A DNA stretch of 36,494 nucleotides from a virus: the UHGV virus genome UHGV-0309737; one strand, written 5' to 3'. The translations under genes were made by a program, and so were the position numbers. Shown piece after piece: positions 1 through 36,494 of this stretch. Below the pieces are notes generated by a model that saw only the letters and a program-made list of their open reading frames with translations, was not told where the DNA came from and ran no database searches. How positions within the stretch are numbered: position 1 is the first letter of the stretch; every line of letters begins with the position of its first letter.

Positions 1-33
1 GCTGTGTGGGTTCAAGTCCCACTCCGGGTACCA
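1..33 (+). tRNA. 3' portion of tRNA-Leu (T-arm, acceptor stem, CCA), 5' part lies upstream of window; attL core
   Basis: gctgtgtGGGTTCAAGTCCCactccgggtaCCA matches the 3' end of enterobacterial tRNA-Leu(UAA) (leuZ-type) with two compensatory T-stem changes; CCA at 31-33. Confidence 0.75.
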
Positions 34-76
34 TTGGGATAAAGTAGAATAATCAAAGCAATAAGCAGTGTCGTGA

Positions 77-98
77 AACCACCTCCGGGTGGTTTTTT
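77..98 (+). terminator. Intrinsic terminator downstream of tRNA
   Basis: stem ACCACC/GGTGGT, loop TCCG, followed by TTTTTT. Confidence 0.7.
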
Positions 99-162
99 CA
101 TTTCTGAAACGTCATTTCCGAAGATGCGTCCGAAGATGGTTTTTCTACGAACGCATAGCGAT

Positions 163-1209
163 TCATTTTTTCTGACCGCCAACAACCGGCACAATTTTAG
201 TTTTCCTGTCATAAATCGCCGTTTGTCTCGAATTCTTATGACCAGAAATTGCCTGCTTCTCCTCGAGGCTTCCTTCCAGATCAGAGACACCTTTAGCCTT
301 CAGATCGTGAAATGTGAAGTCTATCTGCAGGTGTGGGTACTTCTCCTGTGCTGCAATTTTGGCTTCGCGCCAGCGTGAATTAAAACCGTCGCGAGTGTAT
401 TTACTGCCGCTGGTCTGGTGAATGACGAACAGGCTACGGATACCCGGCTTTAACGGCAGGGAACGGGCGAGGGCGACGGCAGCGCGGAGGCGTGGCGACC
501 ATGCCTTGATTTGCTTCACGCCTGTTTTCCCCTGGCGGATAAATATCCCGGTTTCCCGTATCTGGTCTTCAGTTAAAGCCAGCACATCGCTTTGTCTGGC
601 CAGACACAAATAAGCTATTTCCATGGTGGCGCGCACTACGTCCGGAGCAACATCGTAAACCGCTTTGTATTCTTCGTCGGTGATGTAACGCTCTCGGGCT
701 GTCTCTTTGAACTTCTTAACGCCCTGGCAGGGATTGTGCTGGACGTAACCCCGCTCGTAACCCCAGCGGAATACCCGCGAGAGAAAACTCTTTTCCCGGT
801 TGGCCTGCGTTTTACTGGCAATACCACGTTGATCCATATATCGCCGGATGTGTTCTGGTTTAATTTTATCAGGGTTAACTTTCCCGAATACTGGCAATAC
901 TTTTCCTGCGTATTTCGTATAGTCTTTTCTGGTTTCTGCCGCTAAATCCTGCCAGTCTGGAGACGCCATAAACTGCTCTGTGAGCGCCTGGAACGTTTTT
1001 CTTTCTGTCACTTCACCGACAGCTTTTTCATATGCCAGCCATACAGCGGATTGTGGTTCATTTAACCCACTCAGGCGGATCCCTTTGTTGTCTTTCGTAC
1101 GGAATTCAAATGCAGCCTTGCCCCGGTATACTCGCGGGGGCATCCAACTATCGGCAGGATTCTTTCGCTTTCCGGCCATCGAATATAGCTCCAAAATCAG
1201 GTTCGTCAT
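163..1209 (-). CDS. int: Tyrosine recombinase / phage integrase
   Basis: 348-aa ORF adjacent to tRNA att site; C-terminal catalytic region (...HDLKAKG...GH..SRQTAIYD...Y...) typical of lambda/P4-type integrases. Confidence 0.9.
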   Translation of the reverse strand: MTNLILELYSMAGKRKNPADSWMPPRVYRGKAAFEFRTKDNKGIRLSGLNEPQSAVWLAYEKAVGEVTERKTFQALTEQFMASPDWQDLAAETRKDYTKYAGKVLPVFGKVNPDKIKPEHIRRYMDQRGIASKTQANREKSFLSRVFRWGYERGYVQHNPCQGVKKFKETARERYITDEEYKAVYDVAPDVVRATMEIAYLCLARQSDVLALTEDQIRETGIFIRQGKTGVKQIKAWSPRLRAAVALARSLPLKPGIRSLFVIHQTSGSKYTRDGFNSRWREAKIAAQEKYPHLQIDFTFHDLKAKGVSDLEGSLEEKQAISGHKNSRQTAIYDRKTKIVPVVGGQKK

Positions 1210-1411
1210 TTTCGTGCGTTATATCTTCCTTCTGGCCGCGGTACTTGATCGGGTTCAGGAAGTGGCCCCATGTGGTTTTAGGGTGGCCATCTGCTCTTTC
1301 CATAAAGAAGATGCCGGCCCGGCGCAGCGCCTCACATTGTTTTGATTTAAGTGGCGTCCCCGTCAGCTCGATCATTTCCTCTCTGGTGATGATGTCGTGA
1401 TCGTGTCTCAT
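1148..1411 (-). CDS. xis: Excisionase-like (Xis) small DNA-binding protein
   Basis: 87 aa, overlaps int start, MIELTGTPLKSKQCEALRRAGIFF... resembles lambdoid excisionase/DUF1233-type; preceded by GAGGAAAGACCATG cassette. Confidence 0.7.
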   Translation of the reverse strand: MRHDHDIITREEMIELTGTPLKSKQCEALRRAGIFFMERADGHPKTTWGHFLNPIKYRGQKEDITHENDEPDFGAIFDGRKAKESCR

Positions 1412-1601
1412 GGTCTTTCCTCAGCATGCCGGCTATAGCGTTGTCTGCTGCATCGCAAGCGCGCTGGATATCGGACTGGGTCAGAGTCCTCTTTCTAACG
1501 CTGGCTGATAGCCTGCCAATTTTGATATCGAATTCTGAAAGTAAAACTACACCTGGTTGCCAACGTAGCATTGTGATCTCCGGTTTATTGGTAGACCACA
1601 A
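1347..1601 (-). CDS. Hypothetical small protein (start uncertain; internal ATG near 1571 more likely than TTG at 1601)
   Basis: ORF only; overlaps xis by 65 nt. Confidence 0.25.
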   Translation of the reverse strand: MWSTNKPEITMLRWQPGVVLLSEFDIKIGRLSASVRKRTLTQSDIQRACDAADNAIAGMLRKDHETRSRHHHQRGNDRADGDAT

Positions 1602-1620
1602 TGCTATCGGTAGTGATGGG

Positions 1621-1806
1621 TTATTTCTGATTACGCTTAATCAGGTTTTGTTCCGGTCGGAATGCGCCATCTTCACGCGTAATCTTGATATTACGAGGGA
1701 AGTGCATGCCGAGTTCGCAACGGGCCCGTGCTTCGATAATTGCATTGGTTCCATCTGGTAAAACGACATGAACCGCATCACCTTTCTTCAGGGATAGTCT
1801 CAGCAT
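1621..1806 (-). CDS. Small CsrA-like (carbon storage regulator fold) RNA-binding protein, putative
   Basis: 61 aa; MLRLSLKKGDAVHVVLPDG...ELGMHFPRNIKITRED aligns to the CsrA pattern MLILTRRVGE...IGVNAPKEVSVHREE (five short beta strands, conserved Pro and RE(E/D)); from memory only. Confidence 0.4.
   Translation of the reverse strand: MLRLSLKKGDAVHVVLPDGTNAIIEARARCELGMHFPRNIKITREDGAFRPEQNLIKRNQK
1626..1643. repeat. 18-bp palindromic element TCTGATTACGCTTAATCA (copy 1)
   Basis: identical to 6541-6558; overlaps stop codon of CsrA-like gene. Confidence 0.8.
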
Positions 1807-1807
1807 A

Positions 1808-2374
1808 TCAGCGCACCTGCAGTGAACGTTCGCCTATTTCAATATGGGCGCCCGGAACAGGGTTTAAGAGCTCTTCCGGGATTTCCCCACCATCTGCGCT
1901 AATCTGAGCCGCTGCCGCTTCTGCTGACTCGATAGCCTCTTTGATTGCCTTTTTGTCAGGCGCAACTACTGTCTGAACAGTCACCAATTCATCCGGGAGT
2001 AAATCAACGTTATCGATCACCACGTTGATTGCACCTTTACGGGCGGTGAAGGTGTTTTTTGCCGTTTTTACGGTATCCTGTCCGGCGGCCAACAGGCACT
2101 GGAGAACATATTTCTTCAGGTTGGTGATCTTACCTTCGAAAGACTTTTTACGGGCGGCCAGGCGTTTGGCTTCTTCGTCGCAGGTTTTCGCCAGACCTTC
2201 AAGGTTGCGAACGTGGACGAATACCGCGTCCAGTTTGTCGCCGAGCTGCAGCTCGAGCCCCTCCATTGTATCGGCGATCATTTCAGCTGACAGACCAGAA
2301 CCGTCTTCGTTTTCAAGAAGCGCCTGGAGTTTAGACATATCAGCAGCGATAGCAATTGCGGTTGTGGAAGTCAT
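1808..2374 (-). CDS. Sipho_Gp157-family protein (accessory protein of phage recombination modules)
   Basis: 188 aa; coiled-coil N-terminus, conserved ...PDKKAIKEAIESAE...GERSLQVR C-terminus typical of Gp157 family; stop overlaps start of downstream recombinase. Confidence 0.7.
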   Translation of the reverse strand: MTSTTAIAIAADMSKLQALLENEDGSGLSAEMIADTMEGLELQLGDKLDAVFVHVRNLEGLAKTCDEEAKRLAARKKSFEGKITNLKKYVLQCLLAAGQDTVKTAKNTFTARKGAINVVIDNVDLLPDELVTVQTVVAPDKKAIKEAIESAEAAAAQISADGGEIPEELLNPVPGAHIEIGERSLQVR

Positions 2375-4518
2375 TATGCTTTCTCCTCGGCTTTATTCAG
2401 TTCTTTGATGCGGCCGTCTTTAATCGTAATGAGTCGGCGCAAGCGGCCAGACAGATAGCGTTCATGTTGCGCGTCACCGTTGGCCTGTGCGGCCTTAATG
2501 TGAACATCGATTTCACGTGCGATAGGGGAGAACACGCCGTTTATTTCGTTCACTGTCACGCCATGTGCCAGAGTGTTAGCAACACGGCTGAGTTTGTCGT
2601 CGAATTCCTGGCGAAGACGTACTGCGTCTTCTGCGGTTTCGCTGGCATTCTTCAGATCAAACTCTGCCTTGTTTCTCTGGCGGTATTCCAGATTGTCGTA
2701 AAGGCCCATGAAGATATCGCCACTGAAGCCGAGGCCAGATAAAGCCTTTTTGGTTGCATCAGTCAGCGATTTTTTTGTTGCCTCACCATCGCAGGTGATC
2801 CCGTACTTACTGCCGTAAATGTATGGCGTGCAACCGTAGGCCGTTTCCTCGCCGCGCACACCATTCAGGATGTACCAGAGTCGCACGGTAACGACGTGAT
2901 GCTGCTCGTTGACGGTATTTCCATTCCCGTCGAGCACTAACTCCCATGATGCATTGTTATCTTTCCCTTTCACCTGGCGTGTAATGGGGGCGCCGATATC
3001 GAAACGTTCCTCGAGGATGTCCACACCCCAGCCGATTCCCTTTGGCCCAAACTCGCGAGTGGCAAGCATGGTTAAATAGGTACCGTTGATCGAGGTACCG
3101 CCGCCGTTCTGCGTAAAGGCTTTAGTAAACCGTTCATCAGTTTTGAATACACGTTTCCACAGTTCTAAATTGTCCTGTCCGATACTCTGTGCGCCGGCAG
3201 ACTTCATTACTTCTTCAGCGTCAGGCAGTCTTTCAGCATGAATAATTTGCTTTGCCAGCACCTCGGCGTTATCAGCTATTGTTTCCGCTTTAGCGCTTAA
3301 CTTCTCTACTGGCTGTTCTGCATCACCAGAGGCATATACGCCATAGCCCATATCGTTGAGCGTCTCACGCGCCTGTTTGGCCTGGGTATCGGTTACCACC
3401 GGCTGTGGCGCTTCCGCTTTTTCGACCACGTTTGAGGTGGTATTTTGCGTTGCCTCTGGTTGTTTAACGGATCCTGTCTCGGTTTCTTCAAAGCGGCCGT
3501 TTGCTTCCAGCCATGAATCAATGTGGCGGCGTAGGCTGTCAGGGAAATGGTAGGTATCTTTTGCCGGTACGTTCTGCACTACGCCAAAAATACTGTCTCG
3601 GTCATATTTGAGAATGTGCTCCGTGGTGCGAAGCGCCATTGACCAACGTTTAAAATCTTCGCGCTCGTCTGCAATGATTTTCTCAGCATCGCGAAGGTTT
3701 CCTGATAATACTGGCGCGTCGGGAGAAATAGGGAGTAGGGCGACAGCGATCTCCTGATCCAGTGTTGCATAGGTATGTTTATAACCACGTTTTGGCGCGA
3801 TTTTAACGTTGGTATCAGTGCTGGCGGCGCCGAGTGAGGAATTTTGGCCTGGTACCATTTCTTCACGTTTGCCAGGATTCTCAAGCCAGCGTTTTACAAA
3901 TTGAGAAATAGCCGCTTTGCCCGGAGTCTGGTTTTCAAAATGGGAGAAAATGCCCTGAATAAGATTATTCAGCCCTTCAACATGCATGTGCTTAACTGGT
4001 TCGTTATTGTGCAGAGCACACAGAACGTTAAGGTTAAAACGATCTTCTTCTTCCAGTTCTGTATCACGGTTATTCAGGTTATCCAGATAATCCACAACCT
4101 GAGAATAAAGATGGCCATCAATTGCCGCGGTACTAAACAGCAGGACGGCAGCAAAGCGTTCGCCAGGAGAAACAGTCATCAGATCGATAACATCATCACC
4201 AGTGGGTAAATTTGATTCCTCACCGGCGGTACCGTTCGCGGCGATGGAAACCCATTTTTCACCGTCGAAAGTATGTTGCTGGGCGAATAGCTCGTCGAAC
4301 TGGCCAACGGTCGGCAGCGGCTGGCCTTCTTCGTGTTCCCACAGCTTCGGTTTAAAATAGTTGTCACCGTTCGCCGGGTAAGATTCCCAGAGTTTGCCGG
4401 TGATAATGCTTTCGGCGATTTTCTTGTTTGGTGCTTCGACGGCGATCGCCAGCTGCACGGCGCCGCAGTCTTTGATAGCCGATTTTTTTGGCTCGAATAA
4501 GCCGTTGTAGATGGTCAT
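2374..4518 (-). CDS. 714-aa recombination protein: C-terminal Rad52/Sak-type single-strand annealing domain with a ~450-aa N-terminal domain of unknown function
   Basis: Motif ...EETAYGCTPYIYG...EATKKSLTDATKKALSGLGFSG... matches Rad52/Sak signature (EAVTDALKRALRSFGNALG); position equals lambdoid bet/erf slot; GAGGAAAGACCAATG start cassette. Confidence 0.6.
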   Translation of the reverse strand: MTIYNGLFEPKKSAIKDCGAVQLAIAVEAPNKKIAESIITGKLWESYPANGDNYFKPKLWEHEEGQPLPTVGQFDELFAQQHTFDGEKWVSIAANGTAGEESNLPTGDDVIDLMTVSPGERFAAVLLFSTAAIDGHLYSQVVDYLDNLNNRDTELEEEDRFNLNVLCALHNNEPVKHMHVEGLNNLIQGIFSHFENQTPGKAAISQFVKRWLENPGKREEMVPGQNSSLGAASTDTNVKIAPKRGYKHTYATLDQEIAVALLPISPDAPVLSGNLRDAEKIIADEREDFKRWSMALRTTEHILKYDRDSIFGVVQNVPAKDTYHFPDSLRRHIDSWLEANGRFEETETGSVKQPEATQNTTSNVVEKAEAPQPVVTDTQAKQARETLNDMGYGVYASGDAEQPVEKLSAKAETIADNAEVLAKQIIHAERLPDAEEVMKSAGAQSIGQDNLELWKRVFKTDERFTKAFTQNGGGTSINGTYLTMLATREFGPKGIGWGVDILEERFDIGAPITRQVKGKDNNASWELVLDGNGNTVNEQHHVVTVRLWYILNGVRGEETAYGCTPYIYGSKYGITCDGEATKKSLTDATKKALSGLGFSGDIFMGLYDNLEYRQRNKAEFDLKNASETAEDAVRLRQEFDDKLSRVANTLAHGVTVNEINGVFSPIAREIDVHIKAAQANGDAQHERYLSGRLRRLITIKDGRIKELNKAEEKA

Positions 4519-4550
4519 TGGTCTTTCCTCGTTTGTAACTAATTCGCTGG

Positions 4551-4835
4551 TTAGGCGTCTTGTTTAATTTCAGGGAGCAGTCCAGCGATCACGCGTTCTG
4601 CCGTATTTTTTGCTTCTTCCAACTGCTTTAGTTCGCTTTCGAGATGAACCTTTTGGCTTTCTGCCAGTTCTTTAATTTCTGATGAATCGACCTTGAGATA
4701 GCACTCGCCGTTTCTACCTTCAGCTAAAATCCCGGAGGAGCGGCATTCGTTACTGCAAATATTGATAATTCTGTTTGCGCGATCTAAGCGGTCTTTAATT
4801 TCGCGAATTCTTTCAAGCAATTTTCTAATATCCAT
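4551..4835 (-). CDS. Hypothetical coiled-coil protein
   Basis: 94 aa ORF with GAGGAAAGACCATG start cassette. Confidence 0.5.
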   Translation of the reverse strand: MDIRKLLERIREIKDRLDRANRIINICSNECRSSGILAEGRNGECYLKVDSSEIKELAESQKVHLESELKQLEEAKNTAERVIAGLLPEIKQDA

Positions 4836-4878
4836 GGTCTTTCCTCTTGGTTGCAGGCGCAGGTCACGCGCCAGTTAA

Positions 4879-5202
4879 TTAAAACGGTACGTCGCTTTCT
4901 TCAATCGGAGAGTGGTCGATGCACAGCAGCTGCTGGATCTGGTCTTCAATAACGCTTAACTGTTTGTTGGCATCAGCAGATATTTGCTCTTTCTTCGCGC
5001 GAAGGGCATTAACCTGCATCCCGATAATATCGATAGGCTCTAAAGCAGGAATGGCAATCTCTACCGTTTTGGTAGTAACAAGCACGTACGAATCAGGATA
5101 TTTCTGTGACATGTCACAGGTGAATGAGTGATAAGACGTTGGTAGATATGGATTGGTTGTTGCCATAACGTAGATAGTTACGGGGATGGTAAGCGCTTCC
5201 AT
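4879..5202 (-). CDS. Hypothetical protein (first gene of leftward operon)
   Basis: ATG at 5202 with AAGGAG SD (MEALTIPVTIYV...); six-frame track extends it to a GTG at 5289 adding an Arg-rich N-terminus (see findings). Confidence 0.5.
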   Translation of the reverse strand: MEALTIPVTIYVMATTNPYLPTSYHSFTCDMSQKYPDSYVLVTTKTVEIAIPALEPIDIIGMQVNALRAKKEQISADANKQLSVIEDQIQQLLCIDHSPIEESDVPF

Positions 5203-5321
5203 AGCGACTCCTTGGTGATGTATACTCAGAGCCGATCGGCGACTCTGTCGTTGGTCTTTCCTCGCTACAGGGTTGGTCCCCTGTAGCACTCCTGGCGGAT
5301 TGGTCTCCGCTGGGGTAAATC

Positions 5322-5344
5322 AGCCCACTCCGGTGGGCTTTTTT
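5322..5344 (+). terminator. Intrinsic terminator, plus-strand orientation
   Basis: AGCCCAC-tccg-GTGGGCT followed by TTTTTT. Confidence 0.6.
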
Positions 5345-5357
5345 ACGCCTGAAGGTT

Positions 5358-5548
5358 GCCGGTCTTTCCCGGCTGTCAGGATGGTCAGTCCCATTGGTCT
5401 TTCCTCGTTACCGTGTGAAAAAAATGCCCCGGGCGCCGGGGCCAAGACTACACACAGCAATTCACATTCGTTGCGGTCTTTCCCGCATGTCATCGTACTG
5501 TCGGCGACCCGAAGAATTCTTGCCCGTCTTTCCGGACTGTCAGAACTG
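5358..5548 (-). repeat. Three ~28-bp direct repeats (GGTCTTTCC(C/G)G-N2-TGTCAG...) in PL leader region; each forms a small hairpin with GGAAAGA loop on the leftward transcript
   Basis: 5358-5388 gccGGTCTTTCCCGGcTGTCAGgatGGTCAG; 5473-5504 gcGGTCTTTCCCGCaTGTCAtcgtacTGTCGG; 5523-5548 cccGTCTTTCCGGacTGTCAGaactg. Confidence 0.7.
5418..5442 (-). terminator. Intrinsic terminator, minus-strand orientation, inside the PL leader
   Basis: 7-bp GC stem GCCCCGG-GCG-CCGGGGC; A-run 5418-5425 on plus strand gives a T-run after the stem on minus strand. Confidence 0.7.
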
Positions 5549-5586
5549 TTTCTGAACAACTGCCGCGTGGTTAGTGCGTCGTTGAT

Positions 5587-5645
5587 GTGGTGAATATTAA
5601 TAATGATAATATTATTGGTCAACATTAAAATATTAATAACGACAA
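5587..5645 (-). promoter_or_regulatory. Putative PL promoter with OL operators
   Basis: minus strand TTGACC(5617-5622 rc)-17 bp-TAATAT(5594-5599 rc); operator motif AATATTAATAA(T/C)G at 5593-5605 and 5629-5641, same motif as at OR. Confidence 0.55.
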
Positions 5646-5675
5646 TATTTTTTGTATGACGTTGATAAATTTAGA

Positions 5676-5704
5676 CAAAAAAAATCCCAGCGCGAAGCTG
5701 GGAT
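5676..5704 (-). terminator. Intrinsic terminator downstream of repressor gene
   Basis: minus strand: ATCCCAGC-ttcgc-GCTGGGAT followed by TTTTTTTT. Confidence 0.75.
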
Positions 5705-5726
5705 CGTTGTCACTTGAGGGGAGGCG

Positions 5727-6182
5727 TTATTGCTTTCGTGTGGCTAGTAACTCTCTAAATAAACGATCAAAACCTTCCACTTTCTCTTTTAAATCAGATA
5801 AATGCCGTTCTTTTTCGCTCTGTGGTAGTCTTTCATACAAATCAATGAGTTCTGCATGTTCTGGGCTAAGTAGCTTCCAGCCTGGCCCTGATCGATCTTC
5901 TAGATACTCACCTGACTTTCTAACGTAATTCATCATTTCAGCCAGATCAGGCCGAATCTCTTCTGGTTTCACTCCAAGAAGTGAGGCGAATTTTAAAGTG
6001 GCATCGGTATTTAGTGGCGTAGTGCCATTTAAGTAATGGCTTACTGACGCCTGCGTGCTGAAGCCAAGCACCTCCGCTGCCTTCTCCTGAGTCAGACGTA
6101 AAGTTACTTTTTTTTCGTTCCAGATTTCACGAAGGCGTTTAGCTGCTTCGCGTTCAACGGCGTCAATGGTTTTCTTTCTCAT
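5727..6182 (-). CDS. Prophage repressor, XRE-family HTH (CI-analogue) lacking S24/LexA-like peptidase domain
   Basis: 151 aa; N-terminal HTH (LTQEKAAEVLGFSTQASVSHYLNG); divergent from cro-like gene; C-terminal 90 aa have no Ser/Lys peptidase motifs. Confidence 0.8.
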   Translation of the reverse strand: MRKKTIDAVEREAAKRLREIWNEKKVTLRLTQEKAAEVLGFSTQASVSHYLNGTTPLNTDATLKFASLLGVKPEEIRPDLAEMMNYVRKSGEYLEDRSGPGWKLLSPEHAELIDLYERLPQSEKERHLSDLKEKVEGFDRLFRELLATRKQ

Positions 6183-6229
6183 GGAGGCATGTTATTCGCA
6201 AAATTAATCAAACTCTAAGGTCATTGGTA

Positions 6230-6265
6230 TTGACGAAAAATATTAACGTTATTAATATTCATAAT
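6230..6265 (+). promoter_or_regulatory. Putative PR promoter with palindromic OR operator
   Basis: TTGACG(6230-6235)-17 bp-TAATAT(6253-6258); operator AATATTAACG/CGTTATTAATATT 6239-6259 (inverted copies of the OL motif). Confidence 0.6.
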
Positions 6266-6285
6266 GTTCAATCACAGAGGCCTTA

Positions 6286-6522
6286 ATGATGAAACTGAAA
6301 GACTACTTAAAAACATCTGGTGTTCGTCAGCATGAGTTCGCCGTACTAGTTGGGAAAACTCAAGGCTATGTAAGCCGAATCGCTGCTGGGGAATGCTTTC
6401 TGTCTGCTGCATCAGCATTGGTATGGTCAGCAGCAACTAATTACCAGGTAACTCCACACGATCTGCTCCCAAGCATTTATCGGAAGCCAACCGATGGACT
6501 ACCAGAACAGGATGCAGCTTAA
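6286..6522 (+). CDS. Cro-like HTH regulator (YdaS/Cro family)
   Basis: 78 aa, HTH (VRQHEFAVLVGKTQGYVSRIAAG), divergent to repressor. Confidence 0.75.
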   Translation: MMKLKDYLKTSGVRQHEFAVLVGKTQGYVSRIAAGECFLSAASALVWSAATNYQVTPHDLLPSIYRKPTDGLPEQDAA

Positions 6523-6540
6523 CAATCTGCGTGATCTAAA

Positions 6541-6558
6541 TCTGATTACGCTTAATCA
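6541..6558. repeat. 18-bp palindromic element TCTGATTACGCTTAATCA (copy 2); identical copy at 1626-1643
   Basis: exact 18/18 identity; inverted half-sites TGATTA/TAATCA. Confidence 0.8.
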
Positions 6559-6582
6559 ATTTTCAGCGACAGGAGACGCGAA

Positions 6583-7029
6583 GTGGAGAACCTCGAGGAA
6601 CTGAAACGAGAGATATTCAGCTGGGCAGCTGAAAGCGGGCAGGAGCTGGTTGCTATCGAGATAAGCCGTATGTGGTTTCGTCTCGGTGGTAACACCGGCG
6701 TGCTGAAGCTGCACCAGATTGAAGATGCAGACGGAAATGCAGACTGGCGGGCCATCAACAATAACCGCCAACAGATTTTTCGCTGGCTGCGTGGTGAGAC
6801 GAAAGCGGCCAGAACTAAAACCCAGACGCTGGCTAAAGCGATGGAAGCGGCACTGCCGGCAGAACGCTACGCGCGCCTGGACATGTCCACCCAGTATTTG
6901 ATCTGCGTCGCTATACGCGAATTTGCGGCGGCCATTATCGCGTTATTGCTCGAGGCCAGAGACGGCCCGCAGCAAGTCGCGAAGGCATTGCAAGCGATGC
7001 GAGAAACACAGCGCCTGACCAGCGTTTAA
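6583..7029 (+). CDS. YdaT-like (CII-analogue) regulator
   Basis: 148 aa following Cro-like gene as in Rac ydaS-ydaT; ...RQQIFRWLRGETK... resembles YdaT ...QKIFRWVEKDT...; GTG start. Confidence 0.6.
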   Translation: MENLEELKREIFSWAAESGQELVAIEISRMWFRLGGNTGVLKLHQIEDADGNADWRAINNNRQQIFRWLRGETKAARTKTQTLAKAMEAALPAERYARLDMSTQYLICVAIREFAAAIIALLLEARDGPQQVAKALQAMRETQRLTSV

Positions 7030-7049
7030 CCTGTACCGAGGAAAGACCA

Positions 7050-7271
7050 ATGAGAACACAAGACCGCATCACCTGGCGGAACGGGTTTCGCCGGAACGGG
7101 GTACAAGTCCCGATGGAAGATATCGAATCGATTTTCGAAGAACGTCGCACAGCTGCGCTGACAATCTGGGAGCGCTACGAATTACGCAAAGCAGTCCTGC
7201 AGGAAGCGGGGCTCACCCAGAAAGAATACGAAATCGCCTGCCGCCAGCTGGCTGACTCGCTGGGGATCTGA
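7050..7271 (+). CDS. Hypothetical protein
   Basis: 73 aa; ACCGAGGAAAGACCAATGA start cassette. Confidence 0.5.
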   Translation: MRTQDRITWRNGFRRNGVQVPMEDIESIFEERRTAALTIWERYELRKAVLQEAGLTQKEYEIACRQLADSLGI

Positions 7272-7273
7272 CG

Positions 7274-8266
7274 ATGAATATTTTGCCATTACTCGACAGG
7301 CCGATCGCCTTCCAGCGTAGTTTCATTCGTCTGAATATTGGTGTGACGGCTGCACTGTTCCTGTCTCAAATGACTTACTGGACTAACCGATCCGACGATG
7401 ACGGATGGGTATATAAAACCCAGGAAGAATGGGAGGAAGAAACAGGGCTTTCCCGTTACGAGCAGGAGGGGGCGCGTAAGAAACTTCGCTCAATTGGTGT
7501 ACTGCTGGAAAAAAAGAAAGGTGTACCTGCTCGTCTTTTCTACAAGATTGATAATGATGTTTTATTTCAAGCGCTTGTAGCCGCAAACAAGGATGCGGAA
7601 AAACCACATACTGGAATGCGGAAAACCAGCAAGCAAGTAAGTGGAAAACCAGCAAACTTTCTTACAGAGAATACTACAGAGAATATATATACCCCTAACC
7701 CCTTAGAGGGGGAAGGCGTTGAGATAATTCTTTCTGATGCACAAAAAGCGCTGGAATTTTACAACGAGCAAACCGGTACCCGCTGCCGTGACCTGAAACC
7801 GTTTGTGATGATGCTGACGCCGACCACCACCCGGGCAGGGTACACCCTGGATGAATTGCAGTTAGTTATCCGCTGGGTTCTGGCCACATGGCGCCGCCGT
7901 GGCGATAGCCTGCCGAAGCCAGCGAACATCTGCCGGGTAAACCGTTTTGATGGTTATCTCGCTGACGCTGCAGCATGGGAGATGACCGAAACCGACATTG
8001 ATCCGGAAGCCGTTATGAACGGCTACAACGAAATTTTTGCTGACGTTCTGCCTGCTGCTGAACTGGATACCGACCGCCGCCGGATGATCGCCCAGCTTGC
8101 CGCACACATGAAAAACAAAACCACGGGCGCATTTTTGGGGTATTTCGAAAAATTCCGCGCTGATGCGTCAGATTTTTATTTCGGTGCTAACGGCGGATGG
8201 CGCGCCAGCTTTGACTACCTGATGAAACCTGAAACGTTACGTAAAACCCGGGAAGGTTCGCTATGA
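7274..8266 (+). CDS. Phage replication initiation / replisome organiser protein (O-like)
   Basis: 330 aa directly upstream of and overlapping helicase gene; replisome-organiser-like N-terminus. Confidence 0.55.
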   Translation: MNILPLLDRPIAFQRSFIRLNIGVTAALFLSQMTYWTNRSDDDGWVYKTQEEWEEETGLSRYEQEGARKKLRSIGVLLEKKKGVPARLFYKIDNDVLFQALVAANKDAEKPHTGMRKTSKQVSGKPANFLTENTTENIYTPNPLEGEGVEIILSDAQKALEFYNEQTGTRCRDLKPFVMMLTPTTTRAGYTLDELQLVIRWVLATWRRRGDSLPKPANICRVNRFDGYLADAAAWEMTETDIDPEAVMNGYNEIFADVLPAAELDTDRRRMIAQLAAHMKNKTTGAFLGYFEKFRADASDFYFGANGGWRASFDYLMKPETLRKTREGSL

Positions 8267-9651
8267 CTCCGCAGGAACTGGAAGCGTGCGTGCTGGCCGG
8301 CCTGCTGAACGGCGGTGCCAGCCCGGATGCATTCGACGTAATCGCCGCCACGCCGGAAGAATCGTTCAGTATCGGGTTCCACCGTCGCGCATTCTCCGAA
8401 ATTAAAAAACAGGCGCTGGCGAACGGCCTTATCGACATGCTGTTTATCAGCGAAGCGCTGGGCGGTAGCAGCCTGGCAGATTTATCAGAAATTACGCGCA
8501 TGCCGGCCACGGTACCGAACCTGAAAGGGTACGCCGGGAAAATGGTTAAGGCATGGCGCAGCCGCCGCATGGCAGAGCTACTACAGCAGGGTGCCGACGG
8601 CATCCGACAGGCCAATAACCAGGAGCAGCGCGATCAGGTTGTCGAAAGTGCGGTGGCTCAGCTGCTGGACATGACCGGCGATACTGGCGACGTGCAGCCG
8701 GTTCACATCAGCGATTTACTGCCAACCTACATGGAGACGGTACAGAAACGCATGGACGGCGAAGCCGGTACCCGAAACCTGAAGACTGGCATCGACGAAC
8801 TGGATGATGCCACCGGTGGCATTAACCTGCAGGATTTGATAGTTGTCGCTGGCCGCCCGGGCATGGGTAAAACCGAATTCGCGTTGAAGATTGTCGATGG
8901 TGTTACCGCTGCCGGCGGCGGGGCGCTGATATTCAGTATGGAAATGGCCGCTGCGCAAATCGTAGAACGCTCTCTGGCAGGCTCTGGCAACATGTCGGTG
9001 TCACGCCTGCGTAATCCCCTAGATATGCAGGACGAGGACTGGGCGCGCTTTACAGCGGCCATGGAGACCATGAACGGACGCGATATCTGGATTGTTGACG
9101 CTACCGATCTGACGATTGAGCAAATCCGCGCCGTTGCCGAGACGCATAAGCGCCGTTATCCGCATCTCGCGATGATCGTTGTTGATTACCTCGGCCTGAT
9201 TAAAAAACCGAAGGCAGAGCGTAACGACCTGGCGATCGCCCACATTTCCCGAAACCTTAAAACTATGGCAATGCGCCTGCATACGCCGACGTTTGCACTC
9301 AGCCAGCTTTCGCGCGCGGTGGACTCCCGCCCGGCAGGCCAGCGCCGCCCGGTTATGTCAGACCTCCGTGATTCCGGTTCTATTGAGCAGGATGCCGACA
9401 GCATCATGTTTCTGTACCGCGATGAAGTCTACAACCCGGAAAGCCCGGCAGCAGGCATCGCCGAAATTATCCTGGGGAAAAGCCGATTCAGTGCCGCCGG
9501 CGCGGTTATCTACCAGGAGTTTAAAAACGGCCATTTCCTTCACGTCGATCAGCATGTCGGCAAAGAGAAAACCCGTATTCAACTGGAGGCAGCAAAACCA
9601 CGAAAACAACCGCGTAAATACGCAGAGAAATATAACACCGATGCATTTTAA
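8263..9651 (+). CDS. DnaB-family replicative DNA helicase
   Basis: 462 aa; Walker A GRPGMGKTEFALKI, DnaB-type N- and C-terminal regions. Confidence 0.9.
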   Translation: MTPQELEACVLAGLLNGGASPDAFDVIAATPEESFSIGFHRRAFSEIKKQALANGLIDMLFISEALGGSSLADLSEITRMPATVPNLKGYAGKMVKAWRSRRMAELLQQGADGIRQANNQEQRDQVVESAVAQLLDMTGDTGDVQPVHISDLLPTYMETVQKRMDGEAGTRNLKTGIDELDDATGGINLQDLIVVAGRPGMGKTEFALKIVDGVTAAGGGALIFSMEMAAAQIVERSLAGSGNMSVSRLRNPLDMQDEDWARFTAAMETMNGRDIWIVDATDLTIEQIRAVAETHKRRYPHLAMIVVDYLGLIKKPKAERNDLAIAHISRNLKTMAMRLHTPTFALSQLSRAVDSRPAGQRRPVMSDLRDSGSIEQDADSIMFLYRDEVYNPESPAAGIAEIILGKSRFSAAGAVIYQEFKNGHFLHVDQHVGKEKTRIQLEAAKPRKQPRKYAEKYNTDAF

Positions 9652-9689
9652 CCGCGCCTGACCAGCGCGATATAACCGAGGAAAGACCA

Positions 9690-10358
9690 ATGACCACGAA
9701 TTTAAATTACCCAAAACCAGTTAATCCGGATGATGGCTGCAACTGGTTACCCGTTATTTTATGGCGCATGAACGCCGGCGCCCGCGCGCGTAGTCGTTCT
9801 GTATTTGTTGCCGCACCGCGACCAGAACCAGTGCCGGGGATTACTCCGCAAAAGCCAATTAAACGCGAAGCGCCGCTGCCAGCAGTTTCAGGCCGTCGCC
9901 GTAAAACCCATCTCGGTACCGTGATTTATTCCAAAGGCGAAAAAACCGTGCGCCTGAGCGAAGGTGTCACCGTCTGGTCTGCCGGCGCTAATGAGCATTT
10001 CGATAAAAAGACCGGTCAGCGTGTCGGCGGTGCTGGCCGTCATCGCCTGGTACTCGACAGTGTTCGTCCGCTGCTTGCCAGCGACGATCAACCCGGCGCC
10101 GGGAAAGTTACCGCGCAGCAGCTGGTCGCCGTCATGAAAGGTAAAACTCTTTCTTATCAGACCATTCTCGGCCAGCTACAGAAACACTATCCAGAATGCC
10201 AGGTAACGATTAAAGAAATTCAGGATCGTGTATTCAGCATGTTCAATTCGAACTATGTCGGCATCACTCGCCATGATGATACGCCAGTGGTTCATTTCAC
10301 GCTTAACAGCGTGGATCCCCGTTATTACGTCGAGTCAGCGAAAAACAAGAGGGTGTAA
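9690..10358 (+). CDS. Hypothetical nin-region protein
   Basis: 222 aa; ACCGAGGAAAGACCAATGA start cassette. Confidence 0.5.
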   Translation: MTTNLNYPKPVNPDDGCNWLPVILWRMNAGARARSRSVFVAAPRPEPVPGITPQKPIKREAPLPAVSGRRRKTHLGTVIYSKGEKTVRLSEGVTVWSAGANEHFDKKTGQRVGGAGRHRLVLDSVRPLLASDDQPGAGKVTAQQLVAVMKGKTLSYQTILGQLQKHYPECQVTIKEIQDRVFSMFNSNYVGITRHDDTPVVHFTLNSVDPRYYVESAKNKRV

Positions 10359-10361
10359 GGC

Positions 10362-10595
10362 ATGGCCGGGCAATCAGATTACCTGCCGCCCGGCCTACCG
10401 CTCAATCGCGCTAAATGGCCGCAGGAGTACCAGCTCAAAGAGCACTACGACATGCGCGCCTCAGCACTCATACGACAGCTGTTTGAGAAGAAAGTCACTC
10501 GACAGGCCATCGTAGAGCAGATTGCAGCGACGCCGGAAAGCTACCGGGAGTTTTTCAAAGAACGATTAAATTTTTGGCGGGAGAAACGAACATGA
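10362..10595 (+). CDS. Hypothetical protein
   Basis: 77 aa, SD AAGAGGGTG. Confidence 0.45.
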   Translation: MAGQSDYLPPGLPLNRAKWPQEYQLKEHYDMRASALIRQLFEKKVTRQAIVEQIAATPESYREFFKERLNFWREKRT

Positions 10596-10741
10596 AGCGA
10601 TTTTTTAAACCAGACCTGGAACATTCAAGCCGGCGCACACTGCTGCTTTTCGCGCTGGCGTGGAATTTTGTGGCGCTGGCCGCCGCAATCGGGGTAGCCG
10701 GTTTAGGTATTTACCTGATCAAACGATGGATGGGCGCATGA
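10592..10741 (+). CDS. Small single-pass membrane protein (49 aa), not in ORF track
   Basis: MKRFFKPDLEHSSRRTLLLFALAWNFVALAAAIGVAGLGIYLIKRWMGA; ATGA overlaps with flanking genes on both sides. Confidence 0.35.
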   Translation: MKRFFKPDLEHSSRRTLLLFALAWNFVALAAAIGVAGLGIYLIKRWMGA

Positions 10742-11328
10742 ACGGAAAATATACCCTGATTTATGCGGATCCGCCGTGGACATACCGAGATAAAGCCAAT
10801 GATGGGAAACGTGGCGCCGGGCATAAATACCAGACCATGACACTACTGGATATCTGCCGTTTGCCCGTGTGGGAACTGGCCGCCGAAAACTGCCTGCTGG
10901 CTATGTGGTGGGTACCGACGATGCCGCTCGAGGCTCTGAAGGTGGTCGAAGCGTGGGGTTTCCGTCTCATGACAATGAAGGGATTCACCTGGAATAAGTG
11001 CGGAAGCCGGCAGACCGACAAGCTCGTTATGGGAATGGGGCATATGACGCGCGCAAACAGCGAAGATTGCTTGTTTGCTGTGAAGGGGAATCTTCCTGCC
11101 CGGCTGGATGCCGGGATCATCCAGTCTTTCACTGCGCCGCGGCTCGAGCATTCCAGAAAACCCGACTGCGTGCGCGAAATGCTGGTGCAGCTGCTTGGCG
11201 ACGTTCCCCGCATTGAGTTATTCGCGCGGCAGTCGTCACACGGTTTTGATGTTTGGGGTAATCAGTGTGAATCATCTTCGGTGGCGCTGCTGCCGGGCAT
11301 TGCAGAATTTATTGGAGCTATAGAATGA
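10738..11328 (+). CDS. MT-A70/Dam-like N6-adenine DNA methyltransferase
   Basis: IYADPPWTY (DPPW catalytic motif) near N-terminus; start at ATG 10738 rather than track's upstream extension. Confidence 0.8.
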   Translation: MNGKYTLIYADPPWTYRDKANDGKRGAGHKYQTMTLLDICRLPVWELAAENCLLAMWWVPTMPLEALKVVEAWGFRLMTMKGFTWNKCGSRQTDKLVMGMGHMTRANSEDCLFAVKGNLPARLDAGIIQSFTAPRLEHSRKPDCVREMLVQLLGDVPRIELFARQSSHGFDVWGNQCESSSVALLPGIAEFIGAIE

Positions 11329-11963
11329 ATAACGAAAACGAAATCACAGCAGCACTAGCATATATCTATAAATGCCGCGAGCTTTCAGGCTGCCCGGCTG
11401 GCGTAGACCTTCAGGACTGGGTGAAGCAGCTGGCGGCGGAGAATGCGTACTTGATACCTAAAGCCGCTAGCGAACTGTCAAATGCCTGGGTGCTTCATAA
11501 GTACCTAATCGGCATTCAAGCGGCGATTATGTATCTGGATAATGGAAACAAGAAGGCCGCGCAGGAATGGCTGTATGGAACTATTGCTGGTCCGGGATTT
11601 GAGTTCCCTGACGAGGTTGACGATATCGACGCATGGGCAACTCATCAGATGCGCGGCAGCATAAGCCATCCGCGCGCACTTGAAATAATCAAGGAAGAAA
11701 CTCCTGCCACCGATCGCATCGTAGCCGGGATTAAGGCTGATGGTCGCGTTGAAGGTGCGCACTTTGTGGCTAACCGTATGCTGGCTGCATGGGATGCAGG
11801 TTTTATCGAAGACTCAGCCAAAAACGCCGCCGATATCGCCCGTATGATTCTCTCCTCAACCGAGTTTATGGCAGATGCGCCAGAGGGTGATTTCGACCGT
11901 TCTTTTGCTGATGGCATCTTGGCAGATATCGCCAAGCAGCTGCGCGAGGGGGCCGACAAATGA
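11325..11963 (+). CDS. Hypothetical protein
   Basis: 212 aa, overlapping start/stop with neighbours. Confidence 0.5.
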   Translation: MNNENEITAALAYIYKCRELSGCPAGVDLQDWVKQLAAENAYLIPKAASELSNAWVLHKYLIGIQAAIMYLDNGNKKAAQEWLYGTIAGPGFEFPDEVDDIDAWATHQMRGSISHPRALEIIKEETPATDRIVAGIKADGRVEGAHFVANRMLAAWDAGFIEDSAKNAADIARMILSSTEFMADAPEGDFDRSFADGILADIAKQLREGADK

Positions 11964-12199
11964 GCATTAGAACAGAGCATGGGTACGGGCCATTAACGGT
12001 AACTGTCGGCTGGCTTGATAACTGCCCAAAATGCAACAACGACAAAGCCAGTGTGACTGGATGGTCTGTGTCTCCGGATACCCTTTGGGCTGGCGACGAA
12101 GCCGTATGCACGAAATGCGGACACAAAGGCGAAATTGATGCAGACGGTGAAAACGCTTGGGTTGAATGGGATGGCGTGAAGGAGGCCAGCCATGACTGA
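11960..12199 (+). CDS. Small zinc-ribbon protein
   Basis: CPKC...CTKCGH pairs. Confidence 0.45.
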   Translation: MSIRTEHGYGPLTVTVGWLDNCPKCNNDKASVTGWSVSPDTLWAGDEAVCTKCGHKGEIDADGENAWVEWDGVKEASHD

Positions 12200-12635
12200 T
12201 ATCACCGAACTGCCGCTACTCGTCAGCAAAGCAAGAGCATCCGCATTTACCCTGGAATATATCTCCCAGTTTGAGCTTGATGATATTGATTCCGATGACG
12301 TTGATTTGCGGTTTGAAGTAGATGGTCGAGATACCGGCACCAACGTTTCTATCGTCGATGAGTGTGGGCAGGCTGCAAAGGTTATTGGCGCGTTGGTAGA
12401 GGCGCTGGAGAAGGCGCAGCGGCACATCGGCGAACTTGAGCGCAAAGAGGAAGCTCTTCGCCCGGTCGGCGTAATGAGTGAGAAAGCGTATCACCGCCTG
12501 GAAAACAGAGAATCACGCTTTATTGCACTCTGGCCTCGCCCCGAGATCTATTTACCGCGTAAGCGCCCGGAAGATGGCGTGATCGTTTATGCACGTACTG
12601 CTGCTACGACTGGCATCAAGTGGGAGGCTGAGTGA
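12192..12635 (+). CDS. Hypothetical protein
   Basis: 147 aa ORF in coupled gene chain. Confidence 0.45.
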   Translation: MTDITELPLLVSKARASAFTLEYISQFELDDIDSDDVDLRFEVDGRDTGTNVSIVDECGQAAKVIGALVEALEKAQRHIGELERKEEALRPVGVMSEKAYHRLENRESRFIALWPRPEIYLPRKRPEDGVIVYARTAATTGIKWEAE

Positions 12636-12805
12636 TGCGCGACTGGAGACTGGTTTTACGCGATATGGAGCGAGAAGAGAAACGTAAGCGCTCTATGGTC
12701 AAAAACATTCCTGGTGAATTACGTAATCAAAAATGCCCGTGTGGTAGCGGCCGAAAAGCTAAAAATTGCCAGTGCGATATGTTCAAGGGGGCGAAAAATG
12801 TCTGA
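12635..12805 (+). CDS. Small protein with SEC-C-type metal-binding motif (56 aa), not in ORF track
   Basis: ...KCPCGSGRKAKNCQC... matches SecA C-terminal/YchJ SEC-C motif CPCGSGKKYKNC; TGATG overlap upstream, ATGTCTGA overlap downstream. Confidence 0.45.
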   Translation: MRDWRLVLRDMEREEKRKRSMVKNIPGELRNQKCPCGSGRKAKNCQCDMFKGAKNV

Positions 12806-13400
12806 TGAAATTGAAACTATAGATAAAAATCCCAAATCATGGGCTGCATGGAAACGGGAAGCAGAAAGGCTGCAAGAAATTATCGACGGCATGGCGCTGG
12901 CCGCAATGGACGGCGAGCCGGTGCTGTACGTAATGGGGATGGGTCAGGCGCTTGACGCCGAGACTGCGTCAACCTGCAAAGGGGCCGTGGACTCTTGGGT
13001 AGCTGAGTGGAACCAAAGTCGCCTACCGGGACAGGCGAAGTATAAAACCGTACCACTCTATCGCCACGCGCAGCCTGCGCCAGAGCTTGCCGCTATTGTT
13101 GAGCGCCTTAACCTCAGCGGATATGAGTATGAAGGCGGAGAGGTTACACCGCAAAATGCAGCAGCCATAGTCGATACTCTCCTGCAACAGCTCGATGACG
13201 AAGTACAGGGACGAAACGCGCAGCCAGCGCCGGTAGTGCCGGATGGTTACGTGATGGTGCCAATTGAGCCGACAATGTCGCAGGAGCTGGCGGGATATAA
13301 GACGCTGAACGACACGGGGAGGATGTCGCGCCTGATGAAGACTAGATTGTCAAATATTTACCGCGCGATGCTCGCAGCCGCCCCGCAGGAGGTGAAGTGA
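12798..13400 (+). CDS. Hypothetical protein
   Basis: start at MSDEIETIDKN (ATG 12798) rather than track's 12714. Confidence 0.5.
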   Translation: MSDEIETIDKNPKSWAAWKREAERLQEIIDGMALAAMDGEPVLYVMGMGQALDAETASTCKGAVDSWVAEWNQSRLPGQAKYKTVPLYRHAQPAPELAAIVERLNLSGYEYEGGEVTPQNAAAIVDTLLQQLDDEVQGRNAQPAPVVPDGYVMVPIEPTMSQELAGYKTLNDTGRMSRLMKTRLSNIYRAMLAAAPQEVK

Positions 13401-13597
13401 TGGATAAGTGCCAAGGTGTTTTCGGAAAGATATTTGGTCATTCATTCCGGGTGGCGATAACAAAAGGCTCACCTGACTTAAGGCTAGGCGAATATCATGG
13501 TGGGCGAGGCGTTCTGTTAGACATTATGGAAAAAACTAGGCGCGAAACCTATCACGGAATTTACTGTAAGCGCTGCGGAAAGGTTATCGATGGCTAA
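13400..13597 (+). CDS. Hypothetical small protein
   Basis: 65 aa, CKRCGK motif. Confidence 0.4.
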   Translation: MDKCQGVFGKIFGHSFRVAITKGSPDLRLGEYHGGRGVLLDIMEKTRRETYHGIYCKRCGKVIDG

Positions 13598-13928
13598 GAC
13601 ATCAGCAGAGAGAAAGGCCGCGCAGCGCGCGCGGCAGTCCGCCGCCGGTGAGAGAAAGCTCGAGCTGGTGCTGGATGAGCAGGAGCAGGAAATGCTGGCG
13701 CGCAATTGTGCCGCCCGTCGCCCTGGTCGCGATCCCTATGAAATGGCCGAGTATATCGCGTTGCTGATCCGCCAGGATGATGCGCGGGTTCGCGGCCGTA
13801 TAAAGTCCATCGGTAAACGCCAGTGCGGTAAGTGCGGCGATCAGCTTCCGGTGGCATCATGCCCGTGCGCTGGTGATTCTCAGTGCTGGGTTACTTATGG
13901 GTGGCATGAGATGAAAATCGTTGCGTGA
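13590..13928 (+). CDS. Hypothetical protein with C-terminal Cys cluster
   Basis: 112 aa; CGKCGD...CPCAGDSQC. Confidence 0.45.
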   Translation: MAKTSAERKAAQRARQSAAGERKLELVLDEQEQEMLARNCAARRPGRDPYEMAEYIALLIRQDDARVRGRIKSIGKRQCGKCGDQLPVASCPCAGDSQCWVTYGWHEMKIVA

Positions 13929-13952
13929 TGTTCAACCATACCAGAAACTCCA

Positions 13953-13982
13953 AAGCCGCCAGAAATGGCGGTTTTCTTTTTA
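13953..13982 (+). terminator. Intrinsic terminator
   Basis: GCCGCCA-gaaa-TGGCGG then TTTTCTTTTT. Confidence 0.7.
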
Positions 13983-14041
13983 ATTCAATCGGATATTTGA
14001 TATTTTTTCTATGTTTTTTAACACATTGTGCTCTTAAGGAT

Positions 14042-14094
14042 TTGCGATTAAGAACTTATGGGAGTATATATACTGTGAATTTATACAGTATAAT
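14042..14094 (+). promoter_or_regulatory. SOS-regulated promoter: sigma70-like elements with a consensus LexA box
   Basis: TACTGTgaatttatACAGTA at 14071-14090 (CTGT-N8-ACAG, perfect consensus); TTGCGA(14042-47)-17-TATATA(14065-70); TATAAT at 14089-14094. Confidence 0.75.
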
Positions 14095-14114
14095 TATTGG
14101 GGGGTTTAGGAGTT

Positions 14115-14306
14115 GTGGTTGATAAGAACGATGCAGGAGTCCTGCTCCCCGATGATGGCGACGTCCTGATAAGGTGCAAAAGTGGTAAGGCAAGAAAGCT
14201 CCGTGATGTAAAGCCGGACGAGCATATCGCAACACTTAACGCGTTGTTTGAATTAGCTAAATTGTCTGGTTACACCATTATAAAACCAGACGGGACTGTG
14301 CTATAA
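14115..14306 (+). CDS. Small LexA-controlled protein, candidate antirepressor
   Basis: 63-69 aa ORF (GTG 14115 or TTG 14097) after AGGAG SD, immediately downstream of LexA box in AT-rich islet. Confidence 0.45.
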   Translation: MVDKNDAGVLLPDDGDVLIRCKSGKARKLRDVKPDEHIATLNALFELAKLSGYTIIKPDGTVL

Positions 14307-14374
14307 TTAACACGTTGGCTTGAACACCCAACGCACTGTATTTCTGAGCAATTGCTGCGCTAAAGGGGAACCCA

Positions 14375-14971
14375 ATGGCGCAGTATTCTTTTGTAAAAGC
14401 ACCAGGCAATGTATTAATTCCGGCGACGCCTGATGCGCGCGAATTTTTAGAAAAAAAAGTCCGCATGGGCGGTATTTTGTATGCGGATTTTAAGCAGGCA
14501 AGAAACCCGGCATTCCACCGTAAATTTTTTGCCCTCCTGAATCTGGGCTTTGATTACTGGCAACCGTCCGGCGGAGCAATATCGCCAGCCGATAAAAAAC
14601 TGGTACACGGCTATGTGCAGCTGGTGGCCCACTATGCCGGGCATGCCGACACTTTGCAGGAACTGGCGGATCAGTATCTCCGCGATGAAGCAGAAAAACG
14701 CGCCGGGAATATCAGCGCGGTAAAATCGTTTGAAGCATTCCGTTCCTGGGTGACTATCGAAGCCGGTTTTTATACCGAATACCAGATGCCTGATGGCACT
14801 ACCCGCAAAGAACCCAAATCCATATCGTTCGCAAAAATGGACGATGTAGAATTTACCCAGCTGTATAAATCCGTATTAGACGTCCTCTGGAATTTTATTT
14901 TATTCCGCACCTTCCCAACACAGCAGGCAGCAGAAAACGCCGCCTCACAATTATTCAGCTATGCCGCGTGA
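14375..14971 (+). CDS. DUF1367-family phage protein (NinB/Orf-like region)
   Basis: 198 aa; MAQYSFVKAPGNVLIPATPDARE... recognised family from enterobacterial prophages. Confidence 0.6.
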   Translation: MAQYSFVKAPGNVLIPATPDAREFLEKKVRMGGILYADFKQARNPAFHRKFFALLNLGFDYWQPSGGAISPADKKLVHGYVQLVAHYAGHADTLQELADQYLRDEAEKRAGNISAVKSFEAFRSWVTIEAGFYTEYQMPDGTTRKEPKSISFAKMDDVEFTQLYKSVLDVLWNFILFRTFPTQQAAENAASQLFSYAA

Positions 14972-15285
14972 GAAATATCGCCATGACCAAAGACGATAAA
15001 CGCTGGCTGGAAGACGTTGCATCATTGGGTTGCGTCGTATGCAGAAATCTAGGCTACGGCGCCACACCTGCAGAAGTTCACCATATCCGCAAAGGGCAGG
15101 GCATAGCCCAGCGCGCCGACCATAAAAAAACACTCCCGCTTTGCCCGCCACACCATAGAACCGGCGGACATGGCGTAGCTATCCACGCAGGGCAAAAAAC
15201 GTGGGAAGAAAACTACGGTACCGAATCTGAATTACTCAATCAGGTAACCGCTGAGGTGGGGGAATTACGTTTATGCAGAATTTAA
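14968..15285 (+). CDS. Ref-like HNH-type nuclease (recombination enhancement function family), putative
   Basis: GCVVCR...PAEVHHIR...D...LPLCPPHH...G.H. metal-binding/HNH pattern; GTGA overlap with upstream gene. Confidence 0.45.
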   Translation: MRNIAMTKDDKRWLEDVASLGCVVCRNLGYGATPAEVHHIRKGQGIAQRADHKKTLPLCPPHHRTGGHGVAIHAGQKTWEENYGTESELLNQVTAEVGELRLCRI

Positions 15286-15440
15286 TTCCATCCTTAAGAG
15301 CAGCAGATAAATCTAGAAAGTGTGGTTGGCCAACGCGACGGGAAAGCATGAAATTCTGTCTGGCTCCTTTTTCCATTCTGGCGGGTGGCGATTTTGCCCC
15401 TCTCTATGCTCGCGCACGCGCGCGTTTAGGGGGCTGATTT

Positions 15441-15737
15441 ATGCCGCTGGTTGCCACCTTCCGAACAGACTGGTTCCGCGTCATTACCGACCTGACCAGA
15501 AAAAACCTCACCACTCAGCAAATCGCCGATGAACTTGGCGTTTCGAAATCTGCCGTTCTCGGTTGGAAATCCGGATCAGAACCTCGCCACGGTCACGGTG
15601 AGGCGCTGATCGCTCTCTGGTGTCTGGCTACCAGCTCAGACCGTAAAAAACTCCCCACTGTGCTTTATCGGCAGTGGTGGACGTTCCGCCGCCCTGTTTT
15701 TGGTCGGGAAACTGACCAGAAGGGCAACACACAATGA
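15441..15737 (+). CDS. Small HTH DNA-binding protein, candidate late-gene regulator
   Basis: 98 aa; HTH LTTQQIADELGVSKSAVLGW; sits directly upstream of structural module. Confidence 0.45.
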   Translation: MPLVATFRTDWFRVITDLTRKNLTTQQIADELGVSKSAVLGWKSGSEPRHGHGEALIALWCLATSSDRKKLPTVLYRQWWTFRRPVFGRETDQKGNTQ

Positions 15738-15765
15738 CGGCTCACTAATTCAGGAGTGAAAAAAT

Positions 15766-16209
15766 ATGGCTCGACCGAAAAAAAACATCGAGACGCCGGG
15801 GCAGGAAAAAACCGTGACGGATGAAAATACGATTGTGGCGGAATCGCAGTTGCTGAATTCCGAAACTGTGCCGGCTCCGGTCGCTGTGGAGAAAAAAGCC
15901 TCAGCGCCAGAAATTCAACAGCGTGTAGCGCAGCTGCTTGATGGCACCGCTCTTGCCGAACGTAACGCGATCCTTGCCGCTCTCAATTCTCAGGGTGCAA
16001 CAATCATCGCTCGTTTTGATGAATTGGATTTTATTTCCATCAATGGCCAGCGCCTTACCGACAACCTCGAATTTCTTACCCTCGTACGAAAAGCCACTGA
16101 TGTAAGCACCGGCGGCGCGGGTGCAATGGTGACAAACGAAGAGGGCAAGCCGCAACCGGTACGTGGCGCACCTGTATTAACCGAACACGGCTGGCATGTG
16201 CCGGGCTAA
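15766..16209 (+). CDS. Hypothetical protein with strong RBS, first gene of structural module
   Basis: AGGAG SD; 147 aa. Confidence 0.5.
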   Translation: MARPKKNIETPGQEKTVTDENTIVAESQLLNSETVPAPVAVEKKASAPEIQQRVAQLLDGTALAERNAILAALNSQGATIIARFDELDFISINGQRLTDNLEFLTLVRKATDVSTGGAGAMVTNEEGKPQPVRGAPVLTEHGWHVPG

Positions 16210-16220
16210 GGGGGAATCGT

Positions 16221-16445
16221 ATGTGTGGAGGCGGTGCACCAAAAGTCGTAGAGCAGGATCCGCAGGCTGAGGCAGATGCAGCAGCCGACGCCGCAGCGAA
16301 GGCCGCGAACGCCGACGCCGCAGCGCGCAAGAAGCGCAAGAAAGGTTCCTCGCTGCTGGCAAGTGGTGCCGAAGGCGCAACGGATACAGGTTCATCCCTG
16401 CTTTCCTCTGGCGCCCAGGCAGCAAAAAACACCTTAGGGGCATAA
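16221..16445 (+). CDS. T7 gp6.7/gp7.3-like small virion protein
   Basis: 74 aa, MC start, Ala/Gly/Ser-rich with RKKRKK as in T7 gp6.7 (MCFSPK...) and gp7.3 (...RKKARAGGKKSLS...). Confidence 0.45.
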   Translation: MCGGGAPKVVEQDPQAEADAAADAAAKAANADAAARKKRKKGSSLLASGAEGATDTGSSLLSSGAQAAKNTLGA

Positions 16446-16448
16446 TCG

Positions 16449-18071
16449 ATGGATGAACTCGCCGTAAAGCTGGTTAAGCGTGCCGATACGCTGAAAGCCA
16501 ACCGACAGGTGCACGAAAGCGTCTGGCGGGAATGCTACGACTACACCTATCCGCTACGCGGCGCGGGGCTATCCGATGAGGTGCTGGACGCACAGAGCGC
16601 AAAATCGAAGGTGGCACGGCTGCTTGACGGCACGGCCACCGACAGCGCCCGCATGCTGGCGTCAGCTCTCATGTCCGGCATGACCCCGGCAAACGCGCAG
16701 TGGCTGAACCTCGACAGCGAATCGCTGCCGGATGATGCCGCCGCGTGGTTGTCCACCTGCGCAACGCTGGTATGGGAAAACATCCATGCAGCCAACTTCG
16801 ACGCCGAAGGCTATGAGGCGAATCTCGATGTGGTATGCGCTGGCTGGTTCGCGCTGTACATCGACGAAGACCGCGAAGAGGGCGGATTCTCGTTCCAGCA
16901 GTGGCCGCTGGCGCAGTGCTATGTCACATCCACCCGCCGCGATGGCATCGTGGACACGATTTATCGCCGCTACCAGCTCACCGCAGAGCAGGCGATTAAA
17001 GAATTTGGCGCGGATAAGGTCAGTAAGAAGATTCGCGATGCGGCCGCCAAAAAGCCGGATGACAAATTCGACTTCCTGCACTGCATTTTTCCGCGTGAAA
17101 ACTACGTGGTGAATGCGCGCCTGGCTAAAAACCTGCGCTTTGCATCGTACAACGTGGAAGTGAGCGGCAAGCTCATTGTGCGCGAATCGGGCTATCACGA
17201 ATTCCCCTGCTGCGTACCGCGCTGGATGAAAATTCCCGGCACGCCGTACGGTATCGGCCCGGTATATGACGCGCTGCCGGACTGCAAAGAGCTGAACGAA
17301 ACGAAGCGCATGGAGAAGGCCGCGCAGGATCTGGCGATCGCCGGGATGTGGATTGCGGAAGACGACGGCGTGCTCAACCCGCGTACGGTCAAGGTGGGCC
17401 CGCGCCGCATCATCGTGGCCAACAGCGTAGACAGCATGAAACCGTTGCTAACCGGCGCCGATTTCAATGTGGCCTTTACCGCAGAAGAACGCCTGCAGGC
17501 ATCTATCCGCAAAATCATGATGGCCGACCAGCTGCAACCGCAGGACGGCCCGGCGATGACTGCAACCGAAGTGCATGTGCGAGTCGCGCTGATCCGCCAG
17601 TTGCTTGGCCCGGTCTATGGCCGATTCCAGGCTGAATACCTGCAACCGCTGGTAGAGCGTTGCTTCGGCCTGGCATATCGCGCCGGTGTATTCCCGCCAG
17701 CGCCGGATAGTCTGCAAAACGCTAATTTCAATGTGCGCTATATCTCGCCGCTTGCCCGCGCGCAGCAGCTGGAGAACGTCACAGCCATTGAACGCCTTGG
17801 CGCGAACGTGGCGAATCTGGCGCAGGTATCACCCGATGTGACCGACCTCGTAGACACCGACGAAGCAACACGCGTGATAGCGGATGCGCTGGGCGTACCG
17901 GCGAAAGTCATTCGCTCGTCTGATGCCGTCGAACAACTTCGCCAGCAGCGCCAGCAGGCGCAGCAGCAACAAGCAGGGCAGGCACTCATGATGCAGGCAG
18001 GTAGCGAGGCGGCAACCACAGCAGGGCAGCAGGTGGGCGCAGCGCTGGGCCAACGAGTAGCGGGGGGCTAA
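16449..18071 (+). CDS. T7-like portal (head-to-tail connector, gp8-like)
   Basis: 540 aa; FPCCVPRWMKIPGTPYGIGPVYDALPDCKELNE vs T7 gp8 EACPYIPIRMVRLDGESYGRSYIEEYLGDLRSLEN; Gln/Ala-rich C-terminus as in gp8. Confidence 0.8.
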   Translation: MDELAVKLVKRADTLKANRQVHESVWRECYDYTYPLRGAGLSDEVLDAQSAKSKVARLLDGTATDSARMLASALMSGMTPANAQWLNLDSESLPDDAAAWLSTCATLVWENIHAANFDAEGYEANLDVVCAGWFALYIDEDREEGGFSFQQWPLAQCYVTSTRRDGIVDTIYRRYQLTAEQAIKEFGADKVSKKIRDAAAKKPDDKFDFLHCIFPRENYVVNARLAKNLRFASYNVEVSGKLIVRESGYHEFPCCVPRWMKIPGTPYGIGPVYDALPDCKELNETKRMEKAAQDLAIAGMWIAEDDGVLNPRTVKVGPRRIIVANSVDSMKPLLTGADFNVAFTAEERLQASIRKIMMADQLQPQDGPAMTATEVHVRVALIRQLLGPVYGRFQAEYLQPLVERCFGLAYRAGVFPPAPDSLQNANFNVRYISPLARAQQLENVTAIERLGANVANLAQVSPDVTDLVDTDEATRVIADALGVPAKVIRSSDAVEQLRQQRQQAQQQQAGQALMMQAGSEAATTAGQQVGAALGQRVAGG

Positions 18072-18304
18072 TGGCTACAAAACAAGTATCACCGGCGGAC
18101 TACAAACGCATTTTCGAGGAAATGCCAGGCGGGCCGCAGGTGCTGGATGAATTAACGCGCCGATTTGGGCGAGCGGCGTACGTCCCCGGCGGCACCGAGG
18201 GCGACCGCGAAACCTGTTACCGGGCCGGACAACGTGCCGTGCTCGATTTCATTCTGATGCAAATCAACCGTGCAGATGGAGTAAACGACGATGTGGAAGA
18301 TTAA
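18071..18304 (+). CDS. Hypothetical small protein
   Basis: 77 aa ORF, ATG overlaps portal stop. Confidence 0.35.
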   Translation: MATKQVSPADYKRIFEEMPGGPQVLDELTRRFGRAAYVPGGTEGDRETCYRAGQRAVLDFILMQINRADGVNDDVED

Positions 18305-19139
18305 ACACTTATTCATGAACGCCGAGCAGGGCGCCGAAGCGCCAGCAGGCAGCACAGGGGGCAATGATGGTGGCAATGGCAGTAGTGCTGAAAATCCGGG
18401 CACTGGTAATCCTGCTGGTAATTCACTACTCAGCACCGGCGCGGGCGAACAGGGCGCGAATGACTGGATACCTGAAAAATTCCGCGTTGTGGGCGAGGAC
18501 GGAAAACTCAGTATTGAAAGCTCAGCCCGCAAACTGGCGGAGAATTACTCTCTCCTTGAAAAACGCATGGGCAGCGGCGATGCGCCGCCAAAAACTGCTG
18601 ATGACTATGCCCCAGAGGTAAAGGCCGAAGGCTTCAACTGGGAAGAATTCAAAGCTGACCCACGCATGCAGTCGTTTATGAAATCGGCGCACGGCAAGGG
18701 GATCACCAACGACCAGATGAGTTTCATCATCAGCGAGTATGCGCAAATCGCCCCGTCGCTGGTCAACGGTGCGGCGGAACTGGATGCTGAATCCGCTACC
18801 ACGCAGCTGCGAGAAGTCTGGAAGACAGACGCCGAATTTAACAAGAATATCGGCCTGGCCTTCCGCGCATTCAATTCCCTGACCGATGAAGGAGATCGCG
18901 GCCGCATCGATGAAATCGGCAATAACCCGATGGTGATCCGCATGCTGGCGAAAATCGGCGCGGAAATGCAGGAGGACGCACCGGCGGGCGCCGACAGCAA
19001 CCCGGCAGAGCAGCAGACCATCCGTGACCTGATGAAGTCCGAAGCGTACATGAATCCGAAGCATACCGACCATGAGCGCGTATCTGCACAGGTGAAAGCG
19101 TACTACCAGAAGCGTTACGGCGATCAAACCGTAGCGTGA
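18291..19139 (+). CDS. Scaffolding protein (gp9-like by position); start may be ATG 18318
   Basis: acidic, Ala/Gly-rich 270-280 aa between portal and capsid, followed by terminator. Confidence 0.5.
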   Translation: MWKIKHLFMNAEQGAEAPAGSTGGNDGGNGSSAENPGTGNPAGNSLLSTGAGEQGANDWIPEKFRVVGEDGKLSIESSARKLAENYSLLEKRMGSGDAPPKTADDYAPEVKAEGFNWEEFKADPRMQSFMKSAHGKGITNDQMSFIISEYAQIAPSLVNGAAELDAESATTQLREVWKTDAEFNKNIGLAFRAFNSLTDEGDRGRIDEIGNNPMVIRMLAKIGAEMQEDAPAGADSNPAEQQTIRDLMKSEAYMNPKHTDHERVSAQVKAYYQKRYGDQTVA

Positions 19140-19161
19140 CATGTCACGATAAGCCAATCGA

Positions 19162-19190
19162 AGCCAGCCTGACCCGCTGGCTTTTTTATT
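19162..19190 (+). terminator. Intrinsic terminator after scaffold gene
   Basis: GCCAGC-ctgacccg-GCTGGC + TTTTTT. Confidence 0.75.
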
Positions 19191-19192
19191 TG

Positions 19193-19210
19193 GTCGGGAT
19201 TCCGACCGCG
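19193..19210. promoter_or_regulatory. Conserved palindromic late element copy 1 (GTCGGGATTCCGACCGCG)
   Basis: one of four copies of GTC(A/G)GGATTCCGACC; 148 nt upstream of capsid ATG. Confidence 0.6.
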
Positions 19211-19357
19211 CACCTCGCTAACAATCATCCCACAACCAGCCAGGCGGGGACGCCGGATAACTGAATTTTCCCGCAATGCGCCAGCGCCAACCGCATTGTG
19301 CTGATTTGGGCCGGAAATACCGACAACCCGCAGGCGATACTTTCTGGAGTGATTGTT

Positions 19358-20269
19358 ATGTCATTTGATACCGCTAAGAACATGATCACCGCTGCGTTTA
19401 TCCAGCAGTTCCATGATTCTTTCGAAATTGCCGCACAGCAGAAGGATTCCCGCCTGCAAGGTGCTGTTTACGACCGCGGCAACATCACCGGCGCGTCATT
19501 CACCATCAACGATATGGGTACCATCGAAATGACCCAGATCACCGAGCGTTTCGGTGATACCGTCTGGGATCTGCCTGATGCCGGCACCCGTAATGCGCTG
19601 ATGGCCGACTATGGCGTATTCGTGCCGGTGGAAAAGCGCGACCTGCGCAAACTGCTGGCTGACCCGCAGGGGCCATATTTGCAGCTGACGCTGGCCGCAT
19701 CCAACCGCAAAAAAGACGACGTTATCTATCGTGCGCTGCTGGATGACGTTCTGCGCAAAACCTCCAACACTGGCGCGTACGCTCCGGTTGCTCTCCCCGC
19801 ATCGCAGAAAATCGTTGCTGGCGGTACCGGGATGACCAAAGCGAAGCTGATCGCCGCAAAAGCCATGTTCCGTCGTAACGAGTGTGACGAGCAGAACGGG
19901 GAAGAGCTGTATATCACCTACAACGCCGACATGCTGACCCAAATCCTCAGCGATACCACGCTGACCAGCGCCGACTTTATGGCAGTGAAAATGCTGCAGG
20001 AAGGCGCAGTGTCTGGTAACTGGCTGGGCTTTAAGTGGCTGGCCTATGAAAAACTGGATTCTGCTGAAGCAGGTGATCCAGCGGTCACCACCAAAACCGC
20101 GGTTGCCTGGTGTAAAACCGCTGTGCATTTCGGTACCGGCGAAGAGTACAACGTCGATATCGGCCCGCGCCGCGATAAAAACAACACCATTCAGATTTCC
20201 GTCGATGCGTCCTATGGCGCAGGCCGCGCAGCGGAAAACAAAGTCGTCGCCATCGATTTCGTAGCATAA
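19358..20269 (+). CDS. Major capsid protein, T7 gp10-like
   Basis: 303 aa from ATG 19358 with GGAG SD; size/position and C-terminal similarity to gp10; followed by strong terminator as T7 T-phi. Confidence 0.7.
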   Translation: MSFDTAKNMITAAFIQQFHDSFEIAAQQKDSRLQGAVYDRGNITGASFTINDMGTIEMTQITERFGDTVWDLPDAGTRNALMADYGVFVPVEKRDLRKLLADPQGPYLQLTLAASNRKKDDVIYRALLDDVLRKTSNTGAYAPVALPASQKIVAGGTGMTKAKLIAAKAMFRRNECDEQNGEELYITYNADMLTQILSDTTLTSADFMAVKMLQEGAVSGNWLGFKWLAYEKLDSAEAGDPAVTTKTAVAWCKTAVHFGTGEEYNVDIGPRRDKNNTIQISVDASYGAGRAAENKVVAIDFVA

Positions 20270-20285
20270 AGCCGCTGGTGCCTTT

Positions 20286-20313
20286 GCCGGGGGATATCTC
20301 CCGGCCTTTTTTC
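20286..20313 (+). terminator. Strong intrinsic terminator after capsid gene (T-phi analogue)
   Basis: CCGGGGG-atat-CTCCCGG then CCTTTTTT. Confidence 0.85.
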
Positions 20314-20328
20314 ATCTGAGGTAAGGCT

Positions 20329-20892
20329 ATGGCTGACAGTATTTCTATCTGCTCTAACGCACTGCTGGCACTCGGTGCTCACCCGATTAACAGTTTCGAC
20401 GAAAACACCGATCACGCCCGCCTGTGCTCAAACCTTTATCCCACCGTGCGCAATAAGCTGCTGCGCGCACATCCGTGGAACTGCGTTGTAAAACGTGTGG
20501 TTCTCTCTCCTGTCAGTACAGCGCCGGTATTCGGTTTCCGCTTTCAGTTTGCATTACCCGGTGATCTTCTCCGCGTTCTGTCCGTTGGGGAACCTTGCGA
20601 CGATATTCCGTACCGCGTCGAAGGCAACCGGCTACTGGCGAACGTGCAGGTACTGAAGCTGCGTTATGTGTTCCGCAACGAAGACGAATCCACCTGGGAT
20701 GCCGCGCTCGTTGATGTGGCAGAAATGATGATGCAGGCAAAGCTGGCCTATGCCGTCACCGGCTCTACCAGTCTGCGCGATAGTCTCGCCCAGGAATCGC
20801 TGGTACTGCTGAAGCAGGCGAAGGCGGTGGATGGTCAGGAAGACCCGCCGGAAGAGCTTGGCGGCTATCCAACGTACGAATCGAGGTTCTGA
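20329..20892 (+). CDS. Tail tubular protein A (gp11-like)
   Basis: 187 aa, position between capsid and gp12-like. Confidence 0.55.
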   Translation: MADSISICSNALLALGAHPINSFDENTDHARLCSNLYPTVRNKLLRAHPWNCVVKRVVLSPVSTAPVFGFRFQFALPGDLLRVLSVGEPCDDIPYRVEGNRLLANVQVLKLRYVFRNEDESTWDAALVDVAEMMMQAKLAYAVTGSTSLRDSLAQESLVLLKQAKAVDGQEDPPEELGGYPTYESRF

Positions 20893-20893
20893 C

Positions 20894-22888
20894 ATGCGCG
20901 CCAATCTGATTAAAACCAACTTCACCGCCGGAGAAATTTCCCCGCGTCTAATGGGGCGTGTTGATATCGATCGCTATGCAAACGGCGCGAAGACGCTGGA
21001 AAATAGCGTGGTCGTGGTGCAGGGCGGGGTAATGCGTCGCCCCGGCTCGCAGTTCGTAGCGGCCACAAAGTACGGCGATAAAAAATCCCGCCTCATTCCG
21101 TACGTTTTCAATCGCACGCAGGCGTACATTCTGGAGTTTGGCGACGGCTATCTGCGAATTTACCAGGATGGTAAGCAACTGGTGAACGACGATAACACGC
21201 CGTACGAAATCGCCAGCCCGTACACCTCTGACATGCTGCCATCGGTAAATTACGTACAGGGCGCTGATACCATGTTTCTGGTGCATCAGTCCGTTAAACC
21301 GTACCGCCTGCAGCGACGCGGGCAAACCGATTGGGTACTGGAACCCGCGCCGTTTATCGTTGAACCCTTCGACGAAGTGCGAGACACGCCGCAGAAATGG
21401 TGCAAGCCATCGGTGAAAGAATTCGTCGGCTCGGAAATAACGCTGACCCTGAGCGATGACGAACCGCCAGAAGATAGCGAAGACCCGCCGCCGTTTACTG
21501 GTGATGGTTGGGTGCCTGAAGATGTGGGCTCGTACGTCAGGATTAACAGCGGTCTGGTGCTGATTAAGAGCGTAACCAGTGCGCAGGTGGCCATCGGTAC
21601 CATTCGCACCGATTTAAGCGCAACGCAGGCGGCATCGCCGGGCGCATGGACTCGCGAGGATTCCGTCTGGACGGATGAATTTGGATACCCGGGCGCGGTA
21701 ACACTTTACCAGCAGCGGCTGGTTCTGGCCGGTTCGCCGCGGTACCCGCAAACTATCTGGTGGAGTGAGTCGGGCGTATACCTCTCTTTCGAACTGGGAA
21801 CCGACGACGACGACGCGATCAGCTTTACGCTGTCTTCTGACCAGCTCAACCCGATTGTGCACCTCGCGCAGATGAATACGCTAATTGCGCTGACGTACGG
21901 CGGCGAGTTCACCATTACCGCCGGCAACGATGCGGCGATTACGCCTACCAATATTTCAGTAAAGAATCCCAGCCCGTACGGATGCAATGGGATCCGCCCG
22001 GTGCGTGTCGGTACCGAAATTATGTTCGTCCAGCGTTCTGGCCGTAAGCTCTACGCTGTCGCCTATGACCCCGACAGCTATGTAGCCTACTCGGCCAACG
22101 ATATGACCGTACTGGCGGAACACATCACAGAAGGCGGCGTGATCGATATGGCGTATCAGCAGCAACCTGATGCGTTTACCTGGCTGGTTCGCAATGATGG
22201 CGTAATGGTGACGATGGCTATCGATCGGGCGCAGAACGTTGTCGCGTGGTCACGGCAGATCACCAACGGTGCGTTTGAGTCCGTAGCGACTATTCCCTCA
22301 GCGACTGACGATGTGGTGTACGCCATTGTGCGCCGTACGGTCAACGGCCAGACCGTTCGCTATGTCGAAATGTTCAGTAACGCCCTGTACACCGATGCAG
22401 CCGTGACGGGCTCCAGCGATACTGGCGCAACGACATGGGGTGGCCTGTCGCACCTCGAAGGCGAGACCGTCGATATTGTTGCAGACGGTTCTGTGATGCC
22501 GCAGGCGGTCGTATCATCCGGCCAAATCACGCTATCGCGTAAAGCCTACAAAGTAGAAATCGGCCTGCACTTCGAAACGACCATTACCACTCTGACGCCT
22601 GAAGTCGCTACATCAGAAGGTACCACGCAGAATACCCGCAAGCGCACCAGTGAAGTCACTATGCGTTTCCTCCAAACCACTGGCGCCGAGTGCAATGGCC
22701 AGGTGATCCCGTTCCGCACGTTCGGGCCAAAAATCCTCAACCAGCCGGCGCCGTTGTTCACCGGCGATCACTACTGGGGAAAACTAGGCTGGGAGCGCGG
22801 AGAAGACACGCTGACTATTCAGCAGCGCCAGCCGCTGCCGTTCCACCTTCTCGCCATTGTCATCGTATTTACCAGCAACGGGGGCTAA
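20894..22888 (+). CDS. Tail tubular protein B (gp12-like)
   Basis: 664 aa from ATG 20894; N-terminal NFTAGEISPRL... parallels T7 gp12 NLKGGISQQP... Confidence 0.7.
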   Translation: MRANLIKTNFTAGEISPRLMGRVDIDRYANGAKTLENSVVVVQGGVMRRPGSQFVAATKYGDKKSRLIPYVFNRTQAYILEFGDGYLRIYQDGKQLVNDDNTPYEIASPYTSDMLPSVNYVQGADTMFLVHQSVKPYRLQRRGQTDWVLEPAPFIVEPFDEVRDTPQKWCKPSVKEFVGSEITLTLSDDEPPEDSEDPPPFTGDGWVPEDVGSYVRINSGLVLIKSVTSAQVAIGTIRTDLSATQAASPGAWTREDSVWTDEFGYPGAVTLYQQRLVLAGSPRYPQTIWWSESGVYLSFELGTDDDDAISFTLSSDQLNPIVHLAQMNTLIALTYGGEFTITAGNDAAITPTNISVKNPSPYGCNGIRPVRVGTEIMFVQRSGRKLYAVAYDPDSYVAYSANDMTVLAEHITEGGVIDMAYQQQPDAFTWLVRNDGVMVTMAIDRAQNVVAWSRQITNGAFESVATIPSATDDVVYAIVRRTVNGQTVRYVEMFSNALYTDAAVTGSSDTGATTWGGLSHLEGETVDIVADGSVMPQAVVSSGQITLSRKAYKVEIGLHFETTITTLTPEVATSEGTTQNTRKRTSEVTMRFLQTTGAECNGQVIPFRTFGPKILNQPAPLFTGDHYWGKLGWERGEDTLTIQQRQPLPFHLLAIVIVFTSNGG

Positions 22889-23340
22889 TGATGATTCGTA
22901 ACGCCACTGCCGGGGATATCCCGGCGCTTATCGAGCTGGGAACCCGGATGTATCTCGAGTCCCGTTACTCGCAAAACTCGCCGTTTGATGCGGATAAATG
23001 CGCAGAGCTGGCGCAGAGCCTGATTTATTCGCCGTCTGGTTGTGTACTGGTCGCTGAAAAAGACGGGCAGGTGATCGGCTGGCTTGGCGGCGGTGTTGCC
23101 GAGCAATTTTTTTCCCGCCAGTTGATGGCCTTCGAGTATGGCTTATTTGTCGCGCCAGAACATCGCGGCGGTAGTGCCGGCCCGAGACTGGCCCGCGCGT
23201 TTATCGACTGGTCAAAAGAGCACGGCGCCGCCGTTATCAATATGGGGATCACCACTGGCGTGCACGCAGAACGCACTGGCCAGTTGTATTCGCGTCTCGG
23301 CCTGCAGCAAACAGGCCTGCTTTATTCGATGGAGGTTTAA
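22888..23340 (+). CDS. GNAT-family N-acetyltransferase in the gp13 slot
   Basis: 150 aa; IGWLGGGV...VAPEHRGGSAGPRLARAFIDWSKEHGA fits the GNAT acetyl-CoA binding motif. Confidence 0.6.
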   Translation: MMIRNATAGDIPALIELGTRMYLESRYSQNSPFDADKCAELAQSLIYSPSGCVLVAEKDGQVIGWLGGGVAEQFFSRQLMAFEYGLFVAPEHRGGSAGPRLARAFIDWSKEHGAAVINMGITTGVHAERTGQLYSRLGLQQTGLLYSMEV

Positions 23341-23342
23341 CG

Positions 23343-23831
23343 ATGTGCACTGGCGTAGAAATTGCCCTGGTGGCGTCCACTGTACTTGCCGCTGGCGGCG
23401 CAGCGTATAGCGGGCAGCAGCAGAAAAAAATGGCGAACTATCAGGCCGCTCAGGCGGAAGCCGATGCAGAGGCGAGCCAGAAAGCCGCAAGGGTGGAAGC
23501 CGACCGTATCCGTAAAGCCGGGCGAGAACAGGCCGCAGCGGCCAACGCTTCGCTGGCGGCGTCGGGCGTTGAAACCGGCGAAGGTACCGCGCTGCGCATT
23601 ACTTCGGGCATTACTGAAGACGCAGAACAGGACGCTTTCCAGACCATCCTCACTGGAAATAACCAGGGGGCCAGGCTCAATGCACAGGCTCAGGCCGACC
23701 GGATCAGCGGAAAGAATGCGGCGATGGCGGGAAACATCAGCGCCGGTAGCTCACTTTTGAGCGCAGGTGGGACGGCGTACAGCGGCTGGAAGTCTGCCAA
23801 GGCAGGTAAATACGGATTATACGCGGAGTAA
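23343..23831 (+). CDS. Internal virion protein B (gp14-like)
   Basis: MCTGVEIALVASTVLAAGGAAYSGQQQKKMANYQAAQ vs T7 gp14 MCWAAAIPIAISGAQAISGQNAQAKMIAAQTAA. Confidence 0.7.
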   Translation: MCTGVEIALVASTVLAAGGAAYSGQQQKKMANYQAAQAEADAEASQKAARVEADRIRKAGREQAAAANASLAASGVETGEGTALRITSGITEDAEQDAFQTILTGNNQGARLNAQAQADRISGKNAAMAGNISAGSSLLSAGGTAYSGWKSAKAGKYGLYAE

Positions 23832-23836
23832 ATATC

Positions 23837-25792
23837 GTGAAAATTCCAACAGGTAATTTTGGCAACGTTACGCCGCAGGCACAGCCAACACGCGTAGACG
23901 TAGTTAACGCAGGCGCAGTAGGTGCTGCTGTTAAGGGATTAGCGGATGACATTCATCAGCAGGCAGACGCTATTGTTAGAGCCAGAGCGGGCGAAGGACT
24001 TCTGGATTACCAGATAAAAATTAAAGATATAAACGAAAACATCAGGCAGGGCGTCGAAGACGGAACCATTAAAGCAGACCAGATTGATAATATTTATAAA
24101 ACAGCTGTATCAAAGCTGGAGAAACCAAATTTTGGAGGTCTTGATCTCGCAGGAATGGAAGTTGCGCAACGCGGCATCAAACGTTATGAGGCTGACGGCC
24201 ATGCTACGGCTCAGGGTCTATACCGTACAGCGTTAAAAATAGAAGCAAAAGATCAGGTCGATACTCAACTTGACCAATTGGGTAAGTTAACAAATTACCC
24301 AGATGCTGATATCGAAAAAATTAATGGTATGTCCGCGGCATTGGATACTCAAGGCCGTTTAGCTTATGGCGACCAATGGGCCAAAGTTCGGCAGAGTTGG
24401 ATAGACAAAAACTGGTTTAATCAGGCGCAACAACGCTTAATGTCTGCCCGTAATGATGGTTCTGCTCTCTCAGCTCTTAATAACGAATTGACTGGTGAAA
24501 AAGGTTTTTATGTCGATAAGCTCGACCCCGAGAAGCGTAATGCGCTTGTAAATCAGGCTATGGGGTATCAGGCTCGCATAGAGGCCAGAGCAATAGCTGC
24601 ACAAAACCATGCTGATATGTTGGCAATGCGGAGAGAGAACGCGGCTATGCATGCCAGTACCAGTATGCAAATGCGTATTGCTAACGGTGAAATTCCTACG
24701 GATCAGGATTGGAATAATTATTTAACTTCAGTATCGGGAACCAGTCAGGATGGTACCGCCCCGGTTCTGCGGTCAGCGATGTTGGAGACCCAGCGTCTTT
24801 ACAGCCTCCCTCCGGAGAAAGCACAAGCAGAAGTGGATAGCCTTGCGTTATCGCTGAAGAAAAACGGTGGCAGTGAAATTCAGTACAAAGTGCTTAATGC
24901 TGTACAAAGCAATATCGATCACCGCCGTACTCAGCTACAGAAAAATCCTCAGGCGGTTTTTGCAATGGATTCCGGTACGCCGCTGGAGCCGCTAAATCCC
25001 CAATCGGCATTACAACAGCCGGGCGATTGGGGGGCTGGATTAGTCCAACGACAGGCCAACTCTGACGCTATTACTCAGAAATATGGAGCCACAGCGGGAA
25101 AGAATCTGCTGACAACCGAAGAGCTAGGGAATGCGAAGGATGCCTACGAAAAAATGTCTCCCGATCAGCGGATCCAGTTTTGGCGAAATACTCAAGCCAG
25201 CAGCACGCCGGCGATCGCCTCACGTTTAGCTAGGGAGATTGGCGGCGATGCTTTGCAGGTTTCTGCTGTGGCCGGGCTTGCCAACAACCCAGCCGGGTAC
25301 AAAACCGCGCTGGCGGTGGAAAACGGTTCGCGGCTTTTAAATCCAATTGATGGAGCACCTAAAGTAAGACTGCCCGCAAGCTTTGATCTGGACGTAGCTG
25401 ATGCCATAAAAAAACAGTATCCCACCCTCAGCCCCGCGCAGGTACAACGTCTTATTCCGGTAGTAAGGGATTACCATATCGGTACAGGTGGGTCCCCCGA
25501 TAAGACACCAAAAGCTGAAGCATTACACGAAGTTATAGGCAAGCCTGTGAATGTTTACGGCAGCTATGCAATAGCCCCCGCGGGCACCGATGAAAACACC
25601 TTTATTGATGCCTTAAAAATAGGGGTCAACCGGTTGGGCGACAGCGCTCAGGATGTAAAAAATGGCCTAAGTCAGGGCGTGTACGGCTTTGTCTCGGATT
25701 CTGATGGTAATCAGGTGCTGATCAACGCTGCAACCCAACGCCGGGTTGTTGGAAAAGACGGGCGCCCGGTAGTGATCGAGGTGGGTAAATGA
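23837..25792 (+). CDS. Internal virion protein C (gp15-like)
   Basis: 651 aa, GTG start; position after gp14-like; A-rich, lower GC than neighbours. Confidence 0.5.
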   Translation: MKIPTGNFGNVTPQAQPTRVDVVNAGAVGAAVKGLADDIHQQADAIVRARAGEGLLDYQIKIKDINENIRQGVEDGTIKADQIDNIYKTAVSKLEKPNFGGLDLAGMEVAQRGIKRYEADGHATAQGLYRTALKIEAKDQVDTQLDQLGKLTNYPDADIEKINGMSAALDTQGRLAYGDQWAKVRQSWIDKNWFNQAQQRLMSARNDGSALSALNNELTGEKGFYVDKLDPEKRNALVNQAMGYQARIEARAIAAQNHADMLAMRRENAAMHASTSMQMRIANGEIPTDQDWNNYLTSVSGTSQDGTAPVLRSAMLETQRLYSLPPEKAQAEVDSLALSLKKNGGSEIQYKVLNAVQSNIDHRRTQLQKNPQAVFAMDSGTPLEPLNPQSALQQPGDWGAGLVQRQANSDAITQKYGATAGKNLLTTEELGNAKDAYEKMSPDQRIQFWRNTQASSTPAIASRLAREIGGDALQVSAVAGLANNPAGYKTALAVENGSRLLNPIDGAPKVRLPASFDLDVADAIKKQYPTLSPAQVQRLIPVVRDYHIGTGGSPDKTPKAEALHEVIGKPVNVYGSYAIAPAGTDENTFIDALKIGVNRLGDSAQDVKNGLSQGVYGFVSDSDGNQVLINAATQRRVVGKDGRPVVIEVGK

Positions 25793-27117
25793 GCATACTC
25801 TTTAATCCGGAGCTGGATAGTGCTCTTAACGCCAACGGTACCGAAAGCGTTAAAGATATTGATGCAGGATTGTTTCAAGGGGTTGGTCGAGGCGTTAGTA
25901 CTGGGTTTTCTAACGCAGGCACGTCACTACAGCGCATTGGCTTAACCACGCTCGGCCGCGGGCAGATGCAAGTCGCCGCAGCTCAGATGCAGGCTACAGC
26001 GAATATCACTGGTAACGAGGCCCTTAGTAATGCCGCTCAAGATGTTTTAAGTGCTCCTGAACCTACAGAGGACCAGTTACCACAGTACAAATCGTTCGAT
26101 AGCGATCAGGTGGGGGCGGTTGGTACCATTCTGGGTGGACTTGTTCAGCAATCGCCATCATTAGCATTAATGGCGGTAAACCCTGTGGCGGGCGTTTCCG
26201 TTGCTGGGGCGCAAGGGTACACGGAAGCTCACGCAGAAGGCGCGAGATTGGGGCTTACTGGTGAAGATCTGGAAGACTATTCAGCAGTTGGTGGGGCGGC
26301 TATGGCGGCTGGATCTGCCATTCCCGGCTTTACAGGCGTGGGTAAAGGTGCGGTTTTATACGGCTCACGCTTCCTTGCCGGCGGGGTGGTTAACAGTATC
26401 ACCGGTGAGGTCGATCGCTGGGGGCGCGCAGAAATTCTTGATAGCGCAGGTTTTCACGATCAGGCCAGACAGATGCGCCAGGCTGATGCCGCCAGCCGAG
26501 TTACTGAATTTGTGCTCGGTGGCGCGTTTGGGCTACTGGGTGGCGGTCACAGAACCGAAACAGGAAGGACTGGTGACTTAGAACGAGGGATAACCAGTAT
26601 TCATGAAGATGCAGCTACCGCTCACATTATTCATGATAATTACGTAACGGAAACTGCCCCGGGTCTCTCTGCTGATGCGAGAAGCGAGGCGGGGCATGTG
26701 GCGGCTATGGACTCCGCTATCGATTCCGTAAATAGCGGACGTGGCGTAGATGTTACAGATCACCTGACGGGTGATCGTACGTTTATCGTTCATGGCGATA
26801 TTGATGCAGGTAACGTTGCCCGCCAACAGTTGGCGGGTGATTCTTCGAAACGTATTGATGCCGTAGTGCAGGCAGCTGACCGGCAGGCAATACCTGAGAA
26901 AGTTAATAGCTATTCACCAGGCGTTTTAAGTGATGCAACCGATCAGCCTTTCCAGCTTCTACGTGAACAAATGGATGCTGTAGCAGAAAACCATCCGGAG
27001 CTTCGTGATCTCGTTGCACAGCACATTGATAACTTTGAAGCCGAACATACCACCGCACGTCGTAATGCAGAGCTATATGATGTAGCTGCTGCCTGCGCCC
27101 TTAAATTTGGATCCTGA
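25789..27117 (+). CDS. Internal virion protein D (gp16-like), N-terminal ORF
   Basis: 442 aa; no lytic transglycosylase motif seen. Confidence 0.45.
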   Translation: MSILFNPELDSALNANGTESVKDIDAGLFQGVGRGVSTGFSNAGTSLQRIGLTTLGRGQMQVAAAQMQATANITGNEALSNAAQDVLSAPEPTEDQLPQYKSFDSDQVGAVGTILGGLVQQSPSLALMAVNPVAGVSVAGAQGYTEAHAEGARLGLTGEDLEDYSAVGGAAMAAGSAIPGFTGVGKGAVLYGSRFLAGGVVNSITGEVDRWGRAEILDSAGFHDQARQMRQADAASRVTEFVLGGAFGLLGGGHRTETGRTGDLERGITSIHEDAATAHIIHDNYVTETAPGLSADARSEAGHVAAMDSAIDSVNSGRGVDVTDHLTGDRTFIVHGDIDAGNVARQQLAGDSSKRIDAVVQAADRQAIPEKVNSYSPGVLSDATDQPFQLLREQMDAVAENHPELRDLVAQHIDNFEAEHTTARRNAELYDVAAACALKFGS

Positions 27118-27119
27118 CT

Positions 27120-29618
27120 ATGAAACCACAATGTATACAGGCAGTAGAGGCACACCTTAGCGCTGTCAGTGGCAAGCCGGTTAAGCTTACGGCCGCGGCT
27201 ATTTCGCGTATCGATGAAAGAATGCATGAAGGTGCAAAAGTGCTGGCCCGCCGGGATCGCGCCTCCTGGCAATCAATGTCTCCTGATGAGCGTACGATTG
27301 CCATTGGTCAATGGGTGAGGGAACAAGAACAAGGGCAAGCAGACAGCCAGGCAAGGAGTAAAGTTCGCCAGCTTTCCGCTATTGTCGATGCAGCTAAAAG
27401 GCTTGATGCGATGGCGGGTGCCAGGCCAGACAAAGCAGGGAAATGGAGTAAATCTCTGATCGATGTACTGGAGGGCGTAGATAACACCTTGCGTGGAGCG
27501 GAGCAGGTCGCGGTAAGAGGATTCGGCGATATGCTAAAAGCGGCCAGAGTCGGGCCGTGGACGATGGATTTTGGCAATAAGCGCAGCGATGCTTTCTTTG
27601 CTGATGTCGTGCGCGAAATCTACGGTACCGATACAGGAAATGCTACCGCTAAAAGCTTTGCGCAAAAGTGGTCGGCCACCATGGACGGTTATCGCGAGGC
27701 CCGAAACCGGGCTGGTGGAACGGTAGGTAAACTGGATAATTACGCTCCACAATCCCATGATGCTACGGTTATGCAGCGGGTTGGTAAGCCCGCATGGGTT
27801 TCTTTTATGATGAAGAATCTCGATCGGGAGCAATATCTTAGTGAAACCGGCACTCGTCTCACGGATCCAGAACTTGAGAGCGTAGTGGGAAAAATGTACG
27901 ACTCCATCGTAACTGATGGCGCAAATAAAATTCAGCTTGATTTACAAGGATTGGCTGAGGGGGCGCCCAGCAGTTTTGGAAGCGCCAACATCGCGAGAAT
28001 GCTTAATAGCAGCCATAGAGAGATTCATTTACGAGATGCTGATGCCGTCATCGCTTATAACAATCAGTTCAGTGATCGCGCTCTGGGTGCGTCATTCTTT
28101 AGCCATCTAAACGGCGCCGCCAGAGATGTAGCGCTCATTAATGAGATGGGGCCAAACCCTGCGCTTACTTTCGCGACGTTAAAAGATACAGCAGCGAAGC
28201 GGGATAGCCAGATGCCTGGGGCCGTTTTTGAAGGCGATGGTAGTGTCAAAGGAGGAAACCGGGGAGCATTCGGCCCCGAGGCTTACTTTCGTCAAATAAT
28301 GCGTAATAACGCAGATTTCACCGATTTTGATCGCATTAGTAGCGCGTTAACTGCGTACCAGGCTGCAACAAAATTAACCAGCACAGGGCTACGCTCAGTT
28401 TTCCAGGACACGCCGGGTATGCTTCTGAATATGGCTGATGTGGGTCAGTTGCACAACATTGGCACTGTACTGCGTACAGCCTTCCGTCCAAAAGAAGCGG
28501 CTCAGTTCGGGATTGGTGCTGAAGTGGCGGTACGCGCTGCGCGTGAAGGTGCCGAAAGAATAATGGCACAGGGGCGTTTTAACCTGGCTAACGCCCTTAG
28601 TCGATACGCTCAGGCCACTATGAAATACACGTTGCTTGACGCCTGGACGAACGCGGCCCGGCGAGCGGGGCAGACCTCGCATGCACTGGCATTAGGTGAA
28701 TGGTCACATCTGCCTTGGAGTAAGCTGGATAGTAGCCAGCGCGGGCTATTGAATAATGCCGGTATCACTGAAGGTGATTGGCAGCACATCATGAGCGTCC
28801 CCCGCAAGAAACTACGCGGGCAAGATATACACGATGTGTCTGATGTATCTGCGTTAGGGCTTTCCCCCGATGAGACTATGCGCCTGCAATCTCAAATGAT
28901 GGGGTTTATCAGAATGGGCGGCGATATCGTTACTTCAGAGCATAACCTTACGGCACAAACATTAATGAGTGCTGGTGGGCGGACTAATGCCTTGACCAAA
29001 CAGGTAATGCTTTTTAAAAATGCTGGTGCGATACAGACCGCGCACATGTTGGATCGTCTTAGTCGTAAATCTGGCACAACCAAAGTTGGTTATGTTGCGG
29101 CGACGGCTGCACTATCCGCAAGCTTTGGTTATATGGCTCTGGTAGCTCAGGCGGTAACCAGCGGGCAGAATCCACCGCCACCAGATGATATACGAACCAT
29201 TGGTAAGGCTATGGCCGTAGCTGGTGGCTTTGCGATGGTTCAGGATCTGATTACCAGTATGTACGATGCTGTTAGTGGGGATAACAGTGGCCACAGTTCA
29301 AGTGCTGTACCCATTTTTGGTGATCTTGCAACGTTGGGTAAAATTGCCTTTACTGCCCCAATTGACCCACAGAAAGCCGGGTATATGGCTATCAAGTTTG
29401 GTCGCCAGCAAATTGCTCCGTTGAATTACTGGTATACAAAGGCGGCGGTTGATCATATGTTTTTCAACGATGCGGCCGAAGCGCTCAATCCAGGCTATCA
29501 GCGAAGGCTTAGAAAGTATGCTGATCAGAAAGGTCAACAGTATTTCTGGGATCCATCTGGAGACCTAGCGGCACCAGAAATGGGATACTATAAAAAAGAA
29601 TTCGAATTTGGTAATTAG
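27120..29618 (+). CDS. Internal virion protein D (gp16-like), C-terminal ORF
   Basis: 832 aa; with upstream ORF sums to ~T7 gp16 length; different frame, 2-nt gap. Confidence 0.5.
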   Translation: MKPQCIQAVEAHLSAVSGKPVKLTAAAISRIDERMHEGAKVLARRDRASWQSMSPDERTIAIGQWVREQEQGQADSQARSKVRQLSAIVDAAKRLDAMAGARPDKAGKWSKSLIDVLEGVDNTLRGAEQVAVRGFGDMLKAARVGPWTMDFGNKRSDAFFADVVREIYGTDTGNATAKSFAQKWSATMDGYREARNRAGGTVGKLDNYAPQSHDATVMQRVGKPAWVSFMMKNLDREQYLSETGTRLTDPELESVVGKMYDSIVTDGANKIQLDLQGLAEGAPSSFGSANIARMLNSSHREIHLRDADAVIAYNNQFSDRALGASFFSHLNGAARDVALINEMGPNPALTFATLKDTAAKRDSQMPGAVFEGDGSVKGGNRGAFGPEAYFRQIMRNNADFTDFDRISSALTAYQAATKLTSTGLRSVFQDTPGMLLNMADVGQLHNIGTVLRTAFRPKEAAQFGIGAEVAVRAAREGAERIMAQGRFNLANALSRYAQATMKYTLLDAWTNAARRAGQTSHALALGEWSHLPWSKLDSSQRGLLNNAGITEGDWQHIMSVPRKKLRGQDIHDVSDVSALGLSPDETMRLQSQMMGFIRMGGDIVTSEHNLTAQTLMSAGGRTNALTKQVMLFKNAGAIQTAHMLDRLSRKSGTTKVGYVAATAALSASFGYMALVAQAVTSGQNPPPPDDIRTIGKAMAVAGGFAMVQDLITSMYDAVSGDNSGHSSSAVPIFGDLATLGKIAFTAPIDPQKAGYMAIKFGRQQIAPLNYWYTKAAVDHMFFNDAAEALNPGYQRRLRKYADQKGQQYFWDPSGDLAAPEMGYYKKEFEFGN

Positions 29619-29632
29619 ATAAAGGGGGCGGT

Positions 29633-29926
29633 ATGCTAAATCCTCATACATTGAGAATTATCATCTGGTTTGTGTTTAGTATTGTTGGATGTATTTTATT
29701 TTTTATCGCTTATGGCCGCAGTCTTAAAAGGGCTTGCTCGTTTCTCCATGATGCAAAAGTAAGTTGCGATAAAATTAAAGAAAATAATAATTCTGGTGAT
29801 TATGTAGACGCACACCAAAGGTATAAAGTCTGGAAAAATGAAGTTGCTAGTATAAAACGGCAGCGAACATACTGCCTCTTAGCCACCCCTGGAATCCTGG
29901 CCATAATCGCCATGATTTTCTGGTGA
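29633..29926 (+). CDS. Small two-TM membrane protein, AT-rich accessory gene
   Basis: 97 aa; TM at 8-27 and 78-97; SD AAGGGGG; GC much lower than flanks. Confidence 0.5.
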   Translation: MLNPHTLRIIIWFVFSIVGCILFFIAYGRSLKRACSFLHDAKVSCDKIKENNNSGDYVDAHQRYKVWKNEVASIKRQRTYCLLATPGILAIIAMIFW

Positions 29927-29929
29927 TAT

Positions 29930-29950
29930 GCATAGCCCACCGTGGTGGGC
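29930..29950. other. Hairpin between convergent accessory genes
   Basis: AGCCCACC-gt-GGTGGGCT; same stem as the 5322 terminator; no T-run. Confidence 0.5.
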
Positions 29951-30622
29951 TTAACGTTTACCTTTGTACGAATCCCAACAATTTTTGCACCATGACATCA
30001 ACCCATCACGGTTGTTTGCGTTTTTGTAATAGCTTGTGCGTTTACGGCGGATCTCACAAATTGGACACCATTTAGTGTGCTGTGTGTTTTTTGGACCATC
30101 CAGGCAGTGTGCGCACCAAGTTGTATATCCATCAGCGTGTTTACTAGATTTTCTATATTTATCTAAGGGCAGGTTTCTACTGCATCGCGTACAGACCTTA
30201 CGCCCATCAGCAACCTGAACGGTATTTTCAATTAACGTAGGTGAAATCGTGGAAGAGGGGAGCGGGTTAACGACTTTTTCAACTCTTTGAGGCTGAATAA
30301 AGGTCTGCTGCTCCGTGTGCAAAGACTCGACAGATTTCTGCTCAGAAACCTGTTTGTAATAATCGGATATAACAGCTTTGTCATATTCAGAATGACTTTC
30401 GTTATTTAAGGTATTAGGTTTCGTATACTGAGTCGAAGCGCTGTCAATCACTTGTGTTTGCTGAATACGGATTTCCCCATCTTCAGTTTTAACAGTTTTG
30501 TTTCTGGTTATAACGGTTCGATTTGTGATTTTTGTTCTGTTCTGATTGATAACGAACAAGATCACAACAACTACGCCAACAACTACCCAGAAAATTTCCA
30601 TAAAATCACTCTTAGCATTCAA
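29951..30622 (-). CDS. Membrane-anchored protein with C-terminal tandem CxxC-x20-CxxC zinc-ribbon repeats
   Basis: 223 aa; N-terminal TM IFWVVVGVVVVILFVI; repeats CTRCSRNLPLDKYRKSSKHADGYTTWCAHC and CPICEIRRKRTSYYKNANNRDGLMSWCKNC; AT-rich. Confidence 0.5.
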   Translation of the reverse strand: MNAKSDFMEIFWVVVGVVVVILFVINQNRTKITNRTVITRNKTVKTEDGEIRIQQTQVIDSASTQYTKPNTLNNESHSEYDKAVISDYYKQVSEQKSVESLHTEQQTFIQPQRVEKVVNPLPSSTISPTLIENTVQVADGRKVCTRCSRNLPLDKYRKSSKHADGYTTWCAHCLDGPKNTQHTKWCPICEIRRKRTSYYKNANNRDGLMSWCKNCWDSYKGKR

Positions 30623-30685
30623 TTCACTCAGTAAAGATATGATAGAGCAGCATTTTCCGAAATCCTGATATTTTTACAGCATTAA

Positions 30686-30700
30686 GTCAGGATTCCGACC
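30686..30700. promoter_or_regulatory. Conserved palindromic late element copy 2 (GTCAGGATTCCGACC)
   Basis: 62 nt upstream of small terminase ATG. Confidence 0.6.
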
Positions 30701-30718
30701 TCTAGCCCAATACATCAT

Positions 30719-30747
30719 AGCCCTATGGATAACCACGGGGCTTTTTT
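30719..30747 (+). terminator. Terminator-like hairpin + T-run immediately abutting small-terminase ATG
   Basis: AGCCC-tatggataacca-CGGGGCT TTTTT ATG. Confidence 0.45.
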
Positions 30748-31095
30748 ATGCATTCAGATTACAAAACTCGCCTTACTGCTCTTAGCGATAAGCTCACCGA
30801 TGTAGTTCTGGAAGAAGCCGATCCGGACAACTGGCCGGGGGCAGGGAAGGAAATCACAAAGCACACCAAACAGGAACGCGGCGATCGGTACTGGCATAAG
30901 AAGAATGCGGCCGCATCGCTAACCTTGTTGGTAAAAGTCCATTCACTTATTGGTATGCATACTCGCGGAGGCACGCCGAAGAGCGGCGGAGAAGATCCGG
31001 ACGATGAAGCGTTCCAGTTAGGTCAGCAGGTAGCAGCTGCTGAGCGTAAAGCGCTGGAAGTCATCGAGAGGATACAGCACAAAGGCAAAAAATGA
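30748..31095 (+). CDS. Terminase small subunit (gp18-like), putative
   Basis: 115 aa directly upstream of and ATGA-overlapping large terminase. Confidence 0.5.
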   Translation: MHSDYKTRLTALSDKLTDVVLEEADPDNWPGAGKEITKHTKQERGDRYWHKKNAAASLTLLVKVHSLIGMHTRGGTPKSGGEDPDDEAFQLGQQVAAAERKALEVIERIQHKGKK

Positions 31096-32702
31096 TTTCG
31101 TTCCTGGCCTTCTTTTTGATGTGGGCGGAACGGATGAACTGGGATGTGCCGGACTGCCACTATAAAGCCTGCCACTGGCTGGAGCATCGCGGAAACCTCG
31201 CGGTGCTTCGCTGTTTTCGTGGCTTTGGTAAATCAACTATCCTGGGCGTTTATAACGCCTGGCGGTATTACTGCGATCGCCAGTACCGTATTCTGCATCA
31301 GTCGGAATCCGATACAACCGCCAGAAAGACCAGCCGCGATACGCAAAACGTTCTGCGTAATCACCCACTGACGAAAGGTATGTTGCCGGACGGCATCGGT
31401 ACCATCGAGCAATGGTGGGTAAACGGCGCGCTGGATATGCGTAACGCCAGCATGTTCGCAAAAGGCATTCTGTCGAACGTTACCGGCGCCCGTGCCAACG
31501 AGTGCCAGAATGATGACGTGGAGGTGCCCGGCAATATCCAGACTCCGGAGGCTCGCGAAAAACTGCGCTATCGCCTAAGCGAGCAGACGCATATTTTGAT
31601 ACCCGGAGGCCGGAAATTGTTTATCGGTACGCCGCATACCCACGATAGTCTTTACGACGAGAAAGAAGCAGAGGGCGCTGATTGCCTGACGATAAAGCTA
31701 TTCGATAAAGAGCACCGCGTCGAAGCGAAGAAGGCAACCAAAAAACGATACCGGATACCGTTCCGCCCAGAATATGTTTTTGTGGGGATCCACAAGGCCG
31801 CCCGGTTATTGATTGAGGGTACTGATTATCGATTGACGGAAGACGGTGTAGAGTTCGCAGCGCCGCCTGAAACTGTCGTGGATTTTTATGCCGGCTGCGC
31901 GTGGCCAGGCCGTTTCGATCATGATGAATTACTGCTGCGCCGTAAAGAATGCCGCACCGTCAACGAATGGGATAGCCAGTACCAGTTGCACAGTAAACCG
32001 GTTGGCGAGGTTCGTCTCGATCCCGACCGTATCCGCGAGTACAACGTCCAGCCTGAAATTCGCTATGCGAACCGTTCCTGCTCGATGTGGCTGGGACAGA
32101 CGCAAATCGTCGGCGCTGTCGCCTGGTGGGATGTGGCCACCGGCAAAGTTAAGGCTGATGCTTCGGCATTTTCCCTTATTTTCACCGACGCCCGCGGGCA
32201 TCTTTACTGGCATGTTTGCCAGGGGTTAACTGGCGAGCTGGCAGAATTTGGCTACAACGACAAAATCACCGGCGGTCAGGTGATGCAGATTAAAGAACTG
32301 GTGCTGAAGTACCAGATCCCGCTGGTCTGCGTAGAGGTAAACGGCCCCGGCAGTTTCGCCGGGAAGTTGCTTATTCAGGCGCTGAAGGGTACCGGCTGCG
32401 GCGTGCGGGAAGAGTTCAGCGTCACCAACAAACAAAAGCGCATCCTCGATGCTTTCGAAGCGCCGCTGTCGTCCCGGTTCCTGTGGGCGCATACCGACGT
32501 GCTCGACGGCCCAATGTACGACCAGATGCGGGATTTCAACCCGGCGTTAACTAACCAGCCAGACGACTTTATCGATTCGGGATCCGGTGCGATCAGTGCT
32601 ACGCCTGTGCGCATCGGGAAATTAGTCGGGATTCCGACCGCGCAGGCGAGGGAGCATTGGCAGCCATACGATGGCGACATTTCGGTCGCTGTAGATTACT
32701 AG
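31092..32702 (+). CDS. Terminase large subunit (T7 gp19-like)
   Basis: 536 aa; Walker A CFRGFGKST; size/position. Confidence 0.8.
   Translation: MISFLAFFLMWAERMNWDVPDCHYKACHWLEHRGNLAVLRCFRGFGKSTILGVYNAWRYYCDRQYRILHQSESDTTARKTSRDTQNVLRNHPLTKGMLPDGIGTIEQWWVNGALDMRNASMFAKGILSNVTGARANECQNDDVEVPGNIQTPEAREKLRYRLSEQTHILIPGGRKLFIGTPHTHDSLYDEKEAEGADCLTIKLFDKEHRVEAKKATKKRYRIPFRPEYVFVGIHKAARLLIEGTDYRLTEDGVEFAAPPETVVDFYAGCAWPGRFDHDELLLRRKECRTVNEWDSQYQLHSKPVGEVRLDPDRIREYNVQPEIRYANRSCSMWLGQTQIVGAVAWWDVATGKVKADASAFSLIFTDARGHLYWHVCQGLTGELAEFGYNDKITGGQVMQIKELVLKYQIPLVCVEVNGPGSFAGKLLIQALKGTGCGVREEFSVTNKQKRILDAFEAPLSSRFLWAHTDVLDGPMYDQMRDFNPALTNQPDDFIDSGSGAISATPVRIGKLVGIPTAQAREHWQPYDGDISVAVDY
32625..32642. promoter_or_regulatory. 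Conserved palindromic late element copy 3 (GTCGGGATTCCGACCGCG) inside terminase 3' end
   Basis: 78 nt upstream of tailspike ATG. Confidence 0.6.
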
Positions 32703-32719
32703 CCGCCGGAGCGCCACCT

Positions 32720-34888
32720 ATGTCGGTACCTAACCAAATTCCTTATAACATCTATACCGCCAATGGACAGACGACCGTTTTTACTTACCAGTTCTATATC
32801 ATCAGTGCCAGTGATTTAGAGGTAAGCATCAACGGTTCCGTTGTTACCAGCGGCTATACCGTATCCGGCGTTGGTAACAAAGACGGCGGTGATATTACAT
32901 TCCTTACTCCGCCGGCAAACGGCGCAGTGGTTATGCTCGAACGTGTGGTACCGACATTTCGTCTCACCGATTATCAGGACAATGGCGATTTGCTTGCGGA
33001 TACCGTCAATAAGGATTTTGACCGTATCTGGATGGCGATTCAACGCGCGTTTATCGATCTGGGGCTTTCACTTACTCGCCCACTTTTTGGCGGGCCGTAT
33101 AACGCACAGGGCTACCGCATCGCTAATCTTGCTGATCCAGTCGATAAACAGGATGCCGCAACAAAGAGCTACGTTGATGCAACTGGTGCAGCCAACCTTC
33201 GCTATGCGCTGCGTTTCCCTGAAGTTGTCGAACCCATGCCGCGAGTAGCTGTTCGGGCTAATTCCCTTCAGGGGTATAACGCCCAGGGTAAACCAGTACC
33301 CGTTTTCTCGATGACCGATACCGCCGACCTTGCATTACAACTTGCATCCTTAACCGGTGCGAGTTTGATTGGAGGTCTGGGATTTATCACACCTGAAATG
33401 CATGGGGCGCTGGGGGATGGAAATACCGATGACCGCGTAGCAATTCAAGCTGCGATCGATAAGGCCAGCGAAAACTACATTAACGGGACTGGGCCAACAA
33501 CGGTATGGATGGGTTACAAATACCTGGTATCTCTGAACCCAAACTCACCACTGTTACCCGGTGAAGTCGCTGCGGGTCGCGCGGTGTTCAATGTGCCAGA
33601 CGGGGTGACAATCACCGGTGGCGGGCACATAGCGCTAGTTGACACCTACTCGGGTACGTCTTCCGGCGCAGTATTTACTAACTGGAGTGGCACCGCGAAT
33701 AACTGCATCATCAGAGGTATTTCAATCGATTGCCGCTATGGTATAGCCCCCGGTCGTGGGATATCAGGTATCAACATTGTCGATTCTGATAATGTTCTGA
33801 TTGATGGCGTGATAGTCATTAACGCATCGGGCGGGGGTATTTACCTGCGCCGTTGCTACGGTAACGCAGCCGATAGTAACTACGGATGCTCAAACAGCAA
33901 AATCATTAACTGTCATGTTAATAACGTTTATTACATCGGGATCCAGTGCGAGCGCCCGCGAGGCGTTCTCATTAATGGCAATACTATTACAAACACCAAA
34001 AATAACGGTATTGATATCGAGGGTGAAAACTCCAGCACAACCAATTCTGGTTATGCAACCAACGTTGTAATCACATCCAATATTCTGGTGGATGTTAATA
34101 ACGGTATTTTTATCGAATCCTGTGGCAATACTGTTGTTAACAGCAACAACATTACTACGGCGGGGATCGGGATTGTCTTTAACCGTATCAGTTCTGCGTC
34201 GTTCTTCAATACTGTTATAGGCAACGAAATCACCGGGACGTCATTAACATCGGGCTGGGGGATGCGCTTTATCAACCAGATCGGGCGGTGCACGATTGCC
34301 AATAATACAATCAGGGTTAAAAAGTACGGTATGCATTTTGCCGATCGTATCGACCGTTGCAATATCGGGTCAAACACCTTTGAGTCTATCGGTGAAACGA
34401 TACTCCATTTCGATAAAGTACCATCAGGTGTATCTATGCTTCGTTCCCGAATTGCGGAGCAATTTTACCTTGGCGGGCAGACTAGAGGTGTCCCGTATTC
34501 AACATCTCCGCGTGGATGCCCTTCAAACTACCCGAATCGAATGGCATCAACCGTTCGTTATACCCCCGTTCTATTTTCAGACCTTGCGGGGCCGGGGGAA
34601 GACAATATGGTGTACCGTACCGCCGTGCTTACGTTGAATAGCTCTTGGAATGCTTACGCCAGGTACGGAAACACCACCGCCGGTTATACCGACATAAATG
34701 GTAATTTTGGTAATGCGGGGGATTACCTTGAAATTAATGGAGTTGTGTATCAAATTTATGCGGTGGCAACCAGCGTCACGACAATTACTAAGTGGGATGG
34801 AACGGCGTATGTCGCTGGTAATTTTGTTGGTGATTTCACGGATGCTTTCACAGTTAAAACACACAGACCTGTATGGGGAACTTTATAA
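32720..34888 (+). CDS. Tailspike/tail fiber: T7 gp17-like N-terminal adaptor + pectate-lyase-like beta-helix (putative capsule depolymerase)
   Basis: 722 aa from ATG 32720; ...AQGYRIANLADPVDKQDAATKSYVDA vs T7 gp17 GRRIVNLANAVDDRDAVPFGQLKT; repeated NxxIxxN/G PbH1 repeats. Confidence 0.85.
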   Translation: MSVPNQIPYNIYTANGQTTVFTYQFYIISASDLEVSINGSVVTSGYTVSGVGNKDGGDITFLTPPANGAVVMLERVVPTFRLTDYQDNGDLLADTVNKDFDRIWMAIQRAFIDLGLSLTRPLFGGPYNAQGYRIANLADPVDKQDAATKSYVDATGAANLRYALRFPEVVEPMPRVAVRANSLQGYNAQGKPVPVFSMTDTADLALQLASLTGASLIGGLGFITPEMHGALGDGNTDDRVAIQAAIDKASENYINGTGPTTVWMGYKYLVSLNPNSPLLPGEVAAGRAVFNVPDGVTITGGGHIALVDTYSGTSSGAVFTNWSGTANNCIIRGISIDCRYGIAPGRGISGINIVDSDNVLIDGVIVINASGGGIYLRRCYGNAADSNYGCSNSKIINCHVNNVYYIGIQCERPRGVLINGNTITNTKNNGIDIEGENSSTTNSGYATNVVITSNILVDVNNGIFIESCGNTVVNSNNITTAGIGIVFNRISSASFFNTVIGNEITGTSLTSGWGMRFINQIGRCTIANNTIRVKKYGMHFADRIDRCNIGSNTFESIGETILHFDKVPSGVSMLRSRIAEQFYLGGQTRGVPYSTSPRGCPSNYPNRMASTVRYTPVLFSDLAGPGEDNMVYRTAVLTLNSSWNAYARYGNTTAGYTDINGNFGNAGDYLEINGVVYQIYAVATSVTTITKWDGTAYVAGNFVGDFTDAFTVKTHRPVWGTL

Positions 34889-35034
34889 TGGAAATTGGCG
34901 ACGTAACGCAGCTTACTGATGAAGAGATTAATGATTACCTGAATAACTACGTCTGGTATGGCATTTCCGCAGACGACAGGCTTCGTCTGGGTGAAGAAAT
35001 GAGACGACGCGAAGCACTTAAGGAGCAGAACTAA
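34888..35034 (+). CDS. Small ORF (48 aa) after tailspike
   Basis: ATG overlaps tailspike stop (TAATG). Confidence 0.3.
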   Translation: MEIGDVTQLTDEEINDYLNNYVWYGISADDRLRLGEEMRRREALKEQN

Positions 35035-35039
35035 AAGAA

Positions 35040-35060
35040 GGTCAGGATTCCGACCTGACC
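35040..35060. promoter_or_regulatory. Conserved palindromic late element copy 4 (GGTCAGGATTCCGACCTGACC)
   Basis: 71 nt upstream of holin ATG; extended 7-bp stem. Confidence 0.6.
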
Positions 35061-35064
35061 AACG

Positions 35065-35110
35065 CCTTACCCTCACATCACTACACATAGTGATCCCCGT
35101 GGGGGTAAGG
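35065..35110 (+). promoter_or_regulatory. Nested RNA hairpin sequestering holin SD
   Basis: CCTTACCC(35065-72) pairs GGGTAAGG(35103-10, the SD); inner ATCACT-acacat-AGTGAT. Confidence 0.55.
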
Positions 35111-35111
35111 C

Positions 35112-35342
35112 ATGCGAATGAAGAATTTACCGGATGTGGCGGCGGGAACGTCGTATATAACATCCACCGTAAGCGGTAGCTACTGGCTGCTGCAACTTCT
35201 CGATAAGGTAAGCCCCAGCCAGTGGGCGGCAATCGGTGTTCTGGCCAGTATTGTTTTCGGGTTACTTACCTACCTCACCAATCTGTACTTCAAAATCAAA
35301 GACGACCGGCGGAAGGCACAGGACTATGAGCAACAAAGCTAA
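35112..35342 (+). CDS. Pinholin, phage 21 S21-like, dual-start (M1/M3)
   Basis: ...[47 protein letters not shown] near-identical pattern to S21; MRMK dual-start. Confidence 0.85.
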
Positions 35343-35862
35343 GTTCAGCGCCGCCATGCTGGCGCTTCTGGCCGCCGGTGCTTCAGCGCCGGTACTGTTC
35401 GACCAGTTTATCGGCGAACGGGAAGGGAACACCCTGACGGCGGTTATCGATCCCGGCGATGTCTGGTCAATTTGCCGAGGTGTGACTCGCATCGATGGCC
35501 GACCGGTTGTGAAAGGGATGAAGTTAACGCAGCGTCAGTGCGACCATTACAACGCAATCGAACGCGACAAGGCGCTGGCGTGGGTACAAAAGAATGTTCA
35601 CGTTCCGCTAACTGAGCCGCAGAAAGTTGGTATCGCCAGTTTCTGCCCTTACAACATCGGGCCGGGTAAATGCTTCCCTTCGACGTTTTATCGCAAGCTG
35701 AATGCCGGCGACCGCAAAGGGGCATGCGCGGAGATCCGGCGCTGGATATTCGACGGGGGAAGGGATTGCCGGTTAACGAAAGGGCAGGCCGACGGCTGTT
35801 ACGGGCAGGTTGACCGCCGCGATCAGGAAAGTGCGCTGACGTGCTGGGGGCTTTACGAATGA
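35326..35862 (+). CDS. SAR endolysin (T4-lysozyme-like muramidase, R21-type)
   Basis: N-terminal Ala/Gly-rich SAR domain; E-x8-D-x5-S/T; [14 protein letters not shown] vs R21 GACDQLRRWTYAGG. Confidence 0.85.
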
Positions 35863-36218
35863 ATGGTAAAGCGAAGTTACTTATAGCAGGGGCATCGCTG
35901 GCGCTGGTCGCCGGTGTTTTCTACGTAGGATATCTGAAAGGCTGGTACGCACATTCAGAGCACGTTAATAGCCAGGCAAAGACGCGGGAAAAGAAGCAGG
36001 AAAAAGCGGTAGCGACTGGCGAACAGAAGGCGGCAACGGCGAGCGCTGAAGCCAAAGTGATTTACCGTACTGTTTATCGTGATGTGGTGAAATATGTCAA
36101 CGACCCGAATCATACTAAGTGTCAGTTTGATCCTGCTGCTGTGCAGCTGCGCCAGCGAGCAATCGACGCGGCCAACAATATCCCCGGATTTGATGAACCC
36201 GCCATGCAAACTAAGTAA
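35859..36218 (+). CDS. i-spanin Rz
   Basis: ATGA overlap with endolysin; N-terminal TM then coiled coil. Confidence 0.7.
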   Translation: MNGKAKLLIAGASLALVAGVFYVGYLKGWYAHSEHVNSQAKTREKKQEKAVATGEQKAATASAEAKVIYRTVYRDVVKYVNDPNHTKCQFDPAAVQLRQRAIDAANNIPGFDEPAMQTK

Positions 36219-36333
36219 CGCAGGTTCCGATAGTGACGCCGATTTGCAGAATGATATTCAGACGGCGGAGTGCGGACAGGAGCTACGAACAAACATTTAT
36301 CGGTGGCAATCCTGGTACCGCGCGACTGAATAA
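36094..36333 (+). CDS. o-spanin Rz1-like lipoprotein embedded in Rz (+1 frame)
   Basis: signal peptide-like N-terminus with Cys (LLLCSC); embedded architecture. Confidence 0.45.
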   Translation: MSTTRIILSVSLILLLCSCASEQSTRPTISPDLMNPPCKLSNAGSDSDADLQNDIQTAECGQELRTNIYRWQSWYRATE

Positions 36334-36471
36334 TTTTTGCTTATATAGCTGTTTTTCTGTCAGAAGATGGTGGCGCTGAATGGCGTAACTATCTGATTGT
36401 TAAGTGCTCAAATAGTATTCTATGTTCGGAATAAAATTGCATGCGATTGATAATTATATATTTCACAACCA

Positions 36472-36494
36472 ATTTAAAATCCCTCGGCGTTCGC
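36472..36494 (+). repeat. attR: start of duplicated tRNA-Leu 3' portion (anticodon loop onward), continues beyond window
   Basis: ATTTAAAATCCCTCGGCGTTCGC matches tRNA-Leu(UAA) immediately 5' of the GCTGTG.GGGTTCAAGTCCC segment seen at window start. Confidence 0.7.

Follow-up and report, generated by a model that had tools for sequence, protein, structure and literature searches.

Organisation of the interval

The window analysed is the whole stretch of 36,494 nucleotides of virus genome UHGV-0309737. Between its cI-like repressor gene and its first leftward gene lie a promoter, operators, a set of repeats and two opposing intrinsic terminators. The flanking genes and the main transcription signals are the following:

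4879-5202, minus strand: first leftward gene, 107 aa, assigned to phrog_2479 by profile match, function unknown
5322-5344, plus strand: terminator of the plus-strand RNA (stem 5322-5339 followed by a T-run, -13.8 kcal/mol)
5418-5442, minus strand: leader intrinsic terminator (stem 5426-5442 with 7 G-C pairs, U7 at 5418-5424, -15.0 kcal/mol)
5593-5613: OL1-like operator overlapping the PL -10, from the direct repeat and the sequence
5594-5622, minus strand: PL promoter, TTGACC-17-TAATAT, from a promoter scan
5629-5649: OL2-like operator AATATTAATAACGACAATATT, AATATT-N9-AATATT, from the direct repeat
5727-6182, minus strand: cI-like HTH repressor, with its own terminator at 5683-5705 (minus strand)

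The scan recovered PL at the position given in an earlier note on this DNA (5622-5594, minus strand), and the pair of opposing terminators described there is also present. The promoter is flanked by two copies of the 21-bp operator AATATT-N9-AATATT, and the same design overlaps the PR -10 at 6239-6259. The real start of the first leftward gene is ATG 5202, with its Shine-Dalgarno sequence at 5208-5213, in agreement with the RefSeq annotation of a 97%-identical E. coli prophage. As the earlier note had stated, a leftward transcript crosses repeats R3 and R2 (described below) and then meets a strong terminator ahead of any gene.

Among 91 related viral contigs, the promoter and operator sequences upstream of the leader differ widely, and conservation starts right after the PL -10, at the boundary of CAT and CAACGACG. 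This places the start of leader transcription at about 5586-5587. The leader is constant among relatives and the stem of its terminator varies freely, for which reason an alternative pairing of the attenuator type was rejected. Two further candidates were discarded: an internal promoter in R3 (CTGACA-16-AAGAAT, 5543-5516), whose -10 turns into ACGAAT, GCGAAT or GCGGAT in relatives, and a 101-codon ORF at 5320-5625, which spans both promoter and terminator.

An RprA-like module in the minus-strand leader

The leader RNA and its presumed seed are located as follows:

5418-5587, minus strand: PL leader RNA of about 170 nt, putative precursor of an RprA-like sRNA, ending at the leader terminator
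5444-5461, minus strand: RprA-identical 18-mer AUUGCUGUGUGUAGUCUU, presumed seed, from alignment

The leader and E. coli K-12 rprA have 22 bases in a row in common, from RprA position 60 onwards. The identical stretch consists of an 18-nt single-stranded segment plus the first bases of the terminator, and it starts exactly where processed RprA starts. The processed form is the last 47 nt of RprA and is active on its own (PMC9262595). The last ~44 nt of the leader match this form and, as in it, the 18-mer runs directly into a Rho-independent terminator, giving an architecture of single-stranded seed, G-C hairpin and U7 tail. In terms of the Rfam RprA model (RF00034), positions 5416-5517 of the minus strand align with the full model (1-108) at 37.7 bits and E=0.033, a score that does not reach the RprA gathering score of 70 bits; no hit attains the gathering threshold anywhere in the window. 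The leader of an unrelated prophage scores 41 bits against the same model. The fold of the window's leader has a z-score of -2.5.

The likeness does not extend to every part of RprA. An AACGAAU segment is kept and aligns with the RprA linker; the UCCCCUG of RprA's rpoS-pairing sequence (UCCCCUG ... AACGAAUU) is absent from the leader, and the energy of a duplex between leader and rpoS leader is no different from that of shuffled sequences. The phage's own sequence offers the 18-mer only matches of 9-10 nt, which is chance level.

The module is widely distributed. Its 17-mer core, TTGCTGTGTGTAGTCTT, was found in more than 119 viral contigs, nearly always with an A in front, and the 18-mer module lies under more than 30 different terminators and in many upstream contexts. 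An unrelated prophage with a LexA-type repressor also has the module in this place, with the repressor gene on one side and the first leftward gene on the other. The 18-mer is not absolutely fixed, since a divergent E. coli leader carries the seed with two changes (AUUUGCUGUGUUUAGUC). A 25-mer of the window's leader is present in 91 IMG/VR contigs, and an exact scan for it among species representatives returned only Citrobacter murliniae and Raoultella lignicola. About 8% of complete E. coli genomes contain the leader family; 454 of 5426 have its 5' part, which is annotated in none of them. Likewise, neither this RNA nor the plus-strand RNA described below is annotated in the RefSeq records inspected.

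Three viral contigs carry the 18-mer module as an allele of dicF. There, the RprA-like 18-mer stands in place of the DicF seed UUUCUGGUGACGUUUGG, on a terminator scaffold resembling that of DicF and with a near-identical downstream flank. Three relatives (L152, L162 and L102) score 38-43 bits against the DicF model (RF00039), whose gathering score is 48, and no DicF match with E<=10 exists at 4000-7500 of the window.

The earlier note had offered, as one option, a small leftward sRNA of about 170 nt running from ~5587 to 5418. This is the option that the evidence favours, given the full-length match to the Rfam RprA model, the 22 shared bases and the interchange with the DicF seed.

GAAAGA repeats and hairpins

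The repeats and the hairpins of this part of the interval are:

5356-5379, 5470-5493 and 5520-5543: direct repeats R1, R2 and R3, 24 nt each, 75-88% identity
5358-5373: R1 hairpin, GCCGG-GAAAGA-CCGGC, located between the two terminators
5472-5487, minus strand: R2 hairpin, UGCGG-GAAAGA-CCGCA, from the repeat and the Rfam alignment
5522-5537, minus strand: R3 hairpin, GUCCG-GAAAGA-CGGGC, from covariation
5540-5555, minus strand: hairpin A, UCAGAA-ACAG-UUCUGA, from the fold

Three direct repeats had been claimed and three exist, each of 24 nt rather than 28 bp. The hairpins with a GAAAGA loop were also found, with stems of 5 bp in place of the 4 bp originally described and a loop of 6 nt on the minus-strand RNA. 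The core of the repeat, GGAAAGACC, has 9 copies in the window against 0.2 expected, a count reached by none of 100 shuffles.

The loops of these hairpins are invariant and the stems change, kept by compensatory changes. The R3 stem has 95.6% of its cells paired, with compensatory changes in 4 of its 5 pairs across 14 distinct homologues, and its U.G wobble is valid on the minus strand only. Over the leader, 71 wobble pairs are valid on the PL-sense strand versus 2 on the other. The compensatory changes in R3 and the PL-sense wobble pairs indicate that the leader is a minus-strand RNA. The R1 stem occurs as GCCGG/CCGGC (54 cases), GCCCG/CGGGC (18) and CCCGG/CCGGG (3), i.e., with compensatory changes, and its single-side variants are divided 3 versus 2 between the strands. 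Rfam aligns the R2 hairpin with the second stem-loop of RprA; at the same position, a divergent leader (U14A) has GAGG-GAAAGA-CUUC. Hairpin A is invariant in 14/14 distinct leaders and hence presents no covariation to test.

A probable convergent plus-strand small RNA

The features of the second RNA are listed below; its terminator, at 5322-5344, is given above.

5221-5226, plus strand: -10 element TATACT, with GATC 7 nt further on (5234-5237) as the predicted start
5234-5345, plus strand: putative structured small RNA of about 112 nt, lying antisense to the first PL gene's 5' UTR
5264-5287, plus strand: hairpin H1, GCUACAGGG-UUGGUC-CCCUGUAGC, the palindrome of the earlier note
5290-5315, plus strand: hairpin H2, loop UUGGUC, 95.8% of cells paired

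A covariance model built on this RNA (R1, not to be confused with the repeat) yields 106 bits at 5250-5344 of the plus strand, its sole copy in the window. The same model finds the RNA in six further lineages and in prophages whose leaders differ, each time facing the 18-mer module in convergent orientation. Overall, 97.2% of cells are paired versus 85.6% in shuffles, with 0/500 shuffles reaching the observed value, and slid controls give 45-54%. Compensatory changes affect 11 of the 19 pairs, and 241 wobble cells are valid on the plus strand only, against 10 on the minus strand only.

The palindrome had been described as a perfect 8-bp one at 5266-5290. It is real and of different extent, being a 9-bp stem (5264-5272/5279-5287) around the loop TTGGTC. 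As hairpin H1, it has 98.7% of cells paired and compensatory changes in 8 of 9 pairs, and single changes in it yield plus-strand G.U pairs. In many homologues, H2 contains 3-4 pairs of the G.U type; read on the minus strand, these would be mismatches of A.C. The terminator exists in three covarying stem types, all followed by T4-7 on the plus strand. The presence of this terminator and of the palindrome was thus confirmed, and the accessory role previously attributed to them was not, as together they belong to a second, putative small RNA that is convergent with the first. The RNA overlaps the 5' UTR of the opposite transcript, 32 nt upstream of ATG 5202.

The putative promoter of this RNA is assigned from sequence conservation. 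T-A-T-A-x-T is invariant in 34 homologues with variable flanks, and divergent lineages have TATAAT, TAGAAT or TACAAT, always 6-7 nt ahead of GATC. This spacing is kept in eight lineages, three of which have an extended -10 TG. No good -35 accompanies the element, and the promoter scan made no call there. Rfam candidates on the plus strand (rsmX, isrB and toxic sRNA) scored 18-21 bits, far under threshold, and were rejected.

The RBS cassette and the complementary tip

Two features concern the relation between the plus-strand RNA and the ribosome binding sites of the phage:

5251-5264, plus strand: single-stranded 5' segment UUGGUCUUUCCUCG, complementary to the RBS cassette
5392-5406, minus strand: RBS cassette copy GAGGAAAGACCAATG, with no conserved ORF behind it

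The repeated RBS cassette GAGGAAAGACCAAUG is common to the early genes of the phage, and five of these genes, distributed over both arms, use GAGGAAAGACCA(A)TG as their working RBS. The same 9-mer lies in the loops of the leader hairpins and over the Shine-Dalgarno sequences of these five genes. Relatives have one to three cassette units between the terminators and up to seven copies of the motif. A 24-codon ORF behind the copy at 5392-5406 was rejected, as its ATG is ACG in relative L002 and AAG in L003.

In the 5' segment of the plus-strand RNA, GGTCTTTCCT is invariant in 34/34 homologues. Complementarity of the tip to initiation regions is 14/14 for the genes starting at 4518 (minus strand) and 9691 (plus strand), 20/21 for the gene starting at 7050 (plus strand), and 12/12 for those starting at 1411 and 4835 (both minus strand). 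Tip and cassette change together across phage lineages, as GAGGAAAGACC, GAGGCAUGACC and GGAGCAUAACC, and in L101 an ORF of 891 codons starts with a cassette to which the tip is antisense. The match of tip and cassette could come solely from shared descent and concerted evolution, given that one copy of the cassette lies within the antisense locus.

The 5' tip of the plus-strand RNA contains UUGGUCUUUCC.

Interpretation of the locus

We lean, by a narrow balance, towards reading the interval as PL/OL followed by two convergent small RNA genes, each with its own terminator, and not as one antitermination leader. Identity to RprA, allelism with DicF, conservation, strand-specific covariation of both RNAs, the two terminators and the complementarity are seen in the sequences; expression, processing, Hfq dependence, targets and regulatory outcome of both RNAs are what we infer from them.

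When the repressor leaves OL, PL would make an RNA of about 170 nt, from 5587 to ~5418, carrying hairpin A, R3 and R2, then the single-stranded RprA seed and the strong terminator. This terminator would have two jobs: forming the 3' end of an sRNA, with the hairpin and U-tail typical of Hfq-dependent sRNAs, and throttling entry into the exo/gam/xis/int operon, which would be reached by read-through only. The leader RNA, either whole or cut just before AUUGCUG as in RprA, might pair with host mRNAs controlled by processed RprA, in which case the Rcs/RprA regulon would be partly rewired once the phage is derepressed. It would thereby be made and act in the manner of DicF of Qin and of lambda PreS, which comes from tL2a.

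The plus-strand RNA is predicted to start at the GATC 7 nt past the conserved -10 and to end at the plus-strand terminator, with the layout, from 5' to 3', of single-stranded UUGGUCUUUCCUC, two hairpins with UUGGUC loops, and terminator. As an antisense RNA, it would match only those transcripts that pass the leader terminator, and would repress them; possibly, it may also repress other early genes bearing the cassette, on both arms.

A more ambitious form of this model is possible, yet we hold it as tentative and rather doubtful. In it, the two RNAs would form a gate at PL throughout this widespread group of enterobacterial prophages: the plus-strand RNA would act as master repressor of translation, its tip and both loops pairing with the RBS cassette of early genes on the two arms, i.e., as an RNA layer of immunity co-evolving with the cassette between phage lineages, and the leader would release a copy of processed RprA on induction, taking over part of the host Rcs/RprA regulon by means of a seed exchangeable with that of DicF.

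The reading as two small RNAs assigns no role to the GAAAGA hairpins, and it leaves the expression of xis and int past a terminator of 7 G-C pairs and U7 unaccounted for.

Alternative explanations

The leader could instead be a put-like cis-acting RNA, folding on the nascent transcript and modifying RNA polymerase for read-through without N, as the earlier note had proposed. The strong terminator ahead of the whole leftward operon, together with the lack of an N-like gene, speaks for such a mechanism, as do the covarying hairpins and the conservation of the leader from +1 under many different immunity regions. However, no second copy exists downstream of PR or elsewhere in the window (i.e., there is no nutR- or putR-like partner), contrary to HK022 put, whose elements are paired, after PL and PR. 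At blastn sensitivity, only two phage records match the leader, both of them relatives of this prophage. Moreover, the leader of relatives tolerates inserts of 160-630 nt, coding in some cases, that separate the hairpins from the terminator, and unrelated leaders share only the 18-mer and terminator, an sRNA-type module allelic with DicF. The put-like proposal gained no positive support, and we regard it as improbable.

A second possibility, also improbable, is that the interval is evolutionary debris, with repeats that are gene-start or junction cassette remnants of mosaic recombination and terminators that merely insulate PL. The working RBS of the five early genes on both arms is of the same cassette, the non-hairpin copies at 5251-5273 and 5394-5416 are cassettes without a conserved ORF, the number of units between the terminators varies, and inserts come and go. 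For these two copies, and for them only, the suggestion in the earlier note of remnants of deleted gene starts holds. In contrast, the hairpin copies keep their stems by compensatory changes under invariant loops, H1 and H2 present strand-specific covariation, the 18-mer is kept under its many different terminators, and the spacing between -10 and GATC is kept across divergent lineages. Such patterns of conservation are not expected of debris, which disfavours this explanation.

The hairpins and the cassette could also serve as a decoy or landing pad for a protein, such as CsrA, the distal face of Hfq (through A-R-N repeats) or a phage translational regulator, with the leader titrating or recruiting it. 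This is compatible with the two small RNAs, and we consider it unlikely to a degree similar to the preceding two. The occurrence of one 9-mer both in the leader hairpin loops and over Shine-Dalgarno sequences, its copy number in relatives and the invariance of the loops over changing stems agree with a protein ligand. Nevertheless, the profile matches include no candidate protein, and the GGA-containing GAAAGA motif differs from the CsrA consensus, which counts against CsrA.

The next explanation concerns one further element of the leader:

5559-5576, minus strand: leader 5' arm CACUAACCACGCGGCAGU, predicted to pair with the RprA-like seed

In this explanation, the arm, which is invariant, would sequester host RprA on induction, the leader being a sponge and not a mimic. 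The predicted pairing of the arm with AUUGCUGUGUGUAGU covers ~16 bp (-20 kcal/mol). However, the arm would be occupied by the seed copy that the same RNA contains. This internal pairing appears in the minimum free energy fold at every insert size from 124 to 754 nt and is also predicted in an unrelated leader; it is no stronger than the shuffled-seed control, pairing energies in a wider set being no better than with shuffled seeds, and it is lost in the divergent E. coli U14A leader. The long-range helix between arm and seed is therefore a prediction only, and a sponge is very unlikely.

Least credible, to the point of being nearly dismissed, is antitermination of the N/nut type, with the GAAAGA hairpins as boxB analogues bound by an Arg-rich protein, possibly encoded by an ORF extended to GTG 5289: the short G-C stems with purine-rich loops near PL and the presence of ARKDQRQSRRSA in the extended frame recall such a system, but the loop is a hexaloop and not a GNRA-like pentaloop, the leader strand at 5150-7100 has neither boxA CGCTCTTA (<=1 mismatch) nor rrn boxA (<=3 mismatches), none of the GAAAGAC sites on the plus strand (6297, 7041 and 9681) forms a hairpin and no second nut-like site follows PR/cro, no protein here matches a Pfam or PHROG N family (the earlier note had seen no obvious N-like gene other than the extended ORF), and the extension is not conserved, its stretch being under the structural constraint of the plus-strand RNA that it encodes instead, with indels and an in-frame TAA immediately upstream of the ATG in relatives.

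Comparison with known systems

The reading preferred here, two convergent small RNA genes at PL, has parallels among known RNAs. In relation to RprA, some relatives of the leader share most of the terminator sequence as well as the seed. RprA has an RcsB-dependent promoter and lies between ydiK and ydiL, whereas the leader RNA belongs to a prophage and to PL under repressor control. Furthermore, the 5' half of the leader is unrelated to RprA, and the leader doubles as the first terminator of an operon.

DicF, from the dicB operon of the cryptic prophage Qin, lies like the leader inside an early operon starting beside immunity genes (dicA-ydfABC-dicF-dicB in K-12). Its 3' end is at a partly read-through intrinsic terminator, the same type of 3' end as predicted for the leader. 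Unlike DicF, the leader has an RprA-like seed that is not directed to ftsZ, the window's terminator does not resemble that of DicF, and no other element comes between PL and the module.

PreS (LPR1) is a lambda sRNA from tL2a of the PL operon, present in the lytic cycle only and bound by Hfq (bioRxiv 10.1101/2024.10.31.621285), and StxS is a phage sRNA born at the terminator tR' (PMC7547250). Like the leader RNA, both are phage sRNAs that arise at the terminator of a regulated operon. Their sequences are unrelated to it, however; PreS lies further down its operon, and neither carries the seed of a core-genome sRNA. HnrS and PreS were both rejected as the identity of the leader RNA, being different RNAs.

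With respect to the plus-strand RNA, its short length, intrinsic terminator, convergence with a regulated operon and overlap with initiation-type sequence resemble the phage cis-antisense RNAs, which include lambda OOP, P22 sar and P1 c4. The YUNR motif is common in the loops of antisense RNAs, and the loops here (UUGG) fit it. In contrast with OOP, sar and c4, to which it has no sequence relationship, its predicted start is a GATC site, and its tip matches the cassette of many genes in both arms, which would allow it to act in trans on a regulon.

Cluster K mycobacteriophages carry start-associated sequences. The cassette resembles these as a block of 13-15 nt over the Shine-Dalgarno sequence and spacer of many genes, in sense orientation only. 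Sequence and hosts differ, and here a complementary small RNA is encoded beside PL.

Significance

Searches of the literature by name and by sequence yielded no description of a phage RprA-like RNA, of either of the two RNAs or of the motifs. Phage sRNAs from operon terminators (e.g., DicF, PreS and StxS) are only now being recognised as tools of host takeover. A phage module with the exact seed of the core-genome sRNA RprA, swapping with the DicF seed on one scaffold, suggests that prophage sRNAs exchange their seeds as modules ("seed shuffling"), and that the active half of RprA may have originated in phages or have been captured by them. An antisense RNA matched to the RBS cassette provides a testable idea of how lambdoid prophages without N may silence both early operons, and a possible purpose for the start-associated repeats in phage genomes.

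Prophage setting

The window is a lambdoid prophage, and an E. coli chromosome carries a prophage 97% identical to it, adjoining tRNA genes, in which the 524 bp from the first leftward gene to the repressor gene are unannotated. The PL region is best read as PL/OL, where PL is the early leftward promoter, together with a convergent pair of small RNA genes that each end at a terminator of their own; its sequence relationships, its conservation and the strand-specific covariation were observed.

Features of the prophage and of the PL region
163-1209, minus: int
1148-1411, minus: xis
minus: Gam-like gene
2374-4518, minus: exonuclease, 714 aa
minus: two small genes
5234-5345, plus: predicted plus-strand RNA (~112 nt)
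5251-5264, plus: tip, its 5' single-stranded segment
5264-5287, plus: hairpin H1 (5264-5272 with 5279-5287)
5290-5315, plus: hairpin H2
5322-5339, plus: terminator
5587 to ~5418, minus: predicted leader RNA (~170 nt)
5356-5379, 5470-5493, 5520-5543: repeats R1, R2, R3
5426-5442, minus: terminator
5444-5461, minus: 18-mer, presumed seed identical to RprA
5622-5594, minus: PL
5593-5613, 5629-5649, 6239-6259: 21-bp operator AATATT-N9-AATATT, two copies bracketing PL, the third over the PR -10
5727-6182, minus: cI-like HTH repressor
6286-6522, plus: cro-like gene
plus: YdaT, RepO and DnaB genes
1412-1422, 4520-4530, 4836-4846, minus; 7038-7052, 9678-9692, plus: RBS cassette copies at five early genes

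The features that an earlier note had reported here are real and non-random. A promoter scan recovered its PL (TTGACC-17-TAATAT), and both of its terminators are present, the minus-strand one with 7 G-C pairs followed by U7 and the plus-strand one followed by a T-run. The three direct repeats exist, with 75-88% identity, at 24 nt rather than 28 nt; their hairpins carry GAAAGA loops on the leftward RNA as described, on stems of 5 bp rather than 4 bp; and the palindrome placed at 5266-5290 is actually a 9-bp stem, that of H1. The small ORFs of the region are not conserved, nor is a promoter-like site within R3 conserved in relatives.

Relatives with the same leader carry operators unlike those of the window, and thus represent different immunity types. 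The only phage collection matches were two "Stenotrophomonas phage" records, OM816834.1 (L001; L-numbers denote related loci or contigs) and OM816835.1, with int-xis-exo-cI-cro-YdaT-type synteny and 83% identity to this family of enterobacterial prophages; their host label seems odd.

The predicted plus-strand RNA

In an alignment of 34 distinct homologues of 5195-5350, 97.2% of the cells of H1 and H2 are paired, in comparison with a shuffle value of 85.6% (none of 500 attain 97.2%) and 45-54% in slid controls, and 11 of the 19 pairs show compensatory changes. Cells whose pairing depends on G.U alone number 241 on the plus strand only versus 10 on the minus strand only. With three or four G.U pairs, the H2 of many homologues is impossible on the minus strand. 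The H1 and H2 loops are UUGGUC in all homologues aligned, and the terminator occurs as three covarying stem types, each with a plus-strand T-run behind it.

The hexamer TATACT (elsewhere TATAAT, TAGAAT or TACAAT) has invariant key positions within variable flanks, and lies 6-7 nt upstream of GATC in eight lineages, three of which add an extended -10 TG. Given no good -35 was found for this RNA, its promoter is putative. The GATC (Dam) site at the predicted start (5234-5237) occupies the same position in all other lineages examined (L101, L120, L121, L139, L178, L185 and L205), and may make transcription methylation-sensitive.

A 16-sequence covariance model finds a single copy in the window, 5250-5344(+), with 106 bits. 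It also recovers the RNA from prophages whose leaders differ, each time convergent with the module formed by the 18-mer and an intrinsic terminator.

Complementarity to the RBS cassette

The core GGAAAGACC occurs 9 times in the window versus 0.2 expected. Five of the nine sites, each in sense orientation, serve early genes of the two arms as their working RBS, GAGGAAAGACCA(A)TG. This shared cassette resembles start-associated sequences of some mycobacteriophages. The motif CTGACCAGCG lies upstream of both rightward copies, and also forms the loops of a second leader hairpin type.

Complementarity of the tip to gene initiation regions is 14/14 at 4518(-) and 9691(+), 20/21 at 7050(+), and 12/12 at 1411(-) and 4835(-), each coordinate being a gene start. 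Loci with the plus-strand RNA have 3.9 cassettes per 10 kb versus 0.12 at loci without it. In lineages with an altered tip, the cassette at real gene starts is altered to match: GAGGCATGACCAATG in L101, where the tip lies antisense to a cassette at the start of an 891-codon ORF, GGAGCATAACCAATG in L139 and L121, and TCTAGGAAAGACCAAT in L185 (16/16). This co-change fits a functional pairing; concerted evolution of the cassette copies also fits, because the antisense locus itself holds one copy.

The predicted leader RNA and its likeness to RprA

Between the two readings the earlier note offered for the leftward transcript, the ~170-nt sRNA is the better. In an Rfam search of the region at a permissive cut-off, RprA was the single notable match, its model aligning full-length to 5416-5517(-) with 37.7 bits and E=0.033 (gathering score 70). 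The window and the annotated K-12 rprA have 22 consecutive bases in common (AUUGCUGUGUGUAGUCUU.GCCC), beginning at RprA position 60. RNase E cleaves RprA to a shorter form (PMC6202311), and processed RprA, its last 47 nt, is regulatory on its own (PMC9262595). Since the last 47 nt of the annotated 106-nt RprA begin at position 60, the identical block starts where processed RprA does, given the annotated 3' end. Upstream of the block, the alignment matches the R2 hairpin to the second stem-loop of RprA and AACGAAU to its linker.

The first 25 nt of the leader were found in 91 IMG/VR contigs, under many differing promoter/operator sequences. Conservation sets in directly 3' of the -10, which puts the start of transcription at about 5586-5587. 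More than 119 viral contigs carry the 17-mer core TTGCTGTGTGTAGTCTT; the sequences upstream of it are many and unrelated, and its terminators are of >30 types. A few of these matches are probably host rprA genes inside over-long prophage calls. In an otherwise dissimilar LexA-type prophage, the module closes a ~960-nt non-coding stretch from the repressor gene to the first leftward gene, and matches Rfam RprA with 41 bits.

In three other contigs, the module is assigned to DicF by Rfam (38-43 bits; gathering score 48). In comparison with the K-12 dicF locus, their terminator scaffold is similar and the flank downstream near-identical; the seed alone is swapped, an RprA-like 18-mer standing in place of the DicF seed. 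Hence, 5418-5461 belongs to the prophage early-operon sRNA class, with an alternative seed. Lambda PreS, which is made at tL2a of the PL operon in the lytic cycle only and is Hfq-bound (bioRxiv 10.1101/2024.10.31.621285), is a functional precedent for this element.

Rfam STnc100 matches adjoin DicF-like modules in L152, L162 and L102. Downstream of the 18-mer, L097, L144, L159 and others have a long branched terminator enclosing an SD-like AAGGGG and an ATG (e.g., GGCGGTACCAGGGTCTTCAACCTTATACAAGGGGGACGAAGATAATGTTC...), which could be a small ORF or toxin-like element.

Leader variants and alternative mechanisms

The R3 hairpin is retained in every leader variant that keeps the GAAAGA motif, with 95.6% of cells paired and compensatory changes in 4 of 5 stem pairs (the second pair is U.G in 60, C-G in 11 and U-A in 4). 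Wobble pairs in the leader hairpins are valid on the PL-sense strand alone in 71 cases versus 2 of the opposite kind. Of 5426 complete E. coli genomes, 454 have a divergent leader in which GAAAGA hairpins persist, with changed stems. The E. coli U14A sequence, AUUUGCUGUGUUUAGUC, read at a single divergent locus (L205 2925-2965(+)), differs from RprA by two changes, and is possibly a naturally occurring seed variant whose target range is altered.

In relatives, inserts, some of them coding, stretch the distance from the R2 hairpin to the 18-mer from 124 nt to up to 754 nt. Inserts of 300-630 nt occur in L003:3240-3620(-), L004, L001:4200-4560(-) and L199:3440-3990(+); one type is apparently strongly structured (CACCACAATCAAAGAGCG ... 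CGCTCTTTTTGATTGTGGTG), and several share a repeated hairpin (GAGAGCGCACTYC ... GGCGGAGTGCGCTCC). Within the first ~120 nt of the leader, an ORF is entered directly after the R3 hairpin in L202, L005, L039, L062, L010 and L068. The stretch from the 5' leader to the 18-mer terminator can therefore hold cargo genes.

A long-range helix of leader nt 13-30 with the 18-mer is a prediction only: it is predicted at every insert size and in an unrelated leader, at no greater strength than in a shuffled-seed control, and is absent in the U14A variant. An attenuator mechanism is argued against by terminator stems that vary freely in relatives under an unchanged leader. Put-like action of the leader, the other reading in the earlier note, has no positive support and is an unlikely possibility. 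The N-type antitermination it had considered is rejected: neither an N-like protein among the window proteins, nor a boxA on the leader strand, nor a GAAAGA hairpin copy after cro, nor a second leader copy in the window was found, and the proposed Arg-rich N-terminal extension is interrupted by an in-frame TAA in relatives.

Proposed roles of the two RNAs

No description of either RNA was found in the searchable literature, and we infer their expression, processing, Hfq dependence and targets. On the minus strand, the leader would be an RprA/DicF-type sRNA, whose terminator would also gate the leftward operon. On the plus strand, the RNA would act as an antisense RNA against read-through transcripts, and perhaps also against every gene with the house RBS cassette.

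What the first reader, a model, noticed from the sequence alone, without database searches (positions are those of the whole stretch)
13930..14375. Perfect LexA box driving a small ORF in an AT-rich islet, in a prophage whose repressor cannot autocleave
TACTGTgaatttatACAGTA (14071-14090) is a consensus SOS box overlapping a sigma70-like promoter. It sits just after an intrinsic terminator and before a 63-69 aa ORF with an AGGAG SD.

The 151-aa repressor has an HTH but no S24 peptidase domain, so RecA-stimulated self-cleavage is unlikely. A LexA-controlled antirepressor, as in Tum of phage 186 or the Gifsy/Fels antirepressors, is the expected induction route, and this ORF is the only candidate. 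The ORF shows no similarity I recognise to known antirepressors.
Basis: partly seen in the sequence, partly recalled or inferred. Interest (0 to 1): 0.7.

Follow-up and report, generated by a model that had tools for sequence, protein, structure and literature searches.

The report
LexA-controlled Rem-type prophage antirepressor gene
A Klebsiella-type prophage keeps a 63-residue antirepressor gene switched off by the host DNA-damage repressor LexA, the same induction route already shown for Salmonella Gifsy prophages, so this is a clear but ordinary new member of a known system.

Summary
TACTGTGAATTTATACAGTA lies at 14071-14090. It is the only good LexA box in the window. It follows an intrinsic terminator and abuts a -10 hexamer, 24 nt before a small ORF in an AT-rich patch.

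The ORF is a real gene of 63 aa that starts at GTG 14115. All 41 distinct DNA copies found are intact, and their differences fall mainly at third codon positions. Every one of 53 related loci carries a CTGT-N8-ACAG box upstream, including distant Serratia and Symbiopectobacterium copies.

The protein belongs to PHROG 340 together with E. coli Qin Rem, the tested antirepressor of DicA (hhalign probability 93%). It occupies the slot of gftA in Gifsy-2, between the LexA promoter and the irsA/DUF1367 gene. The same module forms the C-terminal domain of larger Ant-, KilA-N- and Rha-type proteins.

The 151-aa repressor has no S24 domain. Its C-terminal 47 residues are 40% identical to those of DicA.

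Verdict: interpretation supported; a new member of a known kind; modest interest. Two by-products may be worth more. One is the conserved repressor tail shared by five HTH classes. The other is a covarying TATAAT-plus-hairpin element before DUF1367. Protein binding and LexA occupancy remain untested.

The parts
13952..13985 (+). Intrinsic terminator closing the upstream early operon (stem AAAGCCGCC/GGCGGTTTT, then a T-run).
   Evidence: 10-pair stem, 5 GC pairs; sequence.
14042..14070 (+). Candidate sigma-70 promoter of the antirepressor gene: -35 TTGCGA (14042-14047), 17-nt spacer, -10 TATATA (14065-14070).
   Evidence: Read. The same geometry is kept in about 40 of 48 distinct upstream sequences whose spacers are unrelated. 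The strict consensus scan did not call it. The transcription start is inferred, not mapped.
14071..14090 (+). LexA (SOS) box TACTGTGAATTTATACAGTA. It abuts the -10 and covers the expected transcription start.
   Evidence: A box at the equivalent place occurs in all 53 related loci.
14099..14112 (+). Purine-rich ribosome-binding region (GGGGGG ... AGGAG) ahead of the GTG start.
   Evidence: Purine-rich tracts are conserved before the GTG in homologues.
14115..14306 (+). 63-aa Rem-family (PHROG 340) antirepressor gene with a GTG start.
   Evidence: PHROG 340 at E 1.5e-16. hhalign of the family against Rem gives probability 93%, E 2.9e-7. All 41 distinct DNA copies are intact, with differences by codon position of 5.9/3.6/15.1 and GTG in 40 of 41. 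The AF2 model has pLDDT 86.9.
14299..14333 (+). Conserved extended -10-like TGCTATAAT (14299-14307, overlapping the stop codon), followed by hairpin CGTTGG-CTTGAACAC-CCAACG (14313-14333). Function unknown.
   Evidence: 4 of 6 stem pairs show compensatory changes; 91% of cells paired against 24-50% in slid controls. Searches give 37 distinct hairpins upstream of DUF1367 or DUF968 genes. There is no Rfam match.
14375..14971 (+). DUF1367 (IrsA / NinB-like) gene, always the next gene after the antirepressor.
   Evidence: Pfam DUF1367 at E 3.5e-84. It is 56% identical to Gifsy-2 STM1020. It is present downstream in every locus that extends far enough to show it.
14968..15285 (+). RecA-dependent-nuclease / DUF968-like gene (105 aa), probably in the same transcription unit.
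   Evidence: Pfam RecA_dep_nuc at E 2.1e-14 and DUF968 at E 3.6e-7.
5727..6182 (-). 151-aa prophage repressor: an N-terminal HTH with no S24 peptidase domain. This is the presumed target.
   Evidence: Pfam HTH_31 and HTH_3 only. Weak similarity to Gifsy-2 GtgR.
5730..5870 (-). C-terminal module of the repressor (residues 105-151, LSPEHAELIDLYERLPQSEKERHL...LFRELLATRKQ), shared with DicA. Proposed antirepressor contact (inference).
   Evidence: 40% identity and 77% similarity to DicA 85-131, E 7e-12. Conserved in 46 of 47 repressor-slot proteins across 5 HTH classes.
6239..6259 (.). Palindrome AATATTAA-N5-TTAATATT in the repressor/cro intergenic region. Candidate operator.
   Evidence: I5, 100% complementary; sequence. 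Not tested further.
6286..7029 (+). Cro/YdaS-like HTH gene (6286-6522) and YdaT/cII-like gene (6583-7029), divergent from the repressor. This is a RacR-YdaS-YdaT-type immunity layout.
   Evidence: phrog_35 at E 7.2e-20. Pfam YdaT_toxin at E 1.3e-21 and phrog_163 cII-like.

Best explanation
This is the SOS-sensing arm of the prophage's lysis-lysogeny switch.

In the lysogen, host LexA binds the box at 14071-14090. The box abuts the -10 hexamer and covers the transcription start of a promoter placed just after a terminator. This keeps a 63-aa Rem-family antirepressor (GTG 14115 to 14306) silent. A GTG start and an awkwardly spaced ribosome-binding site probably keep leaky expression low.

DNA damage activates RecA, LexA cleaves itself, and the antirepressor is made. 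It then binds the 151-aa DicA/Gifsy-type repressor, which has no self-cleavage domain, and takes it off its operators between 6183 and 6285. The cro-like and early genes are then expressed and the prophage is induced.

Shown here: the box, the promoter geometry, the terminator, coding selection, family membership, synteny, and the repressor type. Inferred: LexA occupancy, protein-protein binding, and the contact surface. I suggest that surface is the conserved C-terminal tail of the repressor.
For: - Box and context: there is a single consensus LexA box, placed after a terminator. A box lies upstream of the homologous ORF in all 53 loci, 46 of them with distinct upstream sequences, including unrelated contexts in Serratia and Symbiopectobacterium. 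The -35/17/-10/box geometry is conserved.
- Real gene: the ORF is under protein-coding selection and keeps a GTG start.
- Family: it is in PHROG 340 at E 1.5e-16. Qin Rem is in the same PHROG at E 4.4e-21. Rem derepresses the DicA-controlled promoter 165-fold (PMC10448788). hhalign of the 51-sequence family against Rem gives probability 93%, E 2.9e-7. Against GftA it gives probability 50%, E 1.6e-4, in register.
- Domain fusions: the module is the C-terminal domain of proteins with P22_AR_N, KilA-N or Rha N-terminal domains. It also gives weak hits to two 'anti-repressor' PHROGs, in 16 and 12 of 19 members.
- Synteny: Gifsy-2 has terminator, LexA box, dinI, gftA (GTG start), then irsA/DUF1367, the last 56% identical to the window gene. 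Gifsy antirepressors are LexA-controlled and bind repressors of about 140 aa that are not cleaved (PMC3121763).
- Repressor: it has an HTH only and no S24 domain. Its C-terminal 47 aa are 40% identical to those of DicA.
Against: - Similarity to tested antirepressors is remote: 22% identity to Rem over 46 residues, and no BLASTP hit to GftA. PHROG 340 is labelled 'unknown function', and Pfam has no match.
- E. coli rem loci have no LexA box.
- Antirepressor variants do not co-vary with repressor classes. Spearman correlation is 0.17 with the C-terminal module and -0.01 with the HTH domain, against 0.69 with the neighbouring DUF1367 gene.
- One locus (L013) pairs the same ORF with a 258-aa repressor-slot ORF in which I read an S24-like motif by eye (no domain search was run on it).
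- The strict promoter scan did not call the promoter.
- No structural relative was found that could show how the protein might bind.
- Nothing here tests binding or induction.
Confidence: 0.8

Rival explanations
1. The LexA-controlled promoter mainly serves the downstream recombination and repair genes (DUF1367/NinB-like and the RecA-dependent-nuclease-like gene). On this reading the unit is an SOS-induced recombination operon, and the small ORF is an accessory SOS modulator rather than the induction trigger.
For: No terminator separates the small ORF from DUF1367. DUF1367 follows the ORF in every locus that extends far enough. The next gene hits RecA_dep_nuc. In Gifsy phages the LexA unit also carries dinI and irsA.
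Against: The small ORF is homologous to Rem and sits in the gftA slot. Deleting dinI or irsA had no effect on Gifsy induction, whereas the antirepressor alone was sufficient (PMC3121763). A conserved -10-like TATAAT and hairpin between the ORF and DUF1367 suggest that the downstream genes have their own control.
Confidence: 0.08
2. The protein is an antirepressor whose main targets are other, heteroimmune prophages in the same cell. It would give cross-talk and synchronised induction, while its own prophage is induced by another route.
For: Near-identical copies of the ORF are combined with at least five repressor HTH classes, and in L013 with a 258-aa repressor-slot ORF that looks S24-type by eye. 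Gifsy and Fels-1 antirepressors act across heteroimmune phages, and FsoA is dispensable for its own phage (PMC3121763).
Against: The window's own repressor lacks any cleavage domain, and no other LexA box or antirepressor candidate exists in the window. All short repressors in the related loci share the same C-terminal tail, so the prophage's own repressor is a plausible target too.
Confidence: 0.08
3. The box is a chance palindrome in AT-rich DNA and the ORF is not functional.
For: Short AT-rich palindromes are common in AT-rich spacers. The strict promoter scan found no promoter.
Against: 0.085 such boxes are expected per window. All 53 loci keep the box. The ORF shows a clear coding signature across 41 distinct copies, and the family has 62 cluster representatives.
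Confidence: 0.01

Closest known systems
Rem of the E. coli K-12 Qin cryptic prophage, antirepressor of DicA (Ragunathan et al. 2023, PMC10448788)
   Same: Both are in PHROG 340, and the profile match to Rem has probability 93%. Both are small stand-alone proteins. The partner repressor is a short HTH protein with the same C-terminal tail. The gene sits upstream of DUF968/DUF1367 nin-like genes, and a YTGAAC-loop hairpin follows it.
   Different: Rem is 83 aa with an extra N-terminal segment and is only about 22% identical. No LexA box lies upstream of rem in Qin, mEp460, PPompW or Rac, and its inducing signal is unknown. Here the gene is placed directly under a consensus LexA box.
Gifsy-1/-2/-3 antirepressors GfoA, GftA and GfhA with repressors GfoR, GtgR and GfhR (Lemire, Figueroa-Bossi and Bossi 2011, PMC3121763)
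   Same: The logic and layout match: terminator, LexA box overlapping the promoter, a small antirepressor ORF with a non-ATG start, then irsA/DUF1367. The repressor is about 140-150 aa and is not cleaved. The antirepressor tolerates heteroimmune repressors.
   Different: There is no dinI gene between the box and the antirepressor. GftA belongs to another PHROG (4847) and is only marginally alignable. The GfoA sequence could not be obtained here.
Ant of Salmonella podophage SPC32H (Kim and Ryu 2013; cited from my own knowledge, the paper is not held)
   Same: It is a small antirepressor whose promoter overlaps a LexA box (TACTGTATGTTTATACAGTG), paired with a non-cleaved repressor.
   Different: The protein family is unrelated: PHROG 450, with hhalign probability 2%. 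The gene lies among tail genes rather than in the nin-like region.
Tum of coliphage 186 and AntC of N15
   Same: Both are LexA-controlled antirepressors that inactivate a non-cleavable repressor (as summarised in PMC3121763).
   Different: Tum is 146 aa and has a DinI-like half. The window ORF has no DinI signal in Pfam. Neither sequence was compared directly.
Large Ant-type antirepressors (P22_AR_N, KilA-N or Rha N-terminal domains)
   Same: Some of them carry the PHROG 340 module as their C-terminal domain (P0078, P0065, P0091).
   Different: The window protein is that module alone, with no N-terminal domain.

Membership tests
Rem family (PHROG 340) antirepressors | Significant match to the family profile | tested here: met
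   phrog_340 at E 1.5e-16 covering profile positions 12-72 of 85. All 19 homologues match. Rem itself scores E 4.4e-21.
Rem family (PHROG 340) antirepressors | Direct profile-to-sequence homology to the tested member, Rem | tested here: met
   hhalign of A3 against Rem: probability 93.2%, E 2.9e-7, 46 columns. With the shallow alignment A1 the probability was only 36%.
Rem family (PHROG 340) antirepressors | Partner repressor of DicA type (short HTH protein with the DicA C-terminal tail) | tested here: met
   Repressor residues 105-151 against DicA 85-131: 40% identity, E 7e-12. Both hit phrog_5736 positions 82-130.
Rem family (PHROG 340) antirepressors | Relieves repression by its partner repressor | not testable with these tools
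   Needs reporter or induction assays.
Gifsy-type LexA-controlled antirepressor module | LexA box overlapping the promoter of the antirepressor transcription unit | tested here: met
Gifsy-type LexA-controlled antirepressor module | Small ORF with a non-ATG start between the LexA promoter and irsA/DUF1367 | tested here: met
   GTG in 40 of 41 distinct copies. DUF1367 is 56% identical to Gifsy-2 STM1020. Gifsy-2 layout.
Gifsy-type LexA-controlled antirepressor module | dinI homologue as the first gene of the unit | tested here: not met
   Only 24 nt separate the box from the ORF start. No protein here has a DinI hit above threshold.
Gifsy-type LexA-controlled antirepressor module | Repressor of about 130-155 aa without an S24 domain or cleavage site | tested here: met
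   Pfam finds HTH only. 46 of 47 related loci carry 128-154-aa repressors.
Gifsy-type LexA-controlled antirepressor module | Sequence homology to GftA or GfoA | tested here: inconclusive
   BLASTP finds nothing. hhalign against GftA gives probability 50%, E 1.6e-4.
SPC32H Ant family (PHROG 450) | Sequence membership | tested here: not met
   SPC32H Ant is in phrog_450. hhalign probability is 2%.
Tum (phage 186) family | DinI-like C-terminal half | tested here: not met
   No DinI hit for the small ORF even at E up to 10. The Tum sequence itself was not compared.
LexA regulon member | LexA binds the box, and the gene is induced by DNA damage | not testable with these tools
   Only the consensus match and its conservation are shown.

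The most novel reading that the evidence does not exclude
The 63-aa antirepressor recognises the conserved C-terminal tail of about 47 residues (L-x-L-F/Y-x-x-LPxSEK...LFxELL) rather than the variable DNA-binding domain. That tail is shared by DicA and by short repressors of at least five HTH classes. One LexA-controlled protein would then act as a master key that co-induces heteroimmune prophages.

In addition, the TATAAT-plus-hairpin element with a YUGAACA loop, between the antirepressor gene and DUF1367/DUF968, would be an undescribed cis-regulatory RNA. It is conserved from E. coli Qin through Salmonella Gifsy-2 to Serratia.
Probability: 0.3. Interest if true: 0.55.

Novelty: new member of a known kind. 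Interest (0 to 1): 0.3.

Why it matters
The result gives a function to a gene family that databases label as unknown (PHROG 340, no Pfam match). It also shows how a common group of Klebsiella, Raoultella and Serratia prophages probably senses DNA damage. This matters for predicting which antibiotics, such as quinolones, will induce these prophages and move their genes.

The system itself was described for Gifsy prophages in 2011 and for Rem in 2023, so the main finding extends known biology and does not change it. The more open questions are the two by-products: the shared repressor tail as a possible common docking site, and the conserved hairpin element.

Tried and rejected
- Pfam on the small ORF and four homologues, up to E = 10: nothing meaningful.
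- megablast of the region against complete E. coli genomes: only the DUF1367 edge matched.
- tblastn of the ORF against the phage records: 3 records only.
- BLASTP against GftA: no alignment.
- SPC32H Ant, tested as a possible relative: rejected.
- PDB sequence search with the family profile: only noise at E above 0.3.
- Co-variation between antirepressor and repressor variants, sought as evidence of specific pairing: none found.
- Rfam on the whole window and on the region: no family.
- The Kim and Ryu 2013 paper is not held.
- A literature search on DUF1367/irsA gave nothing relevant.
- A 55-aa ORF (phrog_34610) found in the same slot in other loci might be GfoA-like, but it shows no profile similarity to this family. 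Its identity could not be checked.

Full report
**What is in the sequence**

TACTGTGAATTTATACAGTA lies at 14071-14090. It matches the enterobacterial LexA consensus TACTG(TA)5CAGTA at 17 of 20 positions, and all three mismatches fall in the degenerate spacer. CTGT-N8-ACAG occurs twice in the window against 0.37 expected. The second copy, at 5104-5119, has a GC-rich spacer and lies inside an ORF. A perfect core with an AT-rich spacer occurs once against 0.085 expected per shuffle, and no other near-consensus box exists in the 36.5 kb.

An intrinsic terminator lies at 13952-13975 and is followed by a T-run. GC content drops to 0.34-0.39 over 13900-14200.

The strict sigma-70 scan finds no promoter. 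Reading the sequence gives TTGCGA (14042-14047), a 17-nt spacer, then TATATA (14065-14070) directly abutting the box. About 40 of 48 distinct upstream sequences from relatives keep this geometry while their spacers differ. Bound LexA would cover the -10 edge and the transcription start. That start is inferred, not mapped.

**The ORF is a real gene**

The mechanical ORF starts at TTG 14097 (69 aa). Nineteen homologues align from the position of GTG 14115, which gives a 63-aa protein.

I recovered 52 full-length copies from related loci. The 41 distinct DNA sequences are all intact. Pairwise differences by codon position are 5.9, 3.6 and 15.1, and the start codon is GTG in 40 and ATG in 1. The family is small. 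An exhaustive HMMER search of 1.84 billion cluster representatives finds 62 at E of 0.001 or better.

**The LexA box is a conserved property of the gene**

A scan of one genome per species gave 5 loci (Raoultella, Serratia, Symbiopectobacterium). IMG/VR gave 54. In all 53 loci with upstream sequence, 46 of them distinct, a CTGT-N8-ACAG box lies upstream of the start codon: 15-24 nt in the main clade and 44-53 nt in the distant Serratia and Symbiopectobacterium copies. This holds for loci whose surrounding upstream DNA is unrelated (L005, L006-8, L014-16, L033, L061).

**What the protein is**

Pfam has no match. PHROGs places the protein in phrog_340, labelled "unknown function", at E 1.5e-16.

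The literature supplied the link. Lemire et al. (PMC3121763) showed that Gifsy prophage repressors of about 140 aa are not cleaved. Instead they are bound and inactivated by small antirepressors (GfoA, GftA, GfhA). These are made from a LexA-controlled unit, dinI-antirepressor-irsA, that lies outside the immunity region. They also noted that DicA and RacR belong to the same repressor group.

Ragunathan et al. (PMC10448788) then followed a PSI-BLAST chain from GfoA and FsoA to Rem of the Qin prophage. They showed that Rem derepresses the DicA-controlled promoter 165-fold.

I fetched Rem from MG1655. It is a phrog_340 member at E 4.4e-21, over the same profile positions as the window protein. 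A profile of 51 diverse family members aligns to Rem with probability 93% and E 2.9e-7 over 46 columns. The shared motif is roughly G-R-x-L-I-x-x-x-N-G...D-E-H/F-V-A/T-S-L-x-A-L-x-E-L-A-x-x-A-G-Y/F.

The same profile aligns to Gifsy-2 GftA in register, but only at probability 50% and E 1.6e-4. It does not align to SPC32H Ant (probability 2%), which belongs to phrog_450.

The module also occurs as the C-terminal domain of larger proteins whose N-terminal domains are typical of annotated antirepressors:
- P22_AR_N / phrog_524 "anti-repressor Ant" in P0078
- KilA-N in P0065
- Rha in P0091

In addition, 16 of 19 family members weakly hit the C-terminus of phrog_4792 "anti-repressor", and 12 of 19 hit phrog_2379 "anti-repressor".

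**Synteny**

In Gifsy-2 (NC_010393) the order is as follows:
- a terminator
- a promoter with TACTGTGTTTATATACAGTG
- dinI
- gftA (GTG start, 73 aa)
- STM1020

STM1020 is a DUF1367 protein 56% identical to the window's 14375-14971 product. The window has the same order without dinI.

A GenBank record for a Rac-type phage (MN652886) already annotates rem as "prophage antirepressor", followed by irsA (DUF1367). In every related locus that extends far enough, DUF1367 follows the small ORF. The E. coli rem loci (Qin, mEp460, PPompW, Rac) have no LexA box. The window family therefore combines a Rem-type protein with Gifsy-type LexA control.

**The repressor**

The 151-aa protein (5727-6182, minus strand) hits only HTH_31 and HTH_3, with no Peptidase_S24. 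It is transcribed divergently from a Cro/YdaS-like gene (6286-6522; phrog_35) and a YdaT/cII-like gene (6583-7029). This is the RacR-YdaS-YdaT layout. Its last 47 residues are 40% identical and 77% similar to the last 47 of DicA (E 7e-12), and they resemble the tail of GtgR.

Across 47 related loci the repressor slot holds 34 distinct proteins of 128-154 aa, in five HTH classes. All of them share this tail. The one exception is L013, a 258-aa ORF in which I read an S24-like motif by eye; no domain search was run on it.

Antirepressor variants are shuffled freely among these classes. Spearman correlation with the repressor tail is 0.17 and with the HTH domain -0.01, against 0.69 with the adjacent DUF1367 gene. 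So there is no sign of specific co-evolution. This fits the cross-reactivity that Lemire et al. saw between heteroimmune Gifsy phages, and it suggests that the conserved tail is the docking site. That suggestion is inference only.

**Structure**

AF2 with the shallow alignment gave pLDDT 60. With the 51-sequence alignment it gave 86.9: a short helix, a beta-hairpin (residues 17-31) and a helix (41-50). No relative was found in BFVD or PDB.

**Mechanism and confidence**

- In the lysogen, LexA holds the promoter shut.
- DNA damage removes LexA.
- The antirepressor accumulates, binds the repressor and releases it from its operators. A candidate operator is the palindrome at 6239-6259.
- The early operons then fire.

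I put 0.8 on this.

Rival readings are weaker:
- An SOS-induced recombination operon in which the ORF is only accessory.
- An antirepressor aimed mainly at other prophages in the cell.
- A chance palindrome next to a non-functional ORF.

The last is excluded.

**By-product**

The spacer between the antirepressor stop codon and DUF1367 holds TGCTATAAT (14299-14307). It overlaps the stop codon and is kept at the DNA level even where the protein C-terminus differs. It is followed by a hairpin at 14313-14333 with loop CTTGAACAC.

The stem changes by compensatory pairs: GTTGG/CCAAC, GCTGG/CCAGC, GCCGG/CCGGC, ACTGG/CCAGT in Gifsy-2, and GCGGG/CCCGC after rem in Qin. The loop keeps YTGAAC. Four of six pairs show double changes, and 91% of cells are paired against 24-50% for slid controls.

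In the 79 analysed there are 37 distinct hairpins, with stems of up to 13 bp. Most lie upstream of DUF1367 (38) or DUF968-like genes (20), and 41 have a LexA box within 1.2 kb upstream. By my own rough estimate the pattern alone could give tens of chance matches in a collection of this size, so the hits with only 2-bp stems may be noise. Rfam has nothing matching. Its function is unknown.

**Verdict**

This is a new member of a known kind. The window is a Klebsiella-type prophage (77 of 101 matching phage records), with integrase, Gam-like, exonuclease, O-like and DnaB-like genes upstream.

Noticed in passing
window 14299-14333; also L003 (Gifsy-2) about 11712-11736 and L063 (Qin) just downstream of rem: A conserved extended -10-like TGCTATAAT overlaps the antirepressor stop codon. 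It is followed by a hairpin whose stem co-varies and whose loop keeps YTGAACA. The element lies upstream of DUF1367 or DUF968 genes in many prophages, has no Rfam family, and its function is unknown.
   Followed up: partly
window 5730-5870 (minus strand); repressor-slot ORFs of L004-L061: The C-terminal tail of about 47 residues (LxLF/YxxLPxSEK...LFxELL) is conserved across five otherwise different HTH repressor classes and is shared with E. coli DicA. It may be a dimerisation helix or the antirepressor docking site.
   Followed up: partly
L013 (IMGVR_UViG_2767802184_000002), repressor slot: One related prophage has a 258-aa ORF in the repressor slot that looks like an S24-type CI by eye (no domain search run). 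It keeps the same LexA-controlled antirepressor gene at 97% identity. The arrangement recalls FsoA in Fels-1.
   Followed up: no
L078, L083, L094, L100, L110, L140 and L079 (IMG/VR loci): In other prophages, different small ORF families fill the slot between the LexA box and the hairpin: a 55-aa ORF in phrog_34610, a 65-aa Rem-like ORF in phrog_31309, and GftA in phrog_4847. The antirepressor position appears to be exchangeable.
   Followed up: partly
window 5104-5119: A perfect 16-bp palindrome CTGTGACATGTCACAG lies inside the minus-strand ORF 4879-5289 (phrog_2479, unknown function). It matches CTGT-N8-ACAG but has a GC-rich spacer, so it is unlikely to be a LexA site.
   Followed up: no
window 13590-13928: A 112-aa Cys-rich protein (CGKCG...CPCAGDSQC; phrog_536 'transcriptional regulator') has about 80% DNA identity to genes at the right end of epsilon15-like phage genomes. 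It lies immediately before the terminator, and its role is unknown.
   Followed up: no
L001 (OM816834, 'Stenotrophomonas phage' BUCT708), locus 2116-3767: This record shares about 86% identity with the Klebsiella-type early region. It carries an RloB-domain / ATPase gene pair just upstream of the LexA box, where the window has other genes. This may be a moron or defence hotspot, and the host label of the record looks doubtful.
   Followed up: no
window 6239-6259: The palindrome AATATTAA-N5-TTAATATT between the repressor and cro-like genes is a candidate operator.
   Followed up: no

Follow-up and report, generated by a model that had tools for sequence, protein, structure and literature searches.

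A Klebsiella aerogenes leuZ Prophage Joining Lambdoid Early Genes to a T7-Shaped Virion Module, with Predicted Late Promoters for Host RNA Polymerase

1. Introduction

How does a temperate phage whose virion genes have T7 architecture transcribe those genes if it lacks the T7 RNA polymerase (RNAP)? The question is raised by the window studied here, a stretch of 36,494 nt. An initial annotation, made from the sequence, described it as a temperate phage in which lambdoid early genes are joined to a virion module of T7 architecture, a description that stands. It went on to call the arrangement an unusual evolutionary chimera, and that label does not survive the comparisons below.

2. The Prophage and Its Early Module

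The window is one complete att-to-att prophage of 36.5 kb in Klebsiella aerogenes, at the tRNA-Leu gene leuZ. Identical protein sequences for its portal, TerL, and integrase are recorded under K. aerogenes. Bases 1–33 are the 3′ end of the host tRNA-Leu(UAA) gene leuZ, and a second copy of the 119-bp att repeat starts one base past window position 36494 (contig L007). Because the repeat recurs right after the window end, the window is a single prophage unit. No complete tRNA gene was found within the window by ARAGORN, which places tRNA-Leu, Cys, and Gly beside the integrase gene in L006. The flanks are host DNA: pgsA/tRNAs border one end, and a DHDPS-family gene followed by yecA/tyrP/ftnA borders the other. 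The proposed tRNA-inserting integrase is thus confirmed.

The prophage is a two-module mosaic, lambdoid early (163–15285) and podovirus late (~15400–36333). The early features are as follows.

1–119, + strand: attL copy of the att direct repeat (119-nt exact repeat)
163–1209, − strand: tyrosine integrase (PF00589, PF22022; phrog_1)
1148–1411, − strand: DUF4224 Xis-like ORF
1808–6182, − strand: leftward early operon (PHROGs and Pfam), which also holds small ORFs
1808–2374, − strand: Gam-like protein of that operon (PHROGs/Pfam)
2374–4518, − strand: exonuclease of that operon, 714 aa (PHROGs/Pfam)
5727–6182, − strand: CI-like HTH repressor, 151 aa (PHROGs/Pfam)
6286–15285, + strand: rightward lambdoid early/nin operon (Pfam/PHROGs), including Cro-like, CII-like, and HolE-like proteins, an MT-A70 methylase, and unknown ORFs
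7274–8266, + strand: RepO-like protein
8263–9651, + strand: DnaB
13590–13928, + strand: phrog_536 regulator
13952–13975, + strand: terminator (terminator scan)
14375–14971, + strand: NinB/DUF1367
14968–15285, + strand: Ref/DUF968 nuclease

Immunity, recombination, replication, and nin functions of an ordinary lambdoid kind make up the left 15.3 kb; the annotated lambdoid character of this region holds from integrase, Gam, exonuclease, and CI/Cro/CII-like proteins through RepO-like, DnaB, NinB/DUF1367, and Ref/DUF968. Phage BUCT708 covers 60% of positions 1–15440 at 86% nucleotide identity, and its leftward-operon proteins are 85–95% identical to those of the prophage. No S24 domain was detected in the CI-like repressor by the PHROGs/Pfam searches.

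3. The Late Module

The morphogenesis and lysis genes form a contiguous + strand module, 15441–36333. The HTH protein comes first, followed by two small proteins and then portal, Bbp19-like protein, scaffold, and capsid; next are adaptor, nozzle, GNAT, the gp14-like protein, and three ejection proteins, and last terS, terL, the tailspike-depolymerase, and a lysis cassette of the pinholin type.

15398–15427, + strand: GC-rich near-palindrome/hairpin CTCTCTATGCTCGCGCACGCGCGCGTTT, left edge of the shared late module
15441–15737, + strand: HTH98, small XRE/Cro-C1-type HTH protein (phrog_16553, 2e-42), the first gene of the module
15766–16209, + strand: o147b
16221–16445, + strand: o74
16449–18071, + strand: portal, T7 gp8 family (PF12236 Head-tail_con, 1.4e-120)
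18071–18304, + strand: Bbp19-family small protein (PF25181)
18291–19139, + strand: scaffold-like protein (phrog_3742)
19160–19184, + strand: terminator-like hairpin after the scaffold gene (terminator scan)
19358–20269, + strand: major capsid protein, HK97 fold family (PF19821, 1.5e-67)
20286–20314, + strand: intrinsic terminator after the capsid gene, GCCGGGGGATATCTCCCGGC, then CTTTTTTCA
20329–20892, + strand: adaptor/tubular A (profile matches: Carin-1 connector 8CK1_E, 2.9e-21; LME-1 9EFK, 6e-12)
20894–22888, + strand: nozzle/tubular B (profile matches: Carin-1 nozzle 8CK1_A, 5.5e-144; LME-1 9EFK, 8e-48)
22888–23340, + strand: GNAT acetyltransferase inside the virion module (PF00583)
23343–29618, + strand: internal virion/ejection cassette, gp14-like and then 651-aa, 442-aa, and 832-aa proteins
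23343–23831, + strand: gp14-like protein (phrog_418 "internal virion protein", 2.8e-38)
29633–30622, both strands: low-GC accessory island, with a 97-aa membrane ORF (+) and a Zn-finger protein (−)
29951–30622, − strand: the Zn-finger protein of the island, 216/223 aa
30748–31095, + strand: terS-like
31092–32702, + strand: TerL (phrog_38, PF22530)
32720–34888, + strand: tailspike (PF03906 N-domain and β-helix)
35118–35342, + strand: S21-type holin (PF04971)
35326–35862, + strand: lysozyme with SAR-like N-terminus
35859–36218, + strand: Rz
36094–36333, + strand: Rz1

The lysis cassette follows the tailspike, as had been noted. The tailspike matches capsule depolymerases and the Carin-1 Dpo31 N-domain in the PDB. 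The GNAT gene is kept in most relatives, and in pelagiphages a "putative acetyltransferase" is annotated adjoining tubular B. Phrog_684 covers the 832-aa ejection protein; domain and profile searches found no recognised domains in the 651-, 442-, and 832-aa proteins. In three relatives (L005, L008, L038) the ejection cassette is replaced by 904-aa (SLT) and 965-aa proteins. The CTCTCTATGCTCGCGCACGCGCGCGTTT element, present once in the window, is kept 5′ of HTH98 homologues both in lambdoid-type relatives and in those resembling YeP4, a temperate Yersinia podophage; the sequence farther upstream is unrelated. Homology to YeP4 begins exactly at HTH98.

4. Late Promoters and Terminators

A tblastn search of the prophage and flanks with T7 gp1 gave no match at E ≤ 1, no T7-promoter-like 23-mer was found there, and no product matched a Q or N family in Pfam, PHROGs, or NCBIfam. 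The reported absence of a single-subunit RNAP, T7-type promoters, and a Q-like antiterminator is confirmed. Since the window spans the prophage from att to att and host genes flank it, there is no RNAP gene just outside it either. Late transcription must therefore use host RNAP plus another factor, as was argued originally.

A repeated element upstream of the late genes may supply the cis component. Five copies of the directional box TTnGG-TCRGGATTCCGA-CC are present (0.13 expected), all on the + strand, and each is followed at a fixed spacing by a σ70 −10-like hexamer, nAnnAT. Late-gene starts lie 50–160 nt downstream in all five cases.

15704–15715, + strand: late box 1, TCGGGAAACTGA, with −10-like CACAAT at 15730–15735, before o147b, o74, portal, Bbp19-like, and scaffold genes
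19194–19225, + strand: late box 2, TCGGGATTCCGA, including −10-like AACAAT at 19220–19225, before the capsid gene
30687–30718, + strand: late box 3, TCAGGATTCCGA, and −10-like CATCAT, before terS-like and TerL genes
32626–32657, + strand: late box 4, TCGGGATTCCGA, and −10-like GAGCAT, within the terL 3′ end, before the tailspike gene
35042–35073, + strand: late box 5, TCAGGATTCCGA, and −10-like TACCCT, before the lysis cassette

Boxes stand at the same five positions in complete YeP4 and in an E. coli prophage (L038), and the first two or three are kept in loci from Serratia, Symbiopectobacterium, Pseudomonas, Pseudoduganella, and Burkholderia. Across 48 unique sites the information peaks are at +16 (A, 1.9 bits), +19 (A), and +20 (T, 1.9 bits), and distant relatives (L031, L035, L020) have variant boxes at unchanged spacing. 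More than 119 viral contig stretches, most of them from contigs of about 35 kb, contain the exact 16-mer; pairs recur ~1.93 kb apart, as for boxes 3 and 4. It is on balance probable, judging from these sequence patterns, that the late genes are transcribed by host σ70 RNAP from five phage-specific predicted promoters. Each would have a weak −10 hexamer (e.g., TACCCT, GAGCAT), with the box, centred near −32.5, replacing the −35 element; such promoters would be activator-dependent and read by host RNAP.

Because the genes for tail and core proteins (20329–29926) contain no box, some late expression must come about in another way. The GC hairpin at 20286–20305 and its T-run CTTTTTTCA, between capsid and adaptor genes, are kept in all 26 relatives examined, with differing stem sequences; this is the Tφ-like terminator of the initial annotation, a positional analogue of T7 Tφ. 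Together, the terminators after the scaffold and capsid genes would make the capsid gene a high-output unit of its own, and expression of the tail and core genes would depend on polymerase reading through the terminator, as it does at T7 genes 10, 11, and 12.

An alternative, which we regard as unlikely, is that read-through of the rightward early operon, or a single constitutive promoter, accounts for late expression. The box would then be an RNA-level signal at the start of every gene block, such as a small hairpin that serves processing, stabilisation, or pausing. The box can indeed fold, as RNA or DNA, into a hairpin with a 6-bp stem and 4-nt loop (GGTCGG GAUU CCGACC), and the arm changes in L031 are compensatory (GGCGA..TCGCC). 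Moreover, box 1 lies within an HTH98 ORF extension and box 4 within terL, hence both are transcribed, and the 200-bp spacer that separates the HTH gene from the gene after it in YeP4-type genomes is absent in lambdoid-type relatives. However, many box copies have an A·C stem mismatch (TCAGG...CCGA), and the near-invariant A at +16 and T at +20, which a hairpin would not require, are exactly those of a −10 hexamer. Read-through itself would be blocked by the strong intrinsic terminators at 13952, 19160, and 20286, and no antiterminator was found.

5. HTH98 as a Candidate Activator

If the boxes are host-type promoters, what reads them? The "unknown factor" of the initial annotation now has a concrete, sequence-derived candidate. 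No predicted DNA-binding protein other than HTH98 co-travels with the late module; in ~25 of 35 relatives, irrespective of the early module, a homologue of HTH98 lies 0.5–3 kb upstream of portal. Its gene occupies the place of λ Q and is inherited together with the late module. The AF2 model has a core pLDDT of ~95, and its best fold matches are the P22 c2 N-domain, R-M controller C-proteins, SinR, and HipB, with weak Foldseek E-values (0.03–0.2). The fold is thus similar to that of the P22 c2 N-domain and of dimeric controller proteins that bind palindromes. The PHROGs label for the family, "transcriptional repressor", is a name only. In a small sample, the Acinetobacter relatives that have no canonical box likewise have no detected HTH98 homologue, which fits the model; some relatives with an HTH98 homologue (L021) have no recognisable box. 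We tentatively propose, at somewhat less than even confidence, that HTH98 binds the box as late-promoter activator. It would then be functionally akin to Mu C, λ CII, and T4 MotA, and unlike an antiterminator or a phage polymerase.

The association of HTH98 with the box is circumstantial, and another reader can be imagined: a host factor, another module protein, or a cryptic polymerase of non-canonical type among those virion or early proteins that have no annotation. The promoters of the N4 virion RNAP are short DNA hairpins, as the boxes could be, and the three large internal proteins without recognised domains are conceivable sources. This is quite improbable. Identical boxes occur in relatives with the 904-aa and 965-aa cassette and with different early modules, so an early or variable virion protein cannot be the reader; the σ70-type −10 signal points to the host holoenzyme; and a universal host factor sits poorly with box half-sites that differ in distant phages. 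HTH98 alone among predicted DNA-binding proteins follows the module.

6. Relation to T7 and to Podophages without an RNAP

The virion module has a T7-shaped product, yet it is a remote T7 relative. Direct BLASTP matches, at 24–35% identity, are limited to the portal (24% to gp8, 7e-12), TerL (a T7-type RNaseH-like domain, 32% identical to gp19 across 198 aa, 7e-20), and the tailspike N-terminus (which also matches Pfam PF03906 Phage_T7_tail, 1.5e-11). The capsid, adaptor, gp14-like, three internal, scaffold, and small ORF products gave no BLASTP match to T7, and tubular B against gp12 is the sole hhalign link (49% probability). Thus the direct T7 matches first reported hold for the portal and tailspike and are weak for the gp14-like protein (21.7 bits to PF24072 T7_gp14, below the cut-off of 27), and "Autographiviridae-type" is not upheld. 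The claimed T7 gene order is found from portal to internal proteins; in contrast to T7, terS-terL stand before the tailspike. Nor do the structural proteins group with P22-like or siphovirus families.

Among solved virions, those of Carin-1 and the Legionella prophage LME-1 are nearest; both are T7-shaped, and neither phage has an annotated RNAP. The portal matches Carin-1 8CK0 (2.4e-53) ahead of LME-1 9EFK (5e-19) and T7 6R21 (7e-10), and the capsid family profile matches LME-1 9EG4 (7.8e-13). By cryo-EM, LME-1 has T7-like morphology and T7 gene order with no sequence similarity to T7 (PMC12407071). YeP4 was induced with mitomycin C, and EM showed it to be a podovirus (PMC6548840). Its portal-to-gp14 and terminase proteins are 62–85% identical to those of the window (portal 82%, capsid 85%), its ejection proteins only 24–39%.

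Recent capture of an Autographiviridae module by a lambdoid phage, with loss of the RNAP, giving a rare chimera, is accordingly very improbable, even though portal, TerL, and the tail-fibre N-domain belong to T7-named Pfam families and the gene order and post-capsid terminator mirror T7. Among the 257 nozzle and 260 portal matches listed at E ≤ 1e-5, none is from Autographiviridae, which suggests a clade outside that family with RNAP-less neighbours. The closest relatives checked, YeP4 and Carin-1, have no RNAP annotation, and YeP4 and LME-1 are temperate. The host-type promoter set conserved across Gamma- and Betaproteobacteria implies a long-standing life without RNAP. Finally, this prophage type is common in Klebsiella. 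The 90% clusters have 367 members for portal and 549 for TerL (Klebsiella, Raoultella, E. coli), the lambdoid-plus-late-module layout also occurs in E. coli, Raoultella, Serratia, and Symbiopectobacterium, and one relative (L005) joins an identical portal to a YeP4-type DNAP/primase early module.

That the prophage is a defective remnant, its late module unexpressed and in need of no mechanism, could be argued from the CI-like repressor without a detected autocleavage domain but has very little to recommend it, as every expected gene between the two att sites is an intact ORF, dozens of genomes carry the exact proteins, the YeP4 relatives can be induced to form particles, and the cis elements are conserved.

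7. Conclusions

Taken whole, the reading of a two-module leuZ prophage with box-bearing host-σ70 late promoters and HTH98 as their candidate reader is one that we consider likely. The module belongs to a large lineage without phage RNAP, including YeP4, Carin-1, LME-1, HTVC010P-type pelagiphages, epsilon15-like phages, BPP-1, and BcepC6B, which is already sequenced and partly characterised, and the module was known earlier from other temperate phages. What is new here is the repeated promoter-like box before every late gene block, which suggests a route by which these phages may recruit the host polymerase.

The Late Module and Its Yersinia Relatives

Among deposited phages, megablast found no close DNA match to the late half of the window (~15400-36333). 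The late-half proteins are collinear with those of the Yersinia enterocolitica temperate phages YeP4, YeP5, and YeP6 (MK733262-4), and most are 51-85% identical; the exceptions with respect to YeP4 are o147b and the three ejection proteins, at 24-39% identity, and the holin and spanins, which have no YeP4 match. The similarity to YeP4 begins exactly at the small HTH gene, at 15441. The late genes are ordered as follows.

15441-15737 (+), HTH98, a small XRE-type HTH protein, followed by two small proteins, o147b (15766-16209) and o74 (16221-16445), and the portal (PF12236, T7 gp8 family, 1.4e-120)
Bbp19-family protein, scaffold-like protein, and capsid (PF19821, 1.5e-67)
Adaptor, nozzle, GNAT acetyltransferase, gp14-like protein (phrog_418), and three large internal proteins
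Low-GC accessory island, terS-like gene, and TerL with a T7-type RNaseH-like domain
Tailspike combining a T7 gp17-type N-domain with a depolymerase body of beta-helix type
S21-type holin, lysozyme with a SAR-like N-terminus, and Rz/Rz1

YeP4 is a temperate phage that mitomycin C induces, and its particles show podovirus morphology in EM (Liang et al. 2019, PMC6548840). Its late module has the identical order from the HTH protein to the lysozyme, and it too lacks an RNAP. It differs in its early module, where DNA polymerase A, primase, helicase, and an S24 repressor take the place of the lambdoid genes, in a spacer of 270 bp that separates the HTH gene from its downstream neighbour, in its holin and spanins, and in its diverged internal proteins.

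The S21/SAR-endolysin/Rz cassette that had been placed after the tailspike is indeed there and fits the phage 21 type, with PF04971 (1.8e-30) for the holin, PF00959 for the lysozyme, and PHROGs for Rz and an overlapping Rz1; the SAR character of the lysozyme is predicted solely from an Ala/Gly-rich N-terminal hydrophobic stretch. The tailspike is a capsule-depolymerase-type protein, which matters for a clinically relevant host.

Three segments of the module deserve mention in their own right. The ejection cassette (23837-29618) differs among otherwise near-identical prophages: in the window it encodes proteins of 651, 442, and 832 aa with no recognisable lytic domain, and in the related loci L005, L008, and L038 (an E. 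coli prophage) a 904-aa SLT-transglycosylase protein and a 965-aa protein. GC falls to 0.46 at 24-25 kb in this region; a PDB profile search with the gp14-like protein and phmmer with the 832-aa protein returned nothing meaningful. The GNAT acetyltransferase gene, at 22888-23340 between the nozzle and gp14-like genes, is kept in Enterobacterales, Pseudomonas, Burkholderia, and Acinetobacter relatives, and in pelagiphages an acetyltransferase is annotated beside tubular B. The accessory island (29633-30622; GC 0.44), between the ejection proteins and terS, carries a 97-aa two-TM ORF (+) and a minus-strand 216/223-aa protein with duplicated CxxC Zn-finger/endonuclease VII-like motifs (phrog_6762); YeP4 has a 43% identical homologue in the same place.

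Resemblance to T7 and to Solved Virions

The initial annotation described direct motif matches to T7 in the portal, gp14-like protein, and tailspike N-terminus, within a module in T7 order. By BLASTP, just three proteins match T7 significantly: the portal (24% identity, 7e-12), the N-terminal half of TerL (32%, 7e-20), and the tailspike N-domain (35%, 2e-3). The description holds for the portal and tailspike; the match of the gp14-like protein is weak, with a PF24072 score of 21.7 bits that lies under the 27-bit cut-off. The family profile of the nozzle aligns moderately with T7 gp12 (49% probability by hhalign). For the capsid, adaptor, gp14-like protein, scaffold, internal proteins, o74, and o147b, neither BLASTP nor hhalign profiles gave a match to single T7 proteins, so the equivalences with gp6.7/7.3, gp13, gp15/16, and gp18 are positional only. 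Gene order is T7-like from the portal to the internal proteins; beyond these, it is unlike T7 because terS and terL precede the tailspike.

In PDB profile and phmmer searches, the nearest of all solved structures are those of Carin-1 (8CK0/8CK1) and LME-1 (9EFK/9EG4), with T7 far behind. The values are 2.4e-53, 5e-19, and 7e-10 for the portal against Carin-1, LME-1, and T7, respectively; against Carin-1 and LME-1, they are 2.9e-21 and 6e-12 for the connector/adaptor and 5.5e-144 and 8e-48 for the nozzle, T7 not being listed for either. The capsid matches LME-1 (9EG4, 7.8e-13), with Carin-1 and T7 not listed. A literature search found no publication for 8CK1. Cryo-EM of LME-1 shows a virion resembling that of T7 and genes in the T7 order, and the study reports no similarity to T7 at the sequence level (Sci Adv 2025, PMC12407071). 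LME-1 and the window are both temperate prophages that carry a RepO-type replication gene, and their portals, adaptors, nozzles, and capsids are homologous by sequence; LME-1 is far more distant in sequence and has a head decoration protein. Carin-1, a Cobetia phage (PQ119497), is the nearest solved virion, shares the tailspike N-domain (2e-13), and has no annotated RNAP; it differs in a terminase that adjoins the portal, in cement and head-spike proteins, in a giant 2854-aa protein, in its other early genes, and in lacking the canonical late box described below.

A tblastn search with the nozzle gave 257 phage records, including YeP4, HTVC010P-type pelagiphages, epsilon15-like phages, BPP-1, BcepC6B, Carin1, VP2/VP5, and Liberibacter and Xanthomonas phages, and no Autographiviridae among the records listed. 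The window has features of the RNAP-less group of T7 morphology (YeP4, Carin-1, LME-1, HTVC010P, epsilon15, and BPP-1): a PF19821 capsid; the order portal-scaffold-capsid-adaptor-nozzle-internal proteins; synteny with YeP4; and a portal, adaptor, and nozzle homologous to those of solved-virion members (5e-19 to 5.5e-144), in line with the tblastn matches. The nearest virions, together with the nozzle records, argue that the module, judged from its sequence, is one of T7 architecture that belongs to a large known RNAP-less lineage outside the Autographiviridae. The label "Autographiviridae-type" accordingly fails: identity is 24-35% in three proteins, and RNAP, T7 promoters, and T7 replication genes are missing. 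P22-like or siphovirus structural proteins had been named as evidence that would speak against the T7-like reading; in Pfam and PHROG searches, the structural ORFs gave no P22-like or tail-tube/tape-measure family, and no tape measure or major tail protein. A short-tailed virion is predicted for the window by analogy with the EM of YeP4 and the cryo-EM of Carin-1 and LME-1.

What the window shares with T7 is the set of portal, scaffold, capsid, adaptor, nozzle, internal core proteins, and fibre N-domain, a terminator after the capsid gene through which transcription continues into the tail genes (presumably so in the window), and a scattered set of late promoters that share a single conserved form, those of the window being putative. 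Only T7 has a single-subunit RNAP, T7-class promoters, and T7 DNA polymerase/primase, whereas the window is temperate, with its terminase ahead of the tailspike and a sigma70 -10 signature in its putative promoters. HTVC019P-type pelagiphages, P-SSP7-type cyanophages, and Pseudomonas LUZ100 also combine a T7-type virion with integrase or temperate features, but these integrase-bearing true T7-likes keep the phage RNAP, described as a hallmark of the group, and T7-like replication genes.

A Complete Lambdoid Prophage without RNAP or Q

The first 119 nt of the window have an exact second copy beginning at the base after the window end, as seen in a longer public contig (L007); no att repeats are found within the window itself. 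The window is one complete prophage of 36,494 bp. Positions 1-33 are the 3' end of tRNA-Leu(UAA). On the left lie a host tRNA-Gly/Cys/Leu cluster and pgsA-uvrC-uvrY, and on the right a DHDPS-family gene and a DUF805 gene, then yecA-tyrP-yecH-ftnA; these flanking genes are ~82% identical in nucleotide sequence to those of E. coli. Proteins exactly matching the portal, TerL, and integrase are deposited from Klebsiella aerogenes. At the right phage end, the match to the tRNA-Leu gene extends 23 nt further (ATTTAAAATCCCTCGGCGTTCGC; 36472-36494 plus 1-119). This brings the att identity to ~142 bp in all, and the phage restores the part of the tRNA that begins at the anticodon loop.

A tblastn search with T7 gp1 of the window and 37 related loci, complete YeP4, BUCT708, and the E. 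coli prophage among them, gave no match to a single-subunit RNAP at E<=1, and Pfam and PHROG found no RNAP domain in any window ORF. No phage-like genes lie outside the att sites, which excludes an RNAP gene just beyond the window. The best 23-mer in the window differs from the T7 promoter consensus at 8 of 23 positions. The reported lack of a single-subunit RNAP and of T7-type promoters is therefore borne out. There is likewise no match to T7 gp5 DNA polymerase, and DnaB has just distant P-loop similarity to T7 gp4 (8.5e-8); replication is of the RepO/DnaB lambdoid type.

One short sequence recalls a T7 promoter. At 15739-15751, directly before the RBS of the first structural-module gene, the window has ACGGCTCACTAAT, and a Raoultella locus (L009, ~9256-9268) has ACGACTCACTAAT, matching 10 or 11 of the 11 positions of the T7 promoter core from -13 to -3 (ACGACTCACTA). 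We reject it as a functional T7 promoter; the resemblance is probably chance, because the 11-mer near 15740 degenerates in distant relatives and no RNAP is present.

The early half (163-15285), annotated with PHROGs, Pfam, and NCBIfam, contains the following genes.

Recombination: tyrosine integrase, DUF4224 Xis-like ORF, Gam-like protein, and 714-aa exonuclease
Immunity: CI-like HTH repressor, and Cro-like and CII-like proteins
Replication and other: RepO-like initiator, DnaB, HolE-like protein, MT-A70 methylase, and several unknown ORFs
3' part: phrog_536 "regulator", NinB/DUF1367, and Ref/DUF968 nuclease

The order is lambdoid: int-xis, recombination, cI-cro-cII, O-type initiator and helicase, and nin genes. 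No Q- or N-family antiterminator was found with Pfam, PHROGs, or NCBIfam in a search that covered the ORFs of >=50 aa in 4551-16209 except one of 57 aa (12632-12805), and Rfam (E<=1) gave no known put- or nut-type antitermination RNA. The earlier assignment as lambdoid without Q is therefore correct. The only two Rfam matches, RprA and Phe_leader at the 13952 terminator, are sub-threshold and attributed to chance.

The CI-like repressor (5727-6182) is just 151 aa long, with an HTH and no detectable S24 autocleavage domain; from its sequence, induction may therefore bypass the RecA-cleavage route. The phrog_536 "transcriptional regulator" (13590-13928) is ~80% identical in nucleotide sequence in epsilon15 and Enterobacter phage Tyrion. 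Between it and the NinB block lie a strong terminator (13952-13975) and 120 bp of AT-rich sequence; this region (13590-14100) may be an operon boundary or a promoter within the "early" arm. Sixty percent of the early half aligns at 86% nucleotide identity with vB_SmeS_BUCT708 (L002, OM816834), deposited as a Stenotrophomonas siphovirus. BUCT708 has its own distantly related podovirus-type module (portal 27%, adaptor 29%, and nozzle 32% identity), and both the host and the morphotype under which it was deposited seem doubtful.

Module Exchange

The same portal protein, without any difference in sequence, is encoded both behind a lambdoid early module as in the window (locus L004) and behind a YeP4-type early module in a Klebsiella genome (L005: DNA polymerase A, PDDEXK nuclease, S24 repressor, and Prim-Pol/VapE primase). 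This is a clean, datable module exchange, with two unrelated early modules in one genus. The combination of lambdoid and late modules is also present in E. coli 23GD11002, at the same leuZ-yecA site, and in Raoultella, Serratia, and Symbiopectobacterium, and the 90%-identity clusters of the portal and TerL have 367 and 549 members. Hamiltonella phage APSE (PMC8579659) shows module exchange in the same phage group, in the reciprocal sense: its YeP4-like early genes form a module of YeP4/BPP-1 type, its late module is of the P22 kind, and it retains a Q antiterminator.

The chimera seen in the initial annotation is real, and most of what was observed there stands; it is not unusual, however, with clusters of this size spread over several host genera. 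Since relatives have been sequenced, induced (YeP4), and solved by cryo-EM (LME-1 and Carin-1), and this one is common in Klebsiella, the idea of a rare chimera is dropped. RNAP-less temperate podophages with a remotely T7-type virion are already known, and the phage type is an ordinary one.

The module junction maps to a conserved element just 5' of the small HTH gene. A GC-rich near-palindrome or hairpin (CTCTCTATGCTCGCGCACGCGCGCGTTT, 15398-15427), 15-40 nt upstream of the HTH98 start, is kept in relatives with otherwise unrelated upstream sequence, its centre switching between AC and GT. The element marks the left recombination edge of the late module; it may serve as attenuator or operator, or have to do with packaging.

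The Late Box and Terminators

Comparison of the DNA around HTH98 among relatives with unrelated early modules revealed a conserved palindrome-like 12-mer, the late box. The sequence TCRGRAWHCYGA occurs at five sites in the window, against 0.13 expected and a maximum of two in 100 shuffles. All five are in the late region, in one orientation, and each precedes a late gene block by 50-160 nt.

15704 (+), late box 1, before o147b-portal-scaffold
19194 (+), late box 2, before the capsid
30687 (+), late box 3, before terS-terL
32626 (+), late box 4, before the tailspike
35042 (+), late box 5, before the lysis cassette

The extended late box is TTnGG-TCRGGATTCCGA-CC. Complete YeP4, like the window, and the E. 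coli prophage have exactly five boxes, at the five equivalent positions, and in the loci known only in part, from Serratia, Symbiopectobacterium, Pseudomonas, Pseudoduganella, and Burkholderia, boxes stand at whichever of the equivalent positions are covered. T7, Carin1, and BUCT708 contain none. In distant relatives, variant boxes (GCGAGATTTCGC in L031 and ACGGGATTCCGT in L035) occupy the same positions with the same downstream spacing, so the box co-evolves with the phage. The exact 16-mer is found in >119 viral contig stretches, mostly in contigs of ~35 kb, often as pairs ~1.93 kb apart, like boxes 3 and 4 of the window. In four Pseudomonas loci (L016, L018, L022, and L023), an extra late box stands directly 3' of the HTH gene, with ~2 kb more genes before the portal-proximal box; these loci may thus have one more unit under box control than the enterobacterial versions.

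Alignment of 48 unique box sites from 18 genomes shows peaks at +16 (A, 1.9 bits), +19 (A, 0.9 bits), and +20 (T, 1.9 bits), the downstream sequence being otherwise almost unconserved. The peaks form a hexamer, nAnnAT, at a fixed spacing from the box. Read as a putative sigma70 -10 element, it holds the two most critical bases, and its spacing would put the 12-mer at about -38 to -27, replacing the -35 element. The predicted starts give 5' UTRs of 23-126 nt. A simple sigma70 scan scored fewer promoter-like sites in the window than in shuffled sequence and missed all of the boxes, because the putative box promoters are without a -35. The sigma54 consensus and those of known host factors do not appear to fit the late box. 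No report of the motif was found in the literature, where the box sequence matched unrelated primers only.

The T-phi-like terminator reported after the capsid is real, a hairpin at 20286-20305 followed by the T-run CTTTTTTCA; an equivalent hairpin with a T-run is present between capsid and adaptor in all 26 relatives examined, with differing stem sequences. A second terminator lies 3' of the scaffold gene (19160-19184) and a third 3' of the phrog_536 gene (13952-13975).

HTH98 and a Proposed Late Regulon

HTH98 is the only predicted DNA-binding protein that co-travels with the late module. Its homologues (29-97% identity) are found 0.5-3 kb upstream of the portal in ~25 of 35 relatives, behind any early module; in lambdoid versions, the gene directly follows the nin genes, the position of Q in λ. 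The AlphaFold model (pLDDT ~95 over residues 10-70) predicts an XRE/Cro-C1 HTH, with best fold matches to the P22 c2 N-domain, R-M controller C-proteins, SinR, and HipB, all small dimeric palindrome-binding proteins. By sequence, HTH98 matches none of the Mor/C, CII, and MotA families.

The promoters of Mu C, of λ CII at PRE, and of T4 MotA/AsiA have a recognisable -10 and lack a -35, in whose region a box peculiar to the phage overlaps. A small DNA-binding protein of the phage, encoded directly before its target genes, binds this box. The putative promoters of the window resemble this class in having a -10 at fixed spacing and a phage-specific box instead of a -35; they differ in their own box sequence, and HTH98 is a candidate for the activator role. 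We propose that HTH98, expressed from the early rightward operon, would bind the boxes and bring the sigma70 holoenzyme of the host to five late promoters that have no -35. Between box 2 and the terminator, the capsid gene would be a high-output unit, and the box-less genes from the adaptor to the ejection proteins would be transcribed by read-through of the terminator. The layout would be strikingly parallel to T7 phi10-gene 10-Tphi-genes 11/12, yet for host RNAP.

This proposal builds on a directional conserved box, a fixed -10-like signal, terminators, the lack of RNAP and Q, and the co-inheritance of HTH98. Less likely readings are that the box is an RNA hairpin or processing signal, that a factor other than HTH98 reads it, or that the element is a defective prophage.

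Tentatively, and judging it to fall a little short of probable, we propose that widespread RNAP-less, T7-shaped temperate podophages use an undescribed promoter class and HTH98 activators as a plug-in late regulon. Among the phages are YeP4-like ones found as prophages in Klebsiella, E. coli, Yersinia, Serratia, Pseudomonas, and Burkholderia; the promoters would be a directional 16-20-bp box centred at -32.5 with a minimal -10; and the activators, a new ~90-aa XRE-type family whose genes come first in the morphogenesis module. The module would carry its activator and promoters with it and function behind any early module, whether lambdoid or DNAP-type. Using host RNAP, it would reproduce the arrangement of T7, where late promoters are dispersed and a terminator follows the capsid. 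The late-box/HTH98 regulon is a specific, testable hypothesis that is apparently unreported. The box and -10 offer a testable answer to how late genes may be timed with neither RNAP nor Q, and the same late-box logic is predicted across dozens of genera. The box and HTH98 would thereby offer a compact, portable, host-RNAP-dependent promoter/activator pair.

Follow-up and report, generated by a model that had tools for sequence, protein, structure and literature searches.

The window analysed here, i.e., the whole stretch of 36,494 nt, is prophage DNA and contains a rightward early block of genes on the + strand, the last of which (15441–15737) encodes a 98-aa protein with a predicted Cro/XRE-like helix-turn-helix (HTH) fold, a candidate late activator. 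NinB-like and Ref-like genes lie upstream of it and virion genes downstream, and its 3' end overlaps the first of five short sites on the + strand, termed boxes in the following. Box E (GTCGGGAAACTGACC, 15703–15717, 28 bits), the degenerate one, lies within the 3' end of the HTH ORF and starts 63 nt ahead of the ATG (15766) of the first late gene, which encodes 147 aa; in relatives an exact or near-exact box is present at the equivalent position. Box A (GTCGGGATTCCGACC, 19193–19207, 45 bits) starts 166 nt before the capsid ATG (19359) and follows directly on a terminator-like hairpin with a T run (19160–19184, + strand), which ends the portal-scaffold unit and is found in many relatives, although not in all. 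Box B (GTCAGGATTCCGACC, 30686–30700, 33 bits) starts 62 nt before the terS ATG (30748). Box C (32625–32639), an exact copy of GTCGGGATTCCGACC, lies in the 3' end of terL (31092–32702), where it encodes V-G-I-P-T, and starts 95 nt before the tailspike ATG (32720). Box D (GTCAGGATTCCGACC, 35041–35055, 41 bits) precedes the holin and lysis genes, with its start 71 nt before the holin ATG (35112). The preliminary description had placed the copies 60–150 nt before the capsid, terS, tailspike and holin genes, with one copy inside terL; the genes are those found here, while the distances are 62–166 nt.

The four copies described previously are confirmed, since GTCRGGATTCCGACC is matched exactly at 19193, 30686, 32625 and 35041, always on the + strand, while the fifth copy at 15703 had been missed. 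No exact copy occurs in 100 dinucleotide-preserving shuffles, and the symmetric pattern GTCRG-N4-CYGAC has exactly five matches in the window, with 0.07 expected. With a position weight matrix built from the sites of relatives, exactly the five window sites are found, at 28–45 bits, the top score in 20 shuffled sequences being 9.1 bits. The two extended subtypes are also as described, with TTRGTCGGGATTCCGACCGCGCA at 19190 and 32622 and ARGTCAGGATTCCGACCT at 30684 and 35039. It is noted that the half-site degeneracy is symmetric, with the left half-site being GTCAG at sites B and D and the right one being CTGAC at site E, and that the central two bases vary freely (TT, AA, AT, AC, TC), both of which fit the expectation for the site of a dimeric HTH protein.

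Every window box is followed, after 12 nt, by a NANNNT hexamer on the + strand: CACAAT at site E (15730–15735), AACAAT at site A (19220–19225), CATCAT at site B (30713–30718), GAGCAT at site C (32652–32657) and TACCCT at site D (35068–35073). The pattern of box, N12 and NANNNT thus occurs five times on the + strand of the window, and does not occur in 100 dinucleotide-preserving shuffles. Among 93 related loci, 53 of the 56 non-redundant sites show, at exactly 12 nt past the box, a hexamer with A in position 2 and T in position 6, as compared with 0–12% of the family sites at all other offsets from 4 to 23 nt; a few E sites in relatives have an 11-nt spacer. The final T of the site C hexamer is the third base of a His codon, which is always CAT in relatives, and the hexamer of site B lies directly against the 5' arm of a hairpin that, together with its U run, ends at the terS ATG.

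Agreement of the window hexamers with TATAAT is limited to 3–4 of the six positions, no TG extension is enriched before them, and no −35 hexamer is seen on inspection of the sequence at a spacer of 16–18 nt, where the box offers GATTCC, GGATTC or RGGATT, matching TTGACA at 0–2 of the six positions. Consensus sigma-70 promoters are rarer than chance in the late region (8 vs 17.3 expected). Two marks of an activator-dependent sigma-70 promoter are thus found, namely a hexamer at a fixed distance with A2 and T6, and the lack of a −35 and of an extended −10. We infer from its sequence and position that the hexamer is a −10 element, which would point to the host sigma-70 holoenzyme. With the hexamer at −12 to −7, the box would be at −39 to −25 with its dyad centre near −32.5, and the transcripts would start near 15742 at site E and near 19232 at site A.

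In loci picked by the HTH protein, the putative 5' leader of the capsid mRNA (19232–19358, + strand) stays conserved at capsid identities as low as 51%. It is predicted to be structured, with 23 pairs in the RNAalifold prediction, 7 of them with compensatory double changes, and it matches no family in Rfam. It also contains a box-like hairpin, GCCGG-GAAA-CCGAY. After the capsid gene there is another terminator-like hairpin (20286–20305, + strand). Nine window ORFs on the gene strands have at least 440 aa, and seven of them match exonuclease, portal, tail, virion-protein, terL or tailspike PHROG families. A 462-aa ORF has 98% identity to a protein that bears the annotation replicative DNA helicase in a near-identical E. 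coli prophage, and a 651-aa ORF (23837–25792), lying among the internal virion protein genes, has no PHROG match. No window ORF has the size of, or similarity to, a single-subunit RNA polymerase.

Conservation of the box and of the HTH gene

Selection acts on the DNA sequence of the box itself. In 60 distinct terL tails, from loci picked by terL protein similarity, the synonymous diversity of the five box codons is 0.00–0.03 vs 0.45–0.70 in the flanking codons, and the exact box is present in 58 of the 60. In loci picked by the HTH protein, the sequences upstream of the capsid gene are unalignable as far as ATTTG-GTCGGG and conserved onward. In loci picked by the HTH protein alone, the boxes are on the gene strand only; three HTH-picked loci (L317, L318 and L320) have no box within the short stretch that they cover. 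The box is near-invariant across hosts of widely differing G+C content, the A variant making up about 30% of the non-redundant family sites and two of the four exact window copies. The Yersinia phage YeP5, the replication and immunity modules of which differ from those of the window, has four boxes with spacing as in the window, among them the variant GTCGGGAAACCGAAC. At least 120 genome matches are present in 596 Gb, and among those listed nearly all are single and scattered over unrelated taxa, as chance predicts; the flanking E. coli chromosome contains no box in about 14 kb.

The box travels with the HTH gene, as the motif search of related prophages that the preliminary description had suggested reveals. 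In all of the 22 loci with enough DNA upstream of the portal gene, i.e., at least about 1 kb, an HTH homolog lies 600–1450 nt upstream of that gene and is followed by a box; the homologs have 28–100% identity, and wherever this can be checked the gene directly precedes the first box. The 98-aa protein is the only non-structural window protein conserved in YeP5 and Piluca. In GC-rich relatives with an HTH identity of 28–52%, the box and the HTH gene are kept while the 147-aa and 74-aa genes are absent. Thus, of the two candidate readers put forward previously, the 98-aa protein is upheld by its co-conservation with the box, whereas the 147-aa protein is lacking in distant box-bearing relatives. 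The recognition helix, xKSxxxGWKxG, remains conserved even in homologs with as little as 28% overall identity, and some distant homologs have the C-terminal sequence ...VGIPT, as encoded by the box. Piluca and the Acinetobacter phage TPWB-05 encode a longer HTH homolog and have no box of this type, with a non-palindromic repeat at analogous places, so in the wider family not every HTH homolog goes with the box. At 50% identity the family comprises at least 1,263 clusters, with the signature DWFRV...GWKxGxEPRH and a single conserved Cys.

The AlphaFold model of the 98-aa protein, with pLDDT of 87–92 over residues 11–70, has a Cro/XRE-like fold, its top Foldseek matches being P22 c2, C.BclI, SinR, HipB and 434 Cro (probability about 1; target-normalised TM-score 0.55–0.72). 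Against Pfam HTH_3 the protein scores 16.8 bits (cut-off 23), with 9 of the 39 family members reaching E <= 0.01. Neither the window protein nor 38 family members match Mor, Ogr_Delta, Phage_CII or Q-family models, only weak generic HTH models being found. The PHROGs label of the family, 'transcriptional repressor', is given without evidence. We found no earlier description of the box or of the 98-aa protein family.

Proposed model of the late switch

Since the box is fixed before a weak −10-like hexamer at the late genes and travels with the HTH gene, it is most likely the switch for the virus-particle and lysis genes. We propose a model that we regard as rather probable, in which the box is the upstream element of five activator-dependent late promoters used by the host sigma-70 polymerase and activated by a dimer of the HTH protein. 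In the model, each promoter would consist of the inverted repeat GTCRG-N4-CYGAC (14 bp) with a C after it, a spacer of 12 bp without conservation and a weak NANNNT, with no −35. The 98-aa protein would occupy the box as a dimer, with each GTCRG half-site bound by one subunit, and the bound dimer, with the dyad centre near −32.5, at the usual place of the −35 element, would recruit or stabilise RNA polymerase. Site E would then serve the 147-aa and 74-aa genes, portal and scaffold; site A the capsid gene and then probably, through read-through, the tail and internal virion genes; site B terS and terL; site C the tailspike; and site D the holin and lysis genes. The fixed 12-nt spacing, the synonymous constraint in terL and the sudden onset of conservation at the box 5' edge strengthen the core of this reading. 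The earlier idea of an undescribed, phage-specific element of late promoters, with a small HTH protein as its reader, is supported by the co-conservation of the box with the HTH gene. Against activation, it is noted that small Cro/XRE-type proteins are more often repressors and that a dyad at −32.5 would cover DNA usually held by sigma region 4.

An alternative is that the box is a repressor operator, by which the HTH protein or another factor shuts off or delays constitutive late promoters; small Cro/XRE-type dimers typically repress, as in the PHROGs label, and a site overlapping the −35 region could block the polymerase. Yet the promoters that would be left without the box have no −35, no extended −10 and weak hexamers and would thus be unlikely to fire unaided, an operator needs no base-pair-exact spacing to a −10 across deep divergence, and the HTH gene ends the lytic early block directly before the targets, which is the usual place of a late activator; we consider repression unlikely. 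Quite unlikely, in our judgement, is that the box acts as an RNA hairpin, i.e., a processing, stabilising or nut-like antitermination signal in long late transcripts. The G variant can form a 5-bp stem with a tetraloop (−7 kcal/mol), one relative has a compensated A-T pair (GTCAGGATCCTGACC), and the capsid leader has its similar hairpin; but the A variant has an uncompensated A-C mismatch (−1.9 kcal/mol, z = −0.66), and in the YeP5 variant a closing pair is lost. The tetraloop hairpin suggested in the preliminary description is therefore not borne out, as the A variant, two of the four exact copies, folds no better than shuffled sequence. Moreover, the sole other common feature of the sites is A and T at the key positions of a sigma-70 −10 at fixed spacing, nothing is conserved upstream of the box 5' edge, and the co-conserved protein has a predicted DNA-binding fold. 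If the hexamer is a −10 element, the box would lie upstream of the transcript start. An N-type nut site (boxB) was rejected because the stem is not kept by compensatory changes, as seen in the A variant and in YeP5.

A phage-encoded non-canonical polymerase or sigma-like factor, with T7- or N4-like logic, would account for a T7 class III-like layout in which about 23 nt are near-identical, in one orientation, before capsid, tail-fibre and packaging genes, and the 651-aa protein, having no PHROG match, might be thought to supply it. This reading we hold to be very improbable, since no ORF resembles a single-subunit RNA polymerase in size or similarity, the large unknown proteins are placed among the internal virion proteins, the 98-aa HTH gene is the only regulator-sized gene co-occurring with the box, and the conservation does not run through +1 but stops at the box and resumes only as NANNNT, a signature of region 2 of the sigma-70 family. 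Another reading is that the HTH protein is a Q-like antiterminator loading at the box, with the hexamer as a sigma-dependent pause element. The DNA site of lambda Q lies inside its promoter, with the Q gene immediately upstream of the late promoter, and terminator-like hairpins are present in the late region; but there are five dispersed sites instead of one, no conserved −35/−10 promoter lies upstream of the box, where the sequence is unalignable between relatives, the terminators are before site A and not after it, and the 98-aa protein has no Q-family signature, so only a slight chance is left to this reading. Antitermination of the lambda Q type itself was rejected for the same lack of a Q-family match and of an upstream promoter, and for the number of sites. 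Finally, that a host protein instead of a phage protein reads the box would fit its near-invariance across hosts of very different G+C content. This is highly improbable, as the phage HTH protein has a recognition helix as conserved as the box, physical linkage of its gene to the first box is seen at all loci checked, and the box is missing from about 14 kb of flanking E. coli chromosome, with the genome matches listed being nearly all chance-like.

Comparison with known systems

The late promoters of Mu (Plys, PI, PP and Pmom) possess −10 hexamers, no −35 and an imperfect dyad of 16 bp, centred at −43.5, which is bound by the activator C (PMC2582627; a further source on Mu C is bioRxiv 10.1101/2025.05.02.651988). 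Mu C belongs to the Mor/C family and is a tetramer on DNA (PMC2582627; bioRxiv 10.1101/2025.05.02.651988). The window is like Mu in having, in a temperate phage, dispersed candidate late promoters with a −10-like hexamer, no −35 and a dyad, together with a small phage HTH protein, here a putative activator, and host sigma-70. By contrast, the window dyad has 14 bp and would be centred near −32.5, and the protein is Cro/XRE-like with no Mor/C signature. A Mu Mor/C system was thus rejected, as there is no Mor domain match and the dyad is not at −43.5.

Lambda CII, an HTH protein of about 97 aa, activates PRE, PI and PaQ, which lack a good −35 and drive lysogeny; it binds as a tetramer to the direct repeats TTGC-N6-TTGC, with the half-sites straddling the −35. 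As with CII, where a half-turn offset could put sigma region 4 on the DNA face opposite the activator, a centre at −32.5 would allow the same. Unlike with CII, the site is an inverted repeat before late lytic genes, and the protein has no Phage_CII match. In the T4 middle promoters with their MotA box (sigma appropriation), the Pho boxes (PhoB) and the P1 late promoters (Lpa), a box replaces the −35 about 10–13 bp upstream of a sigma-70 −10. MotA, which acts only with the co-factor AsiA, has a non-palindromic box, PhoB has direct repeats and the P1 late operator is at about −22. The window box would resemble these in replacing the −35 at a fixed distance from the −10, whereas the protein fold differs; to our knowledge, none of MotA, PhoB and Lpa has a Cro/XRE fold.

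The C proteins of restriction-modification systems (C.BclI, C.AhdI, C.Kpn2I and C.EcoT38IS) are small Cro/XRE-type dimers on palindromic boxes over the −35 region that can activate, and they are among the best structural matches to the 98-aa protein. They autoregulate a single operon beside restriction-modification genes, whereas the window protein is linked to five phage late promoters; with no such genes adjacent, identity as a restriction-modification controller was rejected. In T7, the class III promoters serve a single-subunit RNA polymerase of the phage, and their conservation extends through +1. The likeness drawn previously holds for the layout, i.e., near-identical cassettes that share one orientation and stand in front of the capsid, tail-fibre and packaging genes in a podovirus, with a terminator after the capsid gene, but for nothing beyond it, because the window encodes no polymerase of this kind and its −10-type hexamers point to the host holoenzyme. 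P2 Ogr and P4 Delta are zinc-finger activators (Ogr_Delta) with the site TGT-N12-ACA at about −55; this type was rejected, there being no Ogr_Delta match, a single conserved Cys and a site different in sequence and position.

Concluding remarks

If the proposed activation of the late promoters by the HTH dimer is true, it would work in the manner of Mu C, lambda CII and the T4 MotA box, with a different protein family and a different site geometry. More tentatively, and as a possibility that we think less probable than not, the 98-aa protein may be the founding member of a large family of phage late activators that has no name, in which a dimer centred near −32.5, at the usual place of the −35, would sit opposite sigma region 4 or take over the −35 recognition and, together with the host polymerase, would do in these temperate podoviruses the job that the T7 RNA polymerase does with its class III promoters.

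Results

The box and its hexamer

The palindromic 15-mer GTCRGGATTCCGACC, hereafter the box, occurs exactly at 19193 (site A), 30686 (site B), 32625 (site C) and 35041 (site D), on the plus strand every time, with no match in 100 dinucleotide-preserving shuffles. The preliminary description had counted four copies; all four exact positions hold, as do its two extended subtypes, but a fifth copy was overlooked, namely GTCGGGAAACTGACC at 15703-15717 (site E), with the first late gene 63 nt further downstream, which brings the total to five. The symmetric core GTCRG-N4-CYGAC matches exactly these five sites (0.07 expected), and with a weight matrix made from relatives the five sites score 28-45 bits, the rest of the window at most 8 bits and the best of 20 shuffled sequences 9.1 bits. 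The half-site is GTCRG. Its A variant is found in the left half of sites B and D and in the right half of site E (as CTGAC); one relative has it in both halves. The central two bases vary freely (TT, AA, AT, AC, TC), even among the sites of one phage, and the half-site centres are separated by 9 bp, a geometry similar to that seen in the 14-bp operators of phage 434. The half-site symmetry, the free centre and the 9-bp spacing fit a dimeric HTH protein. It is noted that another box-like sequence in the capsid leader, at ~19309-19323, was rejected as a further box, being better explained by a conserved RNA hairpin.

In each class of site, a spacer of 12 nt, itself not conserved, separates the box from a hexamer whose second base is A and whose sixth is T (e.g., AACAAT, CATCAT, GAACAT, TACCCT, CACACT, GATACT, AATCAT), these two bases being the strongest determinants of the sigma-70 -10 element. 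The 93 family loci gave 56 non-redundant sites, of which 53 have NANNNT at exactly the 12-nt spacer, while at all other offsets of 4-23 nt it is present in 0-12%; in a few E sites the spacer is 11 nt. No -35 hexamer is present at the box sites. Were the hexamer at -12 to -7, the box would extend from -39 to -25 with the dyad centre near -32.5 and would thus occupy the position of the usual -35 hexamer.

Conservation and constraint

A scan of viral contigs with the exact pattern gave more than 118 loci, mainly prophage-like contigs of ~36 kb, which repeat five positional classes of the box: ahead of the 147-aa gene homolog, ahead of the capsid gene (in most cases right after a terminator), ahead of terS, within the 3' end of terL, and ahead of the holin gene. 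The identical 15-mer is retained in relatives of GC-rich sequence context. The concern that the motif might simply be common in the host chromosome is answered by a scan of 596 Gb of genomes with the exact pattern. The matches listed are nearly all isolated chance hits in taxa unrelated to one another; they carry no information on host range but show that the box is no abundant repeat of chromosomes.

Two tests were free of motif ascertainment, with the loci fetched by similarity to either the TerL protein or the HTH protein. With the former, the exact box is present in 58 of 60 distinct terL 3' tails, where it is read as Val-Gly-Ile-Pro-Thr; the synonymous codon diversity is 0.00-0.03 in the five box codons, compared with 0.45-0.70 for the Gly, Ala, Thr, Pro, Val and Arg codons around them, and the His codon giving the T of the hexamer is always CAT, whereas another His codon eight positions downstream is CAC in 19 cases and CAT in 25. 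With the latter, the 260 nt upstream of the capsid gene are unalignable up to ATTTG-GTCGGG, from which point on the box, the hexamer and the entire leader are conserved, and the boxes are on the gene strand only. Both tests support selection on the DNA itself. The box is a real, strongly conserved regulatory element.

The prophage and its relatives

The window is a ~36 kb prophage, with the integrase gene (163-1209) and leftward early genes at the left end, followed by a rightward lambdoid block of Cro-like, replication, NinB-like and Ref-like genes and, from 15.7 kb onward, by a podovirus-type late region that begins with the portal, scaffold, capsid and tail tube genes and continues with internal virion proteins (including a transglycosylase), terS, terL, tailspike, holin and lysozyme. 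In the 17-36.5 kb region consensus sigma-70 promoters are rarer than expected (8 observed vs 17.3 expected). The closest annotated relative is a prophage of E. coli 23GD11002 (92% identity over 59% of the query), with the same five sites. By megablast, nothing among 50,697 phage records matched the late region, and relatives were reached by protein search only. Members of the family occur in Klebsiella, Raoultella, E. coli, Citrobacter, Serratia, Pectobacterium and Yersinia; further relatives lie in GC-rich sequence contexts. None of these prophages has an annotated regulator or promoter.

Two further genes are noted. For a 651-aa protein (23837-25792) encoded amid the internal virion genes, PHROGs gave no match; with only 23-67% identity between relatives, it is the most variable virion gene product of the family. 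A 223-aa ORF (29951-30622, minus strand) between the virion genes and terS, directly upstream of box B, looks like a moron; it has 41% identity to a YeP5 gene in the same position, and no function was found for it.

The candidate reader

The preliminary description named two candidate readers, a 98-aa HTH protein (15441-15737, plus strand) and a 147-aa protein; the former co-occurs with the box, while the latter is not conserved with it and was rejected, as was the 112-aa 'transcriptional regulator' (13590-13928) for the same reason. In all 22 loci with enough upstream DNA, an HTH homolog (28-100% identity) is present 600-1450 nt upstream of the portal gene, with a box between it and the late genes, so that the suggested co-conservation with the HTH gene is borne out, including in YeP5, an inducible short-tailed Yersinia phage (PMC6548840). 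YeP5 differs from the window in its replication module (PolA, primase) and its repressor, and the 98-aa HTH protein is the only non-structural window protein with a YeP5 homolog (51% identity), which is again encoded directly before the first box. YeP5 carries four boxes in the N12-NANNNT layout, one exact and three GTCRGGAAACCGAAC. GC-rich relatives are without the 147-aa and 74-aa genes and have 3-13 nt between the HTH stop codon and the box. Some distant HTH homologs (P0047, P0050) end with ...VGIPT, the translation of GTCGGGATTCCGACC, which shows that an overlap of the box with the HTH ORF's 3' end exists in distant lineages as well.

The predicted recognition helix, xKSxxxGWKxG, is kept where the overall identity drops to 28%, a conservation that matches the near-invariance of the box; its residues K36 and S37 would be expected to contact GTCRG. 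The predicted model has a Cro/CI-type fold (pLDDT 87-92 over residues 11-70), with P22 c2, restriction-modification controller proteins, SinR, HipB and 434 Cro as best structural matches; a PDB sequence search with the HTH protein gave no significant match. The family is a large one, of at least 1,263 clusters at E <= 0.001. Pfam and NCBIfam hold no model for it, only weak generic HTH models matching, and NCBIfam has no family for the 147-aa, 74-aa, 112-aa and 228-aa proteins either; in GenBank phages its members are annotated 'hypothetical protein' only. Records from Klebsiella and Raoultella include HTH proteins 99% identical to that of the window.

Leaders and the terL segment

The capsid leader (19232-19358; ~125 nt from the predicted site A start to the ATG at 19359) shows high conservation that extends to relatives with 51% capsid identity. 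RNAalifold predicts 23 pairs, including a GCCGG-GAAA-CCGAY hairpin, 7 of them with compensatory double changes, and Rfam has no family in the window, this leader included. The leader may be a new cis-regulatory RNA that controls capsid expression.

Site C is within a ~28-codon C-terminal segment of terL (32600-32702; …SATPVRIGKLVGIPTAQAREHWQPYDGDISV…), which is absent from the YeP5 terL (34900-34969, reading …GAIGQTAVDY*), so that this promoter looks like a cassette that terL gained or lost in frame, inside its coding region; a separate tail-fibre promoter is absent in YeP5. At site B (30713-30750) the hexamer abuts a hairpin and U run (AGCCC…GGGGCTTTTTT), which extends as far as the terS ATG and includes the probable Shine-Dalgarno sequence. 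Transcripts initiated at site B would be without the 5' arm of the hairpin, and RNA reading through site B would form a terminator-like hairpin masking the Shine-Dalgarno sequence. In the holin leader (35064-35111), CTTACCCT, of which the hexamer TACCCT is a part, could base-pair with the Shine-Dalgarno region GGGGTAAG, to which it is complementary. This complementarity is suggestive of pairing between the -10 region and the Shine-Dalgarno sequence; it is retained in 16 diverse relatives, via G-U changes only and with zero double compensatory changes. If the pairing is real, the holin would be translated only from transcripts started at site D.

The more distant Alcaligenes phage Piluca and Acinetobacter phage TPWB-05 are without the GTCGG box and have, at analogous places, a non-palindromic repeat (A/T)CACCCAACAAA, at 6, 19458, 22690 and 24199 in Piluca and, on the minus strand, at 25755, 22547, 20861, 11949, 8451 and 3476 in TPWB-05. 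The repeat precedes the first late gene and the tail, terS and holin genes, and the one for the capsid gene is inside the scaffold gene; hairpin-U-run-ATG layouts similar to that of site B are also present. Their HTH homolog is longer (~135 aa), with a diverged recognition helix.

Discussion

Based on these data, the box is most likely an element of late promoters that is recognised by a new family of Cro/XRE-like activators. The preliminary description had raised the possibility of an undescribed late promoter/activator system, and the sites, spacing, constraint, co-occurrence and fold found here support this. In the proposed mechanism, the HTH protein would be expressed from the last gene of the rightward early block, its dimer would bind each box, and the bound protein would let the sigma-70 holoenzyme initiate ~7 nt past each hexamer, with starts predicted near 15742, 19232, 30725, 32664 and 35080. 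Site E would drive the 147-aa and 74-aa genes together with portal and scaffold, as far as the terminator at 19160-19184. Site A would drive the capsid gene, followed by a terminator-like hairpin (20286-20305) that is probably read through into the tail and internal virion genes. Sites B, C and D would drive terS and terL, the tailspike gene, and the holin and lysis genes, respectively. The half-turn offset from the class II position would let the dimer and sigma region 4 use opposite DNA faces, as in the case of lambda CII; alternatively, region 4 may be displaced, as by MotA or PhoB.

Other readings can be considered. That the box is a repressor operator is unlikely, because no unaided promoter is visible and the box-hexamer spacing is rigid; CI/Cro operators were rejected, as the immunity region (6182-6286) has no box-like sequence and the YeP5 repressor differs while the box is the same. 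We consider it quite improbable that the box acts as an RNA element: the tetraloop hairpin proposed for it in the preliminary description is not supported, since the A variant, with a folding energy of -1.9 kcal/mol, does not differ from shuffled sequence in stability and one pair is lost in the YeP5 variant. Recognition by an unrecognised phage polymerase or sigma-like factor has slightly less to commend it, given that the hexamer is of the sigma-70 type and the window holds no candidate gene.

Very little weight is given to a Q-like loading site, for which a promoter upstream of the box is missing and the five sites are dispersed, and equally little to reading by a host factor, since the box is tightly linked to the phage HTH gene and has only scattered single matches among at least 120 genome loci. 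As read from the sequence, the consensus of the host alternative sigma factors sigma-54, sigma-E, sigma-32 and sigma-28 does not fit.

Among known systems, the closest paradigm for the proposed activator-box system is phage Mu, whose four late promoters have -10 hexamers without a -35 and an imperfect dyad bound by the activator C (PMC2582627; bioRxiv 10.1101/2025.05.02.651988). The window system would work alike but is not a member: unlike in Mu, its HTH protein is without the Mor/C domain, and its dyad is about one helical turn nearer to the -10. The half-sites straddle the -35 position as with lambda CII, the -35 is replaced at a fixed spacing as with the T4 MotA box and the Pho box, and restriction-modification controllers have the same fold and activate from a -35-overlapping palindrome; of each of these four systems, however, a defining feature is missing here. 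The likeness to T7 class III promoters noted earlier holds for the layout and for nothing beyond it, no window ORF being similar to a single-subunit RNA polymerase. In the literature searched, the box (either strand) is absent from the relevant papers, no description of the box or the HTH protein family was found, and keyword searches for late promoters of related phages gave nothing relevant; promoters are not a subject of the paper on the inducible Yersinia phages YeP4-6 (PMC6548840). APSE has only early genes in common with YeP4.

If the proposed reading is true, the Cro/XRE-type family would join the short list of phage late activators, and the unusual geometry of a palindrome at -35, fixed 12 bp from the -10, would bear on how an activator and sigma region 4 share promoter DNA. 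The HTH-box pair could become a compact orthogonal expression switch, and for the annotation of late operons in such prophages the box serves as a sharp sequence marker. The reading, if true, would also provide the late-gene control scheme and the exact promoter positions for a widespread group of inducible ~36 kb prophages.

Follow-up and report, generated by a model that had tools for sequence, protein, structure and literature searches.

A membrane-anchored tandem zinc-ribbon protein in a variable slot of a T7-type Klebsiella prophage is a candidate for superinfection exclusion

We analyse an AT-rich stretch of a temperate T7-type Klebsiella prophage (UHGV virus genome UHGV-0309737), where the window is the whole 36,494-nucleotide stretch of DNA that was analysed. 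The AT-rich stretch (29619-30747) sits between a gp16-like ejection protein gene and a small-terminase-like gene and has a GC content of 0.402, compared with 0.521 window-wide. A sequence-only reading of this DNA had pointed to a sharp GC drop between gp16 and terminase, and we find it both in 300-nt windows (0.357-0.417 at 29400-29999 and 0.37-0.38 at 30300-30749, with both flanks at 0.50-0.58) and in GC3, which is 0.35 for the first gene of the stretch (ORF-A) and 0.40 for the second (ORF-B), where the flanking genes have 0.47-0.65. The backbone is T7-type in its portal and capsid, with a weak T7_gp14 match. The same reading held that the layout follows T7 with gp17 relocated; this is what we see, as the tailspike gene (32657-34888), which carries a T7 tail-fibre N-terminal domain, lies downstream of terL. 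The lysis genes are found downstream of the tailspike gene.

The two genes behave as an accessory insertion, as had been proposed: the slot is variable, relatives carry different cargo in it, and the base composition is deviant. Other cargo is found at the same slot in the relatives L002, L003 and L176; examples of such cargo are a 72-aa DUF7661 protein in L176, a 130-aa signal-peptide protein in an E. coli prophage and, in YeP4, another second gene. Morons, in the sense of Hendrix and Juhala, are accessory gene units that have inserted into the late operon of a phage, and the cassette has this character in that it is present or absent between conserved neighbours and differs from them in composition. 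It is not a recent arrival: dS of ORF-A and ORF-B against three relatives is 0.5-0.8, like that of the flanks, and because cassette and flank dS are equal we rule out recent horizontal insertion. Both are real genes under purifying selection, with a dN/dS against the three relatives of 0.23-0.30 for ORF-A and 0.08 for ORF-B, the latter indicating strong constraint. Homology to structural or assembly proteins, which would have spoken against an accessory role, was looked for in Pfam, PHROG and NCBIfam and none was found; an Rfam scan of 29400-31000 gave chance-level matches only.

ORF-A (29633-29926, plus strand) encodes a small inner-membrane protein of 97 aa, and its translation confirms the two TM helices ascribed to it earlier. 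The hydrophobic segments place TM1 at residues 9-27 and TM2 at residues 81-97, on either side of a basic loop (residues 28-80; 12 K/R, 6 D/E, pI 9.7), and the predicted topology is N-out, loop-in, C-out. The gene starts 14 nt past the stop codon of the gp16-like gene, on the same strand and with a good Shine-Dalgarno sequence (AAAGGGGG) 5 nt upstream; it is a separate gene that belongs with the late ejection-protein operon. Its homologues form six clusters only, all within this phage family, and Pfam, PHROG, NCBIfam and PADLOC hold no match to it. We rejected ORF-A as a fragment or homologue of SieA (BLASTP against P22 SieA, E 0.86), and also as a holin. Holins are small TM proteins whose genes lie alongside endolysin and spanin genes, and in those of class II the two TM segments are close together; ORF-A matches no holin family, a 53-residue basic loop parts its TM segments, and in the window and its relatives the Phage_holin_2_1 and lysozyme genes are found elsewhere, away from the cassette.

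On the opposite strand, the mechanically called frame of ORF-B runs from a TTG at 30622 to 29951 and encodes 223 aa. The true start is probably the ATG at 30601 (ORF-B 29951-30601, minus strand, 216 aa), because all homologues and the NCBI annotations begin MEIFW; this ATG is preceded by AAGAG. The minus-strand gene and its N-terminal TM helix thus stand as first described, and its length of 223 aa does not. From the N-terminus, the protein consists of a TM anchor, a beta-hairpin, a linker and two Cys4 ribbons. The anchor is an AF2-predicted helix at residues 2-20 (30542-30598, minus strand). In the 22 family members whose TM flanks we checked, there are no K/R residues before the helix and two to six within the 18 residues after it, so that by the positive-inside rule the N-terminus would face out and the C-terminus, with the ribbons, would be cytoplasmic in all 22. 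The juxtamembrane hairpin (residues 21-59; 30425-30541, minus strand; NRTKITNRTVITRNKTVKTEDGEIRIQQTQVIDS...) is polar and conserved, with T29, T39, G42 and T57 invariant in the family alignment, and AF2 draws its strands at residues 22-39 and 42-59 with a pLDDT of 51-68. The TM/beta-hairpin module was not seen in proteins with other C-terminal domains. The linker (residues 60-133; 30203-30424, minus strand) is gapped and poorly conserved, varying in sequence and in length (41-97 aa across the family); it has a predicted helix at residues 71-95 followed by disorder, and AF2 pLDDT falls below 50 at residues 59-74 and 90-129.

A weak match to phrog_7584 (E 1.4e-4, over TM and linker) raised the idea of an Rz-like i-spanin. 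Such proteins are N-in/C-out with a periplasmic coiled coil and are encoded in the lysis cassette. We reject this identity for ORF-B, as its charges predict the opposite topology and the lysis genes lie past the tailspike gene.

The C-terminal domain holds ribbon 1 (C137-x2-C140-x22-C163-x2-C166; 30104-30193, minus strand) and ribbon 2 (C179-x2-C182-x22-C205-x2-C208; 29978-30067, minus strand). The two repeats had been recognised before with a spacing of 20; we count 22, and nearly all of the 13 members checked share this spacing. Most family members have exactly eight Cys residues, and the ribbons presumably bind zinc. The domain is strongly basic, with a net charge of +14 and a pI of 9.8 in ORF-B (residues 134-216) and +10 to +18 with a pI of 9.4-10.3 in 13/13 members. 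The sequence-only reading knew no characterised family for the ribbon. It was right that ORF-B falls in no named family, yet the repeat itself is recognisable: it is a Stc1-like, HNH-associated Cys4 module without catalytic residues. ORF-B scores 19.3 bits against Pfam Stc1 (PF12898; E 0.0017), below the gathering threshold of 24.8 bits, while multi-repeat relatives found with an ORF-B profile score 34-61 bits and are above it; as only these relatives pass the cut-off, the relation between ORF-B and Stc1 is transitive only. The structural check that had been suggested for the ribbon yields no significant Foldseek match for ORF-B in the PDB, but in BFVD the ribbons match viral HNH, bba-Me and Stc1-domain proteins (E 1e-4 to 1e-3). 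The fold resembles the Cys4 modules of Hpy99I (3fc3), PacI (3ldy/3m7k), viral HNH proteins and T4 endonuclease VII-like phage proteins, and a PDB sequence search with ORF-B returns PacI alone (E 0.033). Stc1 and the bba-Me/HNH Cys4 modules share with ORF-B a CxxC-x(about 20)-CxxC ribbon and an (F/Y)xKSxK...DG.T.WC signature. ORF-B is unusual among these proteins in its membrane tether of N-terminal TM helix and beta-hairpin, and unlike the HNH/bba-Me nucleases it has neither catalytic residues nor a nuclease domain. In the one Stc1-type ribbon known to have been studied, that of S. pombe Stc1, protein binding is reported, so that DNA binding by the ribbons of ORF-B is not a given. A match to phrog_5558 (E 2e-8), suggestive of Lar-like restriction alleviation, was set aside as a generic zinc-ribbon match because Pfam gives no Lar match. 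Our literature search on Stc1 domains in phages and on zinc-ribbon exclusion proteins returned nothing relevant.

ORF-B is a full-length member of phrog_6762 (PHROGs v4; E 9.2e-72, 242.8 bits), a family whose name and function are unassigned and whose members are annotated 'hypothetical' throughout; the architecture, topology and synteny described here are additions of the present analysis. Scans against Pfam, NCBIfam and PADLOC place no family above threshold, the single PADLOC-DB v2.0.0 signal being 13.6 bits over the CxxC stretch to a candidate HEAT_CxxC_PD-DEXK model. The family comprises about 45 full-length clusters (at 50% identity) with TM, hairpin, linker and two ribbons. The allele of the window is present in 137 Klebsiella contigs, and that of TL-2011b in 129 of 5426 complete E. 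coli genomes (about 2%).

The positions of these homologues fall into recurrent patterns. In four lineages (Dickeya L009/L101, the Aeromonas phiARM81mr type, the L103 type and L112) the homologue follows a CI-like repressor gene on the same strand after a gap of 19-67 nt, and the repressors are unrelated; in lambda, this position is taken by rexAB. In a fifth lineage, L125, a 102-aa gene stands between CI and a short relative. In podovirus-type prophages the homologue lies between the last ejection-protein gene and the ant or tailspike gene. It opposes the ejection-protein gene in Serratia, Providencia and L018-type prophages, in YeP4 and in the window, whereas in TL-2011b-type prophages, which are the most numerous loci, it is co-directional with the structural genes; the pattern of an antisense moron is therefore not universal. 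The homologue often adjoins antirepressor genes, an adjacency that would also fit a regulatory role.

Temperate phages keep exclusion and defence genes in a few predictable slots, which follow either cI or the ejection-protein genes. We know of no function for many of the occupants of these two slots. Since homologues of ORF-B sit after CI or in a position like that of sieA, we infer that ORF-B is expressed in the lysogen and has a protective role there. Our preferred reading, to which we give a probability of roughly 45%, is that the prophage expresses ORF-B as an inner-membrane protein and that its ribbons, in the cytoplasm, block or sense phage DNA as it comes in. ORF-B would act as a stand-alone accessory gene product, anchored in the inner membrane by its single N-terminal helix, with nearly all of the chain on the cytoplasmic side: a beta-hairpin just below the membrane, then about 70 residues of flexible linker and the two basic ribbons. 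Protection of the lysogen would set in while the genome of a superinfecting phage enters, or shortly afterwards. The ribbons, held at the membrane, may bind the DNA end that arrives first or that portion of the ejection-protein channel which is exposed to the cytoplasm, and such binding at the inner membrane face would halt translocation, an action like that of SieA by an unrelated protein. Both the target and the blocked step are speculative. The ejectosome is not necessarily the target, as carriers with the gene after cI may have ejection proteins of other than T7 or P22 type.

The closest functional comparison is P22 SieA, a superinfection exclusion protein that acts at the inner membrane to block the entry of DNA (Leavitt et al., 2024; PMC10883804, where the assays used for SieA covered plating efficiency, adsorption, K+ efflux and the entry of labelled DNA). 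SieA and ORF-B are both inner-membrane proteins encoded by accessory prophage genes that are present in some relatives only. In P22, sieA lies after the last ejection-protein gene, convergent with gene 16 and with its own promoter, before ant and the tailspike gene. The window has the order gp16-like gene (plus), ORF-A (plus), ORF-B (minus), and the Serratia, Providencia and YeP4 loci are analogous; a difference from P22 is that in the window the terminase genes intervene ahead of the tailspike gene. The proteins themselves are unlike. SieA is a polytopic protein that has 3-4 TM segments, carries the motif FxRYPxEAxxFNK and lacks zinc ribbons, whereas ORF-B has a single hydrophobic segment (and ORF-A two), a large cytoplasmic domain and no such motif, and BLASTP of ORF-B against P22 SieA (type A) gives E 2.5. 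Unlike SieA, the ORF-B family also occurs in the cI operons of other phage types. When we sought P22-type SieA in the window and all compared loci, we found it in P22 itself only.

That relatives occupy slots associated with protection of the lysogen makes ORF-B a testable candidate for a new family of exclusion proteins. A block of entry on the cytoplasmic side, if ORF-B does impose one, would offer a second handle on how podovirus channels deliver DNA across the inner membrane, by a mechanism unlike that of SieA, and ORF-B would be a marker to weigh when therapeutic phages for Klebsiella are selected. Should there be no phage phenotype, it is just another moron of unknown role. A bolder version, which we regard as rather unlikely, makes ORF-B the founding case of a new class of single-protein prophage immunity. 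Here membrane-tethered, cytoplasm-facing tandem Stc1-like ribbons would sense the end of an entering genome or the channel face and either jam translocation or, through the TM helix and beta-hairpin, trigger membrane failure, and they would do so from both cI-operon and sieA slots in phages of Enterobacterales and Aeromonas.

The position after cI also bears on a quite different proposal, that ORF-B combines the sensor and effector of abortive infection in one chain, as a fused functional analogue of lambda RexA/RexB. The ribbons would sense a phage DNA or protein cue, and the TM helix and beta-hairpin would then cluster, depolarise the membrane and kill the cell. The lambda rexAB genes lie directly downstream of cI, and in four lineages the homologues of ORF-B occupy exactly this position, directly after CI and on the same strand, with a membrane component in both systems; the layout of a single TM helix with a conserved juxtamembrane module, a flexible linker and a sensor-like domain would suit the role as well. 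Foldseek also aligns the hairpin to the stems of beta-pore-forming toxins. These alignments are non-significant (E >= 2), a lead only that we rejected as evidence, and the hairpin is not a membrane-spanning stem because it is polar and predicted to be cytoplasmic. ORF-B is one gene and is homologous neither to RexA or RexB nor to a PADLOC model, the copy in the window lies outside the immunity region, a constitutively expressed pore-former would need tight control, and the family has no conserved partner gene. We consider this proposal improbable.

We think it similarly improbable that ORF-B serves the phage itself, either as a tether for the genome or replication complex or as a regulator acting with antirepressor (immI-like) genes. 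The model for a tether is phi29 p16.7, a membrane-anchored DNA-binding protein that is made early in the lytic cycle and organises replication of its own genome. In both p16.7 and ORF-B, a spacer joins the N-terminal TM helix to a basic C-terminal cytoplasmic domain (in ORF-B putatively nucleic-acid-binding), and a basic domain of nucleic-acid type on a membrane anchor is what such a function would call for. Regulation is suggested by the ant, KilA-N and Bro genes that are frequently adjacent and by palindromes just upstream of the homologue in TL-2011b, Serratia and L018, which point to repressor control; the co-directionality with late genes in the TL-2011b type also fits a role in the phage's own cycle. 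The domains of p16.7 are, however, unrelated to those of ORF-B, and ORF-B is dispensable, since close relatives with the same backbone are without it, and occurs in slots associated with lysogeny. The family moreover moves among unrelated phage types and slots, and its cI-operon position implies expression while the phage is not replicating.

The sequence-only reading had considered ORF-A and ORF-B as a possible defence pair, and a two-gene membrane system of this kind (defence or toxin-antitoxin-like) does not survive the comparison well; we rate it as more doubtful still. In the Klebsiella/Raoultella clade the two genes are always adjacent, convergent and similarly AT-rich, both proteins are predicted to carry basic cytoplasmic parts on membrane anchors, and at the same relative position Providencia-type prophages carry a gene for a 98-aa two-TM protein that is not homologous. 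Co-occurrence of the two is restricted to this one clade of closely related prophages, and it is not independent evidence because those prophages share the whole structural module. Each gene also occurs without the other: ORF-B alone in at least six other contexts (YeP4, TL-2011b, and Serratia, Providencia, Dickeya and Aeromonas phages), and ORF-A in L176, where a homologue with 52% identity follows gp16. The two lie on opposite strands, with ORF-A coupled to the late operon.

A membrane-bound HNH/bba-Me nuclease that degrades incoming DNA is highly improbable: bba-Me nucleases need a catalytic His (general base) and an Asn/His metal ligand, and, although the best structure and sequence matches are to Hpy99I, PacI and viral HNH endonucleases and PHROG 'endonuclease VII' families match at E 6e-9, these matches are confined to the Cys4 zinc module, Pfam HNH and Endonuclease_7 give no match, no catalytic His or Asn/His ligand is found among the invariant columns of close or distant alignments, Leu or Trp/Met, and not Asn/His, follows the second CxxC, and H175, the sole invariant His of the close family, is lost in distant members, so that we reject the reading for want of catalytic residues.

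Finally, we turn to the non-coding elements of the stretch. The hairpin that had been noted between the convergent genes is upheld by sequence, fold and stem conservation. It lies between the two stop codons (AGCCCAC-CGTG-GTGGGCT, 29934-29951), with a 7-bp stem, and fills the 24-nt spacer with a 1-nt overlap with the ORF-B stop; its fold is -18.6 kcal/mol on the plus strand (z -2.6) and -15.5 kcal/mol on the minus strand (z -2.2). The stem is invariant in relatives, where the loop changes from CGTG to CAAG. The hairpin is 3' of ORF-B and has no clear U-tract on either strand. At the other end of ORF-B, the promoter would be expected in the cargo-specific upstream region (30602-30686, minus strand), but a sigma-70/terminator consensus scan calls no promoter upstream of ORF-B and neither of the hairpins of the stretch as a terminator. 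Our own weighted scoring gives weak sigma-70 candidates at 30602-30686 (best 7/12 matches) and no promoter common to the upstream regions of the ORF-B family in ten contexts.

Comparison with L176 and L002 puts the boundary between cargo and backbone at about 30686. An inverted repeat, CCGAAATCCTGA-N18-TCAGGATTCCGA (30657-30698), straddles this junction; it forms 12 pairs in the minus-strand RNA fold, and its right arm is backbone, common to L176 and L002. This repeat might serve as an operator or as a hairpin of the 5'-UTR, or it might be a recombination scar. Beyond it lies an intrinsic-terminator-like hairpin on the plus strand (AGCCCU.AUGG-AUAA-CCAC.GGGGCU followed by U5; 30719-30747), with a fold of -13.2 kcal/mol, which adjoins the ATG of the 115-aa small-terminase-like gene. 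It belongs to the backbone and not to the cargo, and is kept in relatives regardless of the cargo that they carry.

The window is a temperate prophage carrying a T7-type virion module. It has an integrase gene (163-1209, minus strand), an HTH repressor gene (5727-6182, minus strand) facing a Cro-like gene, T7-type portal and capsid genes, a weak T7_gp14 match, a large internal-protein gene (gp16-like, 27120-29618; phrog_684, E 3e-121), a 115-aa small-terminase-like (terS-like) gene (30748-31095), a T7-type large terminase gene (31092-32702) and, after the latter, a tailspike gene with the T7 tail-fibre N-terminal domain. Between the gp16-like and terS-like genes, GC falls from 0.50-0.58 to 0.36-0.42 (0.402 over 29619-30747, against 0.521 for the window). 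Two genes lie here: ORF-A (29633-29926, plus strand; 97 aa, two hydrophobic segments) and ORF-B (listed as 29951-30622, minus strand; 223 aa from TTG), which encodes a predicted membrane-anchored tandem zinc-ribbon protein. A hairpin with a 7-bp GC-rich stem and a tetraloop (29934-29951) occupies nearly the whole 24-nt spacer between their stop codons; in relatives the stem is kept and the loop changes. The sequence-only reading had described this AT-rich cassette, its two genes and the hairpin between them correctly in all material points. Its view of the cassette as an accessory insertion is borne out by relatives of the window phage that carry other cargo in the same slot: one in E. coli encodes a 130-aa signal-peptide protein, another has a DUF7661 gene, and in the Yersinia phages YeP4-6 the neighbour differs.

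Synonymous divergence of ORF-A and ORF-B (0.5-0.8) is similar to that of the flanking genes, so both are long-standing in the phage lineage rather than recently inserted. Judged by dN/dS in these sequence comparisons (0.08 for ORF-B, 0.23-0.30 for ORF-A), purifying selection is acting on both genes. Comparison of related loci shows the variable cargo ending on the right at about 30686; the stretch from GTCAGGATTCCGACC up to the terS-like ATG is backbone. This backbone includes a hairpin resembling an intrinsic terminator, with a U5 run after it (30719-30747, plus strand) and directly adjoining the terS-like start codon. Such a hairpin with a U5-6 run is kept in relatives regardless of upstream cargo (7806-7843 in L176 and 6030-6064 in L002, two relatives with other cargo in the slot). 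Without antitermination, it would keep late-operon transcripts from reading through into the terminase, tailspike and lysis genes. Its candidate roles are those of a prophage insulator and of a late terminator under regulation.

ORF-A, which starts 14 nt past gp16 and is preceded by a strong Shine-Dalgarno sequence, is most plausibly the final gene of the ejection-protein operon. Its two TM segments are separated by a 53-residue basic loop, and Pfam, PHROG, PADLOC and NCBIfam scans found no match to a holin or any other family. Its homologues form only six clusters, every one within the window's phage family. Many Klebsiella aerogenes and K. pneumoniae contigs encode proteins identical to those of ORF-A and ORF-B, annotated in every case as ‘hypothetical protein’. 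Providencia-type prophages have a non-homologous 98-aa two-TM gene directly after the last ejection-protein gene (L007 8665-8961, minus strand; also L079, L097 and L099), convergent with the ORF-B homologue and in the same relative position as ORF-A.

Are the two genes a pair, as the sequence-only reading had it? In Klebsiella/Raoultella prophages ORF-B always comes after ORF-A; these prophages have the whole structural module in common, so the co-occurrence is not independent evidence. L176, whose backbone is that of the window, has a 52%-identical ORF-A after gp16, no ORF-B, and in its place a 72-aa DUF7661 gene (7403-7621, plus strand). The reverse is also seen, with ORF-B homologues but no ORF-A in YeP4, YeP5 and YeP6 (same slot, other neighbour), in Escherichia phage TL-2011b, in Aeromonas phage phiARM81mr, and in Serratia, Providencia and Dickeya prophages. 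ORF-A and ORF-B are therefore not a unit.

We place the start of ORF-B at the ATG at 30601, because all homologues begin MEIFW and NCBI annotates 216 aa. The protein has a TM helix (residues 2-20), a conserved polar beta-hairpin (21-59, modelled with moderate confidence), an unconserved linker that spans 41-97 residues across the family, and two CxxC-x22-CxxC ribbons (pLDDT 81-94). No family member checked has K/R ahead of the TM helix and all have 2-6 just after it, which predicts an N-out/C-in topology with the eight cysteines cytoplasmic; the ribbon domain has a net charge of +10 to +18 in all members checked. An exhaustive profile search gives about 45 clusters (50% identity) of full-length proteins sharing this plan and about 1,800 proteins with the ribbon repeat alone. 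ORF-B belongs over its full length to phrog_6762 (E 9e-72), a family of unassigned function. That the ribbon repeat is not recognised as a characterised family holds in part; its strangeness was overstated, given a resemblance of PacI/HNH/Stc1 type. In sequence the ribbon matches the PacI N-terminal zinc module weakly (E 0.033), and it matches viral proteins annotated as HNH endonuclease, bba-Me family, Zn-finger or Stc1 domain at E 1e-4 to 1e-3. Multi-repeat relatives exceed the Pfam Stc1 threshold, some fused to HNH, HEAT or SF1-helicase domains; ORF-B itself falls under it (19.3 vs 24.8 bits).

A full-length ORF-B relative is present in 172 of the loci examined, many of them redundant. In 19 of these the homologue begins 19-67 nt past a CI-like repressor gene (confirmed through Pfam S24 and/or Cro/C1 HTH matches, or the record's annotation) on the same strand. 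These 19 represent four lineages, between which both repressor and homologue have diverged. In a fifth lineage CI is followed by a 102-aa gene and then a short relative, and in a sixth the relative is convergent with CI. Lambda rexAB lies just downstream of CI, the same position as that taken in the four lineages. The remaining loci are podovirus-type prophages (epsilon15/TL-2011b, Serratia, Providencia and window types), with the homologue in the accessory zone from the last ejection-protein gene to the ant/tailspike genes. In P22 this zone holds sieA, which converges on gene 16 and is read from a promoter of its own (PMC10883804). ORF-B is not homologous to SieA, and apart from P22 itself no locus examined has a P22-type sieA. 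Among 5426 complete E. coli genomes, 129 carry the TL-2011b allele, annotated in each case as ‘hypothetical protein’. At L001 5004-5732 (TL-2011b record 34153-35241) GenBank has only a misc_feature, ‘similar to hypothetical protein’, over an intact 242-aa ORF; public data also contain a frameshifted variant of this allele (P0042).

The two independent slot associations point to expression of ORF-B from the prophage and a benefit to the lysogen. So do its being dispensable, foreign in composition and under strong purifying selection. The sequence-only reading was right to see a defence-type candidate here. The protein would hold a basic, zinc-stabilised binding domain in the cytoplasm, at the end of a long tether fixed in the inner membrane. 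Such an architecture suggests action at the membrane's inner face, the site at which the DNA of an infecting phage and its ejection-protein channel would come through. We favour superinfection exclusion at genome entry, with a probability of roughly 45%. Our confidence is limited by orientation relative to late genes, which varies among phage types, and by the window itself, where a sigma-70 consensus scan and our own scoring found no recognisable promoter upstream of ORF-B. The closest rival, an abortive-infection variant, seems unlikely; a phage-autonomous role, either in tethering DNA or as an ant-linked regulator, is ranked after it and is similarly improbable. A nuclease is very unlikely, because alignments of close and distant family members show no conserved catalytic His/Asn set. 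As an exclusion protein, ORF-B would add a new, non-homologous version to a known class of prophage genes, those for membrane exclusion/immunity proteins, and one open to direct testing; literature searches on zinc-ribbon exclusion and phage Stc1 found no description of such a membrane-tethered zinc-ribbon protein.

Several further features accompany these loci. In the TL-2011b (L001, about 5750-5775, minus strand), Serratia (L004, about 7950-7975) and Superficieibacter (L018, about 5965-5985) contexts, the ORF-B homologue is preceded at a distance of 15-30 nt by a near-perfect palindrome, either ATTACCTT-T-AAGGTAAT or its permuted form TTAAGGT-T-ACCTTAA; it is absent from the window and may be an operator. 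An 82-85-aa ORF adjoining the tailspike gene (L001 4725-4982, plus strand; L004 5311-5559; L007 7638-7889), similar to the C-terminal region of the adjacent antirepressor, is kept across epsilon15-like, Serratia and Providencia prophages. In the window, a second AT-rich patch (5300-5700, minus strand; GC about 0.42) lies directly downstream of the repressor gene, the slot used by ORF-B homologues in other phages, and its sole ORF is a dubious one of 101 aa (5320-5625) without a family match. Within the virion module, a GNAT acetyltransferase gene lies between the tail-tube-like and gp14-like internal protein genes (22690-23340, plus strand; L176 313-759). Past its tailspike gene, L176 also has an Acyl_transf_3 gene (11969-13069, minus strand), probably an O-antigen acetylase and hence a lysogenic-conversion gene.
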